A stretch of 64,000 nt of DNA from an uncultured Nitrososphaeraceae archaeon (GCA_963765895.1 CAVXZB010000032.1:1-64000); one strand, 5' to 3'; counted from the stretch's first letter, positions 1-64,000 are shown. Numbers and translations are program-made. Notes: a model not told the origin generated them from the letters alone.

Positions 1-435
1 AAAAAACGTAGAGTAACATTCGGTTATATTGGCGAAGATAATGAACTAGTTAATGTGAAGATCCCAACGATTCAGTTGAAGTACATTAATTATCACCCGA
101 CCTACATATATTTTGTCATGTTAGTCTACAAATGAAATGAACTGTGTCCTCTTTTAATCAGAAGAGCACAAATACGCCTAGAATCATATTTGATAATTTC
201 TAGACATGCCGTAGTTTCCGAAAACAACTGAACCCCCAGACACTAATTGACATAATTGTGAACCTGTCCATGGTTTCGAGTAGTACCTGCGTGCTGGGCA
301 AGTCATATGATATCGAAGAACAGGATTCATGTTCGATCATAACAATACCTATTGAATCCTATTTGGTCTTATAGATAAGTATAGCCTCGAAGGCTATTTA
401 AAAGCTTCTGGATGCTACAGTAGCAACATTCAGGT

Positions 436-1250
436 TCATCGATTTTGTTTAAGACCTATCTCATCTCGGATCTTTTCCATTGCAATAGTTTTATTATGTT
501 CGTGACTTAATAGATCGTTCACCCAATTAGAAAGCCATTTCCTAATGTCCTCATCTTGGCTGAATATAAAATCAGCAATCTGTTTGGGAGAAAAGGGATA
601 ATAATTATCAGTCTGTGGACTGATGTCGTCGGATACTTTTCTTGTATGATCATATTTTCGAGGTTGATCTAAGACATCGCAAACTGACAATAAATTCAGA
701 AAATAATATAAAGAAATCGTATCAGCGAAGGCAGTTTCGATAGTCTCTATTTCATATTCTTTGGCAACTGCTTGTAATGCTGCCTGAGTTGATAAAAGGT
801 GTGCCACTCCTAATGATCATAATCATGTCTTCGACATAGGAGGCAGGATCGTAATCGAAGGGTGATAATAATGCAGAAGTTTCAAGAAATTTGTACAGTA
901 ACGGTTGTATTTTAGTACTGTCAGGATTTGAGTACATATTTCCAGCTAGATAATTGAACAGTTGCTCCAATCCCACAGCTTGAATTTTGGCCATCTCGTT
1001 CCTTGTACTTTTTATAATACTATCAATACTTTCATAAAATTCCTTGTTGCCTCCCTGACAGATCGACGTTTCCAATTGTTTAGCCCGTATCATCCTATCT
1101 AATATTACGTCAAAATTGTCTATCATGGAGGCTCCCAAAAACTTCTTAAGTAAACGACGCTTCCCAAAAACTAAAGGCAGCTTCTGCTCGTAATTGTCAG
1201 CTATTTTCTCGAAATAGGCTTCTGACGAAATTGAGTTATAATATAATCCA
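436..1250 (-). pseudogene. 5'-truncated, frameshifted hypothetical protein (LPLVFGK-motif family)
   Basis: Overlapping ORFs 752..1330 and 436..807 appear to join by a frameshift near 800; the 5' end is replaced by an integrase fragment on the other strand. Confidence 0.45.
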
Positions 1251-1254
1251 TGAT

Positions 1255-1438
1255 GTAGTTTACCAGACCAAAAGAAAACCCAATCCAGATGGTCTATATG
1301 ATGATATAGCAAAATCCTTTGCAATGACATTAGATAGGATGAGTAAAGGTGATAATGAAGATGGTAACGAACAACGAAGACAAATTACTCTTCATTCCTT
1401 TAGGAGATTCGTAAAAACTACCATCTCCGATCTTGGAT
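1255..1438 (+). pseudogene. Tyrosine integrase internal fragment
   Basis: LYDDIAKSFAMTLDRMSKG..RRQITLHSFRRFVKTTISDLG is near-identical to the HxxR region of the integrase at 35280..36531. Confidence 0.85.
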
Positions 1439-1439
1439 G

Positions 1440-1562
1440 TACATCACCATCAAGTCCAACCCAGACAATAGAGACCTGAAGACTTCCATCCTTGTTCAGG
1501 GTCACAAGATGAGTGAGATTGCCTGCAGTCAATGCTTGCCGTACTTTATCATTCAAAATCAT
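1440..1562 (-). pseudogene. N-terminal fragment of a PPOX-class (F420/FMN split-barrel) oxidoreductase
   Basis: Manual translation MILNDKVRQALTAGNLTHLVTLNKDGSLQVSIVWVGLDGD resembles the TLxxDGxPxxxxVW motif; cut at the integrase fragment. Confidence 0.6.
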
Positions 1563-1700
1563 AATTGTGCAAAGTACATGAAGTTTTCTGAGTTAAATGA
1601 ATTTGTAGCATTTGGCCGCTCATCCAAATATCATTATCAGACAATACTATTATAAATATTGTATTAATTACTTATCTAATGTAATAATAGGCTAGGTTAA

Positions 1701-2873
1701 TCAATTAACCAAACATGGGAGAACAAATGCAAATGTAGCTCCTTTACCGTTAGAATTATTCTCCGCCCATATCCTACCATCATGAGCTTCTACAATTCGT
1801 TTAGATATATACAGACCTAATCCGACACCTTCTAACGAAGTAGTAGCAAATTTTGTGAACAGTCTTGGTAAAATACGAGTATCTATTCCGCTACCATTGT
1901 CCTTTACTTTGACTACAGCAGCTAGATCTCCTTCTCCTTCTTTTTTTCTTGCGTCTGCTTCCACTTTCTTTTGTGTACTGACCTGTGTCATAACAGTTAT
2001 AATCCCATCTTCCTTTACATTTTTAATTGCATTTCTAAGCAGGTTTAGAATAACCTGCTGTATCATTGTTCTATCTGCTTCTATGAAAATATCATTTCCC
2101 CTTCCTTCTTCTGATTCAAACTTTATTTTTATATTCTTGTTATCATTACCGGTATATTCTGTCATTTGAATGCTCCCGGCATCTGCTATTGCATTCCTTA
2201 TCTTTTCATTAAGGCCGAAACATTCCTTGTGAAGTGTTAATCTCTTACCTTCAATTTTCGTAACATCAAGTATATCCTTTGCTAGTCTTTCAAGTCTGTG
2301 CGCGTTTCTAACTATCGCATCTAGAGCCATATCCTTTTGATTTTGAGTGACATGCTGTTTACAATCACTATTGCTGTTGCTGTTGTTGCTGTCCTCGCCT
2401 CCTATTGCTTCTTTTTGCACCTCTTCTTTAAACATATTTTGTAATAACTCAGAGTAGCCTAGGATAGATTGCGTAGGTGTTCTGAATTCATGCGCGGCTA
2501 TGCTGATAAAATCTTTCGTCTCCTGCTCGTGTGCATTTATTTGTTCATTGGCTAGAGCAAGCTCCTTGTTAACCCTTGCTAGCTCTTTATTTGCTTCTGA
2601 CAGTTCTTCGTTAACTTGAGCAAACCTTACATTAGTTCGTGCAAACTTTTTGTTGGTTTCTGAAACCTGTTTGTTTACGGAAGCGAGCTCATGGTTTGAT
2701 TCAAATAACTCTGCATGTAATCTGGCTAGTTGTTCCTCCTCTGATTTCAGTGCATTATTTGAAATTAATAGAGAAATACTTGTCTGTTTTAATTCCTCTG
2801 TTTTTAAAGTCAATTCTTCTGTCCTTAATTTGAGCACGTTTAAAGCTGCGCTTTCTTGTTCACCCACACTCAT
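1701..2873 (-). CDS. Cytoplasmic sensor histidine kinase (coiled-coil + HisKA + HATPase_c)
   Basis: H-box AAHEFRTP, N-box NLLRNAIK, DNGSGID, GVGLGLYISKRIVEAHDGRI. Confidence 0.92.
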   Translation of the reverse strand: MSVGEQESAALNVLKLRTEELTLKTEELKQTSISLLISNNALKSEEEQLARLHAELFESNHELASVNKQVSETNKKFARTNVRFAQVNEELSEANKELARVNKELALANEQINAHEQETKDFISIAAHEFRTPTQSILGYSELLQNMFKEEVQKEAIGGEDSNNSNSNSDCKQHVTQNQKDMALDAIVRNAHRLERLAKDILDVTKIEGKRLTLHKECFGLNEKIRNAIADAGSIQMTEYTGNDNKNIKIKFESEEGRGNDIFIEADRTMIQQVILNLLRNAIKNVKEDGIITVMTQVSTQKKVEADARKKEGEGDLAAVVKVKDNGSGIDTRILPRLFTKFATTSLEGVGLGLYISKRIVEAHDGRIWAENNSNGKGATFAFVLPCLVN

Positions 2874-3599
2874 AATAATGGCCTACAGATACATAAGGCT
2901 TCATATTGGATTGAATATTGACACGAAAAGCAATTTACTGGTTTAAAACAGATTAAGGACAGTGGCAATGACTAGACAATTAGAGAATTATCGACAAAAT
3001 GTGTAAAGCTAAGCTTCATAATAATATATTAGATGACAATATTATTTGGGAAACAAGAACGCTTGGGTAGGTATCGTGCCAACAATTAGTTATCGTAGTT
3101 ATATGTAAATGCTGTAAGACCAGTAGCAGGTGTGTATTTATACTCTAGAATATTCAATTGCTAGATTTAGATAACATCGATAGGGTTCGAGGTCTTTGAC
3201 TTTATAGTTATTGAGTGATAAAGGTACCTCTAGAAAGCACGAGAACTTTGCCCCAGAAAGATCGAGGTACCATAAGGTAGCAAGCAAACCTTCAAGATTA
3301 TATTCGCCATTGTAAAGCATAAGAAGGACTTAGCAAGTAGAAGATTGAATTACTTTGAGTCTTCAGACTATGAAGGCTGTCGCATCAACGCATATCCTTC
3401 ATTTATTAGTATCAAGGTATTAACCTAGTAGTACGTCATTTTGTGATTATAGATCTAGATCTTGGAATTTGATAATTCAAGGATTAAGCTCGATAGGTCT
3501 AAATGAAATAATTAGAAAAATTAGCGCTGTCGCGAGAGGCTATCCTACCGTATTATGGACTTGATAATGGTTACTATATCTATCAGCCTATGGATGGAC

Positions 3600-4011
3600 T
3601 CATTAGGTATTTATTTCATCATACTTCTCATCGTTTTTTCATTTGCTGGGCTACAAATACAAAATCCTTCAAATGTTGCAACTCACTTTGACTTACATTC
3701 TGCATTCCAGACTTCATTCCTTGCTCCATCAGGTTCATCATCATTCCCTGTGTGGAATTAGTTTCATTACCACCTCCAGCAGCAGTAGCATTTCTAAGCA
3801 TAACGGATAATGATTTCATTACATCGCCGAGGGTAACGCGCGTTATTGCGTAACAATAACACCCATTCTAGTCATATTGCTAATCATCGATTTCATCATA
3901 CCAGTTGTGGATTTAGCTATAGCATGCTGTGGTCTCACTATAATGTGTGAGGTAAAGCTAGCAGTAGCCAGAGCTAATGCAAAAAGCGTTATGATTTCCT
4001 AAAGAAGTCAT
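3600..4011 (-). pseudogene. Frameshifted Met-rich putative exported protein
   Basis: Signal-like start and Met-rich segment (QGMMMNLMEQGMKSGM) spread over several frames. Confidence 0.3.
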
Positions 4012-4337
4012 AGTGAATAGCCCATCCGAACAAAACCTAATAAACATTTTGGAGATAGATAGGTAAATAGAACTTGACTCAGCTACCATTATCGCTTTAA
4101 AATGAATTATCGATTTAGCCGAAACACACGTGGTCACTACAACACTAATTCCGATGAGCCCCTGCAACATAAAACTCAGGATGTAGTGAGAACCCTTATG
4201 ATGATGGGGGAGTCCGGCAATCCATGCTGCGGCCTTCATCATGGATGTTCTATGGTAGGAATAACGAAAATTAGATGGTAAATAGTACACTCATCCACAA
4301 TTATTTTGTTCCTTTATCTATTTCCTTATGACTTCAA

Positions 4338-5300
4338 GGCCATGTAGAAATCATCACAAAAATGACAATATTCATTAGCCTGTGCATGTTATAGGCTATG
4401 CATCTGAATGATAGTTCCCTGTTCTGTGTTTTTACTAGCCTTGAAGAAATATATTCTCCAAATAGTCGTTTTATGACAGACATTATGGTCTCATCCTTGT
4501 TTCGTTGATTGTACAATAGTTCGTTATATCCACGTTTCATCTGCTTTCTATATCTGCCATGTGTTCTCCATATCGGTACATGTTCATATCGAGCTGGAAT
4601 AACACTGAATGCATGCAAGGTTTCTCTTACCAACTGATGATTATCTTCATTATCATATCCCTTATCAGCTGTAACTACGGATAATGGTAGAATTTCAGCT
4701 ATTCTTGTTATGATTGGCTTGAAATCTACATTATCATGTCTTGTAGGAGCTCGTCTTATCCTTATGTTTCAGATAATCTGTTGTAATACATCGGCTCCAA
4801 TAGATAATTTCGCATATTTTCTTCTTGCTTCTATTCGTTCAGTCATAATACTGTGAAGCATGAGTTATTTTAAATCCTGTTGAATCTATTCCTACAAAGA
4901 TATGCTTCGTACAGCTAATTACAATGAATGACGAAATTATCTTCTCAAGCAGTGAATTGCTAATTCTGTCTGTCTGTAAACTTTTGCAATGTTGTAAAAT
5001 GAGGAATACGTGACAATCGTAGATACGATCTTAAGGTAATATGCTTCGACTAACCACTCGACAAACATCCTATAACTCTTACCTTCGTACTGTCTTATTG
5101 TAAGTAGATACTAAATGTTGCCATATCATAAATGCATGATTGCTCTTTCTGTGAAGAAACAATGGTATCCTTGAATGTTCTCAAGACACGGTAACATAGT
5201 ATCTAGCCAGCCTAACATATCTTGATTCTTTCAACATCCATATTGGATCATACGTCTTAGAAAGCTCTAACGGTATTCAGAACATGGTTTCTACAGAGCC
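4338..5300 (-). mobile_element. IS5-family element, copy A, broken transposase
   Basis: TIRs GGCCATGTAGAAATCAT / ATGGTTTCTACAGAGCC; 8-bp TSD GACTTCAA (4330-4337, 5301-5308); DDE remnants homologous to 9864..10748. Confidence 0.92.
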
Positions 5301-5395
5301 GACTTCAAACAAGACTATAGATATCCATATATACGCAATACCTTGGTAGTTACTCGATGGATATTCATTTTCATCTGAATAACAAAACAAAAAAT

Positions 5396-5956
5396 ATGAT
5401 GTCATTTTTGGTCCTGTCTTCGATCCTAGGTATGGCATTGGTCGGCACAAACGCAATACTGACTGCTCAAACAGCAAACGCACAGTTCGTGGTAAAAGTC
5501 GGAGGGCCTGATACCGACCAGGTCAATAGCCGCATAATTGGTATCTCTTAAAACCGGGATTTAGTAATCAATATAACCTCACGATGAAAGGAAAGACCGT
5601 TCCTATCCAGTACAGTGTACTAGACGGCTCACTTGTTGGAGTATTGTCAGATCCTTCTAGAAAGAGCCTCGATCTCGCCGTCAATCCCCAAGCAAATGGA
5701 GGCAGCATTAGAGGTTAACGTGCCTAGACATGTCATAGATTCCAAAAATGCTGCAGGCAAGGATGCACCATTCATTGTCAAGGTTGACGGTAACCGAATA
5801 AGTGGAGAACCAGGCGGTATATGTGTTGGAACTTGTCCTAACATCCTTAATAGCTTTAAAGAAACTTACAATACAAATACTGACAGAGTATTGACTGTTT
5901 TAGTTGGTCCCGAAAGCAGATTTATAGAAATCATAGGTAATCACACATCAGCATAA
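5396..5956 (+). pseudogene. Frameshifted exported protein, PEFG-CTERM-like domain
   Basis: Signal peptide (MMSFLVLSSILGMALVG..NAQ); joined frames give GKTVPIQY..LEVNVPRHVIDSK..FIVKVDG..RFIEIIG. Confidence 0.55.
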
Positions 5957-6574
5957 TGACGATTGTGCTTGCCATAGAGCACTATCTATTTTTTTAGATA
6001 ATTTACCTTCTATTCCTTCATAATATTATCTAATTGTAATTACTAAGATTCTCTTATCCATACAATATTGATTCTCTATACTAGAAGCTATCTATGAAGG
6101 ACAGCCTACTAAACCTAAATGCAAGCTGAACGTTATAATGCATCATAAGTGGTCAGAACAAGAAGTATTACTTTGTCTTTAGGGTTATTTTTGATAGTAA
6201 CCAATTAAGGCAATTAGACTTTGCTTATCACGTGATCAAATATGATATTGACTCTGCAAAGAGGAATGAATATCTGCCGATAAGTCTGGGGAAAAAGACA
6301 GAAAACTCATACTTATACGATATACTGATTAAATCGTAGACAGGTAAACGAATGAAGTTATATTCATATCCAATCAGACTGGATCGGGTCAGTTAATGAA
6401 TCCAGTATAATTATATCGGAAAACTCCCTTCTAATACAGATGTGTGGCACGCCAGATTATAAACATTTTCTAAAAAGTGGTATCATATGGATAGACCAGC
6501 TTGGTTGAATGCACATAGATACTGATTAGATGACACTTCTCGAATGTCTAAGTCATGGGCGCGCGCCTGCAACC

Positions 6575-7020
6575 TGTCTTCTCTCGATTTCCTGCAACCT
6601 AGCTGATAAAGACACAAGTTGATCTAATAATTGCGCTATAGCATCATCCTTTACTTTATCACGCTGTCTTAGTGATTGATTTAACTCTTCCAATTTTCTA
6701 CCTTAGTTTGTATGTCGGGGCCCTGTCTTTGTAGTTGATGGACGTTAAGAAATGTCAGATAAGGCTCTATCTTACGAAATATTTCAGCTTTTTCTAAATC
6801 CTTTTTGCGCCAGTATGCAGAACCTGCGTGCCCTATAAAATATTCCGAGTAATCGGCATAACGTAGATCAGATATGGTTGTCTTTACAAACCTTCTAAAA
6901 TAATGGAGAGTAATTTGTCTCCGCTTATTACCATCTTCTCTAGAATCTTTACCCATCCTATCCAAGGTTTTTGCAAAAGATCTGCCTAAATTTTTGATAT
7001 AATGAAAGAGGTCTGGAAAA
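6575..7020 (-). pseudogene. Tyrosine integrase C-terminal remnant
   Basis: RRQITLHYFRRFVKTTISDL..EYFIGHAGSAYWRKKD plus the coiled-coil tail, homologous to 35280..35711. Confidence 0.88.
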
Positions 7021-7183
7021 ATATTGTTTGATAAACCGCAAATGCGGATCTATCTATTCTAGTTTCTTTCCGACTTATACTGTACGTATAAGGCTCCTTT
7101 ACGGGACATCCGAACGAAAAATTTATAGTAACAAATTGGTTATTCAAACTTAAATTCTAGGAATTACACCATGACCTTCATAG

Positions 7184-7599
7184 AATGAACTTAAGCATCA
7201 TAATCCTCTTTTTCAGTGGCATTCTTTTCGGATCCATTCTTTATGTGTATTAACTCATACTATAAGTAATGCTAAAGAATTACAACAGAAAAAATTTCTC
7301 ACAATTATACTACTACCACTATTGCTATTCCTCAGGGCACAGTTTAGAGAGAAGTTACTTTCAAAAGATATATGCCCCCAAATACTGTTGTTCAATCGGG
7401 ATCTAAAATAACCTGGACTAATGAAGACAAATTACCTACACCATTACCAGTAGAAATTGCAGTAATGGTTACGATTGCATATTCAATTCTGGTATAATTG
7501 CATTAAATCCATCATATTCATATGTCTTTCTGTTTCTGGCATGTATCAGTATTATTGTATCATTTATGCATGGATGAGTGGGTAAGTAGTTGTTACTGA
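7184..7599 (+). pseudogene. Decayed plastocyanin/cupredoxin-family protein
   Basis: Fragments VVQSGSKITWTNED, FNSG, YQYYCIIYAWMSG (degenerate CxxHPWM copper motif) with stops and frameshifts. Confidence 0.6.
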
Positions 7600-7698
7600 T
7601 ATTAATATTCAGACAAGACTATTTTATATGTCACCACTACTTCAAAAAAACGAAATAATCCAAATGTTCATTGTAAAATAACTTATCTAACCTTAAAG

Positions 7699-8076
7699 TC
7701 ATTTCAATCCACTTTTCTTTAGTAGTTCCAATATCCTTTCGATTATTTTGTTGTGTGCTCCATCTTTGTCGATAGACACTCGTAATAAATAGTTATCATA
7801 CAATGGAAATGATGCAAGTTTAACTTTTTCTCTTTCTGAAAAACTGTATATGGTTCTACCAAATTCGGGGTCAAAATCTTTATTCATCTCATTCTTGAGA
7901 ACAAACTCCATATATAATTCCAATGACTTTTCATTATTTTCCATGGATTCTAAGCCCCGTTTCATTCCTCCTGCAATGAGTTTACCCATCCTATTTATGA
8001 TCCCAGCGAAGCGTATGGTAGAATCAAGTGTAAAAATATGATTGCATAATTGGTTAAGTGTATCTATGTCAAGCAT
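7699..8076 (-). CDS. DUF6659-like (roadblock/profilin-like) thaumarchaeal protein
   Basis: IRFAGIINRMGKLIAGG..DFDPEFG..REKV..SFP pattern; intact 125-aa ORF. Confidence 0.7.
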   Translation of the reverse strand: MLDIDTLNQLCNHIFTLDSTIRFAGIINRMGKLIAGGMKRGLESMENNEKSLELYMEFVLKNEMNKDFDPEFGRTIYSFSEREKVKLASFPLYDNYLLRVSIDKDGAHNKIIERILELLKKSGLK

Positions 8077-8804
8077 AATGTATTCTAAAGAAATGTTCTA
8101 AGCCTTAAGCATTTTGAATTCCTCTAATATGTTATAAATTTTACCAGACCTATTGTCTACATGTATTTGAAACTGAAAGCAGGGTTATTTTTTTAGGAAT
8201 GAGGGATAGAAAAACGTTCCATTTTCATTTACTTACTGAATTTCAATTTTATCAAGGAAAATTATTCGGATACATATTAACTTTTTCCCTACTATTTTCC
8301 CAACTATCTGTCTACACCTATAAAATATATGGACATAAGAGAATTCGTCATGAAATACAGATGGATGACCACTAATATTTATATAGCAATATTCTATGTT
8401 ACTGTGTTACTATAAAGAGTATTCAGGCTGTCAATTGCTTTAGAATTGCTAGCTTATAACTGAGACTACATATTTATGGACAAGTAGACGAAGATGCGAT
8501 GAATATGACGTTCCCTTATCTTTCCGTAGGTTGTTGCTAATAATCGAAATTCTATATTACCACCAGTGTCTGATATGTCATGGTGTCAGTATGTTTTATC
8601 CTAATTCTAGTATACAATAGGTAGCAGCACCAGCATTTGTATTCGATTATCGCTATAGTCTTGAATACTTATTTTTATGTATCAGATGAGTCTGATAAGA
8701 AATTATGATAGGCATACGTTGTAACTTAAAGCAGCAGGAAAGCAAAAAAAAGATTATGAGACACGCTTAAGCATTTTAATTTCGTACTACAAATGTAATT
8801 AGAT

Positions 8805-9351
8805 TTAAGGAAAGGTCAATCTAAAACTATTTTCTCCTCCATTTCTTTCTAAAACTGATCCTTGCTTATAGGCTATTGTTCCTGTAATTAGATATTTGGA
8901 TTTAGATTTGGTATTCTTATTTATCCCTTCCATAATTTTATTCCAAACAACTTGATTTACGTTACTTTTGTGTGCTACTTGTTTATCCTTTAATATTACT
9001 TCAGTACCGCTTACAATGGGATAAATTGTTGCTGATGATGCCAAAAAGCCCTCTAACATTTCTCCGATGCTTCCTGATACAATTCTTGTTCCATCTAGTG
9101 ACACATCGGTACTGAATTTCCTCTACAATCACTGTTCCTTTTCTTGGGTTATATGCAGAAAAATCTACTTGAACATCAGCTGATGTATTGCTTGTTGGTT
9201 TTATAACAATGTTTTTTATTGAGAATTTAATTGGTTGTCTCTGATCTTGTGCCATGACTTCACTCGTTGCTACTGCAGATGTAGTTATCACTAATAGCAA
9301 TGTCACTAACGATGTCGTAATCAAAATCAAGCAAATTTGTTTAGACATCAC
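8805..9351 (-). pseudogene. Frameshifted exported beta-sandwich (LEA_2-like) protein
   Basis: Signal peptide in 9001..9351; continues into 8805..9104 via a frameshift near 9105. Confidence 0.5.
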
Positions 9352-9593
9352 GATACCTGAAATTTCGAGTACACCAAATTATGTAGAATAAATTATACTA
9401 TAAAAGGAAATCTGCTTACAGATATTTGCGGATAATATCAATTTCTCATCCATAGCCTAAACATAATCTATCAATTTTATAATTCTAACCGAAATTAATA
9501 TAATAAAGATATTCCAGCCTTAAATTTATATTAACGAAATAATACCTTGGCACTTCTTGTCTTATTGTATATTGTATAATGTTATAGGGAAAT

Positions 9594-9836
9594 TTGATAG
9601 TTCTTTGGCGTGAAGCATGGTTAAAACCACTCTACAATTCGGATATTGGATCTGATTTCTGTAACTTTTGTAACCGGAGGTTTGATGAACTTGATTTTGT
9701 TACATCTTGCGAATTTTGTGAAATAGGAATAATTCATACTAACTGTTCAGACAAACATATTTTGAGTAGTCATAAAAACGAAATTTTGAATAAAATCGAA
9801 TCACAACGAGATAGGCGTCTGCATGATTATCAGTAA
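9594..9836 (+). CDS. Small Cys/His-rich putative zinc-binding protein
   Basis: CNFC..CEFC..HxxC..H..H pattern. Confidence 0.55.
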   Translation: MIVLWREAWLKPLYNSDIGSDFCNFCNRRFDELDFVTSCEFCEIGIIHTNCSDKHILSSHKNEILNKIESQRDRRLHDYQ

Positions 9837-9861
9837 TTATACTCAGGCTATTAGTTTAGTA

Positions 9862-10809
9862 GGCTATGTAGAAAACATCATCAATATTACAAGATTAGTC
9901 AGTCTATGCATATTGTAGGTGATACATCTAAATGATAACTCTCTGTTCTGCATTCTAGTCAATCTAGACATAAGATTCTCTCCAAATAGTCGTTTTATGA
10001 CTGATATTATGGTTTCATCTTTGTTTCGTTGATTGTACAGCAATTTGGAGTAACCACGCTTCATCTGCTTTCTGTACTTACCATGTGTTCTCCACATCGG
10101 TACATGTTCATATCGAGCAGGAATAATACTGAATGCATGTAAGTCCTCTCTTACGAGAAGGTGATTATCTTCACTATCGTAACCCTTATCAGCTGTAACT
10201 ACAGATAATGGAAGAATATTTGATGTCCTTGTTATAATTGGCCTGAAATCTACATTATCATGCCTTGTTGGAGCTCGTCTTATCTTAATTGTACATATGA
10301 TTTGTTGTAATACATCTACTCCAATAGATAATTTCGCATATTTTCTTCTCAATTCTGTTCGATCAGTATAATATTGTGATGCATGAGTTATCTTAAATCC
10401 TGTTGAATCTATTCCTGCAAAGATATGCTTCGTACCACTAATTACAATGAATGACGAAATTATCTTTTCAAGCAATGAATTATTGATTCTATCTGTAAAC
10501 TTTTGCAATGTTGTAAAATGAGGAATACGTGACAACCGTAGAAATGACCTTAGGTAATAGGCTTCAATTAACCACTCGACAAACATTCTATAACTCTTAC
10601 CTTCATACTGTCGTATAGCAACTAGAACTATGTGCTGCCATATTGTAAATATGTGATTACTTTTCCTGTTAGAAAATAGAGGAATCCTTGCATGCTTCAA
10701 AACACGGAACATAGTACCTGCAAGTCTGACGTACATTGATTCTTTCAATAGACTATTGGTATTATACTCTTACAAAGCTTTGACTGTATGAGATGGTTTC
10801 TACACAGCC
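9862..10809 (-). mobile_element. IS5-family element, copy B
   Basis: TIRs GGCTATGTAGAAAACATC / GATGGTTTCTACACAGCC; no matching TSD. Confidence 0.9.
9864..10748 (-). CDS. IS5-family DDE transposase (intact)
   Basis: IDSTG, ADKGYDSE, YNQRNKDETIISVIKR motifs; 294 aa open. Confidence 0.92.
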   Translation of the reverse strand: MKESMYVRLAGTMFRVLKHARIPLFSNRKSNHIFTIWQHIVLVAIRQYEGKSYRMFVEWLIEAYYLRSFLRLSRIPHFTTLQKFTDRINNSLLEKIISSFIVISGTKHIFAGIDSTGFKITHASQYYTDRTELRRKYAKLSIGVDVLQQIICTIKIRRAPTRHDNVDFRPIITRTSNILPLSVVTADKGYDSEDNHLLVREDLHAFSIIPARYEHVPMWRTHGKYRKQMKRGYSKLLYNQRNKDETIISVIKRLFGENLMSRLTRMQNRELSFRCITYNMHRLTNLVILMMFST

Positions 10810-11140
10810 CTTGTTCCATTAATTCTAAATATGTAAGCTTCTTCACTTTACCCTCGACACCATCGAATATTGATTGTATTTTATTGGGTTTAGTAAGCCT
10901 CCAGCCTGAAGGACTATTAAATTCATCTTGAAATCTTGGATACTTGTCGACTAGCCATCCTGCGATCTGCCATACTGAACAATGCTTAAAATCTGTACCA
11001 TTTTCTGGACATTCGCTATTAAGTGTAATTGAATACCTCAGAATATACTGCAGCTGAAGAGCATAATCAGTATAATTCAGTTCATCTTCTTTTTCAAAGA
11101 TTGAACTTAACCTAGGGAATTTTGCCATTTGAAATGCCAT
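10810..11140 (-). pseudogene. Hypothetical (possible regulator) truncated by IS5 copy B
   Basis: ORF reads into the IS terminal repeat; divergent from AbrB. Confidence 0.5.
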
Positions 11141-11196
11141 GCATGGTGACTGAGTAAGCGACCGCTTGATTATAGTGAATTTCTATTATATAATTT

Positions 11197-11385
11197 ATGT
11201 CTAATACAGACAATTTAGAAATTCGGCGAGTACAAGGCTTACAGGGAGAAAGAAGTTTCACCCTAGTCTTGCCTAAAGAATTCGCGGTCAAATTAGGAAT
11301 TGGAAAAGGCGATTTTTTGAAATGCAGTGTAGATGGTCGAAGGTTAGTCGTAGAGAAGGTGGAGACACATGCTGAAAATCAATAA
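11197..11385 (+). CDS. AbrB/MazE/SpoVT-family DNA-binding protein
   Basis: RRVQ..SFTLVLPKEFAVKLGIGKGDFL..DGRRLVVEK. Confidence 0.88.
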   Translation: MSNTDNLEIRRVQGLQGERSFTLVLPKEFAVKLGIGKGDFLKCSVDGRRLVVEKVETHAENQ

Positions 11386-11653
11386 GGCGCCATCTAAAGG
11401 CATATGTCCAAAATGCACCAGTTATCTAAAAGAGATAGATGAATTAAATGAAGCATTCATAGAGGCAGACTGTCAAAGTGTACGCCAATCCACGCAACTC
11501 AAAGATGAAATCTCGAAACCAGATGAGGACTGTTCGTATACAGACGAGCTACTTGAGGAAGCTAAAGCAGAGATAAAGCGGTTAAAAGCTGAGCGCAGTT
11601 CAGGAAGTCAAAGCAAGGAGAAGGTGTTAGAAGAGTTTGAGCGACCAGTCTAA
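11369..11653 (+). CDS. Hypothetical element protein (CxxC + coiled coil)
   Basis: Overlaps the AbrB stop, operon-like; CPKC motif. Confidence 0.55.
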   Translation: MLKINKAPSKGICPKCTSYLKEIDELNEAFIEADCQSVRQSTQLKDEISKPDEDCSYTDELLEEAKAEIKRLKAERSSGSQSKEKVLEEFERPV

Positions 11654-11685
11654 CACCACTTTGCGCGCGCCATCTTCAGTCAAGA

Positions 11686-13741
11686 GTGAAGAAAATGAGC
11701 ACTAATATTAACTTTCCAGAAGATAAAGATAAATCTTTTCCTCTGGAACTTGAATCTTTACCACTATCAGATAAGTTAAAACAGAAAGGTCTAGTCCAGA
11801 GCATAACAATCCATAGAAAAGCAAACACCATCAAAGTAATACTGAATCATGGCTCAAATGCTCCTATTATATCGCCTATATATCCTACTTGGAATAGAAC
11901 GATAAGCAGTTTTGAAACACAAGCTAAAAGGAAGAATCTGTCAGAGGGGGATATAGTTGACATCCAAGATGTATTTGATGCTAACCACGAAAGAATTGCA
12001 TATCATCTGATTGATAATTCCGGCCAAAAAATTCATCTAACTGATAAGGCAAAAGAGGAGATTCTACTTGCCATCGACAAGTTAAGATCAGATCATAAGG
12101 ATATTACAATTGACGAATGGACAAGTACGATGCTAAAAAAATATCAAGATCTGAAAACAGTGATTGAAAGAAATATGCCAAATCTCTGGCCAGGTCTTGA
12201 ATTTGAATTGTCCATACTTAGAATTCTTAATCTAAAAGATTGTACTTTACCATTTGCAGGAATTATTCTGGGCCCGCCGAGTTCGCTCAAGACACAAGTC
12301 ATAGAGCTTCTACGAAATTGGCCACACACATTTTACACAGATAACTTTAGTGCCAAATCCTGTGTATCTCATACTACAGCGGTGTCCAGAGATCAATTGG
12401 CAGAAATTGATTTACTACCTAAAATAAAGAATAGATGCTTCCTGACTCCAGAATTAGCACCTACTTTCGCAGCTAGGGATGATGATTTAGTACAAATTCT
12501 TGGTATCATGACTCGCATATTGGACGGCAACGGATATGAAAGTGACAGCGGCGCGCAAGGACATAGAGGATACAACGGCGAGATTATGTTCACCTGGGTA
12601 GGTGCAGCAGTTGACATTCCACACAAAGTCCACAAGTATCTTGGAACTGTGGGTCCTAAATTTGACTTTATGAGGCCACCAATAATCCATAAGAAGTCAG
12701 AATCAGATTATATGGAGCAAATAAAAAATGGCGACTTTAAAAGAAAAATAGCTGAGATAAAAGAAGCCCTGCTTGATTACCTAAAGTGGTTTGAAATATG
12801 TCCAGATATGACAAGTGATGAAAAATATGGCTTAGTAAAAATGTCCAGGAATTTTGAACGAGATGATGAAATCTCATTAACGTACGTTATTAGACTCGCA
12901 TTCCTACTTACTCAACTGCGAGGTGTAGCACCAACATGGAATACTTACGGCACACAAGGGTCTGACTATGCATACACACTACCGACTATAGAAGAACCTG
13001 ATAGAGCGATACAGCGGACTAACAAATCTAGCCAGAGGACATGCCTTATCGCAAGGCCGCAACTACATTGCACTAGACGATATCCCAATGATTATTAACG
13101 TCGTACTCTCCACTGCATCAAAGGAACGTGTAACCATATTTGATCTATTACTTGCACATAATGGTAGGCTTACTGCTTCAGAAATTTCCATGTCGCTAAA
13201 TATGGCGTCTCCCACTGCGCGGAGAATTATGCTAGAGCTTTGGGTTCTCAGATTAGTAGACAAAGATAAACCTGAAGACAATACCTCAGCAGAGCAGATA
13301 TCTCTAAGACCTGAATTTGAGTGGTTTATAACTGAAGAATTTAGGAAGTTAAGGTATAGTGGCGAGGTAAACAACCAATCTGTTTCACCGAAGATAGGTG
13401 AAGGGGTGAAAGAAAAAATACTCCTTAATAGTGAGGATTTTTTACCAGCTGAAAGTTCACCATTACCAGACAAAGAGGCTACATTTTGGAATATATACGA
13501 TAAATTAGAAGATGAACAGAAAGGATTGGAGGATCACATGGAAGTAGATAAGACCACTGTCGGCGGCTGGGAACTAAAACAGAGGCTTGTTTCTAGCGGA
13601 AAATTCCACACCTCAGATGCGGCAATGATGTTAGAGGAAATGGTCAGTAAGGGGGAATTGAAGGAGGTAACAGTTGATACCTATGTCAGACGATCTAATA
13701 AAAGCGAAGTAGACAATACGGAAAGAAAAATTCCCCCTTAG
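11686..13741 (+). CDS. AAA+ (MCM-like) ATPase/helicase with C-terminal wHTH; one frameshift near 13015
   Basis: Walker A-like GPPSSLKT, LTPE, ILDGNGY..GAQG; the shifted frame gives LTNLARGHALSQGR and joins ORF 13088..13741 (HTH LTASEISMSLNMASPTARRIM). Confidence 0.7.
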
Positions 13742-13744
13742 TAA
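13648..13744 (+). repeat. Hairpin site S1, inside the 3' end of the helicase gene
   Basis: TAAGGGGGAATT (13648-13659) is a perfect inverted repeat of AATTCCCCCTTA (13729-13740); right arm GAAAGAAAAATTCCCCCTTAGTA. Confidence 0.8.
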
Positions 13745-14016
13745 AGTAAGAAATATCTCGAGTAAGTAGATTCAGGAATACAGGTCCTTTCATAGAAATT
13801 TCTGCTCCAGCTTGAAACTGCTCTGTTATTCCACTGGATGATAATGCAGCAATAGTTAATTCAGATCCACCTGCCTTAATAGATCCATTAAAGCCGTACC
13901 AAAAATCACTATATGTTTTTTTGAAAAAGGAGGAAAGACATCAATTTCTGGTTACTAGCAGGGTAATCAGCAAGAATTCAGTTTTAGACTAGGTGAAATT
14001 ACGATATGTCCAACAT

Positions 14017-16517
14017 TTACTTTGGAAAATAAATGGTTTTTGCTCCAATCGTAGCAACTTCTACTGGAAGATGATCTGTAGTAACAATACTTTCTGCAAT
14101 TCTAAAGGCTAATGCTGAAATAGTGAGCGAAGAATTAACTCCTATTGACGTTGGCACTATTCCACCATCAGCTATGTAAAAATCTAGATACGTTTCAGTA
14201 AGTGCTCGGCGTCTCCTTTGTATACTTGACCCAAATTGTTGACTACACCACTGTTTCTATCCTTCCCCATTGAGCATCCACCAAGATTGTGAAGCACTAC
14301 GGTCAAACTTCCGCTAGCATTTGCCGAATCCCAAAGTGGAGTAGAAAAACTTGATGATCCGCCTTCTCCTATATGCTTTGCTATTTCCTCCATATTCTTT
14401 CTTATCTTCGTAAATAGTGGAACCAGTTTATTGGGATCAAAATCTATGTTTAATACATTTAATGCATTCATATCTCTGTTAGGATTATTCTTCCATGAAT
14501 CTTGGAGCCTAACTATTCCATCCGAACTGTCAGTGCCCATCCCAGATAGTAGTAAAGTTTTGGTTAAATCTTCCTCTGAGAATTGGAATGGAAGGCTTGT
14601 ATTTCCTAATGGAATTCCTGAAGGGTTCTGGGTGATCATATTTATTATTGACTGAATGGATCCCAATCCCACAAATCCAAGCAAGCTTCTAAACGAGCTT
14701 CCCTGTGATATTAGCTTGGATATACCTGAGAACATCTTGGGAATGCTGCTATCTTCGATTGTATATACAAAGCCAGGTCCTTCATTAAATTTGATAGCGG
14801 ATGTTACTATAGGACCTCTGGTCGCATAAACATTAGTCTTTGTTGGGTTTACGACTCCAAGCAAGTCTCCGTTTGTAGAATATCCCATACCTAGTCTGCC
14901 GCTTAGACTGAGTTTCTGACCTGCCGTGCGCGTAGTGTTTATAGATTTGAGCAAGATTTCCGTGCTTCCTATTGCCCCTGCTGCAAGAACCAATCTCTTG
15001 CAATCCAACGTTCTTTTTTTACCTCCATCGACTAACCTAAATAATTTTACATCTAACTTGTAAGAATCAGAGCCAATATCCCAACTGAAATTAGTTCGTT
15101 TCCATTCTCTTGCTCCAAAATCTGTATAGTATACTCTGTAGCGATAGGTACCAGTAGTTAATGGTTCTATGTCATAGACTTCACTTAACGCGCGAATCTC
15201 AAGGTGTTTCTTTTTGGTCGGATGATTCAAGTAATCAAATAATTTTCTGCTATTAAGGTGACGCGCCAATGGAATACATCCAATTACACATCGACCTTGT
15301 CTCTCACACACATTTGACTCCGAAGAAAACTTTCTCACAAAAGCAGCCAATTTTTCTTGAGTATTTGAATTGGTCTTGATATTATCTAATACACTTGAGT
15401 AGGAATAGTTACCTGTTGAATCTAAGAAATATGATGCTTTATTAAATAATGTTACCTCGTCTTCTCTATATGGAATATCAGTTATAGATAGATCTACAGC
15501 AAAAATATCTTCAACGGTATTTTGGTCAGGATCTAAATGATCGAATGTAGTCTCATTGGTAACTATTCCTGGATTTTCTTTTCTTATTTTCTCTGCAGCG
15601 TCTTGAAAAGCCTTTGTCTTTGGTAACTTGTAACTACTCAGCCCCGAGGTAGTTGTGATTTTATTTACACCAATGAATCCTTTTGCCATTTCAAAATAGA
15701 GCGATAGATTATTGTGATCGATTCCAAGATGGAGTTCACCATCCCATCTGTCGATCACGTTATCATTTGGCTTTTCGGTAACATTTGCGTAAACTAAAGA
15801 ACCACCACCTACTCCGCTAGCGGAGAGCGTGTGAACATTTTTAGAAATCCTATAATCGTACAGGCCTCTTCTATCAATGACACGCAATGTATTCAAAAAC
15901 TTCGTGAGTCCATCGACGTTATCCGGGTATGCCCAAGTCCTGTAAGGAATATCATTTGCTTCTAAGTATTCCCTCATTCCAAGCCTATATTTTGTGGAAT
16001 CCGTATTCTTCTGTTCATTGAAACCTTTAGTGATTGGCACTTCGTGACTAGTCCACCATTGCCCACGCTCAAGAAGAATTACTTTTCTCTTGTTAGAATC
16101 TGGCACGAGCTTATCCTCTTCATGAAGTTGATTAACTAATGACAACGATACAATTGTGCCCCCAAATCCTGAACCTATTACTACTGCCTCACATTTATCT
16201 AGTTCACCAGGGTGGTCTAATGGCGTAAATGGTATGGTAATGATCCCTGTCTCGTGAAGTTGATGACCATTCCGGTCAAAGATGTTAAGATATAAATCTG
16301 GCTCACTATTTGGTGATTCCCAAAATTCTCCAGGTCTCTTGAAGTCATCTTTCGTAAAAGCTATACTAAACGTTCCATCATCAAGTGTTATCGAACTACC
16401 TAGTGGATCATCTCCTAAGAGATCAGTAACAGGATCTTTATCAAAGATCTTTATTGTATAGTAAGAAAGCCCACTGCTAGCAGCATCAGTTAGTTTTCCC
16501 TTCAATTGAAACGACAT
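14017..16517 (-). CDS. GMC/cholesterol-oxidase-like flavoprotein with an N-terminal transthyretin-like domain; frameshift near 14195
   Basis: GSGFGG, LERG, GVGGGSLVYAN, CxxxGxCxxGC, HNLGGCSMG; the shifted frame continues YIADGGIVPTSIGVNSSLTISALAFR to the stop at 14017. Confidence 0.85.
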
Positions 16518-16758
16518 GCAGGTTATCTTCCACTTCCAATATAAAAGAATTTTATATTCAAGTTTATAGTTGCCTTGCAAGCCCTTGGCGCAAACTCTCT
16601 TAACTCGTCTCCATAATCAATGTCAGTAGTTTTACCACTATGTTTTCGTGTAATTTATCCAATTTCGTTCTCATTGACTCGGTAAGATATGATACCTCAA
16701 GATGATTTTTCCCAATCTTCGCAATTATTTGACTATTCCACACATTTGAACATCCGAT

Positions 16759-17311
16759 TCAATAATCCCGCTTAATCATCTTGTTCAATGAAACTCGTGT
16801 CTTATGAGATAGTTCGATTCTGTGTTGATACCAGATTAAACCTACTGCTGCTCCTAGTCTACCGACTATGCTCCAGAATATGACAGGCAGCAGTCGGAAA
16901 ATCGCCTTTCCAAACACCATAAAAGCCAAACGGTTTGTAGTAGAAGGCAATCCAGTCATAAAGGCTGTTAGTTTTGCCTTTTTGATTCCATAGTGATTGG
17001 TGATGTAGGTACAATTTTTCGATTCCCCATACAGGCGTATCCATTACAACTGTAGAGATTAGGAAGGCAGCCAGAAACATTTCTATCTTCGTAGGAAAGA
17101 ATAACAGCATAAACAAGGCAGGTATGAAATGTCCCAATATGTTCCAAGGCTGATATGTTCGATCACCTCCAAAAAGATCACCTAGTCCATCTAAACTATC
17201 GGCATAATCGAACCAAGCGCCATAGGCTATTGCAACAGTTATGACTATTGCTAACACCTTTACAGTCCAAGTGTGATCGTTAAGAAAATACTTTGCAACA
17301 CCGTCGCTCAT
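16759..17311 (-). CDS. Multi-pass membrane protein (frameshift near 16885)
   Basis: Several hydrophobic helices; the last helix lies in ORF 16759..16959. Confidence 0.55.
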
Positions 17312-17519
17312 CTTGCCCTCTTCTCATAGGGTACTTTATCAAAGTTGTGCATGTTTTGTATATTAGAATGAGACTATTTTTGCCTCGCTGAGGACTATAT
17401 TACTTATTCACAATTTCTCCCTTTTGATCTCTATTTGGGTTTCTATCTAATTTCCTGACTATATTTAACAATTCCCTCAAGATATCCAGATATCCAGAAT
17501 CTACATTTTCTAATTAAGT

Positions 17520-18213
17520 AAAAATCAGAAATGTAGGTCATGTTACTGCACAAATTCGAAAGATGGTGACGGTAGTGATGGCTCTGACGGCTCTAGAGAC
17601 AGTGCCCGTGATATTAATGATAATAATGCCAAGGTAGTGGCCGCATCAAATCAACAGGATACTGGTCCTAATATCATAGATAAAGTTCAGGGCATTACTC
17701 CAGGAGCCGTCACAGCCGTCATTGCCGTCACTTCTGTGGTTTCTGAAATAATAACTCGGTACAACAGATATCCCTGAAACCAGAGTCTAACTGGCTTATA
17801 ACAGAAGAGTTTAGGAGACTAAGGGATGATAATAAAAGGAAGTCAGAGCGACTCTTCGAAGATAGATGAAGGGCTAAAAGAAAAAATTTCTCTTAGTAGT
17901 CAGAATTTTTTAGCATCTGACAATCCATGGCCTTCAGCAGACAAGGTGGCCGCGTTTATGAAAATATATGATGAAGTAGAAGATGAGCAGAACAAGTTAA
18001 CAAATTGCATGGAAGTAGATAAAACCACTGTAGGGGGTCAAGAATTAAAGCAGAGACTTGTTTCTAGCGGATTTTTCACCACTTCGGATGCACAGATGAT
18101 GATTGAGGAAATGGTCCATCAGGCGAATTGAAGATGGTATCTTATGACACCTATGTCAGAGGATCTGGTAAAAAGAAAGAGGACAATGCTGAAAGAAAAA
18201 ATCCCCCTTAGTA
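17520..18213 (+). pseudogene. 3' remnant of a second helicase-family gene
   Basis: IYDEVEDEQ..MEVDKTTVGGQELKQRLVSSGFFTTSDA matches 13088..13741 and ends in the same site motif. Confidence 0.8.
17566..17731. repeat. Inverted pair of 3x9-bp iteron-like arrays
   Basis: GTGACGGTAGTGATGGCTCTGACGGCTC (17566-17593) vs the reverse complement of 17704-17731, 24/28 identical. Confidence 0.75.
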
Positions 18214-18214
18214 G
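18190..18214 (+). repeat. Half site S2
   Basis: TGAAAGAAAAAATCCCCCTTAGTAG. Confidence 0.8.
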
Positions 18215-18438
18215 CCATGAATAAAGCAAATTCTGGATGTGTAGGCAGATGAGGCGCGCATCCCTATAGTCCTGAATGCTGCCTTAATGATATCTATACA
18301 GAGAACACTAAATCGATCAAAGTGGATATCATTAGGAATCTGTCAGGCTATGCTAAATAATGAGACCGTTAATTGGATGAGCACATTTAGAAAACTTGGT
18401 TTGAACGCATGATAATCTCGCATAAAAATAATCAAGGA

Positions 18439-18503
18439 CAAGGGGGTAAATTTCTTTCATCTGCTTCTTGAGTGCGCTGAAAGAAAAATTACCCCTTAGT
18501 AGT
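18439..18503 (+). repeat. Hairpin site S3
   Basis: CAAGGGGGTAAATTTCTTTCA - 18 nt - TGAAAGAAAAATTACCCCTTAGTAGT. Confidence 0.9.
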
Positions 18504-18598
18504 GCTAATTAATTCGACCTGACTTTAAGCCGCTACTTATCCAGTTATATCTTTGGGCTTTCCTGTTACACCGTTCTTTGCTCTGAGTGTTTCAATAT

Positions 18599-19393
18599 CT
18601 ATAATCCATTCAATATCTGGACTACTCTTTCATATACGTCTCTATGTTCTAGCAGATCAAAGTGTATATAGGGTACCGGTTGGCCTAATTGGGTGTAATG
18701 ATAACGAGGACTTGACTCGGCACTATAAACTGGTACCAAATAATCATCTTTGCCTGGGATAAAACAATTACCTCCGTCTGGTACCGATACCCATACAGTG
18801 CCAGACAAACACATATCCGGTATCCAATTTCCAGCAATAGCATAATAGTGGGTACTTTGAGGTCGATCTACTACCGTAGTAGCAGCTGACCCCGGAATTA
18901 AATCTCTGTCAGAATTGAAAGGGCACCCTGTGATGTCTATCCACGCCGCAGGCGAACCAGAATTTGGAGTTCCAATCATAATTAGATTTGCTACTTTATT
19001 AGCGCCACCATGTGCAATATACCATCTTGCATCTAGACCACCTTTGCTATGTGCAACAATATTGACCTTCTCACTACCAGTATCATGCAGAATTTTATTT
19101 ACCATAATGCTTAATTCAGTTGCATGTTCTGCAACGGATCCACATTCGTCATTTCTGTATGTTATTGCACTGAATGTTATTGGATATACCCTCGAAAAGT
19201 TATCAGCCCCCAACCAGTCTGTCCATGTATTCCAAACTCCGGAATCCTCGCCGTAACCGTGTATCAATAGAATGGGCAGTCGATTGGAATTAGGCTGTTG
19301 AGCATTTACTGAAAGAAATGAGCCGCCGGCGACTGTAAGGGAGCAAATTGATGCTAGTGCAACTAGACTTATTCTTAACGTCTTTGTTTTCAT
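18599..19393 (-). CDS. Secreted lipase/esterase (alpha/beta hydrolase)
   Basis: Signal peptide from MKTKTLR, LLIHGY oxyanion motif, AHSKGG nucleophile elbow, GTPNSGS, DDYLVP, H. Confidence 0.88.
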   Translation of the reverse strand: MKTKTLRISLVALASICSLTVAGGSFLSVNAQQPNSNRLPILLIHGYGEDSGVWNTWTDWLGADNFSRVYPITFSAITYRNDECGSVAEHATELSIMVNKILHDTGSEKVNIVAHSKGGLDARWYIAHGGANKVANLIMIGTPNSGSPAAWIDITGCPFNSDRDLIPGSAATTVVDRPQSTHYYAIAGNWIPDMCLSGTVWVSVPDGGNCFIPGKDDYLVPVYSAESSPRYHYTQLGQPVPYIHFDLLEHRDVYERVVQILNGL

Positions 19394-19436
19394 GATCACA
19401 AATAATTGCCTAATCCTTGTACTCAATTTAATTGTA

Positions 19437-19513
19437 TACAAAGGGGTAATTTTTCTTTCAGCTAAATTACTTATTAGTAAAAGCATTGAAAGAAATTTAC
19501 CCCCTTAGTAGTA
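19437..19513 (+). repeat. Hairpin site S4
   Basis: TACAAAGGGGTAATTTTTCTTTCA - 26 nt - TGAAAGAAATTTACCCCCTTAGTAGTA. Confidence 0.9.
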
Positions 19514-19693
19514 AGAAATTAAATGTGATTACAATTAGAAGAGGAATTAATTATGACAGGCCACAACCAAAGATTTGATCCTCTGGGTACGATCTGACTC
19601 AAACCTATAACACCGATTTTTATAACAAATCACAGAAAGAAGAACATAACTTTTTCGTTAATTTATTCCAGCATGTAAATGGTTACCGTTCTA

Positions 19694-20653
19694 CTATTGT
19701 CTTATCTTTGAAGGCTTGTCCATCATGTCTGAGAGATTCTTGAAATAAGTACTGGCATTATTGACTTTGCCATCCTCACGATTTATTATCTCCAAGGACG
19801 ATGACAAAGGAATTCCTAGGTAACCCACCATGTAACCAGACTGAGCATCTGCATCCCATGCTCCACACCAAAGCTCCAAAGTCCATGGATCTGTTGATGA
19901 TAATCCAACAAGTTTACCAGGCAAATAGTCATTAGGATCTTCAAATATTGCATTTCCAGTCAAATACATAGAATACAGCATCCGAATAGAAAATCTTCGA
20001 GGACTAATGTTCGACATCGTCTCTATACGTGACTTTATTGCCGCAATTTCGATTTCATTTGTAGTCTTTGTAAGGTCAGCCTGAAGCTTCGCAACACGTT
20101 CCCTCCATACACCTGAAAGGTCTAAGATTCCAGTTGCTTCTTCAATTTCCCCCGGGCTGACACTTTGGAAAATTGCTTGAAGTCGTTTGAATTTATCTTG
20201 ATCTTGATCAGTCAATGGTGGAAATCTCATGTCATCATCAAATTTACGCTGGATATTGAAACTGCGACTATCGAGGTCCTTCTTTACTTGTATATGTACT
20301 GGAAATATTGCTTCTGCGCCGGGTTCAGTCAATATAGTATTTCTACCCTCGAATTTTGGCTCATCTAAAAAGTCTACCAAGGCTCCGATGAGAGGATGAT
20401 CATCTATCCTGTGTTGATCAACGTAAACTGAAACCACCTTTACACCAATCAAGGGACAATATGAACGTTGAATAACGCCAGAAGATGGTTGGAGTCTAAT
20501 AATTCTATCCAAATCTGGTTCTCCTGCCACAGCATGTACATATCCATCTACGCCTCTAGGTTCGTCTGTGGGGTCTGGATCTGTTGCAAGACGACATTGA
20601 AACCATCCTGCGAATTTTAATACTAAGGAAGTTGCTGCGTTTACCGTTGTCAT
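19694..20653 (-). CDS. Hypothetical protein coupled to the ferritin-like gene
   Basis: Intact 319-aa ORF, 5 bp downstream of 20659..21927; N-terminus LKFAGWFQCRLATDPDP. Confidence 0.8.
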   Translation of the reverse strand: MTTVNAATSLVLKFAGWFQCRLATDPDPTDEPRGVDGYVHAVAGEPDLDRIIRLQPSSGVIQRSYCPLIGVKVVSVYVDQHRIDDHPLIGALVDFLDEPKFEGRNTILTEPGAEAIFPVHIQVKKDLDSRSFNIQRKFDDDMRFPPLTDQDQDKFKRLQAIFQSVSPGEIEEATGILDLSGVWRERVAKLQADLTKTTNEIEIAAIKSRIETMSNISPRRFSIRMLYSMYLTGNAIFEDPNDYLPGKLVGLSSTDPWTLELWCGAWDADAQSGYMVGYLGIPLSSSLEIINREDGKVNNASTYFKNLSDMMDKPSKIRQ

Positions 20654-20658
20654 TGTAC

Positions 20659-21927
20659 TTATAACTTCTCCTCCAAGGCCAAAGTTTTTTCTATGTTTTG
20701 TTTTAATAGTAATAGATTTTCAGAAACAAAGTTTAATCTTTGATTAACCGATGATAGTGCCTTAGCTTCATTTGCAACTGCATCAAGCCCCTCCTTAACA
20801 ATAATCCATCTGCTTGACTGTTGAGTCGATATCTGCAGACTTCCATAAAGTTCAAATGTTGGTCCAGCATTTCCGTCGTGACTATTATTAGAAGTTGTCG
20901 CCGGCATTTCCGTTAAAATTTCAGCCATTGGTCGCAATACCGAAGTCATAAACTGCCGCGATGAATGCCTTAATGTATCACGTTGTTGCGCTATCTCTCC
21001 TCCAAAAGAATATAATTGTGATAACAGCAGCAGGACTATCTCATAACATTCATTAAATAACTCGGCAACCCTTTTAGCAGAATCGTTATCTATAAGAGTA
21101 GTTCCTTGTGTAGTTGGCGCGTCTCGATGAAATTTACGAGTACGTGGATTAGGAACGACTGGACGCGAGGGGTCAAAGTCTGGTCGGCGGTGAATTTGCT
21201 CATCTAATTCAGTACGCATTTTCAAAAAGGTATCGTAATGGGATCCCTCTCGGTGTCCAGGAGAGCCTTCTCCAGAACATACGATTGAATCAATTGCTTG
21301 ATTGGCAGTCTGCCTATCTACTACTCGCAATACGCTAATTCTCTCAGACCATTCGTCGCTGTCATCTTCCTGACCAGCTTTTGGTCCTATGAATAGTGTA
21401 TCTTCAGGAATAGTATTAAACCCCTCTCGGACTTTACGATAAAGCTCTCCTACATATTCATATTCTAGCGGATCTGGAGACACATTAAATAATGCCGCTA
21501 ACATCTTGCTATCAATTTTCTTAAGCAGTGGATCTCTTATTTGTGGTGGCTTAGGAGGCTGTTCATCTTTTGGTAATTCAAAACGAATGAAACGATATAA
21601 CGTTTCATCTGAAAATCGACTCAGTGTAAAGCTAAATGGATAATACTTGTCAGCTTCTTGAGGAAAATTAGGGCGTGTGAAGTGCGGCCCTGCACCAATA
21701 GAACAAAGAAGATTGCATACCGTACCAAGATGAACCATTTCTTCGCGTGCGACTGTCAGTATTTGCCCTTCCCATTTTCTAATTAACTCCTGCTGTTCAC
21801 CAGTAATACCTTCCTCAAGGCGTTTTTTCAGAGAAAACGCTGCGAACAGATATTGAATAAGCAAACCATGTTCGAGCTCCGCGGCCTCGTAGAGGGCATA
21901 TGTCAGTTCCTCTCTTGTATCAATCAA
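20659..21927 (-). CDS. Ferritin-like domain protein (VioB/RebD/StaD C-terminal type)
   Basis: AAELEHGLLIQYLFAAFSLK, VAREEMVHL, FIRFELP, VGELY, GEG..SHY..F, NAGPTFE. Confidence 0.85.
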   Translation of the reverse strand: MIDTREELTYALYEAAELEHGLLIQYLFAAFSLKKRLEEGITGEQQELIRKWEGQILTVAREEMVHLGTVCNLLCSIGAGPHFTRPNFPQEADKYYPFSFTLSRFSDETLYRFIRFELPKDEQPPKPPQIRDPLLKKIDSKMLAALFNVSPDPLEYEYVGELYRKVREGFNTIPEDTLFIGPKAGQEDDSDEWSERISVLRVVDRQTANQAIDSIVCSGEGSPGHREGSHYDTFLKMRTELDEQIHRRPDFDPSRPVVPNPRTRKFHRDAPTTQGTTLIDNDSAKRVAELFNECYEIVLLLLSQLYSFGGEIAQQRDTLRHSSRQFMTSVLRPMAEILTEMPATTSNNSHDGNAGPTFELYGSLQISTQQSSRWIIVKEGLDAVANEAKALSSVNQRLNFVSENLLLLKQNIEKTLALEEKL

Positions 21928-22014
21928 TTATTAGTAACCTCTACCAATGTATGATGGTAGCAACTAATAAAGTTAGAATATGAATATGTAGTGTATTTAG
22001 CCAGAGCATCACTC

Positions 22015-22037
22015 AAGAGAATTTCCCCCTTAGCAGT
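22015..22037 (+). repeat. Half site S5
   Basis: AAGAGAATTTCCCCCTTAGCAGT. Confidence 0.7.
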
Positions 22038-22151
22038 GAAAGTTTTAGTTCAGGTATAGGATAGAAGAATAATATGAAGATTAATCAAATTAATATCAGT
22101 CATGAGATAATATTAACACTGATTCATAATACCGCTAATAAAATAATGATA

Positions 22152-22210
22152 TACAAGGGGTAACTTTTCTTTCACCCCCTCACAGAAAGAAATTTACCCC
22201 CTTAGTAGTA
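22152..22210 (+). repeat. Hairpin site S6
   Basis: TACAAGGGGTAACTTTTCTTTCA - CCCCCTCACA - GAAAGAAATTTACCCCCTTAGTAGTA. Confidence 0.9.
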
Positions 22211-22437
22211 ACAGTATTGAATGTATTTTGTAGAAAACTAAAACTAAAATTAAATACTGCATTCATAGGTCGATGCAAATAGTAAGAATTTTTTAATCTC
22301 CATTTAAATTATAATTAGATAGAACCAGAATGAAGTAAGAAACCATAAATATTTGACTCACAAATAATTCAGCATGAATCCCCAATTAATTGCAAATTTA
22401 GTGCTCGCATAAGAGTCTGTTAATTATATTTCCAATT

Positions 22438-22827
22438 GTGTTAATCATCATCCAAACTTTACAACCTGTTAACGTATTGGCTTTCCCAAGTGCAAAAATA
22501 ATACCGATCTCGATAGAAGTACCGAGACCGCCTTATTCCGAAGGTATAGTTGTTGGGGCAGTAGCATCCAATATAATCAGTAATTACAATTCGAATCCCG
22601 AAGCCTCACCTTCTCTTGAAATACAGACTTTAATCGATAAACTTTCTGAGAACAAATTAGCTTCAAATAACGAAATAAATCCAATAACTACAATGGATCC
22701 TGAAATCCGATCATTACTTGAAGAGCCTTCATCCGGTAAACCAAACTTAGGTGCAGAGGAACATCCATTTGGTGAACCAAACTTAGGTGCAGAGGAGGAG
22801 TCTCACCTCCCTCGCGCTCCTCTTTAA
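22438..22827 (+). CDS. Hypothetical exported protein with a tandem PNLGAEE repeat
   Basis: ORF with a hydrophobic start; duplicated AACCAAACTTAGGTGCAGAGGA. Confidence 0.45.
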   Translation: MLIIIQTLQPVNVLAFPSAKIIPISIEVPRPPYSEGIVVGAVASNIISNYNSNPEASPSLEIQTLIDKLSENKLASNNEINPITTMDPEIRSLLEEPSSGKPNLGAEEHPFGEPNLGAEEESHLPRAPL

Positions 22828-22969
22828 CTTATGTAATACTCCCCATGAGATCCGGTGAATGTTATCTGTTGTGACTAGTAACTACAATCAGTAAAGATCT
22901 TATTCCATTCTTCTATTATTATAACGAAGATTATTGCCGTTACATGCCAATTAATTAAACACACAACCC

Positions 22970-23590
22970 TTACCTAACACTTGCGGGGGCACTTAATCTG
23001 AAGGACTTAATCATGGAAGATACGGTTGCGTCATCAAAGGGCCATGCACTATTATATGTAATGATGTATGCTTTACCATCTTTTATTGTAAAAAGTTGTA
23101 ATATATTTTTTGGAAGAATAAACTCTGAACTACTTTGTTTCATGATATATTCTAATTTTTGTGCGGGGTTACCTGCCAAGACCGCGTTAGATTTTGTAAT
23201 ATTATGTAATGATCCGTAAGATTTTAGTTGGTCTGTGGCAGCTCTAGCATATTCATTTAAGGTTACATTAGCCCGTCCTAAAGTTTCCACTACTATATTG
23301 ACGACGCTACATGGCGCCTTAAAGCTAACTACAGTATACGAAGGGTTGCTATTCGGACCTGTTACGTTCCAGCTAGCCGGATACAGTATGCTTATTCCAA
23401 GCGCACCATTTTCATATGTCTTAAGATTAGTTGTTTTAGGCGTACACTGAGACTTCATTTCGTCAAAGATCTGATCTATATTATCTCCTCTTGCGGGAGG
23501 GTAAGATGAAAATGAAAAAAGAATCGCAAAAAGCAATCCATAGCAAATGATCTCATTTTTGTGAATTACAATCCCATCAATAATTGACAT
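22970..23590 (-). CDS. PsbP-like exported protein
   Basis: TYENGALGISILYPASW, LAGNPAQKLEY, KDGKAYIITY, MIKSFR. Confidence 0.8.
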   Translation of the reverse strand: MSIIDGIVIHKNEIICYGLLFAILFSFSSYPPARGDNIDQIFDEMKSQCTPKTTNLKTYENGALGISILYPASWNVTGPNSNPSYTVVSFKAPCSVVNIVVETLGRANVTLNEYARAATDQLKSYGSLHNITKSNAVLAGNPAQKLEYIMKQSSSEFILPKNILQLFTIKDGKAYIITYNSAWPFDDATVSSMIKSFRLSAPASVR

Positions 23591-23669
23591 AATATTATAA
23601 TATCCTTTGGTTTAATGTATTAAATAAAGTTTAAAAACAATAAAATAAGCAATGAGTATGACGATAGCT

Positions 23670-25736
23670 TTATTGAATAATTATATCCTTAAATATTTTC
23701 TCATTTCTTATGTTGTCAAAGTCTTTTTCCAGCTTCGCTAATTCTCGATATTTCGGCCCGCCTATTCTAATTGCCTGAATTAAATCCGACATACCTTCCT
23801 TGAAACGCCCTATTTTAACTTTCGAACATGCTCTGTTGTAAAATGGAACAGCATCAATTGGAGATTCAAGGTAATTTTGCACCTCTATAGCATTATCGTA
23901 ACTTTGTATAGCACTGTTGTAATCTCCAAGTTTAGTATAAGCTAAACCTCTGTTATACCATGCATCATAATACTGAGGCCTAATCTTGATAGTCTCATCA
24001 TAAGATTTTATTGCTTCACTGTATCTACCTAATTCATAAAACGCCAGACCTCTGTTATACCATGCAAAAGGATAGTCAGCCCTTATCTTTATGGAGGTAT
24101 CGTAACTTTGTATAGCACTGTTGTAATCTCCAAGTTTAGCATAAGCTAAACCTCTGTTATTCCATGCAACAATATATTTAGGATCTACTCCAATAGATTC
24201 ATCATAGTATTGAACAGCTTCCTTGTAATTGCCTAATTCATCAAGGATTTTACCTTTGTTATATAATGCTTCTAGGAAATTTGGATTTAGATCAAGAGCT
24301 TTGTCGCAGTTTTCTAGAGCTTTGTCATATTTCTTCAGCTTATAATATGTAATTGCAATAATCATACCGAATAGCTTAGCCTTTTTGTCATCAGACAGAT
24401 AAACTGGAATCTCTTTGATCGTATCTTCGACTATATTGAGAGGCACAGAGCTAATGAGTGGGATTGTGTACAAAGTCTCTATAACTGAAGCTGCTAATTC
24501 TTCATTGTTAAGGTTTAATATCAAATCCACTGCTTTCTTAATGTATCCTTTATTTTTAAGAAGCTTTCTTTTGTCGTTTGGATCATATAAATATGAAAGC
24601 AGCTCAATATCCCATTTAGGGTGAATCGTCTTCCATCCTATGACGGGTTGAGAATATAGGGTTGCACCTTCAAGATCAAGAGCATAACTTAAAAGGTCCA
24701 TATCTTCTAACAGTTCTTCAGATATTGGCAAGCCTGCAATATCTAATAATGAACAGACAAGCATAGTTGTTATCTTCATTTCATAAGCCTCTTCAGATTG
24801 CTCTGCATCACTAAGATAATTCTCATATCTTCTTTCGACATCGCTTCTTAATCCCTTTCCAAAAACAGAGAACTTGACCATTAAAGGATGTCCTTTTGCT
24901 GCATCATTGTAGATTTTTTCAGAAATTAATTGATATGCATACTCTTCTGACCAAGCATTCAAAGGAGTTCTTATTTGCCGGATTAAATGCTCTATGTTAC
25001 CATACCGTTTGATGAAGGCTTTAGTTTCTTCCTTGGTATAGGTTGGCAATTTGAATCTGAAAGTTGGTCTTGCTCTAAATTTTCTTATTGATTCTCTGTA
25101 AATTCCTTCTTTTACCTTTCCCAGTCTATCATTAACATACCAATCAAATTCTGGCAGCCCGGCGGTTAAGACGAATCTTACACTGGCATGTGATTCATAA
25201 TTTGACAGCTCATCCATAACGTAAAAAATTGCGGCAGTTCTTTCACTATGAACGTCATCTACGGCAACCAAGACGTTATTATTATTATTCAAAAAGTTTT
25301 CGATGAAATGTATAATCTCTGTGCCATTTGTAAGATCTGAATCACCAAAATTATATAGTATTTTAAATCCTTTTTCAAAGTACTCGCATATAATTTCCAT
25401 TAGAATAGTACTTTTAGAAGTGCCCATTTCACCTACTAACAATACCTGATGATGATTTTCGATTTTCGTCTTTATTTGATCCACAATGCTTCTTCGAAAT
25501 TCATAATGTTCCTTAATCGATGATAACTTGAATGAAAACCCCTCTTTCCAATCATCAAAGTCTTGATCTGTAGCCTTATAATCGTCAAAGTAAGTCGGTT
25601 TGAGTAAGTTCAATCCAAAGCTTCTCGCTTCATTGGCTAGACCAATTACAACATCTCCGCCGATGTGAATGTTTTTTCCAATAAATATTCCCTTACCACT
25701 AACGTCGCCTGTCTGAATACGATCACCAGTAGACAT
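23670..25736 (-). CDS. STAND/NLR-like P-loop NTPase with C-terminal TPR array
   Basis: Walker A GEMGTSKS, Walker B VLVAVDD, GHPL (GxP), about 6 TPRs (AWYNRGLAY..LG.Y..AI..YD). Confidence 0.85.
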   Translation of the reverse strand: MSTGDRIQTGDVSGKGIFIGKNIHIGGDVVIGLANEARSFGLNLLKPTYFDDYKATDQDFDDWKEGFSFKLSSIKEHYEFRRSIVDQIKTKIENHHQVLLVGEMGTSKSTILMEIICEYFEKGFKILYNFGDSDLTNGTEIIHFIENFLNNNNNVLVAVDDVHSERTAAIFYVMDELSNYESHASVRFVLTAGLPEFDWYVNDRLGKVKEGIYRESIRKFRARPTFRFKLPTYTKEETKAFIKRYGNIEHLIRQIRTPLNAWSEEYAYQLISEKIYNDAAKGHPLMVKFSVFGKGLRSDVERRYENYLSDAEQSEEAYEMKITTMLVCSLLDIAGLPISEELLEDMDLLSYALDLEGATLYSQPVIGWKTIHPKWDIELLSYLYDPNDKRKLLKNKGYIKKAVDLILNLNNEELAASVIETLYTIPLISSVPLNIVEDTIKEIPVYLSDDKKAKLFGMIIAITYYKLKKYDKALENCDKALDLNPNFLEALYNKGKILDELGNYKEAVQYYDESIGVDPKYIVAWNNRGLAYAKLGDYNSAIQSYDTSIKIRADYPFAWYNRGLAFYELGRYSEAIKSYDETIKIRPQYYDAWYNRGLAYTKLGDYNSAIQSYDNAIEVQNYLESPIDAVPFYNRACSKVKIGRFKEGMSDLIQAIRIGGPKYRELAKLEKDFDNIRNEKIFKDIIIQ

Positions 25737-25779
25737 ATTACTATCTAAATATAATCAGTACGGATATTGAGAGAATCTG

Positions 25780-26271
25780 TCACCTACCTTGTTTTACAGC
25801 ATCGACAATTGCCTCTACTCCCTTGCCTATAAGTTTGCTAAAAGGAGATAGAGGTGTAAATGTGGTAATAATTTCGGCTGCTGAGGGAAGAGCATTCAAT
25901 ACTTTATCAACAAGGTCAACCGTCTGTGCTTGAATATTTGTCTGTTTTACAAAATTTATCTTCTCTTTGCCTGGGGTAACATCTTCAACTTCTTTTCCAA
26001 GTCTAACAATGGCTTCTTGTATCTGGTTTGTCTTTTCTTCTGGAACTTTATATTTTTGAAATTCTTTATTGAGGTTTTCAGAAAACTTTCTTAAGCTCTC
26101 GGAATATTCACTCGGTACCTTTTCAAGTTCCTTAGTTAGATTATTAATATTTATTGTCCCGATGTCAATATCCTTACCTATAACAATGCCTTCTCCACTT
26201 ACGGTGCCCACTGAAATAACATCTCCAGATGGCGATTGTTCATTAACACTATTTTTTTCATTAATTTCCAA
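25780..26271 (-). CDS. Small helical protein sharing its N-terminal motif with the downstream NTPase-TPR gene
   Basis: GDVISVGTVSGEGIVIGKDIDIG then a helical domain; 43 bp upstream of 23670..25736. Confidence 0.75.
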   Translation of the reverse strand: MEINEKNSVNEQSPSGDVISVGTVSGEGIVIGKDIDIGTININNLTKELEKVPSEYSESLRKFSENLNKEFQKYKVPEEKTNQIQEAIVRLGKEVEDVTPGKEKINFVKQTNIQAQTVDLVDKVLNALPSAAEIITTFTPLSPFSKLIGKGVEAIVDAVKQGR

Positions 26272-26668
26272 ATCTGAGCCCAGAATTCTATTGAGTCGTT
26301 ACAATATATAAGAATTAATTCCTATTCCTAGGCTATGCGTAGAAATATGATGGCACTACTTCCACACACCGCCAAGGTATGTACTTAATACTGACTAAGG
26401 GTATTATAGGCGTAAAAGAGTTTGAATCATGTTGACTCAGAAAGAAACCGTGATAGTACAATTGCTGAAACTTCTGTAGCTCTCGTAAAAAATATTATTT
26501 GAGAGATGGATATCTTACGCCAAGAATGAATGTTGTGAAATTGGGTAATGTCCGATGGTTGAAGTCATGCGCCAATTTGGGTTTTACTATAGGTATGATA
26601 TGCAAGATTTCATCGAATACTCACATCTCGGTCTCTTAGCATTTATTTAACTGGCGGTAAAATATTAT

Positions 26669-26744
26669 TATTACTAAAGGATAAATTTTATTTCAGCAAT
26701 GGTGTTCCATTAATTCGGTCTGAAGAAATTTACCCCTTTGTAGT
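26669..26744 (-). repeat. Hairpin site S7 (inverted, degenerate)
   Basis: Minus strand reads TACAAAGGGGTAAATTTCTTCA - loop - TGAAATAAAATTTATCCTTTAGTAATA. Confidence 0.7.
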
Positions 26745-26754
26745 CAGATATTTA

Positions 26755-27115
26755 ATGAGATAGAACAGAATCTACACTTCATAATATCACATTTCCAAGA
26801 ACCCCTTTTCCCAAGGAATATCATGACCAAAACCCTTGGCTATCAGAAAGAAGTGTTCAACCTACAAAAGTCCTAGGATATTTTAAGGCATCAAACTATG
26901 AGGACTGTAGAATTAATGCTTATCATTCGTTTACCAAATATGATGGAATAAATAGAACTACACCAAGTTTTCTAATGATTGACATTGATCTAAAGGACTT
27001 TGCGTCAAAAGATTAAATCGGTAGAGCTATAAAGGGTCATAAAGAAAATTAATACAATTACAAGCGGAGACCCTACATTACTATGTACTGGTAATGGTTA
27101 TCTTATCTCAAATGA
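26755..27115 (+). pseudogene. AEP primase-polymerase N-terminal remnant
   Basis: Manual translation across breaks: FIISHFQEPLFPRNI..EDCRINAY..FLMIDIDLKD..PTLLCTGNGY (DxD and TGNGxH-like motifs). Confidence 0.75.
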
Positions 27116-27147
27116 TACATAGACAGAACTTTAACAAATCTAAATCA

Positions 27148-29984
27148 TCATGCATTATTATTTTTAATCGGCTTTCCATCTGAAGTATATTTTGTTATTC
27201 TTCTTCCAAACGATTTAGCAGGTTGCTCAGTATAGCTTGTATTGCGCTCCTTGAGGTCTTGTAGGATTGAATCTTCATAATCCAATTCTTTTGGTACCAT
27301 ATATCCAGACATGAGATACTTATTTTTCATTTGAATCTCTGTATTCTTTCGTAACATAATCTCTGTTCTTGATGGGTTTTCGAACTCAATAATGAAACTA
27401 CAATGGAAATTTGTATCGGCAATTTTAGTATTTGATAGATCAGCTCCTGAAAGATTTGCTCCAAAGAGAATGGTATTTGATAGATCAGCTCCTGAAAGAT
27501 TAGCTCCAGAAAGATCAGCATTTGATAGATCAGCTCCTGAAAGGTTAGCTCCAGAAAGAATAGTACGTGATGCATTAACACCCATAAGCATAGAATAGGT
27601 AAATTTCGTATTTAACATATTTGCTCCTGAAAGGTTAGCTCCAGAAAGGTTAGCTCCAGAAAGATCAGCATTTGATAGATCAGCTCCAGAAAGGTTAGCT
27701 CCAGAAAGATTTGCACGGATATCAGCTCCAGAAAGGTTAGCTCCAGAAAGGTTAGCTCCAGAAAGGTTAGCTCCAGAAAGATCAGCATTTGATAGATCAG
27801 CTCCTTGGAGGAATTCAAAAGATAAATCAACAGCCCTTAATCTTTTGGGTAGCAAAGATACAGTGCGACTTGTCTTAACTATAAGATCAGATAATATTTT
27901 TTTATCAATGTTCATTCGGTATTCCTCTAGCTTATTTAACACGTATAAAGATAACCAACGATGAATCCAAAGTTCACGATATCTAGAGAGAGGTAATTCA
28001 CACATGTTCCATAGTCCTATCTTTTTTACTTCAGAGTTTTCTGTTTGAAATATTATTTCCTCATCTTCATAATATCTTTGTGCATTTCGGATAAGATTTC
28101 GTTTAATTTGTGATGGAGATACATTCTGTTGTTGGTTCTGAGGAACTAATGATTTTATCAGAGTGGTGGTATATTCGTTTAGACTATTATTATTAGTATT
28201 AAATAATTCCAATAATCCATCAAGAAATAGCATTGTCTCTGCAGTGGGAATACCCACATTAAGATAATTTTTCTTGTCTTCCAGTATGCTCTCAATATAG
28301 TATTCTGCAAGAAGATATTCTTGAAAGCTTTTGTGAATAAAATCTACGGTCTTATCTGTAGTAGTCTGACCTTGTAAATAAAAGTAAGATGTAAGAATGG
28401 GTTCAAATAATTCTTTCTGTAGCGTCTTATCGAAGCCATAGATCCTAAGTTTATCTATGAGAACGCTTTGTTTTAAGATATCCGGATAGTACATCTGTCT
28501 TAATGCGGCTATCTTGCGTAAGATTTTCTTTTCTTCAGAATAAAACTGCGCGTATAATGATATTCATCAGCTACCTGTTTGTGCTTGCCTCTTATAATCG
28601 AATGAATGAATCCTTCATAGATTAATGCCCTTGTCATCTGCGTATTCACAGAATCCTTTAGCATTATTTCATCTTCTAATTTTGACTGCATCATTATGCA
28701 GAACATCCGACAAAATAAAGGCTTACGAATTTCTTCTTCCGTTAATTTATAATTTTGAAGCTTATAAAAATTAAATTCTAATCCATATTTGTAGAAAAAT
28801 TCATTTACTTGCACTCTACTCAATGGAAGCAGTCTAATATAATGGGATATGTTGAGTTTTTCAGGTATGCCCGCTTCCAATCTTGTTGTGATTATATATT
28901 TCATATTTGGAAACGCCTCATCGCTTTGTAACTCATCAAGAAACTCCTTTAGCTTCTCTTCATCATCGCCGTATTCGTCCAAGCCGTCACATATAAGAAG
29001 TATCTTTCTCTTCTTGCCCGCTCCTCCGGGAGCTATTAACTTTAGGATTTCATCAAGACTATGTTCCTCTTCATCTACAATTTTAAGTTTGCCTTTTAAG
29101 GGAATGAATATAGGAATGTAGCTATTTTCGTTGTTGGGATTTTCAAGAAATGTAGAAGCCATGGTAGAAGTCAAATGGATAGACAAAGAGGTTTTTCCGA
29201 TTCCAAAAGGAGCACCGAGCACGATACGACGTTTGCCTTTAGCAAGGTGGTCTAATACAAGGGATTTTGCTTTTGGCGTCGTTTCACTATCAAAATATGC
29301 TGAGAAATAGATATCTCCCTCCTCCCACGTCTGAACACTTCTATTGACAGCGTTGTTTTCAATATAATACTCGTCCAAATACTTCCCATCTATGCGATTT
29401 GATTTGTAAATAAGTGATCTTGAATATTCAAGATGCTTTAATAGGTTTTTAGTTCGCTCTTTGTGCGCGAACATGTCTTTGAATGGTTTAATCGCTGGAT
29501 CATTATCCGCCTTTTCTTCTAGAGATATATTGAAATTAAATATAAAATTGTGTATCAAATCCTTATGTTGCTCGTAACTTAAAATATTGCATAAAAGGGA
29601 TCTAAACCTTGTGATGACGGGGTGGTCTGGCAAATATGAGTTCCATCCTTCAGTATCAATAAAAGTGTCAAATAGTTCCCTCTTGATTTTTTTACTTTTA
29701 ACATTGGAAAAGACAGCAGGTTTCTTTCAAAAAACATCCGAAATTGCCAACGCAATTGGCAAAATAATAGGAAATAAAAGCTTTGAAGATAATGTCTTGG
29801 CAAGGGCCGGAAGCATTGGCGCTTTAATTAGTATTGGTATTGGAATCTATCAACAAATTAAATACGACCTGCAGTCTAAAGAAGAGCAGGCTTTTGCTTC
29901 ATTAATAAAAATCGCATTTGAAGCAGCGCACGATTCTTTACCTGAAAGAGATGAAATATCAATAAAGGATGAAGGTATATTCAT
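27148..29984 (-). pseudogene. NACHT NTPase with C-terminal pentapeptide repeats; frameshift near 28530 and inverted 5' segment
   Basis: Walker A GAPFGIGKT, Walker B LLICDGLDE, ITTR, FIHKSFQEYLLA, (A[DN]LSG)n; the N-terminus is recoverable by inverting 29702-29971. Confidence 0.85.
27430..27805 (-). repeat. 15-bp periodic coding repeat (pentapeptide repeats)
   Basis: (GGTTAGCTCCAGAAA)n-type units encoding [10 protein letters not shown]. Confidence 0.9.
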
Positions 29985-30571
29985 GGAATTATTAAAGATT
30001 TTTCTGTAACCATCAGCCGCCAGCTTTCTCTCTAACCGATGGTGGTAGCCAGTCTGTTACATTAGGTCCCGGTAGTTTCGATTTACAATCCACTGATCAA
30101 GGTATCTTCTCAGGAGACTGCATGCAAACAAGCCCTACCTGTGCAACTGGTACCATTAGTACGGGACAGCACCTCACCTGTACTATCCGTATCAAATTGT
30201 TCTAATTTTCTTTTATTATTTTGAATAATATATCATATGGCTCATTATGAGTAATTATTGCAACTGTAATGACTTTGACAAGGCTATAGATTACAACGGT
30301 AGGCAATATTATAAGTAACAGGATGATAGATTCAATGCAGTAAAAAAGCTGGTTTCGTATATCAGATCATGGTACTTATGATGGCCTATTGCTAGTTTGG
30401 AACCATTCAGACATTTTCCATAGTGTTCGAAGAAATTAGCAAATCCAATGTCAAAGTGGAGGTGTAAAGGAAGTTTATCAGATTTATGGGGTGTATGATA
30501 TTGTCAGGTGCGATGCATAAATGCAGAACTTTGGCAGATGACGACAAGTACCAACCAAATAATTCTAATGA

Positions 30572-30636
30572 ACAATGGGGTAATTTTCTTTCACCCCTCC
30601 ATATAGGTGGAGAAAGAAATTTTCTCCCTTAGTAGT
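30572..30636 (+). repeat. Hairpin site S8
   Basis: ACAATGGGGTAATTTTCTTTCA - CCCCTCCATATAGGTGGA - GAAAGAAATTTTCTCCCTTAGTAGT. Confidence 0.85.
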
Positions 30637-30844
30637 TTGAAATTTAGTTCTAGTACTTCACGCCCTATTATGTGAGAAGAATGGAAGCACTGAGGTACTA
30701 ATGATTATTTAATAAAGTGATATGGATTTGATGATTGTGAGTACATAGCGTATAAAAATAAAATATGATCTTGAACTAGTCAAGACCAATATATGGTGTA
30801 GTGTTTGGGCCCAACAGATTCATATCAGACTGGTCATGATTTTT

Positions 30845-31585
30845 TTACCATCGGGAGAACCCCATCCTGTAGATGCATCCCATCCATTAGCTGCCTGAAT
30901 ATCCTGCTATATCTACCAATTGATTACTGCCTATCACTTTGACATTGTTTAGACCATTATTTCCATTAGTTATGTCACGAAGTACTCCATTTGGACCAAT
31001 GCGTGTGTAAAGTAGCGTATTTAGAAAGCCTACTCTTGTTCCTATTGCTTGATTGATTAACGCTATCAAACCAGCCCACAATGGAGCTACTGCACTGGTT
31101 CCCCCGATTGGAAAGTCTCGTCCGTCTACTCGAACTTGGTAGCCTGTAAGTGGTGACGCATCGCCTGACACATCTGGAACACCTCGTCCATCAAAGTTCA
31201 CTCCATTAACTGAAGGAGGCAATACTAAATTCCGTTGATAGTCTGGCCGTTGAGTAAAAGCGCTGATTCCCCCACCACCTGCTCCGCCATCAGAGTCGTT
31301 CCAAACTATTTCATTATTAATTGAACCATTGAAAGCTGTCAAATGAGTACCACCACAGGCTAATGCGAAAGCAGAAGAGGCAGGAAAATCTACATGTGCA
31401 TTGCCATCGGGAATACCTTGACCATCATTTGAAGGCCTCTCATCGGAAGAGCCATTATCACCGGAAGCACAACATACAGCACAACATACAGTTATTCCTA
31501 AAGCAGCAGCATCTTGCAACATACCGTCGAAAGCTTGTCGGTTAGGCGCTGTCCAAAATTCTTCTGGTTTGCCCCAGCTAATAGG
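30845..31585 (-). pseudogene. Sedolisin/kumamolisin (S53) peptidase, C-terminal catalytic half
   Basis: ISWG, ASGDNGS, VDFPASS, GRGVPDVSGDA, GGTSAVAPLWAG, then DASTGWGSPDG after an in-frame stop; N-terminal half missing. Confidence 0.85.
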
Positions 31586-32018
31586 TCAGGTAGTGCTTAT
31601 TTCTGGTTAGATACCATTATAAAAACATCAAAATTGTATTTAACAGTGAGTGAGCGAAGTTTTAACAGTTACCAGTAAGTTGACATGATAAAAAATATCT
31701 AGCGACTTGATTAATGAGTTAAGTTCTGGGCTAGGAATTTCGTGTTGATTTTGCAAATGGATATCTATAGATATTAGCAGTTGGTCGATGAGGATCAACA
31801 TATCTAATTCCGTTAACATGTAATGCGTCTAACACATCGGACAACGTCGGATTTTTAACACGTCCGGCGTATTTATCCCGAAAATAACGGTATAATACAG
31901 ATATGAGTGGTGCCAGATTATAAATATTATCAAAAATACTATGTCCTACGTGTAGACTGACGTCATAGGATGGTGCAGTCTTTTATATAATGGACTGCAC
32001 TTCAAAATCAGGTTATAC

Positions 32019-33045
32019 TGCTCTGTTGCATGATCAATTAGGATTTAATTCATTTATGCAGATGATTATGATTATGCCATTTGATTGAACATGTTATACA
32101 GAGTTGCCTTTAGAAAGATCTCCTTTACCATGTTAGGAAATTTTCTAGCTGTTACATGTTCACCAAACATTCTTTTAATAGATGAAAAGGCAGTTTCTGC
32201 CATCCATCTGTACCCATAATTCACTCTGCGCTTCCATCTTTTGAGGTTTGCATGTTGTCTCATTACAGACATATTCCTAGCATGACAGTTAGTCGGTCTA
32301 ACCTTGGAATTACTTCTTGTCTTTATACCAGGCTTAATGTGGTTCTTTGATAGGTATCTAAAATTGTTATTGCTGTCGTACATACCATCTGCTAATATGC
32401 CTTTTACATGATTACCTCCAGCAGCAAAGAAGAAGAAGAAGAAGCATTGTCTACCAACTTACTTAACATCTTACCATCATGTACTTCTTCACTTGTTACT
32501 TCCAAGGACAGGATTCTTTTCCTCTTGATGTCAACTGCCACATGTATCTTTAGATATCCTTTTCTAACATGCCATTTATGCCGCATCCATTCTCCACGAT
32601 TAGCTACTTTAATGCCAGTGCTGTCTAAAGCATTGACAATATCATTTCCCAATCTTTCATTGATTTTAATTTCCAGTTTGTTTATACGTCTATTGATGGT
32701 ACTATAATCTGGTATGCATGGTAATTTAGTACTTGCGTGAGCTATGACTACACCCTGTGTTTGTCTATATGGTAGATGGAAATATGCTCTCATGTAGCCT
32801 AGGAGCTGAATAAATGAATCTGGGTAGGCGTATGGTTCACCAACCTTACCATGGTTCATTTGAGATAATTCATGATCCCAACCATCAAGTACATCATAAT
32901 CCAAGAGTACTCTGACCACGTCTTACTAGTGATTCATTGTACGAAGGCCAGTCAATCAAATTATTACATAATTACTACTGGTAAGCTAAATGCAGATTGG
33001 TCAAATAAGCAATACCTACAACATAATAAATCATGCAACAAAGCA
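32019..33045 (-). mobile_element. IS5-family element (IS903/ISH1-like) with frameshifted transposase
   Basis: TIRs TGCTCTGTTGCATGAT / ATCATGCAACAAAGCA; 8-bp TSD GGTTATAC; DWPSYNESLVRRG, DSTGIKV..GEW, ADGMYDS, RWMAETAFSSIKR. Confidence 0.92.
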
Positions 33046-33580
33046 GGTTATACCATAGATTTATCTCATTGTTTTACTAGCTGCCGATAGCTCCCGATTA
33101 GTAGTCGCATGTTATCGATGATATCAATCAAATCACTATTCTTGTATTTTGTAATCAGGCTTGAAAGAGTACTGTCATCAATTCTGGATTTACTCCCATA
33201 GGATCAACGCTCTGTTTAGGTCCCTGTTTGAAGTCAATATCTGGAGCTGAATCATGTATCTATTTAATTGAAGCAGAATGGGATCGTCTACAGAAGAAAT
33301 ATTGTGTAAGTGCTGACTTATGACAAAAAGCAAGAGACAGTAAAACACAGTTCCACATGAAGATCCTTTTAAGAAAAACTATCTCCAAACTGGGGAGAAA
33401 ATAGGTTTTAGTCTACATTGATCATAAGACTTATGCGTAAGTATGCTTATAAAGTAACGTGTAATTCAAAACTTTTCCCTCATATATGACAGTTCAGCTA
33501 GTAATTGGTCTTGGCACATCGAATAGTATCACTCGAATATTGCTGGATTACAAAGTGGGGATCTGTGACACCCTAATATA

Positions 33581-34104
33581 CTACGATGCCCTAAAAAAAT
33601 CAAGATTAACAGTCAAGTCCGGATTGGACGCATGAAAAGCATTGTCAGAGATATTAGTTATCAAATAAACATGTTTTTCTCCTGAAGCCTTATTTGTCAA
33701 TGTGATTGATGCAGGAGAGCTGTCGACAACAAAATGTCCCTCATCATTAGTAGTAAATCCTGATTTCGGAACGTCACTGTATGTACAATCATTTTTGAAT
33801 GTAAAGACTCCAGATTCTGAGGCATCATGCACAGTTCCAGACCATCTCCAATTACCAAATAGTGTGACTCCTGGAAGTTGTGAACCGCATGCATTTTGCT
33901 GTTGCGTCGAGGAGGTGGATGACGCCGATGGTTGAGATGACGTATTTGGTGGGGTGGATAGGGGTGATGAGGGAGCAGTGGGTGTAGGAAGAGTGCCATG
34001 ATTATATGCCACGACTATACCGGTTATGGCTACTATGACTGCTGGACTCCAGTAAGTATACCGGGCAAAGATGTCCAGAACGATTTTTTGTTTTCGTCGC
34101 CCAT
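33581..34104 (-). pseudogene. Membrane-anchored protein with a Pro/Ser linker and a small beta domain (frameshift near 34045)
   Basis: MGDENKKSFWTSLPGILTG joins the frame of 33581..34012. Confidence 0.55.
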
Positions 34105-34576
34105 TGCTAATTTCACTATTTTATATTTTGATGATATGCCGCTACAACACCACTTAGCATGTGATGCTTGTCTGCTTTCAAACTGTGAAATAGGAGTCGA
34201 TAAATCATAAATGTGTCTCAAGTCGCTTCCTTTTAAACTAATACCGAAAATACAAAGGGAAAACAGAAATAGTAAATTCATTATGGGATGCACCTTTATA
34301 ATAAATGTTTATTAGTTTTTCTAACAATTCATTAATACCTGCTCCATATACGAGAAAATATTATAAATAATCTACCTCAAAGTGCACATGGTGGCGGCGT
34401 TAGTGCGAGCAGCAGATGATGGATATATTGCTGAGATAGTAGTAAATTTGAATACAAATAACGCCATTAAAGACTTTTCCATTTATTTTCGAGGTTATTT
34501 TCTATGTTACGGAAGATTTCAGTGCTTATCAGATTCTATAGGAGATCACGTTTAGGAGATGACGTGTCCTAAGCTT

Positions 34577-35197
34577 ATGGCATCAACAGATCTTTTATCA
34601 CTAAAGACGATTACAATGATTGTGGTGATCACATTCTAGGTATCTTTAATTTCGTTTCATGGATCCAATCATAATGTATATGCACAACAAGGCGGATCAG
34701 CTTCTAGTGGACCAGCAACGGGCGGATCAGGTATGACTGGAAGTTTTAATTGTACTGTAGCTTACGCCTGCATTACTCAATCGCCCACGGGTGGATCTGC
34801 TACTAGTGGTCCGGCAACTGGTGGATCAGTTTCAGGTGGGGGAGGAAATAACGTGACATCACATGCTCCACCATTACAATCATCGGATGCAGTTTCATTG
34901 TATAACCTAGGTAACGCTCTTCTTAATCAAGGTAATTATGCAGATGCTATATAATACTTTGACAAAGCATTAGCTATAGATCCAAATTTTAAAGAAGCAT
35001 TAAATGATAAAGGTATGGCCCTCTTTGACCAAAATAATTATGCAGATTCTATGACATATTTTGACAAAGCATTAGCTATAGATCCAAATTATGAAAATGC
35101 AAATAATAATAAACGAATTGCTCAATTTAAGATGGCCAACCCCAATATTAGTCCGAGTAGCAATATTTGCAGTTCGAGTATCAATGGAAGATGTTGA
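34577..35197 (+). pseudogene. Exported Gly/Ser-rich TPR protein with in-frame stops
   Basis: GGSA(T/S)SGPATGGS repeats; TPRs YFDKALAIDPN x2; stops near 34638 and 34952. Confidence 0.7.
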
Positions 35198-35279
35198 TCC
35201 CGGTGGATACTCCTAATTGCCATAGCATATTTCTTTCATTATCTTTTGTCGCCTCCTGTTATTTCAATCGGTGAGATAC

Positions 35280-36531
35280 CTATTTTGTTATTTGTCTTCT
35301 CTCGATCTCCTGTAATCTAGCTGATAAAGATACAAGTTGATCTGATAGTTGGGCTATAGCATCGTCTTTTACTTTATCACGATCTCTCATTGATTGATTT
35401 AATTCCTCTAATTCTTCCACCTTGGTTTGTATATCAGCACCCTGTCTTTCCAGCTGATGGATATTTAGGAAGGTTAAATAGGGTTCGATTTTGCGAAATA
35501 TCTCAGCTTTTTCTGAATCCTTTTTGCGCCAATATGTAGACCCGGAATGTCCTATAAAATATTCAGAGTAATCGGCGTAACCAAGATCGGATATTGTTGT
35601 CTTTACGTATCGTCTAAAAGAATGAAGGGTTATCTGCCTACGTCGTTCGTTACCATCCTCTCTTGCGCCTTTACCATTGCGATCTAATGTCATCTGAAAT
35701 GACTTAACCAAATCGTGATAGAGCCAGAGATAGTTTGGTCTCTCTATATCTTGGTAAACCGCAAATACTAGATCAGTATCATTTTTAGTAGGACTTCGAT
35801 ATTCTGATATGGTTCTTTCTCCATCTTGTCTGTCTGTAACAAACTCTCCTAGTTCGATACTTATAATCCAACCATGATTTTAATTGATGGGCTGCTTCGT
35901 TGGTTAGGAAAATAGTTCTATCAGTTCTTGTCTTTGTATACTGACCTCTTAAGAACAATGTTGCAGGACTGGAGTCCAAATCTAAATCTTTAATACGGAT
36001 TGATAAAGCCTCACCAGCACGCATTCCAGTTGCTGCCAAGAGTAAAACATAAGTCTTTATTCTGATGTCTGATGCAGCATTTAGTATTTCCACAATATCC
36101 TCTTTAGATAATGCCTCCTTGTTTTTTCTGATTGCTCTAGGTAGCTTTACCTTTAGTTTGAATCTTCGCGGGCTAATATCTATATCTTGATATTCAAGAA
36201 AGTTTTTCACAGTCACCACTCGCAGCTTCACTGTAAGTGTTGAAATCTTTTGTTGACTCAAATATTTAGCATACTCGGTTAGAAGGGAATAAGGGTCTTG
36301 TTTACCGTTTTTAATGTTAGAAATAATATCATCTACTCGTTGCGAATATTTCTTCTCAATAAATACTTCAAAAGTCCTGAGCCGTGCATAGTACTCCTTT
36401 GCGGTTAATTCATTCATCATACTGATGTTTGTGATGTAATCTGATATTATCTGACTTGCCGTTGAGTTGCTAGCTTGAACCGTTATAGTTTTCAAACACT
36501 TACCATTAGTCATTAGTCCTTTATATAGCAT
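35280..36531 (-). CDS. Tyrosine recombinase/integrase, one frameshift near 35835
   Basis: ATGMR (R), YTKTR (K), HSFRR, GH and TYW catalytic residues; the frames join by removing one CAGA (or one base). Confidence 0.88.
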
Positions 36532-37162
36532 TTGTATTTATAGCCTATTATTCACTATAAATAGCACAATTTATAATGAATAATAATATCTGCGGACTGT
36601 GTCTGTTAATCCAAATATAGGGATAGTAATTAATGCGGCACAAGTATACTAATTGATTTACATGATCATAAACCCTACTGACCTCGAAACGATTTTGCTA
36701 GATTCCTAGATGCAAGTTGGGCCTTGTTCGTAGCAACTGCGATCCTAGTAATAGTTACAGGTTTTTATGCAATACAAACTTACTGGTTAGCAAATGTGCC
36801 GTTTCGGTCTTTATTATTTGCTAGATTAGCCCATAAAACAAGTGGCACAAAATCCAGCATTGAAGTGAAAATTGAGAATGTAGAAATTGGAGCAGCTGTA
36901 GCAGTTACTTGTAATTATTTAATAGGCTCATTTAATGGGGACTCATTACTAGAAGGATGTCCGGAGCGGATTTACTACCGATAGTATCTGTCACCATGAT
37001 TTCAACTACTTCTCCATCTTTATCAAATATATCCGCCTGTCCTGCCTTTGCAATCTTTTGTTTTTCTTTAGGTCCAAACGTGGCATCACCTTTAATAATA
37101 TATGCAAATAAATCAATTCAAGTTTTTATTATGCTGGTATCATCTATATCCATTAAGTTGAC

Positions 37163-38323
37163 TCACTTGTCCTTTTTGGTGGTACCGCTTCCTGCTTCCT
37201 TCACTTGTTTTACCATACCGCCAACTTGGGATACAACTTTGCTAACGATATTCTCGTTTTGTTTATCTTTACCCTCATCATAGTTTTTATTATCTTTTTT
37301 CTGTTCTTGTTCTTGTTGCTGTTTATTTAGTTCAGAATTCCTCATTTCTTCCTTGGTTTTTTGATGTATTCCATATGGTACTAGCTTATATTCCCCATTG
37401 TTATTGATCTCCACATACCAGCCAGAGCATGCTTTATCTTGGCCATATTGATCCTCAAACCATCTTGGAGTTACCATATCTGCTAGCCATCCCCCAGTAT
37501 TGATTACCTTATTTTCAAAATCGATATAAGGTCTATGCGTATGTCCGAAAATCAGAATTTCGTCTAATTGCATCCCAAGTAGCGGATATCTAGCCTTAGA
37601 CTTGGCAAATTTATCTATTGCATCCATCTCCTTTCGCTGTTCTGCAGTCTGTAGGAAATCAGTTATTTGAGGCTGCCCTCGTGTAAAAACCCTGTGAAAC
37701 GTTTCATGTAGATAACTAGCAATGTTTCCTTCAGTATCATTCATCCTACATAGTTGATCTGAAATTTTTTCGTATTCAGATAGTTTCATAGATATCAATT
37801 TCGAGATCACCTCAAGCTCATGCCCATGAACAAGATAGAAGTTCTTCTCGCCACTCTTAATCCTAAAGTATTTGCTAATGTTGTAACAGTTAAAATCAGG
37901 ATAATTATGCGCCGCATCTAGTGTAATATAGTCATGGTTACCAGGAAGATAATATACGTCTTTGAACTGGTTTACCAATGACAATATTTCATCAGATTCA
38001 GTTGAGTAAATGATATCATGCTTTCTCCAAAGATCCCAAAAATCGCCAAGAATAAATAACGAATATTCTTTTGAAGTCCCTCTAGAAATAAATTCTGAAA
38101 GAAAATCTGAAAATGCTTTTGAATTACACTTTTCATAACCAAGGTGCAGATCAGATACTATTATTGCTTTATCTATGTTAATCACATTGGGATATCCTTT
38201 ATTAATTAAATTGTCTTTATCAACTGAATTACTAATATTGTGATTCTTACTATCTATTTCCTTGTACTTTGGTTGCTTATTGGTAGTAGCAATAGTTTTA
38301 TTCACTTCCTGTTGCTGAACCAT
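37163..38323 (-). CDS. Calcineurin-like metallophosphoesterase (LpxH-like)
   Basis: SDLHLG, GDFWD, GNHD, HGH, GHTH motifs. Confidence 0.88.
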   Translation of the reverse strand: MVQQQEVNKTIATTNKQPKYKEIDSKNHNISNSVDKDNLINKGYPNVINIDKAIIVSDLHLGYEKCNSKAFSDFLSEFISRGTSKEYSLFILGDFWDLWRKHDIIYSTESDEILSLVNQFKDVYYLPGNHDYITLDAAHNYPDFNCYNISKYFRIKSGEKNFYLVHGHELEVISKLISMKLSEYEKISDQLCRMNDTEGNIASYLHETFHRVFTRGQPQITDFLQTAEQRKEMDAIDKFAKSKARYPLLGMQLDEILIFGHTHRPYIDFENKVINTGGWLADMVTPRWFEDQYGQDKACSGWYVEINNNGEYKLVPYGIHQKTKEEMRNSELNKQQQEQEQKKDNKNYDEGKDKQNENIVSKVVSQVGGMVKQVKEAGSGTTKKDK

Positions 38324-39574
38324 AATGGAACGCTTCCTTAGAATTAATATCTCTGTATGACTTATAGGTGTTTTTAAATATAATTAAGATTTGAAATTGA
38401 AAAGCAAAGACAAATTAAATGAACGAAGGAATATATGAAAATGTAAAAATAAGCCAGAAGATATAACTTGATAAATCAACAATTAGAAGTTATGCCCTCT
38501 AAAGATATGCTGTCACAGCCGAGAATCCAGATGTTGAAAGACTACATATTTACATCTCTAGATTGATCTAGATAAGGCCTATATCATAGTTAGACAATAA
38601 TGTCTCAACCTATCCGAAATTAATGGATATTACCACATTTGATAACAAAAAAATACTTACCTCTTAGGTCTAAACAACTAGACAAGTTAATTCCTCCTCT
38701 TTTAATACTGTGGATTCTAAAAATGAATTAGATTACTATCATCCTGACCTTACCAAACCCTCAGAGATTTCTGACCATATAAAAAACAGATTCTTCCCAT
38801 ATTCAGACAGTATAAGAATAATACTAAAATTAAGCACCCGCAGATTACATACTTGGATGGACTCGAGCATCATTCTGACAATCACAAATTCTTGATCCGT
38901 ATGACTGCAAAAACAAGGCGAAAAAGTTAAAGCTTCAGTTTCGTAGACTTTTAGCTACCTATTACACATTTTATATGTTCAGCAATTTTTGCAGCAAGGA
39001 TTCGAGAGAACATACCGTGATAATCGACGAAACTATTTTACATATTGGTTCAGATTGTGCACGGTTATAGGTTGCTATTGTAAAACCAGTACTTAAGCAA
39101 ATTCTTGGAGTTTGTTTACATCTCAAGACATAGAATAGGTTATTGCTGAATCATATCGAGCTAAAAAATTCGAAGAGATCGAATCACAGTCAAATATGGA
39201 TAAACAGACTTTTCATGATAGGTTTACAGATGTAAAAGTTTGATCTAAAGTATAGAAAATATCTATGATTCCTATCGTAATTCTATCACAATAAACTACT
39301 GTTAGTTCTTGATAAAATCGATTCTGAAGTTTCTTGAGTGAGTGATAGCGTGGAGAATACCAGAAATATAATACCCGGAGAAATTAGATAAGACTCTCGT
39401 TAGGTTGGGCATATCATTGGACGATTATGTCAGTTTCTCCTTTCATATTTATAGTCAGATCGGGATTTGCTCAATAATCGATTTGAGGTATTTCTTGCGT
39501 AGATTTAGACCTTTATTAATGGTCAATGTTTTTTCTATAACAAATGAATCGATTGTGACTCGAATATTTAAGAT

Positions 39575-39934
39575 TTGAATTGGAACATCTATTTCATGGC
39601 AATGTCACTTCCCTTATCTAATATGAAGAAAGATCTAGAGGAATTGGTATCTATAATCATTGAAGAACACATATCAAGAATGAAACTCGACAGACTGTTC
39701 CTGTTCGGTTTTACTGAAGATAAGAATAAAAGATTACTAGAGATTAGAGAATTCTTGAAAGAAGAATCTGATATAGCATTTATTACAGGTATTGAAGATA
39801 GCAATATCTCAGATAAATTTGGAGACAAAATTACTGATGTCGTATCCATATACGATACAGAGGAATTAGGTATGTTATTCAATTGCATCAACTTAGTTCT
39901 AAACGACCGGAATCTAGAAGATACAAAATACTGA
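39575..39934 (+). CDS. Hypothetical protein
   Basis: Open 119-aa acidic ORF; no motif recognised. Confidence 0.4.
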   Translation: MNWNIYFMAMSLPLSNMKKDLEELVSIIIEEHISRMKLDRLFLFGFTEDKNKRLLEIREFLKEESDIAFITGIEDSNISDKFGDKITDVVSIYDTEELGMLFNCINLVLNDRNLEDTKY

Positions 39935-39997
39935 GTCTAAGTAACTAAACATGAACCTACAATAGAAAAATCTATTTACTTACCAGTATTATCTAGT

Positions 39998-41026
39998 TGT
40001 TGTACTTACAGACATAGGTGACAATATAGCTTACAGACATGGGTTACACTTCTGCTGTCAGGAAGTGTATCCATATAGAAATCAAAACAAAGTTTAATCT
40101 AATACATGAAAAAGAATGGTCTGGAGACACGATATCCAATATTAAGAGATACGGTACATCCAGAAAGACGTACTATAAGTGGAATAATAGATACAAACAG
40201 AAAGGAATTGAAGGTTTATCAGATACCTCAAGAAGACCCTGTAATATCAACTACAAGAAAATAACATCAGAAGTAGAGGAAACCATACTTGATATACGAT
40301 TAACCAAGCGATTTGGATGTAACAGAATCAAGTTTAGATTGAGAAGGATTGTTGGAATGTCATTAAGCACTAGAATTATAGACAAGATACTAAAAAGACA
40401 TGGTCTTAACATACTCAAGTGTAGGCTAAAATAAGAAGCTACAAACGCTTCGTAATGAAGCATCCAAATGATATGGTACAGATGGATATCATTGGCCCTT
40501 TCTATCTGAATAATTCTAGTCAAGGGAATTACATCATCAGCTGTCTAGATGATTGTTCAAGAATAGTAGAAAGCAGATGGTCTGAAAGAAGAGGTCAATA
40601 GATGTTCTCAATGTATTAGAGGATTGGATAATGATTAATGGCAAACCTGATAGGGTAATGCATGATAATGGCAAGCAGTTTACATCTACCATATTCAGAC
40701 GCTTTCTAGTCCATAATCATATCAAGGATAACGCATTCCAAATTGCTATCCGCAGTTACAAGGGAAAATAGAAGCATATAACAAGATAGTAAAGAATGAG
40801 TTTCTAGCAGTGGAAGATATACCAAACATAGACGATGGAAAGCTAGGTATGATATGTTTGTAAAGGCGTACAATGAAACTAGAGAACATGGAGGAATAAA
40901 CGGTCTTACTCCATCAGAAATGTTTCTACAAAGATTAATTACAGCCACCATACATACAAGAACTAAGCAGCAAAGTGTAACCCATGTAGGTAATCAGAAA
41001 TGTAACCTATCTATGTAAGTACAACA
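39998..41026 (+). mobile_element. IS481-family element with broken transposase
   Basis: TIRs TGTTGTACTTACAGACATAGGTGACA / TGTAACCTATCTATGTAAGTACAACA; flanks TCTAGT/TCTAGA (NCTAGN-type target); HTH (YYKWNNRY..GL.D.SRRP) and rve core (QMDIIGP, DDCSR, DNGKQFTS, GKIEAYN). Confidence 0.9.
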
Positions 41027-42199
41027 TCTAGATAAAGCAGTATCTATAAATCCTACTTCATGATACCTTGTAGGGTTAATTGCAGTCCCCATTATTCTAC
41101 TGGTATAGCGTTGTTTTTGGAGATACGTATATACCCACTGTATAACCATTAATTAATCAACTACATATTTCATCTTATTTCAAAAAGTCTGATAGATTAG
41201 TTTGTTTTGTGTTGCCGGTTATTCCTTCTTTGGTTTGGGGCACCACAACATCATTCCATGTTACTTCTGACAAATCCAACATTTTTCTGAATTTGTTGGC
41301 AGTTCCTAGACCGAATCCAGCATAATGATTGTTTGCTGCTACAATCGCTTGTCATGGGCACTTGGTTCTTCCTTGTTCGATACTGGGATAGCAGGATGAT
41401 GACTAACTTTTCGAGTAGGTTCGGCTGTTCATCTAATTCTAGTTTTTAGCTGCATCAGTACCAAGATTTGTCTCTTCAATTCCTTGTTTATGGCTCATTG
41501 ATATAATTATGCCAAAGTTCTAAATACGTTTCAGTTATAAACAATATTCCGAAAAGAAACTAGAACTTAATTACTGGTATAAGCTGCGCGTCAACGATAA
41601 ATAATGTAATTGGTTATGAATTTCCTCTTGATTATATTTTATTAAATGGATCACACTACATTTCTTTGAACAAGACTAGATATATTATATTAATCGAATA
41701 AGCCATATTATAATGTTAAAAAAATAATGTTGTACATCACTAATAATGAGTCAGCCAGATGCCAATCTAGTAAATAATGAAAGAAACGAAAGACTTCAGC
41801 TCATAGATACTATGAAAGCTCCTATTATACAAATAGGAAAGACTGCAGGATATGAAGTAATAGAGAATTAGGATTTGGGCCCTGGACCAATTCATATTAC
41901 ATGGGTAGTTAAACCTTGTAACAATAATGAAACTCTTCCAGATATGAGATTAGGATTTATGTGCCTTACCGAATTCTCTGAAACTTTATTAAATGAAGCA
42001 ATTGAGGTCAAATGCTAAACCCAATTGACAAATTGGTCTTGGTAGTTCCAACAGAAACAATGACAAAATTTGTATAAGTATTATAATTTATAGCCTAAAT
42101 ATGAATAGGTAAATCGCTAACTTGATTGTTTATTTATGATATACATATCTTAACATGCATATCTTATACTTACTTAAATTATGGGAGTGTTATTTATTA

Positions 42200-42559
42200 C
42201 TATAATAGTGCAAGTACCATCTGATTTAGTTTATATAATGATACAGGTTTTTCTATATATCCCTTTACATCTGATGGTAGAAATCCCTTTTGAAAAGCAG
42301 AATATTCATACTCAAATGCACTCATAAGCAAAATCTTCATGTTGGATTTTATTTTTTTTATTTGCTGTACAAATTCATAGCCATTAAGATGTGGCATCTT
42401 AATATCTGAGATTACAAGATCGTAATTGGATGGTGTCTGCCTAAATGTTTCCAAGGCCATTAACGGATCAGTAAAAGATGATACTGAAAGACCTGCCTTC
42501 TCTAGACTAATCTTGATTATCGATATAATATCACAATCGTCATCGACTATGAGTATCAA
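42200..42559 (-). CDS. Single-domain response regulator (CheY-like)
   Basis: ILIVDDD, SDIKMP, MSA, KPV. Confidence 0.9.
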   Translation of the reverse strand: MILIVDDDCDIISIIKISLEKAGLSVSSFTDPLMALETFRQTPSNYDLVISDIKMPHLNGYEFVQQIKKIKSNMKILLMSAFEYEYSAFQKGFLPSDVKGYIEKPVSLYKLNQMVLALL

Positions 42560-43124
42560 TCTTATGGAGTATCACTAAAATACCGAACTATTTAATATAT
42601 TCTCTGATTAAATTAACTAAATAACAACAAAAAATGATATGTAATTAGCTAATTAGCTAATAATAAAGACTGTTTATTTTATACATCATCGAGATGATTT
42701 TAGTTGGTAAAAATAATTAAGATGAGCCTTTATCTATCTTATCAGATTATTGAATCTAATTGGTCATCAATGCATGTGACTAAATAGTTAAAGATTGGTG
42801 ATTAGAAGTGTAACACACAATATTTCAACGTATGGTGGCACATAATATCCACAAGTATGTAGTTTTCTAGATATCTGACATCATAATCGTTCATCTATTA
42901 AAAAAAGCTTTATAGAAAATAACTATACATTATATAAAAAGATAGAACTGAACGTTCTGATGGCTACTTCTCATTGGAAAGACAATGATTGTAAGCTAAG
43001 CATGTCATAAATTGTTTGAGTTTATTTATAGATGCATAATTGAGATTGTGGAAAAGATTGTTAAGTGAAACAGAGCTTATTTTACATGTTATCTTTATTA
43101 GAAGTAAGTACCATATCGGTTCAA

Positions 43125-43320
43125 ATGACTCATGTTGCAAAAATTATAGAACTCGTAGGCAGCTCGATATTGATGGAAAGAGGCAGCACAAGCAGCAGTA
43201 GATGAAGCTAAGAAGTCTATAAATGGAATAAATGGTGTTGAAATTACAAAGATGACTGCATAGTGGGAAGAATACTCAGTATCGAGCTATTGTAAAATAT
43301 CATTTGGTTTAGAACACTAG
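43125..43320 (+). pseudogene. Dodecin pseudogene
   Basis: MTHVAKIIELVGSS..WKEAAQAAVDEAKKSINGI..QYRAIVKISF across frameshifts; paralog of 46651..46860. Confidence 0.75.
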
Positions 43321-43729
43321 CACTTAAACTTTTATGGATTAAAATTTGTTATTTGTTGTCGGATTAGTTAAGAATAACCAGAATTGATTAGTATTTAGAT
43401 TCGATATTTTTATTAACATAGCATTTAGACGTATCGATATTGACCTACATATTCATAACTATTAATATGAAGTAAGCATCTACATTTGTTGATATATGAT
43501 AGACAAGATAACCAACGGATATCAGGATATCAGTCTAATAATTATTATCAAATCACTAGTATTTTGAAAAGATCTTTATTATAGGCAAAAGTGAAGAAGC
43601 AGTAAGATGATAAATAACAGTTAAACATATTCTCTTTCTTGTTCGTCTGCAGTAGTGATCATTATTTATCGTATATACTATAAAAGATACAAATCCACAC
43701 AATCCATTTTATTTAATGTGTATGGTTAG

Positions 43730-44686
43730 GGCCATGTAGAAATCATCACAAAAATGACAATATTCGTTAGCCTGTGCATGTTATAGGCTATGCATCTGAA
43801 TGATAGTTCCCTGTTCTGTGTTTTTACTAGCCTTGAAGAAATATATTCTCCAAATAGTCGTTTTATGACAGACATTATGGTCTCATCCTTGTTTCGTTGA
43901 TTGTACAATAGTTCGTTATATCCACGTTTCATCTGCTTTCTATATCTGCCATGTGTTCTCCATATCGGTACATGTTCATATCGAGCTGGAATAACACTGA
44001 ATGCATGCAAGGTTTCTCTTACCAACTGATGATTATCTTCATTATCATATCCCTTATCAGCTGTAACTACGGATAGTGGTAGAATTTCAGCTATTCTTGT
44101 TATGATTGGCTTGAAATCTACATTATCATGTCTTGTAGGAGCTCGTCTTATCCTTATGTTGCAGATAATCTGTTGTAATACATCGGCTCCAATAGATAAT
44201 TTCGCATATTTTCTTGTTGCTTCTATTCGTTCATCATAATACTGTGAAGCATGAGTTATTTTAAATCCTGTTGAATCTATTCCTACAAAGATATGCTTCG
44301 TACAGCTAATTACAATGAATGACGAAATTATCTTCTCAAGCAGTGAATTGCTAATTCTGTCTGTCTGTAAACTTTTGCAATGTTGTAAAATGAGGAATAC
44401 GTGACAATCGTAGGTACGATCTAAGGTAATATGCCTCGACTAACCACTCGACAAACATCCTATAACTCTTACCTTCGTACTGTCTTATTGTAAGTAATAC
44501 TAAATGCTGCCATATCATAAATACATGATTGCTCTTTCTGTGAAGAAACAATGGTATCCTTGAATTTCTCAAGACACGGTACATAGTATTAGCCAGCCTA
44601 ACATATCTTTGATTCTTTCAACATCCATATTGGATCATACGTCTAGAAAGCTCTAACGGTATTCAGAACATGGTTTCTACAGAGCC
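43730..44686 (-). mobile_element. IS5-family element, copy C (near-identical to copy A), frameshifted transposase
   Basis: Same TIRs as copy A; 8-bp TSD ATGGTTAG (43722-43729, 44687-44694). Confidence 0.93.
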
Positions 44687-44789
44687 ATGGTTAGATAAGG
44701 CTTTCAATATTGAGTACCTTAATTGTAATAAAAATCCCAGATAAATAGCATACCGCTAATATAACTAAAATTTGCAGCATTTATCTTTC

Positions 44790-45910
44790 ATACTATACAT
44801 ACGGTGATTAAGGCCAGAAAAGATAATGACTTAAATACAATAGAACAAGGTGATATATTCTTCTTTATCGGCCAAAAATAGGCATTGAAGAAGTTGAAGG
44901 TATAGAAGATGTACAAAGATTTTACATGGTTACTTCGTCTATGCATAAAAATGAACATGACAGAAGCAAAATATATATCGATTATTTTTAATTGGACAAA
45001 AGCAATTACCACAAATCGTTGAAGGAAAATCAACCTCAAAGGAAAGAAATTGGGCATTAAATATATTGACAACCTCAAACGCAGAAGATATTCATAAAGA
45101 GCTTTTGCCGGCTGAATACACAACTGAGACAAGAGGTAAACGTAGACTCGCAGCCGCTGCACCAGCTGGAGAAGGCAAATACTCAATTGTTAAGCATGAT
45201 GGTCATACTGAATTAGCATATTTGTTGGAGCTTCCTGAGGTACCTGGTCCCACGCAGAAGGAATTTGAAATAAAGAAGGAAGCTAGTTATATAATATCAG
45301 TAAAGAATCCAGAGATAGCGTACCTGGTTTTGCCGCATTTTCTTCTGGTAAGAAACCAGAATATCCCAAGAGATTAATGGAAATGTTTGGAGATAAAAGA
45401 TGGATAGATGTAGAAAACTCAGAATTACTTGATTACGAAAATACGCAACTTTTGTTAATTGGAGCTCGCAAAAAAGATGTGGAAGAAGAACTTGGAATTG
45501 ACATAGATGAACAAAAAGAAACCCAGAGGAGCGCAGATATATTTAAAGAATTAAAGGTAAGAAAAAATGAGGTTCCATTAAAACCTCTATTGAAGGGTAA
45601 ATTTCCAGAAAAAGAAGAGATACCTATGGCGCAAGAGATAAAGCAGTTATCAAAAGATGAAGCTCCAGGAAGAGGGGGAAAGATTGGCGGCAAGGTTGCC
45701 GCAAGTAAGGCACCATCGGCTGTTGCAATAGCAAAATTACTATCTGGAATAGTTTTTCCAAAATATAAAGATAAGGTTATAGAGCATGCAGAAAAGAATA
45801 AGGCAGAATTGGACCAGCCAGAACAGGTGATTGATACTTTAAAGGAGATACCTGATAAAACTTATCATAATATGGCAGAAGTGGAAAAGGCATTAGGAAA
45901 CATAAGATAG
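44790..45910 (+). pseudogene. Frameshifted conserved protein with C-terminal DUF2795-like domain
   Basis: EQGDIFFFYRPK..AAPAGEGKY..HTELAYLLELP..SYIISVKNP..LLLIGAR; tail LSGIVFPKYK..IPDKTY. Confidence 0.65.
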
Positions 45911-45946
45911 GATAAGGTAAGATAAGACAAAAGGTGAACAAGTCCA

Positions 45947-46525
45947 ATGGCTCAATTTACATGCAGTGTTTGTGGAGATGGATTTGAACAGAAATCTCGT
46001 TTACAAAGACATATGGATACTGCACATCCACCACAGGCTCCTTCTGCCGCAGACATTGAAAAAGTATTAGCTGGTATTGACTATCCAAAAATAAAAGATG
46101 ATTTGGTACAATATTCATCTCAAAAAGCATCAACTATAGGTAAAGATCTTTTTGAATTAATAGAATCTCTTCCATCTTGTACATATAGAGATTCTGCCGA
46201 AGTTGCTGTAGCGCTAGGCGAATTAAAGAGCGGGAAGAAGGTAAGAGAGGCAAAGCAAACTGAAGCAATAGAGCAACCTAGTACGCAAGGGGGAAGAACT
46301 GCAGCTACATCTTCTGTATCAGCAGTTGCAATTGCAAAGCTTCTAGCAGGAATAGATTTTCCGAAGAGCAAAAGTAGTTTAAAAAATTATGCAAAGAAGA
46401 ATATATCTAAAATTAATTCTACCAATCCAAATGAAAATGAGATTCTAAACATACTAAATCGTCTGCCAGATAAAGAATATCGTAATATGGCAGATGTTGA
46501 AAAATCAGTTGGCAGCTTGATATAG
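45947..46525 (+). CDS. C2H2 zinc finger + two DUF2795-like domains
   Basis: CSVC..F..L..HMDTAH; repeated LAGID(Y/F)PK..LP..Y. Confidence 0.82.
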   Translation: MAQFTCSVCGDGFEQKSRLQRHMDTAHPPQAPSAADIEKVLAGIDYPKIKDDLVQYSSQKASTIGKDLFELIESLPSCTYRDSAEVAVALGELKSGKKVREAKQTEAIEQPSTQGGRTAATSSVSAVAIAKLLAGIDFPKSKSSLKNYAKKNISKINSTNPNENEILNILNRLPDKEYRNMADVEKSVGSLI

Positions 46526-46650
46526 TAATACCATATGAATGATAAAACTGATGAGAAGATAAGTGGCGGCAAAAACCAATAGGGGGATTTATCTCATAAA
46601 TTCTCCATGTACTATAAGAGTAAATAAATAATTATTTTCTATTTCAAGTC

Positions 46651-46860
46651 CTATCTCTCTACACTGAATGAAAATTTAATACCTGTTCTGTATTGAGTTA
46701 TTTTGCCTGTATTAGGATCTACTTGTGCAGTCTGATCTACTATTTCTATTCCGTGTATGCCACGTATGGTCTTTACAGCCTCATTCACTGCGATCTGGGC
46801 AGCATCTTCCCATCCCCTGTCAGAAGTTCCTACAATTTCTTCGATTTTGGCAATTGACAT
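46651..46860 (-). CDS. Dodecin (flavin-binding)
   Basis: KIEEIVGTS..GWEDAAQ.AV..A..TIRGI..ITQYR...KFSF. Confidence 0.88.
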   Translation of the reverse strand: MSIAKIEEIVGTSDRGWEDAAQIAVNEAVKTIRGIHGIEIVDQTAQVDPNTGKITQYRTGIKFSFSVER

Positions 46861-47220
46861 TCTAGTTAGTTAGATTTTATCTTAAATAAAAGTTCAGATC
46901 GAATATTGTCAAATCTAGTATAAATAACAAATTAATTTAAAAGATTGCATACGCACTCTTAATTCGTATATTTCATTTAGGAAATAAGCCACTCGTAAGA
47001 AAAGATTAATCGTACAAACCAATATAGATTCACATCAGTACTTACCATATTTTCTGATGATATACTAAAGTCTAGTAAAGTATACCAGGAATGATATAGC
47101 CCAATTGGGAATAATAATTTTTAATTTGTTAAAATGTTCGAATATAATTTTTTATATTATTTCTATCGTTTTAGCATGTTATTGAGATATATTTAATTGC
47201 TATAATTGCAAGTAGTTATT

Positions 47221-47724
47221 ATGGCTAAATTACAAAAGACTGTTCCTAATATATCGTTAACAAAAAGTACTTCAAAACAAAAAAGAAAAAATATTGGACG
47301 GGTGGGAAAAGTAACCAAAACAAAAGCACCAAAATTAGAAGATATTAATATACTTCTCAGATTATCTGAGCTATATAATACAACTATAGACTTTGAGGCT
47401 GCGGAATGGTTCTGGAGTAAAATGCATAAGGACGAAATTCCATCATCAATCCAAGAGTTTGAGAATAAATACCCTCAGGGTAGCAGAGAATTTCAGCTAT
47501 TTGAAAGATTTACTTCCAAGTTTGAACTTGCAGGACTATTGATAAAATATGGATTTCTTAATGAAGGTCTTTATTTTGATAGATTTGGAAGCTTACATAC
47601 TGAATGGGAAAGATCCAAAGATATTATTATGGGGATAAGAAAAGAATGGAATGATCCAAAATTTAGAGAAAACTTTGAACTATTATCCATTAGAGCCAAG
47701 AAATGGCTTGAGGATCATCAGTAA
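47221..47724 (+). CDS. DUF4760-like hypothetical protein
   Basis: FELAGLLIKYG....LYFD, W......I...R..W..P...ENFELL. Confidence 0.6.
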   Translation: MAKLQKTVPNISLTKSTSKQKRKNIGRVGKVTKTKAPKLEDINILLRLSELYNTTIDFEAAEWFWSKMHKDEIPSSIQEFENKYPQGSREFQLFERFTSKFELAGLLIKYGFLNEGLYFDRFGSLHTEWERSKDIIMGIRKEWNDPKFRENFELLSIRAKKWLEDHQ

Positions 47725-47943
47725 ATAACTCATGGTTAAGACATGATATGAAATGAAAATAATAATAACTAGGCTAAGCACATAACTATTACTAAGTTAA
47801 CAATAATTTTTTTGAATAACCTGAAAAGTATGTTACTTCCTGCTACACGAAGATCAAGCTGCTATTAAATAGCACAAATAGTTTGCTAACACCATATCTT
47901 GAGAATATCCTAACTAGCTAGTTTTGAGAAAAACGAAAGTGAG

Positions 47944-48693
47944 TTATGTTTTTCTTTCTTTTCTACTTCAAATACTTGGCAAACCACTTAGTTGCAATGC
48001 GAGCAACTTCTTCTAGTTTTCCTGGTTCTTCAAATAGATGTGTGGCTCCTGGTACAGATTACAAGCTTCTTTTTCATATTCTCAATATCATTACTTTTGA
48101 ATTCCTTTAGCGAACGCTTTTTCTCTAATGCCTATTTATTCAGATCGATAACAGGAACATCATTTCCTCCAACAATAAGAAGTGTGGATGCCTAGACTTT
48201 TTGGTAAATTACCAATTCCAGCTAGATTTGGTCTTCCGCCTCTAGAAACGATTGCATTAATGGTATTAGGACGCTCAGCTGCTGCTACAATTGCTGCAGC
48301 TGCACCAGTACTTGCACCAAAATATCCGATCTTAAAATTCATGTTTTCTAATTTTTGGTTAAGCCAATAAGTAACTGCACTTAATCTTTGAGAAAGTATG
48401 CCTATGTCAAATCTTAGATGTCGTGTTTGTGTATCGATCTCTTCTTCCTGTTCAGTTAAGAGATCTATGAGCAGAGTAGCAATACCTTCATTCTGAAGAA
48501 CTTGGGCAACATATCTATTTCTAGGACTATGTCTGCTACTTCCACTCCCATGAGCAAATATGACTATTCCATGTCAATTTCTAGGAATGTTCAGATCAGC
48601 TTCTAGGACTATTTCTTGGCCACCATCTGTTGTCGGTAGACGGATTAATTAATAGTCTCCTTGTTCTTCTTTTTTAATAGTACCATTACTCAT
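47944..48693 (-). pseudogene. Dienelactone-hydrolase-like alpha/beta hydrolase, broken
   Basis: FAHGSGSSRHSPRN, GYFGASTGAAAA, VSRGGRP, PGATHLFEEPG in different frames. Confidence 0.85.
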
Positions 48694-49084
48694 GGTAGAG
48701 GATTCTATATACATAATATTTTATTACAGTCCTGGAGCATCTGCAAATCCCTCTATTCCGTCTAAAACCATTGAATGATTACTAGGGGTACAGCAGTCAC
48801 AATTGGATTTCATGCAATCTAATGCGATCTTGTGATCACATATTTTACAAGTGCATATACTGTCGCCAAATTGCATTATTCTAGGAGTATCATTTAAACT
48901 CATTTTGAATGTATATTAGTATTAAACTATAACGAATTTAACTCTTCTAATTTAATATACCAACACTACAGCTGGTGGTATTAGTAGTGGTTATTATTAA
49001 TTGAAACTTACGGTCAACAAGCCATTTATTAATTTTTTCATGCAAGTTTAAATAGCAATAAAGTTAAGATTATCTATAGTGGGT

Positions 49085-50022
49085 TAGCCATTGAAGCGTA
49101 TCTATGCTTTGAGCCGCATAGAGAAAGTATAGAAGATTATGCAAGAGCTACTGCATTTGTACCTGAATCCTGTGAAGATGAAGTTATTGATATGCTATTG
49201 GAATTGCGTAGTAAAGCTAGTCAGTATAAAACCGATAGATTGGGAAAAAGAGAGGAATATTTTAATGCAGAACAAAATGCAATTGTTACAAAAAATGCCG
49301 AATTATATTATCGCAAGATGATACAGGGTGGTACTGCTACGTGGAATATACGTGATACTCATATGATGGACACTCTTAAACGTCTAATGAATTTTTATGA
49401 TGGCAAGTATGATGATCGTGGTAGTAAAGACATTAATAATAATAATAATAATTTACGCTCAAAATCAATTGTCTGGGCACATAACACACACGTGGGTGAT
49501 GCCAGGCAAACAGATATGGCAACTGCCAAAATGATAAATATAGGACAGCTTGTGCGTGAACATGCTTCTGAGCAAAATGTCATGATAGTTGGTTTTGGAA
49601 CATACAAAGGAACCGTTATTGCTGCAAAAGAGTGGGGTGAAAAGATGGAAAAAATGAATGTGCCTCCTGCAGTAGAAGATAGCTGGGATAATCTTATACA
49701 CAAGAGAACAAATGGCACCAACAGTATTCTCCTATTCAGAGGTGAAAGTGATCAAAGAAATAAGGCTGAAGAAGCCTTTGCTCTTCACAGCAAAGAAAGA
49801 ATCAAGGATGATAATATAAAAAGAAAAAAAGGCCAGAGAGCAATCGGAGTTGTATATCACCCGGAATACGAAAAATACGGAAATTATGTACCCACTACTC
49901 TTGCCAAAAGATATGATGCTTTTCTATATATCGATGAAACACATGCTTTAAGTCCGTTGCATATGCCAGAGATTAAGGAAGAGTAAAGCAAGCTTCCGGA
50001 GACTTTTCCTTCAGGGTTATGA
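49085..50022 (+). pseudogene. Erythromycin-esterase-family protein, C-terminal part
   Basis: WNIRDTHM, VWAHNTHVGDAR, QRAIGVVYHPE..GNYVPT..RYDAF; N-terminus missing. Confidence 0.85.
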
Positions 50023-50355
50023 ATCAGTAAAAATGGCTTGTTTTTTACTATCATATTATTATAATATTTCTTTGCTGCTCTGTCTGTCTTGCATATATAA
50101 AATATTTCCTATATTACTAGAGTGCCTAGCAAGTTTACTGGCTTTTAGATTAGACTTTTCATAATAACAAGTAATGACATTACGATATCATTTCTCCTAT
50201 ATAGGTTACCATCCATAAGATTGCAATATTCATGAATTGCGTGATAGAATACGCATAATGATTACGGAGAAACATGAGAGGGAAAAACACTTTTTTTAAA
50301 TCTAATATATAATTACTATATAATTTGTTCAACAAGATAATTTACAAGTAGATAT

Positions 50356-50836
50356 ATGACCTCAAAAGAAGAAGAAGCAACGAAAAGACATGGATAGATT
50401 TAATCAACGAGTCAGTCCAGACAAGTGACGATATAGATATTGGAGATATACATGCTGTAAGTAGAGATTTTGTACTGTAAGTAGAGATTTTGTCGTAGTA
50501 AAAAGAGGAATAGAGTTTATCCATTTTATCGAGCTTCATATCAGCATGGTTGAATGATATATAATGTGTTATGGATCCAAATTTTAAATGCGAATTAGCA
50601 ATATGAGAGAGATAAAACCAAATGTTAATCTAATGATAAAGATAATGCAAATCATACTTCAACAGTTTTATTTCAGCCAGATAAAGAAGACTACTATACA
50701 TATCATTAGAAAAGGTTATCTCAGAAGAGTTTACTCTTCTTCTAATGTACCACGTTTGTATAAATGTGGTTTATGTGATAAGGTCTTTAAGTCAGAAGAT
50801 GAATTAAGCAACCATGTTAAATCAGCTGCACATTAA
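50356..50836 (+). pseudogene. Broken PRC-like + C2H2 zinc finger protein
   Basis: LINESVQTSDDIDIGDI..VVVKRG fragment; CGLC..F..EDEL..H C-terminus. Confidence 0.5.
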
Positions 50837-51267
50837 TATAATTAGGACAGATTCTATAAAAATATATTAAGTTCAATCTGTGAAAATGTATCAACTATCA
50901 AAACAACTAACTAACAGATCATAATTCTGGTTAATCATCTGAAAATGGATAGGTAATATCTTGCAACAGTCTAGACACAATGAGCCTAGAACATTAAATA
51001 TCTCTGCATCCTTGTTTTTACATTTTTCGCAGTTATTAGTTGAATTTAGTATAACTGACATTGTAATATTTGCAACATCAAAGATATAAAGAAAAATCCT
51101 TTGTAACTAATTTTTGATAAGTCAAAGAAATCAATGGATGCTATATAGATACATTCTATTTTGTATCATGGTATTAGATTTAACTACAAGGTATTAGTGA
51201 TTACTATATTATAATCAAGTATCCACATAGATTAGATTTAGAATGAATAAAAAAGACTTCATATTAT

Positions 51268-51908
51268 CTAGTCTATCTTTACCTCCTTCTCTTTAAATTT
51301 AGTCTGATCTTTCTTCTTAAATGTTATTTCAAGTATACCATTATTGTAGGTAAATCTAGCTGTTTCAACATCAACTTCTTCTGGTAAATTAATAATTTCG
51401 TGATACTTTTTTTCTGCGCCTTCAGTAGTTTGTACTTCAACTGAGCTATCATAGGCACTAATTTTAATGTTGGACTTGGTAACTCCGGGCATTTCGACAA
51501 TAACTTTTACATCTTTATCTGTTGTTGTTACATCAGCTAAAGGTTCTCGTTCTGAGGATATCTCTGGTGTTGTTCTAAAAAAGCCCTGCCTCGTAACGGA
51601 GATTTTACATTGCCAAACTCTCTAACCTTTGGTTTACCATCAGGATCAACCGTCATTGAATATCCATAATCAAATGGACCATATTCTTTTACATTGGCTC
51701 CTTCAGTAGTTACATCTTCTCTTATCAAATCCTCTAAATCTCTAGTTTGCATGGTTTTGACTATATGTGATTTTGTTGCATATCTCTGATGAGCTCATCA
51801 ATATTTTAAGTATTCGGAAATGAAGTCCGCATGTAGATTTCGTCTGTAGTGTAAGAATCGATTGAGCCAGTCAAATGGTTCGATATCGCCACCTTCTGGA
51901 TAACTCAT
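51268..51908 (-). pseudogene. Archaeal small heat-shock protein Hsp20, frameshifted
   Basis: GPF.YGYSMTVDPDGKPKVREFGNV, EPL.DV, VEMPGV.K, A.F.YNNGILEITF. Confidence 0.85.
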
Positions 51909-52532
51909 GCACGGATATACCGATTTTATTACTTTTATAGATTCCAAATGTGGCAGGTGTAGTTGTTTAGAAAAAACAAAGAAATGATGCAATTATAGCC
52001 AATAAGATAATATCAAGGGTTTTAATAGTCGTCATGAACTCTGCTTTGATAAGAAGGTATTCCCGATTTTATTACATGCAAATAAGAATCAGGTAATTTA
52101 AACAAAATTAGTTATTTGGAGAAATCGTGAAAACATAATTTTGACCCTGGGATTAGATCCTTGGCCTAGATATTCTTTCATTATTGCATATACTATAGAT
52201 ACTATTAATCATCATAAGCCAAGATCATCTCCAACAACAACTGTATACTAAGTAATAAAAATGGATATAGTATGTTTTCAAGGATCGGGTGCTGCTATTA
52301 TATGGGAAAGGTACTCAAATCAGCTTCCGGCACAATTATAACTACAACCATTACGAATGTCATTTACAAATCTCGTGCTAGCTAATGCCAAGCCGTTGCC
52401 ATAACTAGAGCAGGATGAAAAATGATCACTAAGTATCCTACAAGACAAAAAATTACCAATGAGGTGATATTACTTTCAAATAATAATATTACCTCGTGAG
52501 ATTATTAAATATCTTATAGATCATAATTAAAT

Positions 52533-52956
52533 ATGGTTTCGACTAGTAAAAAAAGATCTTCTATCCGATCGTCTAAAGGAGGGGAGACAAGTGCGAATTA
52601 CATGATCAAAGGAGCAGGAAAGAATAATACAATGAGAAATAAATCAAAACAAAAAGATAGTGTTGTTGGTAGGTTTAAGAAAAAAGTAAAAGGTGTCAAA
52701 GATAAAGTTGTTGATAATGCGGATAAGACTGCTGCTGCGACCACGCGAAAAGCCAAGTCTACTGCAAACAATTCTACCAATAACCGTGGTAGGAAATATG
52801 AAAAAGGGTCACCAGATACAGAAACTCCTAAGAGTACGGGATCCCACTAAAGAATATGAAGCCAAGGAACCAATCTCACCAGCTAAAATAAAACAGCATA
52901 AACCTACCGCCGTTCGAAGAAATGCAAGTGTTCAAAAAATCATAGAATTAGAATAA
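52533..52956 (+). pseudogene. Basic hydrophilic hypothetical protein, frameshifted
   Basis: Overlapping ORFs 52533..52850 and 52693..52956. Confidence 0.35.
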
Positions 52957-53691
52957 AAGAAGGAGAGTTTGAGAATAATCAAAAAATTAGAATAGACATT
53001 TAACTAATAAATGTCACGGCTGAAACTGATTGGAGATAGAAGGGATTTTCCTCTTGTCAATGTTTGCAATATGGTAATTTGGATCTATAGTTGACACTTC
53101 CAAAAGATAGAGCCAATATATTCCACTCAGTTTCTATTATGGGATCAGAATAACAATAAGGCGACCTAATAAGGCGACTATCATTACCTAATCCTTACAC
53201 TCTAAATAATTTATTCCTGGATAATTAGCCTGTGACATTAGGCTAAAACAAAGCAATTTCTAAAAGTTAAAATTCTGCGGAGTACTATATAAGTGAAAAC
53301 AAGGGATCTAAATAATATAGGTATATGTTAGTAACGGATGGCCAGATTGTGACAGCGAAGACAATCCGATAGTAGTTAAGAGGTCCTGCCTTATATCGTT
53401 AGTGTTACATTAGCAAGAGATGAAATATCTATTAGCATGGAAGACTTGCGTAATTACAAGAAACTCAAATGAATTGGCTACCCAATCTGTCGGCCGTCCA
53501 AAGAAGGCAGAAATGAATCTTGCCTATGTGATATATTTGAATATATGGAGAACTTGTTAATTATGACTAGTGAAATATAAAACAAAGAACAACAATTCTG
53601 ATATATATTCTGGAATACTTTAGATTAGCCAATATCAAGTCTTGTTCATTTCATAGTGTTAAATCTTATGTAGTTTAAGTCATATCATAAC

Positions 53692-54363
53692 ATGGTAAAC
53701 GGCAGAGATAATAATAATACTAATATCGCCAATATAAATTGGAATGAGGTGTTAAAGCAAGATACTAGAAGTATAGATGATGTATACCTAGGCAAGGTCA
53801 AGGGACTATATGAACCACTTATAGTTATTGAGAAGGGTACAATAAATAAAGAAAAACTCTATATTCCAAAATCTGTTATTGAAAAATATGATGCAGATAT
53901 ATTGTACTTGAGTATAACAGAACAAGAAGCAAAGGACACCTATAAGCGAGAAGCACCTCCAACAGAGGATGAGATCAGACAAATAGAGAAAATTACAGAA
54001 AATAGAATTCTGGCATCTAGAAGTAAAATCGAAATTACAATGCATGAATCACGTCAAGAAGAAAAAGAACAACGACAGCATCCAAAAAAGGATGAAAAGA
54101 AAACAATAGTAGTTAGTAAAATAAAGGAAGTTAAAGAAGATCTTACATTAACGTCATCAAAAAGTCTTTCAATGCTCAAAATTGATAAGGTAGGAATAAA
54201 TAATAGGTTAAAAAAGGTGGCAAATGGACTCAAAGATATACTAACTTTAGGAACGAAGATAGCAAAGGAGAAGATCTGGGAAGGAAAAGATATAATAAAA
54301 GAAAAGATAAAGAGAACGACTAGAATTAGCAGAGCTTATGTTAAGCGTAAGACATCCATTTAG
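53692..54363 (+). CDS. PRC-barrel/DUF2171-like protein with a charged tail
   Basis: DTRSIDDVYLGKV..EKG......YIPKS.IE.YD; paralog of 62383..63591. Confidence 0.65.
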   Translation: MVNGRDNNNTNIANINWNEVLKQDTRSIDDVYLGKVKGLYEPLIVIEKGTINKEKLYIPKSVIEKYDADILYLSITEQEAKDTYKREAPPTEDEIRQIEKITENRILASRSKIEITMHESRQEEKEQRQHPKKDEKKTIVVSKIKEVKEDLTLTSSKSLSMLKIDKVGINNRLKKVANGLKDILTLGTKIAKEKIWEGKDIIKEKIKRTTRISRAYVKRKTSI

Positions 54364-54897
54364 GAAATTCAATACAATATCTTAATTATATTAGGAACAC
54401 CAATAATAATTCATAGCTATGAAGAATATATCAAGATGTACATCTTGTAAATTGACATCTGGTAACAATGAACATCGTTGGTTTGCTGATGCGGTACAAC
54501 CATTAAAATTTAATAGCATAAGATGTTTTTTTCAGAAAATTAGCTAATGTATCTATCATCGATAATGGAATGGCGGGTATGGTTATTGCATAAATAGTTT
54601 CAATGCAAAATTTGATTCGGGATAATTCATCAATAATTTTAAAGTTTTTCTTTTGTACCCCAGAATGTCCTTAGCTGTTGAGTATGGCCATGTTATTAAT
54701 AAATTGTTTTGGTGAGATCTATCACATAGAAATTTAAACGACTGAAGATCTTGAGAAAGAAGGAGTGGGTAAGGATAAGACAGTTATTAAAGTAAGCAAA
54801 GAAGCCAGTATGACTTAATTCATTGAAAGTATAGGTTCACTTCTGGATGGAGTGACTTATTGAAAGGACAGATCATTAGGTTATAATATAATTTAAC

Positions 54898-55296
54898 TCA
54901 ATGTTCTTCTAAAAACTTCTTCAAATTGTTAACTTCTATATCAAATCCTTTAAGTTGTTCCTGAAACTGATCATCTAAAAGTCCATCTGGTCTCATAAAC
55001 ATCCATGTGGTCGTAGAACCTTCCTCATTAGGGACTACTCTCATGTATACATTCCATTCTAATCCTCCACCTACAAATGTATGGTCAAGTATCCCCAGAT
55101 TTTGAAATGGTTTGACTTTTACCTTTGATTTACCTGAAACAATATGATCAAACTGCCACCAATCATCATCACCTCTCGTAACTGATTTTATTGCACCTCC
55201 TATCTCCATATTCTTGACATTAGAAAAGAATTCAAATACTTGATTTGCAGGTTTGTTAACGGTTAGGACTTTTACAATAACTTGCTTGGGAGCCAT
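54898..55296 (-). CDS. SRPBCC/polyketide-cyclase-like protein
   Basis: VNKPANQVFEFFSNVKNM..GILDH..MRVVPN..NLKKFLE. Confidence 0.7.
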   Translation of the reverse strand: MAPKQVIVKVLTVNKPANQVFEFFSNVKNMEIGGAIKSVTRGDDDWWQFDHIVSGKSKVKVKPFQNLGILDHTFVGGGLEWNVYMRVVPNEEGSTTTWMFMRPDGLLDDQFQEQLKGFDIEVNNLKKFLEEH

Positions 55297-57847
55297 GGTC
55301 TACTATGACATCCGTTTAGTAGGATATTTATTCCTTAATTCCATCCAGGAATAGTTCATGCATTTGATAATACCCATTAAGAATTTACATCTCAGTGTCC
55401 TTTCAAACCTCAGTGGCCTTATCCCATATTTCTTTCCTAATAGCTTTACTAATCAATTGATTAAGTAACCTAGGTTATTCTAGTTTTTGGACTATTGTTT
55501 ATTAATTGACTGTTGTTTTCATGAGCCTCCAATCCCTCATGATATTCGTCTAGCATGTGTTCTATCACATAGTGCAAGAGGGTAGAGGAAGTGAAACTTT
55601 CAAATAGTCCACTTTCAAAGAGATATTCCGCCAGCAAATTGAATCTGTTATGAAGGTCTACGGAAACTTTAGTAGAGATTACTTTATTTTGCAGGCGAAC
55701 TATGCGGTCATTATCATCCCATTCGTTTTGTTGGTAGACTCACTCAGATACCTCAGTAATAGTGTGGAGCGTGATTAGAGATCGACCACTCGGGACGATT
55801 ATAACGTCTAGGTAGACCTGTGCAATCTACTCTGGTCTATCACAGATTTGATGAGACTTAAGAGATTATTATCTGCAACGTGCTTCAGCGCCTACGTTAA
55901 GTTTAACTATAGTCACTATTGCAAATGTATTAGTTTAGATATTGTTTAGACACAATTTATGCTTGACTGATATACCAATATCTGATATTTTATTTTATAG
56001 GAGTTGCGATATTTTTGGTTTCGATACCTCATCAAATACTGAAATAGTATTGAGGAAAATAACACGTCCTTACATATTGTAACTTACCCCTGGTACCTCA
56101 GCTACTCTACTAGTATTGATTATTAAGAAACAAGTTTTCTGGAGGTTCGGAGGTTGCGAAGGTAGTTACTATGACATTGGTGTGCCGGGACTATGATGAG
56201 TTGAGATTCTAGATGATTTGTATAAGATATATGTCTAGCTGCTAAGGATATCACTAGAGACTATAGCGTGAAATTCTAGAAATATAGAGTATAATTCTAA
56301 TCCGTCAGGGTTGATTTTCTATAGGTCAGCAACTGGATCTATCAAGGAAGCAATGTGTGTTATATATTTACAGTAAAAGTAAATCTGAACCACGAAATTG
56401 ACAACTTTATATTGTGCTTAGATAATGATTGAAATGTAACGAATCTTTAGAAAGCTATCGATACTAAATTTTCTAACATCCTTTGCAGAATACAAAGCTT
56501 CAGCAGAATCGACCCAAATGATCTATGTAACAATTAAGTAAGGAGCATACAACAAAAATAGCATTGGTAACAATGATGCAGCTCAAATCTTATAAAGACA
56601 ATGGCTTAGTATTCATCATTGTAAATCGAAGGTGGTACTTACAAGAGTAGAGAAGGAAGAAGTAGTCGAGAAACTATATGAAGAAGGAAAGACAATTCGT
56701 GAAATCGCAAAACAAGTACACATGTCACTTGGTCCGATAGGAAATAATAGAACAAATAGGTGTCCATAAATGAGCAACTAGATCTTCTGGTATGAGGAGA
56801 ACCATAAATAGCTGGTTCATGTTGGGTAAGTTTCTTGCCATACCGCAAATAATATTATGATTAAAAGTACAAATCCAGCAGCAGTAAGGATTTTCGCAAT
56901 CTTTGTGCGGCCAGCTAATGCTAGTACACCAGAAATTGCAAATGGTAATATCATTTCCCAGGTTATTGCAAATGCTTCGGCTATAATTCGGGTATATTTG
57001 GATTAATTGTTGTCATACTTGCCAGAATTAAGACACCAACGATTACCGTTGCATCGATCTGAGCTATATCTCTATCTTCAAACACCGTGAAGTAAATACA
57101 TGACTTTAAATAAGGTTTTTGGTAAATCTTGCCTAAATATCTATGTTAGGTTCTGTTTAATCTGACTAGTGTTACATAATGCTGGTGAAAAAGTGTTGGT
57201 ATTAAAAAGCTAGGCTCTACGAATGTTTACTCAAATAGATGATATAGATAGTCTCAATCATCCAATATCACTTATCCCTACTCTGGAAGACTTGAAACGG
57301 GTCCTATTCGAACCGGTTTATCCCGAACTAGAATTCGTTATCCCTCAAAAGCGACCGATGTAGAAGACATAAAGTCGGCGGCGTTTCTGGCCCAAGCAGC
57401 CACTAGAACACTTTGTACTCCAGCTAGGGTATCCACTATAATCTCGACAATAATGAATAGGTTGTCGGAACAAGTGCATGATTTTAATGAAGAATGTATT
57501 AGCCATGGTGGAAGAACAAGAATTTTCAATGCAGACGACAGTACAAAGCTATCGATGGATGGTTTGCTTAAGAAATATTACTCAGAATAGTGCAAAAAAT
57601 TGTAGCAAAGCCATATTTGTGCAATATGTCAATAAAGATTCGACTATTATAGATATCGCAGCAACGAATCGTAATTTTATAATTTCTTGGTTATAATCAT
57701 TCCTGTAAAAACTGGACCGATAGATTGCTGACAGATCATCAGTTACATGTCAACTATCAATTATCTTTCAGTTTGAATTTGGTGAATGCTTGTCCTCTGT
57801 AATTAATTTTCCAGGACTCAATTAGCGCAAATGAGCATATCGTAAGA

Positions 57848-58153
57848 ATGAAGCCTAGAAATACCTTTAAATCGTTAATAGCTCCATCTGATGGTATGGC
57901 GAAAGGGCCAGACCTGAAAATTCTAGGTATCATTGCTAAACTGGCACGGAATGATGTCCACAAAGAAGTTCTTGAAACAGAGATAATTGCACTAAGTGAG
58001 CTTTCAGAGTCCGAAGTGAGGAATCACCTGGATGAATTGGAATGGCTGCATTTAGCAAAAGAAGCATTACCCAAAGCTAGTCGTGCAGAATTTAGGTTGT
58101 GGAATGTAACAGAGAAAGGATTGCAGCAATTATCTAGTCAGAACACTGGATAG
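57848..58153 (+). CDS. Winged-helix DNA-binding protein
   Basis: EIIALSELSESEVRNHLDELEWLHL..WNVTEKG. Confidence 0.65.
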   Translation: MKPRNTFKSLIAPSDGMAKGPDLKILGIIAKLARNDVHKEVLETEIIALSELSESEVRNHLDELEWLHLAKEALPKASRAEFRLWNVTEKGLQQLSSQNTG

Positions 58154-58203
58154 TTACGGTTTTGCAGAGATCTAACTATTCATTTTTAATTTATTCTATC
58201 TAT

Positions 58204-59256
58204 CTACTTACTAGATGTAGAAGATTTCCAATCAGCTTTAATTGGTGGCGATTTTCCTCCTTTCAGTTTTTGTATAAAGTTATAGGCTGACAACGCTGCA
58301 ATACTTCCTTGACCTGCGGATATCACAGCTTGTTTGTATGGTACATCCGTAACATCACCGGCTGCAAATATTCCCTGCCTAGATGTGGCACAATATTTGT
58401 CTACAATGATTTCATTGCTATTATTTAATTGAACCAAACCTTTTACAAAATCTGTCTTTGCAATGTATCCCATCTCCACAAATACACCATCTACATCAAG
58501 TTTGGATTGTGATGATGAGGATGAGGATGATTTGGTCTTGGCATTAGTAAGAGTTAACGATTCAACCTTTAATGTACCATTAATTGCCTTTACAATTGAA
58601 TTAGAGATAAATGATACGTTATTTTCATCCTGTTGTAACAATCTAATGGTTTCTTCTGTACCTATAGGAGTATTGGTTTGATAAATTATGTATATTTTTG
58701 AAGCTATCCCTTTAAGTAATAACGCAGCATCCAAAGATGGATCACCGACGCCAACTACTGCCACTATCTTTTGCTTAAATAAAGGACCATCACAAACAGC
58801 ACAATAAGAAACTCCTTTTCCTTTCAATTGTTGTTCTCCAGGTACATTAAGATCTCTCGGGGTTTTACCAAAAGCAAGTATTACTGCAGATGCTAAATAT
58901 TCATTATTGTTACCTGTTATTATTTTAAAATAATTCTTTGCAGATTTGTTGTTGTTTTTTTCTTCTTGTTCTCGCTCTTCTTGTTTATGTTCTATGATAG
59001 AAGTAACTTCTTCGTATGCAAATTTTGTTCCAAAATTTCTAGCTTGTGATTCAAATTTAGTCATAAGTTCATAACCACCGATGTGATCAAACGCAGGATA
59101 ATTTTCTATTTCACTTGTTAAAAGTGCCTGTCCTCCAATGTCTTTTGTAATTAATAATGTATTTAGACCCTGGCGACTAGCATATACTGCTGACGATAGA
59201 CCTGCAGATGCTCCTCCAATAATTATGATATCCCACTTATCTAACGGACGTGACAT
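58204..59256 (-). CDS. trxB: Thioredoxin reductase
   Basis: IIIGGASAG, GGQ..T.EIENYP, GVSYCAVCDG, GIFAAGD, QAVISAGQG. Confidence 0.88.
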   Translation of the reverse strand: MSRPLDKWDIIIIGGASAGLSSAVYASRQGLNTLLITKDIGGQALLTSEIENYPAFDHIGGYELMTKFESQARNFGTKFAYEEVTSIIEHKQEEREQEEKNNNKSAKNYFKIITGNNNEYLASAVILAFGKTPRDLNVPGEQQLKGKGVSYCAVCDGPLFKQKIVAVVGVGDPSLDAALLLKGIASKIYIIYQTNTPIGTEETIRLLQQDENNVSFISNSIVKAINGTLKVESLTLTNAKTKSSSSSSSQSKLDVDGVFVEMGYIAKTDFVKGLVQLNNSNEIIVDKYCATSRQGIFAAGDVTDVPYKQAVISAGQGSIAALSAYNFIQKLKGGKSPPIKADWKSSTSSK

Positions 59257-62200
59257 TGAACCTTCTAACGAAAATAATACACATTCTAAATAATAACTTA
59301 CCTTGGGTCTAAGAATAGATAAGTAATCATCGCTATAATATCATTTTTCAAGTAATAGTGTTTGTTTCACACTGATTTCCTTATTTATGAAGTAGATCTA
59401 AGCTCTACTTTGATAGATTCACTCCTTTACTGAATTAGAGTGTCAGTCTGGCGGCTGACATTCGTATTTCTAATACATAAGAAATTAGTATAGGTCGCAT
59501 TAAAAATAACTGCTTTAGTTTTATGGGTCTTCAAATATTTTACCTGGTCGAACTAAAATAAATTTTATGACTTGAGAGTATTGGAAGAATCTCTGAAATT
59601 TCTCTGAGGATTTCTTTTTATTTGATCTTAGGAAGAATACGCCCGAATACGAATAGTCATCTATGATCTAATAGAAAATACGCTATCCGTATCTGGCAAG
59701 TGTATCTCTATTAAACTGACCCTATTCGGAGTCATATTAATTCCTGCAGTCGTTTACTACAAACATACCGTTAAGTCATACATATACTTTGACGAACTTT
59801 TGTTAGGACACAGTATTAATAAATAACAAAGATAAGTTAGCACTAATTTTTAAGAAGTGGCAGACTATTGGTAAAGGTCTTTATCAATGTTGACCATTAG
59901 CGCAATACTTTGAACCGGGTTTTCGATCAAGGCTGGAGAAAATATCTAATTTTTTACCTATCATTGTGGGTGGTGTTGAAATTATATGAAAATATGCATA
60001 GTTTGTCGTTTCATAGATATTCAAAGCTAACTCAAATATATGAAAACGGTTGCGCGTTGAATATGACCAGGAAGGATACGATAACTCGCACATCATTTGT
60101 CAAGAAGACTTTATCTCACATTGAGCTACAGCTTGAAAGTGCGAATCTAAAAAGATTTATGGAATATGCAGCGAAACAAAATGAAAATTATAGTATATAT
60201 CAAACAGATCAGACAGATATAATTACTATAATAGAGAATTCGTTTGGTAATGAGATATCTTTTTTATATATATATTATTCAGGCAAGAAAGGTTGAATCT
60301 TGCCTGAATCCCAAGATGAACGCATAATGTCATCTAGTGTGTACGACTCGATGATGCATATTGATTATTCATATAAGCAAGAAAAAATGCCAGACCGAAA
60401 GATTTCTTACTATGGATCATTAAACGCGATCACGAAATCAAAGATAGATTTATGCTGTGGATGTAGGATCAATTGCTTACGAAGGGCAAATCATTGATCA
60501 TATGCGCAAACTTCAAGACGAGATATGATTATATTTAGATACTATACGCAGATTAAGCTTTAACTGGATTCATTATTACATGTTTGGCTTAACAGAGAAA
60601 ATCAAGAATAAATATTATTTGATCATACATATATGGCATATGTCACCCAATGTTCTGTCTCTAATCTTAAAATAATCATGCGTATAATGCGTTGGGTAAA
60701 TCTTTGTTATTATACTATAGGAACAATAATGTGTACCAGGAGTAAATTTAAGATGATATTTACAAATCACCGACCACAACAATACGAACCTGAAGCTGAT
60801 CATATCATATTGGACGAAACATGCTTATCGGCATAAGATTTGAATATGAGACTAATAATTAAAGATAATATATCCTACGTTTAAGTAGTATTAAGAGCAT
60901 ATTTAGATATAGAAATACAAAATGAAATTTAACTTCTTTCGTAAAAATTTCAAATGTATCTCATGTGGAGAAAAATTTAGAACTGAAGATAGCCTCAAGC
61001 AGCATAGTCAAATAGAACACAGAAAAAATACTTAGGTAATCTAGGTTTTTAACCCCTTGCTTATCTTGTTCTAATTGTCCCTAATTTATGGCTAACAGGT
61101 GGTACTAGTATACCTTCGGTCTTAAGCTTTGTTTAAAATCCCAGTTTTCGAGATCGTCACATTCGGACATGTTACGATATAAGCGGTATATGCAATGGTT
61201 GTCCATGGACAGAATAATGAGCACGCCTCCAACGTCTACTACTAAAACACCATCAACCGCCGGACTATTATATAATTTAACTATTAATTTAACCATTAAG
61301 GCCGCGAAAACTCACTTACGAAATTTGTCTATATGTCCCCTGATATTGCTAAATAGTTTTGTACTTATTAAATCATGTGAGCGGGATGGCAGCAGTTATC
61401 GTAGCAATTGCTATGATTACTACTATACTAGTATCCACGGTACCTATTACCTATGCGCAAAACATAATTACCAAACCAGTAACAAACTATACTTCTATAA
61501 CAATGCCGTCAATAGCAGGACTGAATGCAACTACAATTATTAATGCTATAAATACTAAAATCAAACTAATCTATGACGAGAAATCGTATAACACAACGAA
61601 CCCAGCAAATGATACAAAAATATTCTGACGAGGAAATATTTGGAGCAGACTGATAGTGGCATCTATCTGTTTCCGATAATAGTCTTACAGCTTCTTAACG
61701 AATAGTTCAGATTTTTAGGAGTCACTAACTACTAAATAGTCGCTATCTCTATATTCTTCGTGAAAGAATTACATTCTCCGTTCCGACTCCGTTGGTCTTG
61801 CAATGCTCTTGCCGAGTAATACCCAGAGCTGGACTGATAGTTATCTTACCAAAATTTGTATGATTTGTCCCCTACGTTTATCCTATTCATATTATTATGC
61901 TACTTGATGTATTACTTATCTTACTTAGTTAATACGGTTGTTAGGCTAAATCAGGCCGTGCCATTCCACTTGTCAGTAGGATTAGATTACCTAGCCTAAT
62001 AATGGTCATAATATATTGCTTAATACAAATAGATCTGCTAGCCTAGCCGAGAAGCCTTAATTAGGCATAGTATGTAGGGCTAATTGCTGTTCGAAGGCTC
62101 ATGCGATTGCCTCGAATTCAGCTGATATGTCATAGATCGGCAATCATGATCCTCTAGGACGCTGGATTCGGTTTGCGATCGTTTGGTTTGCTATACGTAA

Positions 62201-62382
62201 TATTTTCGGACTCTACAATCAGGCATGCTCCTACGAGATGTAATACCATAGATTTCAGTCAATTTTTGTAAAGATATTTGAATTAGTATCAATCTCAGTT
62301 ATTACATCTATCGAAGATAGATTCTAAGCCTATTATTTTATAGTATTAAATCCGATGTAGTTTACGTAATTATTGTTATAAT

Positions 62383-63591
62383 ATGGCAGCCGAAGAGAAT
62401 AATAATAATACTAATAATAATACTAATAATAATAGTAATACTGTCGCTACTATAAACTGGTATGATATAATAAATCAAGATACTAGAAGTATAGATGATG
62501 TATACCTAGGCAAGGTCAAGGGACTATATGAACCACTTATAGTTATTGAGAAGGGTACAATAAATAAAGAAAAACTCTATATTCCAAAATCTGTTATTGA
62601 AAAATATTCAGCCAATATTTTGTACCTCGGTATAACAGAACAGGAAGCAAAGGATATCTACACACGAGAATCGCCCCCATCAGCAGATGAGATCAAACAG
62701 ATAGAGACAATTACAGAAAATAGGATTCTGGCATCTAGGAGAAATAATATAGAAACTACAGAACAACGAGAAGATGGAGATGTAAAAAAACAACGACAAC
62801 AGCCAAAAAGTGAAGAGGAAGAAATCATTAAAAAGCTAAAATATGCAGCAACTGAACTTAAAGACTTACTAATTTCAGGAGCTAATGTAGCAAAAGAAAA
62901 GATCAAGGAAGGAAAAGATATTACACAAGAAAAGATAAAAGAACAACGAGAAGCGGCAGAGGAAAGAAAAGCTGAAAATGATGCAAAAAAGATATCTAAA
63001 ATGGGAGATTTAGCATTACAGTTTTCAACTTCTTTTGATGATATTTTATCAGAGATTTCATTAACCAGAACATATGCAGAACAAGAACAGATCTATAAAG
63101 GATTCCTAAGGCTAATACAAATGCAACGTAAACTTCTTGTCGCAAGAAAAGAGTTAGCTACCAAGTTAAAAGATTCGGTAGATAAACCAATCCTCATCAA
63201 CAACAACAACGATATAAAACAGCCAGAGTTAACACAAGACACTCAAAATCAACTTAACAAGGCATCTGAACTACCCATGCCACAACCACAACTACCTAAA
63301 ACAATTAGTACTGCTGAAGAAGAAGAAGAAGAAGAAGAAGAAATAAAATCAAAACCTCGGATAAAAATGGTCACCAAGAAAGATTCTGATATAGAAGTAA
63401 CACGTGATGAGGAATTGCCAGCAATGTCGTCATCATCATCATTGTCGTCAAATGCAGCTGCTGAATCACCTTCTACAGAGATTCCATCTACTGAAATCTA
63501 TTCTGCCAAAGGAGAAGGAAAAGAAGGAATGGCTATAGAAAAGAGAAAATTAGCTAATGAAAAAAGGAGTAGCAGGAATAAGAGTAAGTGA
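62383..63591 (+). CDS. PRC-barrel/DUF2171-like protein with a long coiled-coil/acidic tail
   Basis: Intact 402-aa ORF; N-terminal domain shared with 53692..54363. Confidence 0.7.
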   Translation: MAAEENNNNTNNNTNNNSNTVATINWYDIINQDTRSIDDVYLGKVKGLYEPLIVIEKGTINKEKLYIPKSVIEKYSANILYLGITEQEAKDIYTRESPPSADEIKQIETITENRILASRRNNIETTEQREDGDVKKQRQQPKSEEEEIIKKLKYAATELKDLLISGANVAKEKIKEGKDITQEKIKEQREAAEERKAENDAKKISKMGDLALQFSTSFDDILSEISLTRTYAEQEQIYKGFLRLIQMQRKLLVARKELATKLKDSVDKPILINNNNDIKQPELTQDTQNQLNKASELPMPQPQLPKTISTAEEEEEEEEEIKSKPRIKMVTKKDSDIEVTRDEELPAMSSSSSLSSNAAAESPSTEIPSTEIYSAKGEGKEGMAIEKRKLANEKRSSRNKSK

Positions 63592-63795
63592 GCAGTACAC
63601 TAAGAATGTAGTATACGTGGCTTTATATTCAACCTCTGATGGTTTTACAACTACTACTTTTCTTTCTTCAGCTGGTTTTTTTGCAGTCAACTCACTGTCT
63701 TTCTCTATCAGTGCTTCAGATGGATATGTGGTAGTAGATTCTTGAGAATTTGATAATTCTGGATCTTCCTCCTCCTTGTTCTTCTCATTGCTCAT
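63550..63795 (-). CDS. Small acidic hypothetical protein
   Basis: ORF with a plausible upstream TATA-like AT tract; no motif recognised. Confidence 0.35.
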   Translation of the reverse strand: MSNEKNKEEEDPELSNSQESTTTYPSEALIEKDSELTAKKPAEERKVVVVKPSEVEYKATYTTFLVYCSLTLIPATPFFIS

Positions 63796-64000
63796 AACAT
63801 ATACAGTTAAAGGTCTTTATGCTTAATAAAAAATTTACCGTCTATGATTAATAGGATTAATAGTACTAGTTATGACAGATATTACTGTGGACGAAATTAT
63901 GTCATATACATTTCACTGTAATGAATAAAGGAATATCCATTCGCTACCGAAAATCTTATTCATTCATAAGGCCTTCATTACGATAAGGATATTATATTCC

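Follow-up and report, generated by a model that had tools for sequence, protein, structure and literature searches.

The 64,000-nt stretch of DNA analyzed here, the window, comes from an uncultured Nitrososphaeraceae archaeon and contains a decayed, plasmid-like, integrated element of this soil ammonia-oxidizing archaeon. According to our analysis, positions 11686 to 13741 (+ strand) encode a replication ATPase with an AAA+ lid and a winged helix, called the helicase here. It was recognized by homology to an intact 699-aa protein of G001:C53, to which its two pieces are 81% and 72% identical. The gene is split into the ORFs 11686 to 13098 and 13088 to 13741 because of an apparent frameshift, which may reflect an indel of the assembly or of the strain, since a contig of run X1 across 12607 to 13130 differs from the window by one gap. 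The intact homologue matches Pfam AAA_lid_2 and HTH_IclR, and the C-terminal piece in the window matches HTH_IclR. A second, decayed helicase 3' end at 17743 to 18214 (+), with arms at 17876 and S2 (see below), was identified by nucleotide comparison (72% identity to 13272 to 13743), by tblastn, and by the direct-repeat families D2, D4, D5, D7, and D9. A conserved noncoding spacer of about 230 nt (18215 to 18434, +), with aligned copies in G001, G002, G006, C27, and L041, leads from there to hairpin C.

The second replication gene is represented by the 5' part of a primase gene (26730 to 27106, +), detected by tblastn and nucleotide homology and 75 to 83% identical at the nucleotide level to eight other copies. 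Intact homologues combine an AEP-like N terminus with a PriX C terminus. The PriX domain is matched by Foldseek (5of3_C, E value of 3.7e-6) and by NCBIfam, whereas an AEP fold of the N terminus is weakly supported: the structure model is of low confidence (pLDDT of 61), the AEP matches are weak, and the motifs invoked for this fold are ones that we take to be catalytic.

Hairpin sites in the window

A sequence-only reading of the window had listed an imperfect palindrome at eight places, and inspection of the sequence confirmed it at all of them. The repeat is an asymmetric inverted repeat with two arm types of 22 to 25 nt each around a loop of 9 to 26 nt. The arm asymmetry that this reading had pointed out is real, one arm of each type being paired in 26 of the 27 hairpins with both arms typeable, which gives the folded hairpin a fixed bulge. 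When the whole window was scanned with the arm pattern (at most two mismatches), 10 matches were obtained versus 0.08 expected, a number reached in none of 100 shuffles, and all were confined to 13720 to 30627. Twenty-three genomic hairpins were used to build a covariance model, which matched exactly five full hairpins in the window (S3, S4, S6, S7, and S8). To the eight listed places, the direct repeats add half-sites at 13408 and 17876, which brings the tally to 10 direct + strand arm copies and five left arms; none were found elsewhere in the window. Folded as single-stranded DNA, four of the five full hairpins had z-scores of -4.2 to -5.9, and S8 was the weakest (-1.5).

All sites are given on the + strand. 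The terminal half-site S1 (13720 to 13744; sequence inspection, arm pattern, and ORF end) holds the stop codon of helicase ORF 13088 to 13741, which ends in ERKIPP. Within the same ORF, a half-site in right-arm orientation (13408 to 13432) belongs to direct-repeat family D2 and is homologous to the site at L032 7797 to 7833 and to an in-frame full hairpin of G042. The helicase remnant has both an internal half-site (17876 to 17900; direct-repeat and arm search) and a terminal one, S2 (18190 to 18214; arm pattern). S3 (18435 to 18503) is a type C hairpin with flanks C1 and C2, supported by sequence, flank typing, folding, and the covariance model, and S4 (19435 to 19512; sequence, folding, and covariance model) has a B-like long loop. 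The lone right arm S5 (22013 to 22036; sequence inspection), a spacer of about 115 nt, and the A-type hairpin S6 (22150 to 22209; sequence and covariance model) form a composite unit (22013 to 22209) that recurs upstream of primase genes elsewhere and is 75 to 82% identical to units on C22, C42, C52, C18, and C84. S7 (26670 to 26744; covariance model and flank typing) is a hybrid with a B-type loop, a left flank of type D, and a right flank of primase type (P). It had been described as inverted, yet relative to the platform it is not: it is a B-type hairpin on a primase flank in which only the outermost bases are swapped (TACTAA / TTTGTAGT). S8 (30568 to 30636; sequence and covariance model) has a right arm and flank nearly identical to those of a lone hairpin on C27. 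The claim that the sites are intergenic except at helicase ends is only partly correct, since the right flank of S7 is the coding primase 5' remnant and the primase frame stays open through the entire hairpin in 8 of the 14 copies examined.

Cargo genes

The cargo genes lie on the - strand, and most of the gene calls of the sequence-only reading were right. By domain search, module 1 comprises a GMC oxidoreductase-like gene (14184 to 16580), whose paralogue in the same genome is only partial (a 108-aa stretch, 55% identity, on C23), and a gene for a 150-aa membrane protein (16859 to 17311), for which no paralogue was found in this genome. Module 2 is a secreted class-2 lipase gene (18599 to 19393; Pfam Lipase_2), whose likely start, the first codon of MKTKT..., is some 45 nt away from S4; copies are 86% identical on C27 and 74% identical in G002:C114, the latter in the same slot. 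In module 3 (19694 to 21927; domain search), an unknown 319-aa protein is encoded together with a ferritin-like protein (PF12902). This ferritin pair has a 90% identical, decayed copy in G006:C436, without a hairpin, and the homology breaks off at 22012, flush with the S5 arm on its inner side. Module 4 (22970 to 26271; domain search) encodes a PsbP-like protein, a STAND NTPase with TPR repeats, and a 163-aa protein; save for one 40% partial match, a STAND-TPR orthologue is absent from six genomes of the genus. Module 5 (27148 to 29633; domain search) holds ORFs for a pentapeptide-repeat protein and a NACHT NTPase, which may be one broken gene, and 45-nt tandem repeats at 27415 to 27842. The gene that had been called an S53 peptidase is a subtilase-like fragment (30887 to 31522) with only a weak Peptidase_S8 match (E value of 0.0029); it is truncated by an insertion sequence at 32019 to 33045, and its region is 96% identical in nucleotides to C27 34834 to 35794. 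The sites do separate discrete modules, as had been proposed, and have been places of rearrangement, but two of these "modules" contain backbone remnants (helicase 3' end, 17743 to 18213; primase 5' end, 26730 to 27049).

Linkage of the sites to replication genes and integrases

The covariance model found 23 hairpins across 13 contigs of the own genome, and hairpins were present in all six other genomes of the genus; strong matches occurred within the genus only, and weak ones in two other genera. A primase homologue lies within 1 kb of 11 of the 23 own-genome hairpins, compared with 1.4% of random points, and within 5 kb of 14 (5.3% of random points). All 47 genus hairpins examined carry a replication-platform flank class on at least one side. 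That the hairpins might be selfish, self-spreading REP- or MITE-like repeats that flank genes by accident is suggested by their being short imperfect palindromes in some 23 copies on 13 contigs of an IS-rich genome. We deem this highly improbable, given that no genus hairpin (0/47) has both flanks unrelated to the platform, that flank conservation runs 30 to 50 nt past the arms and reaches coding sequence, that no target-site duplications were seen, and that hairpins are so strongly enriched beside primase genes.

The helicase shows the same association more widely. Of 30 helicase loci, 16 have the arm motif at the 3' end of the gene or just past it, and 10 of these 16 come from five other genera, against a background rate of 0.0096 matches per 280 nt. 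The G042 hairpin mentioned above sits in the linker of the helicase ORF, and in G056:C17 the 3' part of the helicase and the start of the primase are enclosed by a perfect 21-nt inverted repeat. Among 27 primase loci from 27 genomes, four of which belong to the genus, the left-arm motif was found upstream in only four, so that it is a sub-lineage feature and not a property of all such modules.

The sequence-only reading had instead tied the sites to a nearby tyrosine integrase. This gene is broken, and its family counts 49 loci in the genome. None of the 23 hairpins has an integrase within 1 kb, and three have one within 5 kb, which does not exceed the chance level (8.8% of random points). With the integron-integrase profile, the window integrase scored 30.7 bits (cutoff, 265), the genome's integrases fall far below both the integron and the XerA cutoffs, and in the intact G001 element no hairpin adjoins the integrase gene. 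The hairpin consensus lacks the RYYYAAC/GTTRRRY cores, as had been noted. An integron was therefore rejected: there is no IntI, there are no cores and no attI, and the sites are linked to primase rather than to integrase. What survives of the proposed integron-like gene capture with its own recombination site is rearrangement at the sites; the integron itself does not, in view of arm-free insertions and the linkage to replication genes.

Archaeal integron examples are mostly attC-site clusters without an integrase, and the text of the paper describing them does not mention Nitrososphaer* or Thaumarchaeota (bioRxiv 10.1101/2022.02.06.479319). The array studied here shares with integrons a layout in which imperfect palindromes, all of one polarity and with conserved unpaired bases, divide the cargo genes; it differs in having one to three genes per module plus backbone remnants.

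Rearrangement and possible functions of the sites

The intact reference element G001:C53 consists of an integrase, two regulators, the 699-aa helicase, cargo, hairpin C, cargo, hairpins B and A, and the primase, with the winged-helix regulators adjoining the helicase. In G006:C158, the platform is cargo-free: the helicase end is followed by the spacer, a single hybrid hairpin, and the primase. Between the platform genes there is one module in G002:C192, two in G001:C53, and a 7-kb block plus the lipase in G002:C114. The window's platform has five, four of which, over about 13 kb, separate the helicase from the primase remnant, the fifth lying past it. Comparison of the copies, made at the sequence level, shows cargo to be exchanged in the helicase-to-primase interval and just past the primase remnant, up to S8. 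Noncanonical flank combinations, such as C1 with P, D with P, and Sp2 with lipase-upstream, occur in 24 of the 47 genus hairpins. The paralogous copy on C27 joins the lipase straight to the peptidase via a single hairpin, which matches S4 on its left side and S8 on its right side, in arm and flank alike, so that the window has 11 kb extra between these sites. A contig that a different study obtained from a soil metagenome connects the flank of S6 that faces the spacer with the right arm and flank of S3, the shorter side being 48 nt. The spacer at 18215 to 18434 is an insertion hot spot in relatives: G001 has an insertion of about 1 kb (L032 8192 to 9204), 824 nt of which match other genomes, and C27 one of 3.1 kb bounded by a 37-nt direct repeat. 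These are among three arm-free cargo insertions known in the platform. In one hybrid (L044), the crossover lies in the outer flank, outside the arm.

One explanation is that the arms are site-specific, possibly structure-specific recombination sites, on which an unrecognized enzyme or, in trans, one of the many tyrosine recombinases acts, so that one-hairpin circles are excised and inserted at resident hairpins. Consistent with it are the constant polarity of the module-bounding sites (10 direct + strand arms), the reassortment of flanks with conservation of arm asymmetry and bulge, and the X10 flank class, which meets a type-2 arm at one locus and a type-1 arm at another and thus implies a crossover between inner arm and flank. 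Relative to the Sp2-type flank, the loop in C27 has the opposite orientation to that in C52, as inverted-arm recombination predicts, and a contig junction of run X6 going back from 22160 to 18477 may stem from a circle or from a tandem copy. Cargo placed between direct copies of one arm (the S4 right arm, the ferritin pair, and S5) is the expected trace of site-specific circle integration, and homologous recombination does not easily account for the entry of ferritin DNA that is armless in G006:C436. If true, the system would be functionally analogous to integron cassettes or to Acinetobacter dif modules, on an archaeal replicon.

The pdif sites of Acinetobacter are 28-bp XerC/XerD sites (11-6-11), worked on by the host Xer system. 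A precedent is provided by Acinetobacter Rep_3 plasmids, in which a conserved replication backbone bears a varying number of accessory modules, each between short recombination sites, with deletions, inversions, and shuffling between the sites (PMC13141974); the graded load of zero to five modules and the hybrid sites seen here are similar. However, our arms of 22 to 25 nt with loops of 9 to 26 nt mismatch the Xer geometry, sites also lie within replication genes, and no recombinase is linked to them, as the integrase data above indicate. Together with the L044 crossover, the arm-free insertions, the backbone remnants, and the retention of the motif within the helicase gene or at its ends in genera where arrays were not seen, this makes recombination sites proper a fairly unlikely explanation.

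We lean modestly towards regarding the sites as replication-module cis-elements, probably origin or initiator-binding repeats, that double as recombination junctions. The hairpins are part of the replication genes and mark spots of cargo swapping, and the earlier alternative of origin hairpins or termini of nested elements comes closer to the evidence than an integron. The asymmetric inverted repeat would be a cis-element of a replication module, the AAA+/winged-helix helicase gene followed by the AEP/PriX primase gene, in a plasmid-like integrated family in Nitrososphaeraceae. In its minimal form, one arm makes the helicase stop, followed by the 230-nt spacer and a hairpin at the primase start. 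Judging from position and conservation, the arms are most likely origin or initiator-binding repeats, and they may have a regulatory role alongside. As sequences of 25 to 60 nt are repeated within and between element copies, cargo has been inserted, deleted, fused, and exchanged through recombination at these sequences, and the copy in the window is an expanded, decayed one with a duplicated helicase 3' end. The joining of segments is more likely homology-driven than enzyme-catalyzed, though the fixed bulge would also suit a structure-specific recombinase.

A purely regulatory function, in which the arms are expression signals of the replication operon (an operator for the winged-helix domain of the helicase or for the regulators nearby, or a translation-start or termination signal) and cargo merely accumulates between two conserved genes, appears quite unlikely to us. 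The helicase stop codon within one arm would fit, as would the overlap of hairpin A and its flank with the open 5' end of the primase, the regulators encoded beside the helicase in G001, and the AT-rich, TATA-like (TTGTATA...) outer flanks of left arms, seen on visual reading about 45 nt ahead of where the lipase starts. Yet the loop variation sits badly with a fixed-geometry dimeric operator, five to ten copies per element exceed operator needs, and expression signals alone leave the hybrid flanks unexplained; they are compatible with cis-elements of the replication module rather than exclusive of them.

An origin role has a counterpart in the Sulfolobus plasmid pRN1, whose origin, a stem-loop just downstream of the primase-helicase gene, is described as the sole noncoding element required for replication and as position-independent (PMC4234260). 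Similarly, hairpins or arms are found here where the replication ATPase gene ends and beside the primase gene. pRN1 has one stem-loop of about 100 nt and a fused primase-helicase, whereas here the genes are separate, several hairpins of 60 to 80 nt and half-sites occur, some inside coding sequence and with cargo between them, and the origin role is putative. In Nitrososphaera-type genomes, Krupovic et al. 2019 described cryptic integrated elements of Thaumarchaeota that encode a tyrosine integrase along with replication genes of plasmid type (AEP primase and helicases) and that form arrays by reuse of integration sites (PMC6563490). With its integrase, regulators, helicase, and primase, G001:C53 fits this type. 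A term search of that paper gave no instance of "hairpin," and the passages covered here (12 of 13) mention no such palindromic site; the att sites it describes are direct repeats at element ends (PMC6563490), unlike the internal sites reported here.

The in-frame position of the G042 hairpin has a parallel of another kind, although the proteins are unrelated and initiator binding is putative in our case. In lambdoid phages, the origin lies inside the initiator gene O, with repeated initiator-binding inverted repeats in its linker-coding part.

Hairpin sites in the window and in related genomes

Inspection of the sequence confirmed a palindrome at each of the eight places, S1 to S8, where a sequence-only reading of the window had listed one. 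S3, S4, S6, S7 and S8 are full hairpins consisting of two arms and a variable loop, S1 and S2 are half-sites, and S5 is a lone right arm. A direct-repeat search placed right arms on the plus strand at ten positions, 13408, 13721 (S1), 17876, 18191 (S2), 18479 (S3), 19488 (S4), 22013 (S5), 22185 (S6), 26720 (S7) and 30612 (S8), and left arms at five; the earlier list had overlooked the half-sites at 13408 and 17876, both of which lie in helicase-derived coding sequence. The sites are, as had been claimed, confined to one stretch of the window, since all 10 matches to the arm pattern fall within 13720-30627, versus 0.08 expected. A covariance model trained on 23 hairpins found the five full hairpins in the window and no others. 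The polarity of the sites is uniform across the window, and the cargo is mostly on the minus strand.

The consensus of the 23 aligned sites reads ACTACnAAGGGGGAAAnTTTCTTTCA...TGAAAGAAAATTTCCCCCTTAGTAGT, with arms of 22-25 nt and loops of 9-26 nt. Folded as single strands, four of the five window hairpins gave z values of -4.2 to -5.9, and S8 folded poorly (z = -1.5). Two arm types, T1 and T2, were recognized, GAAAGAAATTTACCCCC and GAAAGAAAAATTACCCC, and the stem was assessed by a tally of these types, the arms being too conserved for covariation counts and the register shifted between the two. Unlike types are paired in 26 of the 27 hairpins of the genus in which both arms could be typed, at least one arm being untypable in the remaining 20 of 47; in the same tally, the arm type goes with the flank class.

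The genome to which the window belongs as contig C32, a metagenome bin of 88 contigs (4.9 Mb, 88% complete, 2.4% contamination), carries 23 full hairpins and one weak match on 13 contigs according to the covariance model, five of them in the window. When the model was run on 100 relatives, the hairpin was found in six of six other genomes of the genus, kin genomes being non-independent samples, and as weak matches in three genomes from two other genera of the same family; the 40 genomes of 19 other families gave zero matches. A homologue of the primase gene, an AEP/PriX-like gene discussed below, lies within 1 kb of 11 of the 23 hairpins in the window's own genome, versus 1.4% of random points, and within 5 kb of 14 of them, versus 5.3%.

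Of the 49 loci that the tyrosine integrase family has in this genome, many are fragments, and the window copy (35280-36531) is split into two ORFs. The proposal that the sites are tied to this integrase did not hold: the window copy is broken and lies 4.6 kb from S8, and the 49 loci are not enriched near the 23 hairpins, none of which has one within 1 kb (2.4% of random points) and three of which have one within 5 kb (8.8%). The N-terminal part of the window integrase, which shares just 36-41% identity with that of the intact relative described below, was scored at 30.7 bits on TIGR02249, where the cut-off is 265, and at 28.8 bits on NF011946, where it is 435, and the integrase of genus relative G001 reaches 17.6 bits in the integron-integrase test. 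From the distances and the integrase-family scores we rejected an integrase link of the sites.

The attC cores RYYYAAC/GTTRRRY had already been reported as absent, and the consensus of the 23 sites indeed contains no GTTRRRY core; neither an attI nor a Pc was identified. Rfam gave no relevant match for positions 9000-40000 at E values up to 1, the two weak matches obtained being irrelevant. A dif-type site is 28 bp long, with two 11-bp arms and a 6-bp spacer, and is the substrate of Xer recombinases. The hairpins do not share these dimensions in either arms or loops, and against archaeal XerA (cut-off 220) the integrases obtain 68-78 bits.

The helicase-primase module

The half-sites consist of the last codons and the stop codon of a gene encoding an AAA+/winged-helix protein, for which we retain the earlier name helicase. 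The sequence of 385 nt that follows S7 on its right recurs beside hairpins on seven other contigs at 75-83% identity and is the 5' part of the primase gene, whose intact homologues encode 310-360 aa. These homologues contain a PriX domain (NCBIfam; Foldseek 5of3_C, E 3.7e-6) and the motifs DxD and sxH, which we take to be catalytic; their N-terminal domain gave weak matches to the AEP fold (2iry_B, probability 0.75; 5of3_A, probability 0.82), obtained with a poor structure model (pLDDT 61, pTM 0.34) in which PriX is the sole confident domain match. Both functions, helicase and primase, are putative and predicted from domain matches only. PHROGs and PDB sequence searches with helicase and primase queries returned nothing useful. 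In a structure atlas, the helicase resembles PF27228/TrmB clusters, which we record as a lead only.

Among 60 searched genomes of the family, the helicase was found in 23 and the primase in 39, including the unpublished genome G038, and the primase also lies directly 3' of the helicase in other lineages (G036 and two loci of G056) and on G001:C37. With up to three mismatches, the arm motif is present at or just past the 3' end of the helicase gene in 16 of 30 helicase loci, against a background of 0.0096 matches per 280 nt, and ten of these 16 loci belong to five other genera; from sequence comparison, the arm motif is older than the arrays. In another genus, G042:C1 (L054 1691-1749) carries a full hairpin in-frame within the helicase ORF, in the linker before the C-terminal domain, where it encodes GEISFKQLERKTPP and is translated as …RGEISFKQLERKTPPSEE…. 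G056:C17 (L073/L130) carries a perfect 21-nt inverted repeat, the copies of which are ~630 nt apart, one in the 3' coding part of the helicase and one directly before the primase. The supposition that the left-arm motif precedes every primase gene of the family was rejected, as 4 of 27 primase loci carry it upstream.

The intact form of the platform, by which we mean the helicase-spacer-hairpin-primase module, is found in the genus relative G001. Here contig C53 encodes an integrase (397 aa), two winged-helix-like proteins and a helicase (699 aa) that has one half-site internally and one terminally, followed by a glycine-transporter-family gene, hairpin C, a 167-aa gene, hairpins B and A (~130 nt apart) and the primase. 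As in a plasmid-like cryptic integrated element, the integrase (PF00589, E 6e-14), the AAA+/wHTH ATPase and the PriX-containing primase lie within 9 kb; no convincing direct repeat was found at the bounds of this element, and, in a check for tRNA-type att sites, neither the window nor six related loci yielded a tRNA gene. The platform on G006:C158 consists of the helicase end, a 230-nt spacer, one hairpin and a primase with an internal stop, with zero cargo, and G002 carries one module with an S9-type hydrolase on C192 and a 7-kb block plus a lipase on C114.

In the window the replication module is present but decayed. Its order is helicase and S1; a GMC oxidoreductase and a membrane protein; a decayed second copy of the helicase 3' end, carrying S2; spacer and S3; lipase and S4; a ferritin-like pair, S5, spacer and S6; PsbP-like, STAND-TPR and 163-aa genes, followed by S7, which is joined to a primase remnant; pentapeptide and NACHT genes and S8; and finally a peptidase fragment truncated by an IS. 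The modules hold one to three genes each, and two of them hold helicase or primase remnants.

Exchange at the hairpins and cargo entry away from them

We classified the 45-nt flanks of 50 hairpins, 47 from the genus and three from other genera. With classes defined by a clustering threshold of our own, 23 of the 47 genus hairpins have canonical flank pairs (primase-side with spacer in 11, helicase-side with distal in 5, distal with spacer in 7) and 24 have non-canonical combinations. The latter include the helicase-side with primase pair, which corresponds to an empty platform, and the distal with primase pair, seen at S7 and at one G002 site. None of the 47 has both flanks foreign to the platform, and since platform flanks accompany all of them and the hairpins are enriched at primase genes, they do not behave as REP/RAYT or MITE repeats.

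An exchange is seen in a paralogous copy on contig C27 of the same genome, which has the order helicase remnant, spacer with a 3.1-kb interruption, hairpin, lipase, one hairpin and peptidase; its lipase is 86% and its peptidase 96% identical to those in the window. The hairpin between them combines the left flank and arm of S4 with the right arm and flank of S8, including a rare CTCCC variant, and its loop differs from those of both S4 and S8. For the ferritin pair, a decayed copy of 90% identity is found on G006:C436, where no hairpin is nearby; homology ends a single base short of the S5 arm. A C27-like junction is also present among the contigs of run X6, a soil metagenome of another study that is mostly 90-95% identical. 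A further junction in this run connects the spacer-side flank of S6 to the S3 right arm with its flank, the shorter side measuring 48 nt, this read evidence consisting of Logan contigs whose cover of the window is partial for X5 and X6. The joints 18350-19487, 18503-22165 and 19516-22062 were set aside, their shorter sides of 22-30 nt lying inside repeated arms and being uninformative on the window locus.

Other cargo entered away from the arms. That cargo always enters at them is rejected by three cases: the glycine-transporter and 167-aa gene units of G001, and the C27 insertion. The glycine-transporter gene lies in an insertion of ~1 kb within the 230-nt spacer, with no arm at either junction; a unit of 824 nt within it matches G005:C68 at 92% identity, and G005 holds two or more additional copies. 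For the 167-aa gene, homology with copies on chromosomes breaks off at distances of 170 nt and 336 nt from the adjoining hairpins. The 3.1-kb insertion (G000:C27 37158-40273, L004) sits in the helicase-hairpin spacer, is bounded at both ends by a 37-nt direct repeat of the spacer (equivalent to window 18283-18319), and encodes small zinc-ribbon-like ORFs without an integrase; it appears to be a small integrated element in its own right. In the hybrid hairpin L044, the crossover lies in the outer flank and not in the arm. Because of the three arm-free insertions and this outer-flank crossover, we read the helicase-primase interval as a general cargo hot spot of which the hairpins are the conserved islands.

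The 824-nt single-gene unit (PF03458; L032 8380-9203) has ends identical to those of two of the three G005 copies (C68 and C41; the third is on C38). It is also inserted in the G001/G006 element, as a gene-sized mobile or duplicated unit without a recognizable site.

On this evidence we regard the sites as cis-elements within the replication module that act as recombination junctions. That they lie at the end of a replication-protein gene, occur several times and are arranged as inverted copies fits an origin or initiator-binding repeats. Arms are found at the helicase stop codon and hairpins between helicase and primase, the same relative position as that of the stem-loop of the pRN1 origin (PMC4234260). 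The maintained T1/T2 pairing is an indirect hint that structural integrity may matter to this predicted origin.

A different reading deems the asymmetric hairpins structure-specific recombination sites of a hitherto unrecognized gene-capture platform inside an archaeal plasmid replication module: circles of one or a few genes with one hairpin would be excised and inserted at resident hairpins, catalyzed by a recombinase acting in trans or by the replication proteins. The fixed asymmetry of the arms and the ferritin cargo flanked by arms speak for such sites, but the three resolvable insertions in the platform used no arm and the L044 crossover falls outside one, and we consider this capture mechanism unlikely. 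If it were true, integrons or dif modules would have an archaeal counterpart built on an unrelated site, one that stocks soil ammonia oxidizers with secreted hydrolases and STAND/NACHT defense-like genes. Should the sites be recombined by an enzyme, they would form a new cassette system; otherwise, they are a well-documented example of modules being shuffled around a repeat that resembles an origin.

Archaea have been reported to contain canonical integrons, in a study whose text leaves the Nitrososphaeraceae lineage unmentioned (bioRxiv 10.1101/2022.02.06.479319). A survey of thaumarchaeal mobile elements (PMC6563490) does not use the word hairpin, its available passages mention no palindromic site of this kind, and nothing relevant appeared among the best 10 of 458 matches for Nitrososphaera palindromes, hairpins or repeats, within limited coverage. 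Given these three negative checks, we found no prior description of the hairpins in the limited literature covered.

The analysis delineates a compact, apparently complete replication unit of AAA+/wHTH ATPase, conserved spacer, hairpin and AEP/PriX primase, which measures ~3.5 kb in G006:C158-like copies, is intact in G001:C53 and includes a candidate cis-acting origin. No genetic system is known for ammonia-oxidizing archaea, and the module would be a basis from which to develop and test a possible shuttle vector. The comparison also shows where accessory genes (lipases, peptidases, oxidoreductases, STAND/NACHT NTPases) enter and leave these elements, the exchange points being short conserved repeats at gene and domain boundaries.

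Neighboring repeats and sequence variants

An IS with a DDE_Tnp_1 transposase (294 aa) occupies 9843-10812, just upstream of the helicase module; it has ~80 matches in the genome and looks recently active, since ~35 of them are at least 98.5% identical, and it may have removed the integrase side of the element. A second IS (32019-33045), whose DDE_Tnp_1_5 transposase is in two ORFs, truncates the peptidase gene and has copies on C42 and C47 at 98.5-99.5% identity. Between S8 and this IS, a repeat of ~215 nt (31754-31975) is present in more than 60 copies of 68-86% identity on many contigs, with a further occurrence next to the G001 element (L032 13193-13542), and may represent a MITE or the end of an IS.

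Contigs from runs X1 and X2 lack one base at position 16886, in the 150-aa membrane gene, and an X1 contig has one gap at 12607-13130, near the helicase frameshift. As single-base indels separate the contigs of both runs from the window, some of its frameshifts may be assembly or strain differences. Tandem repeats occur within genes, as 45-nt units in the pentapeptide-repeat gene (27415-27842) and as 102-nt TPR units in the STAND gene (23883-24182), of which an X2 contig omits 204 nt (23893-24098), a repeat-number variant. Finally, against the AT-rich background of this region, GC-rich motifs of the GCGCGC type occur repeatedly, both in the conserved spacer and in several hairpin loops, for example at window 18250-18258, C25 61990-62000 and L032 8190-8200, and the insertion point in G001 lies directly after one of them.
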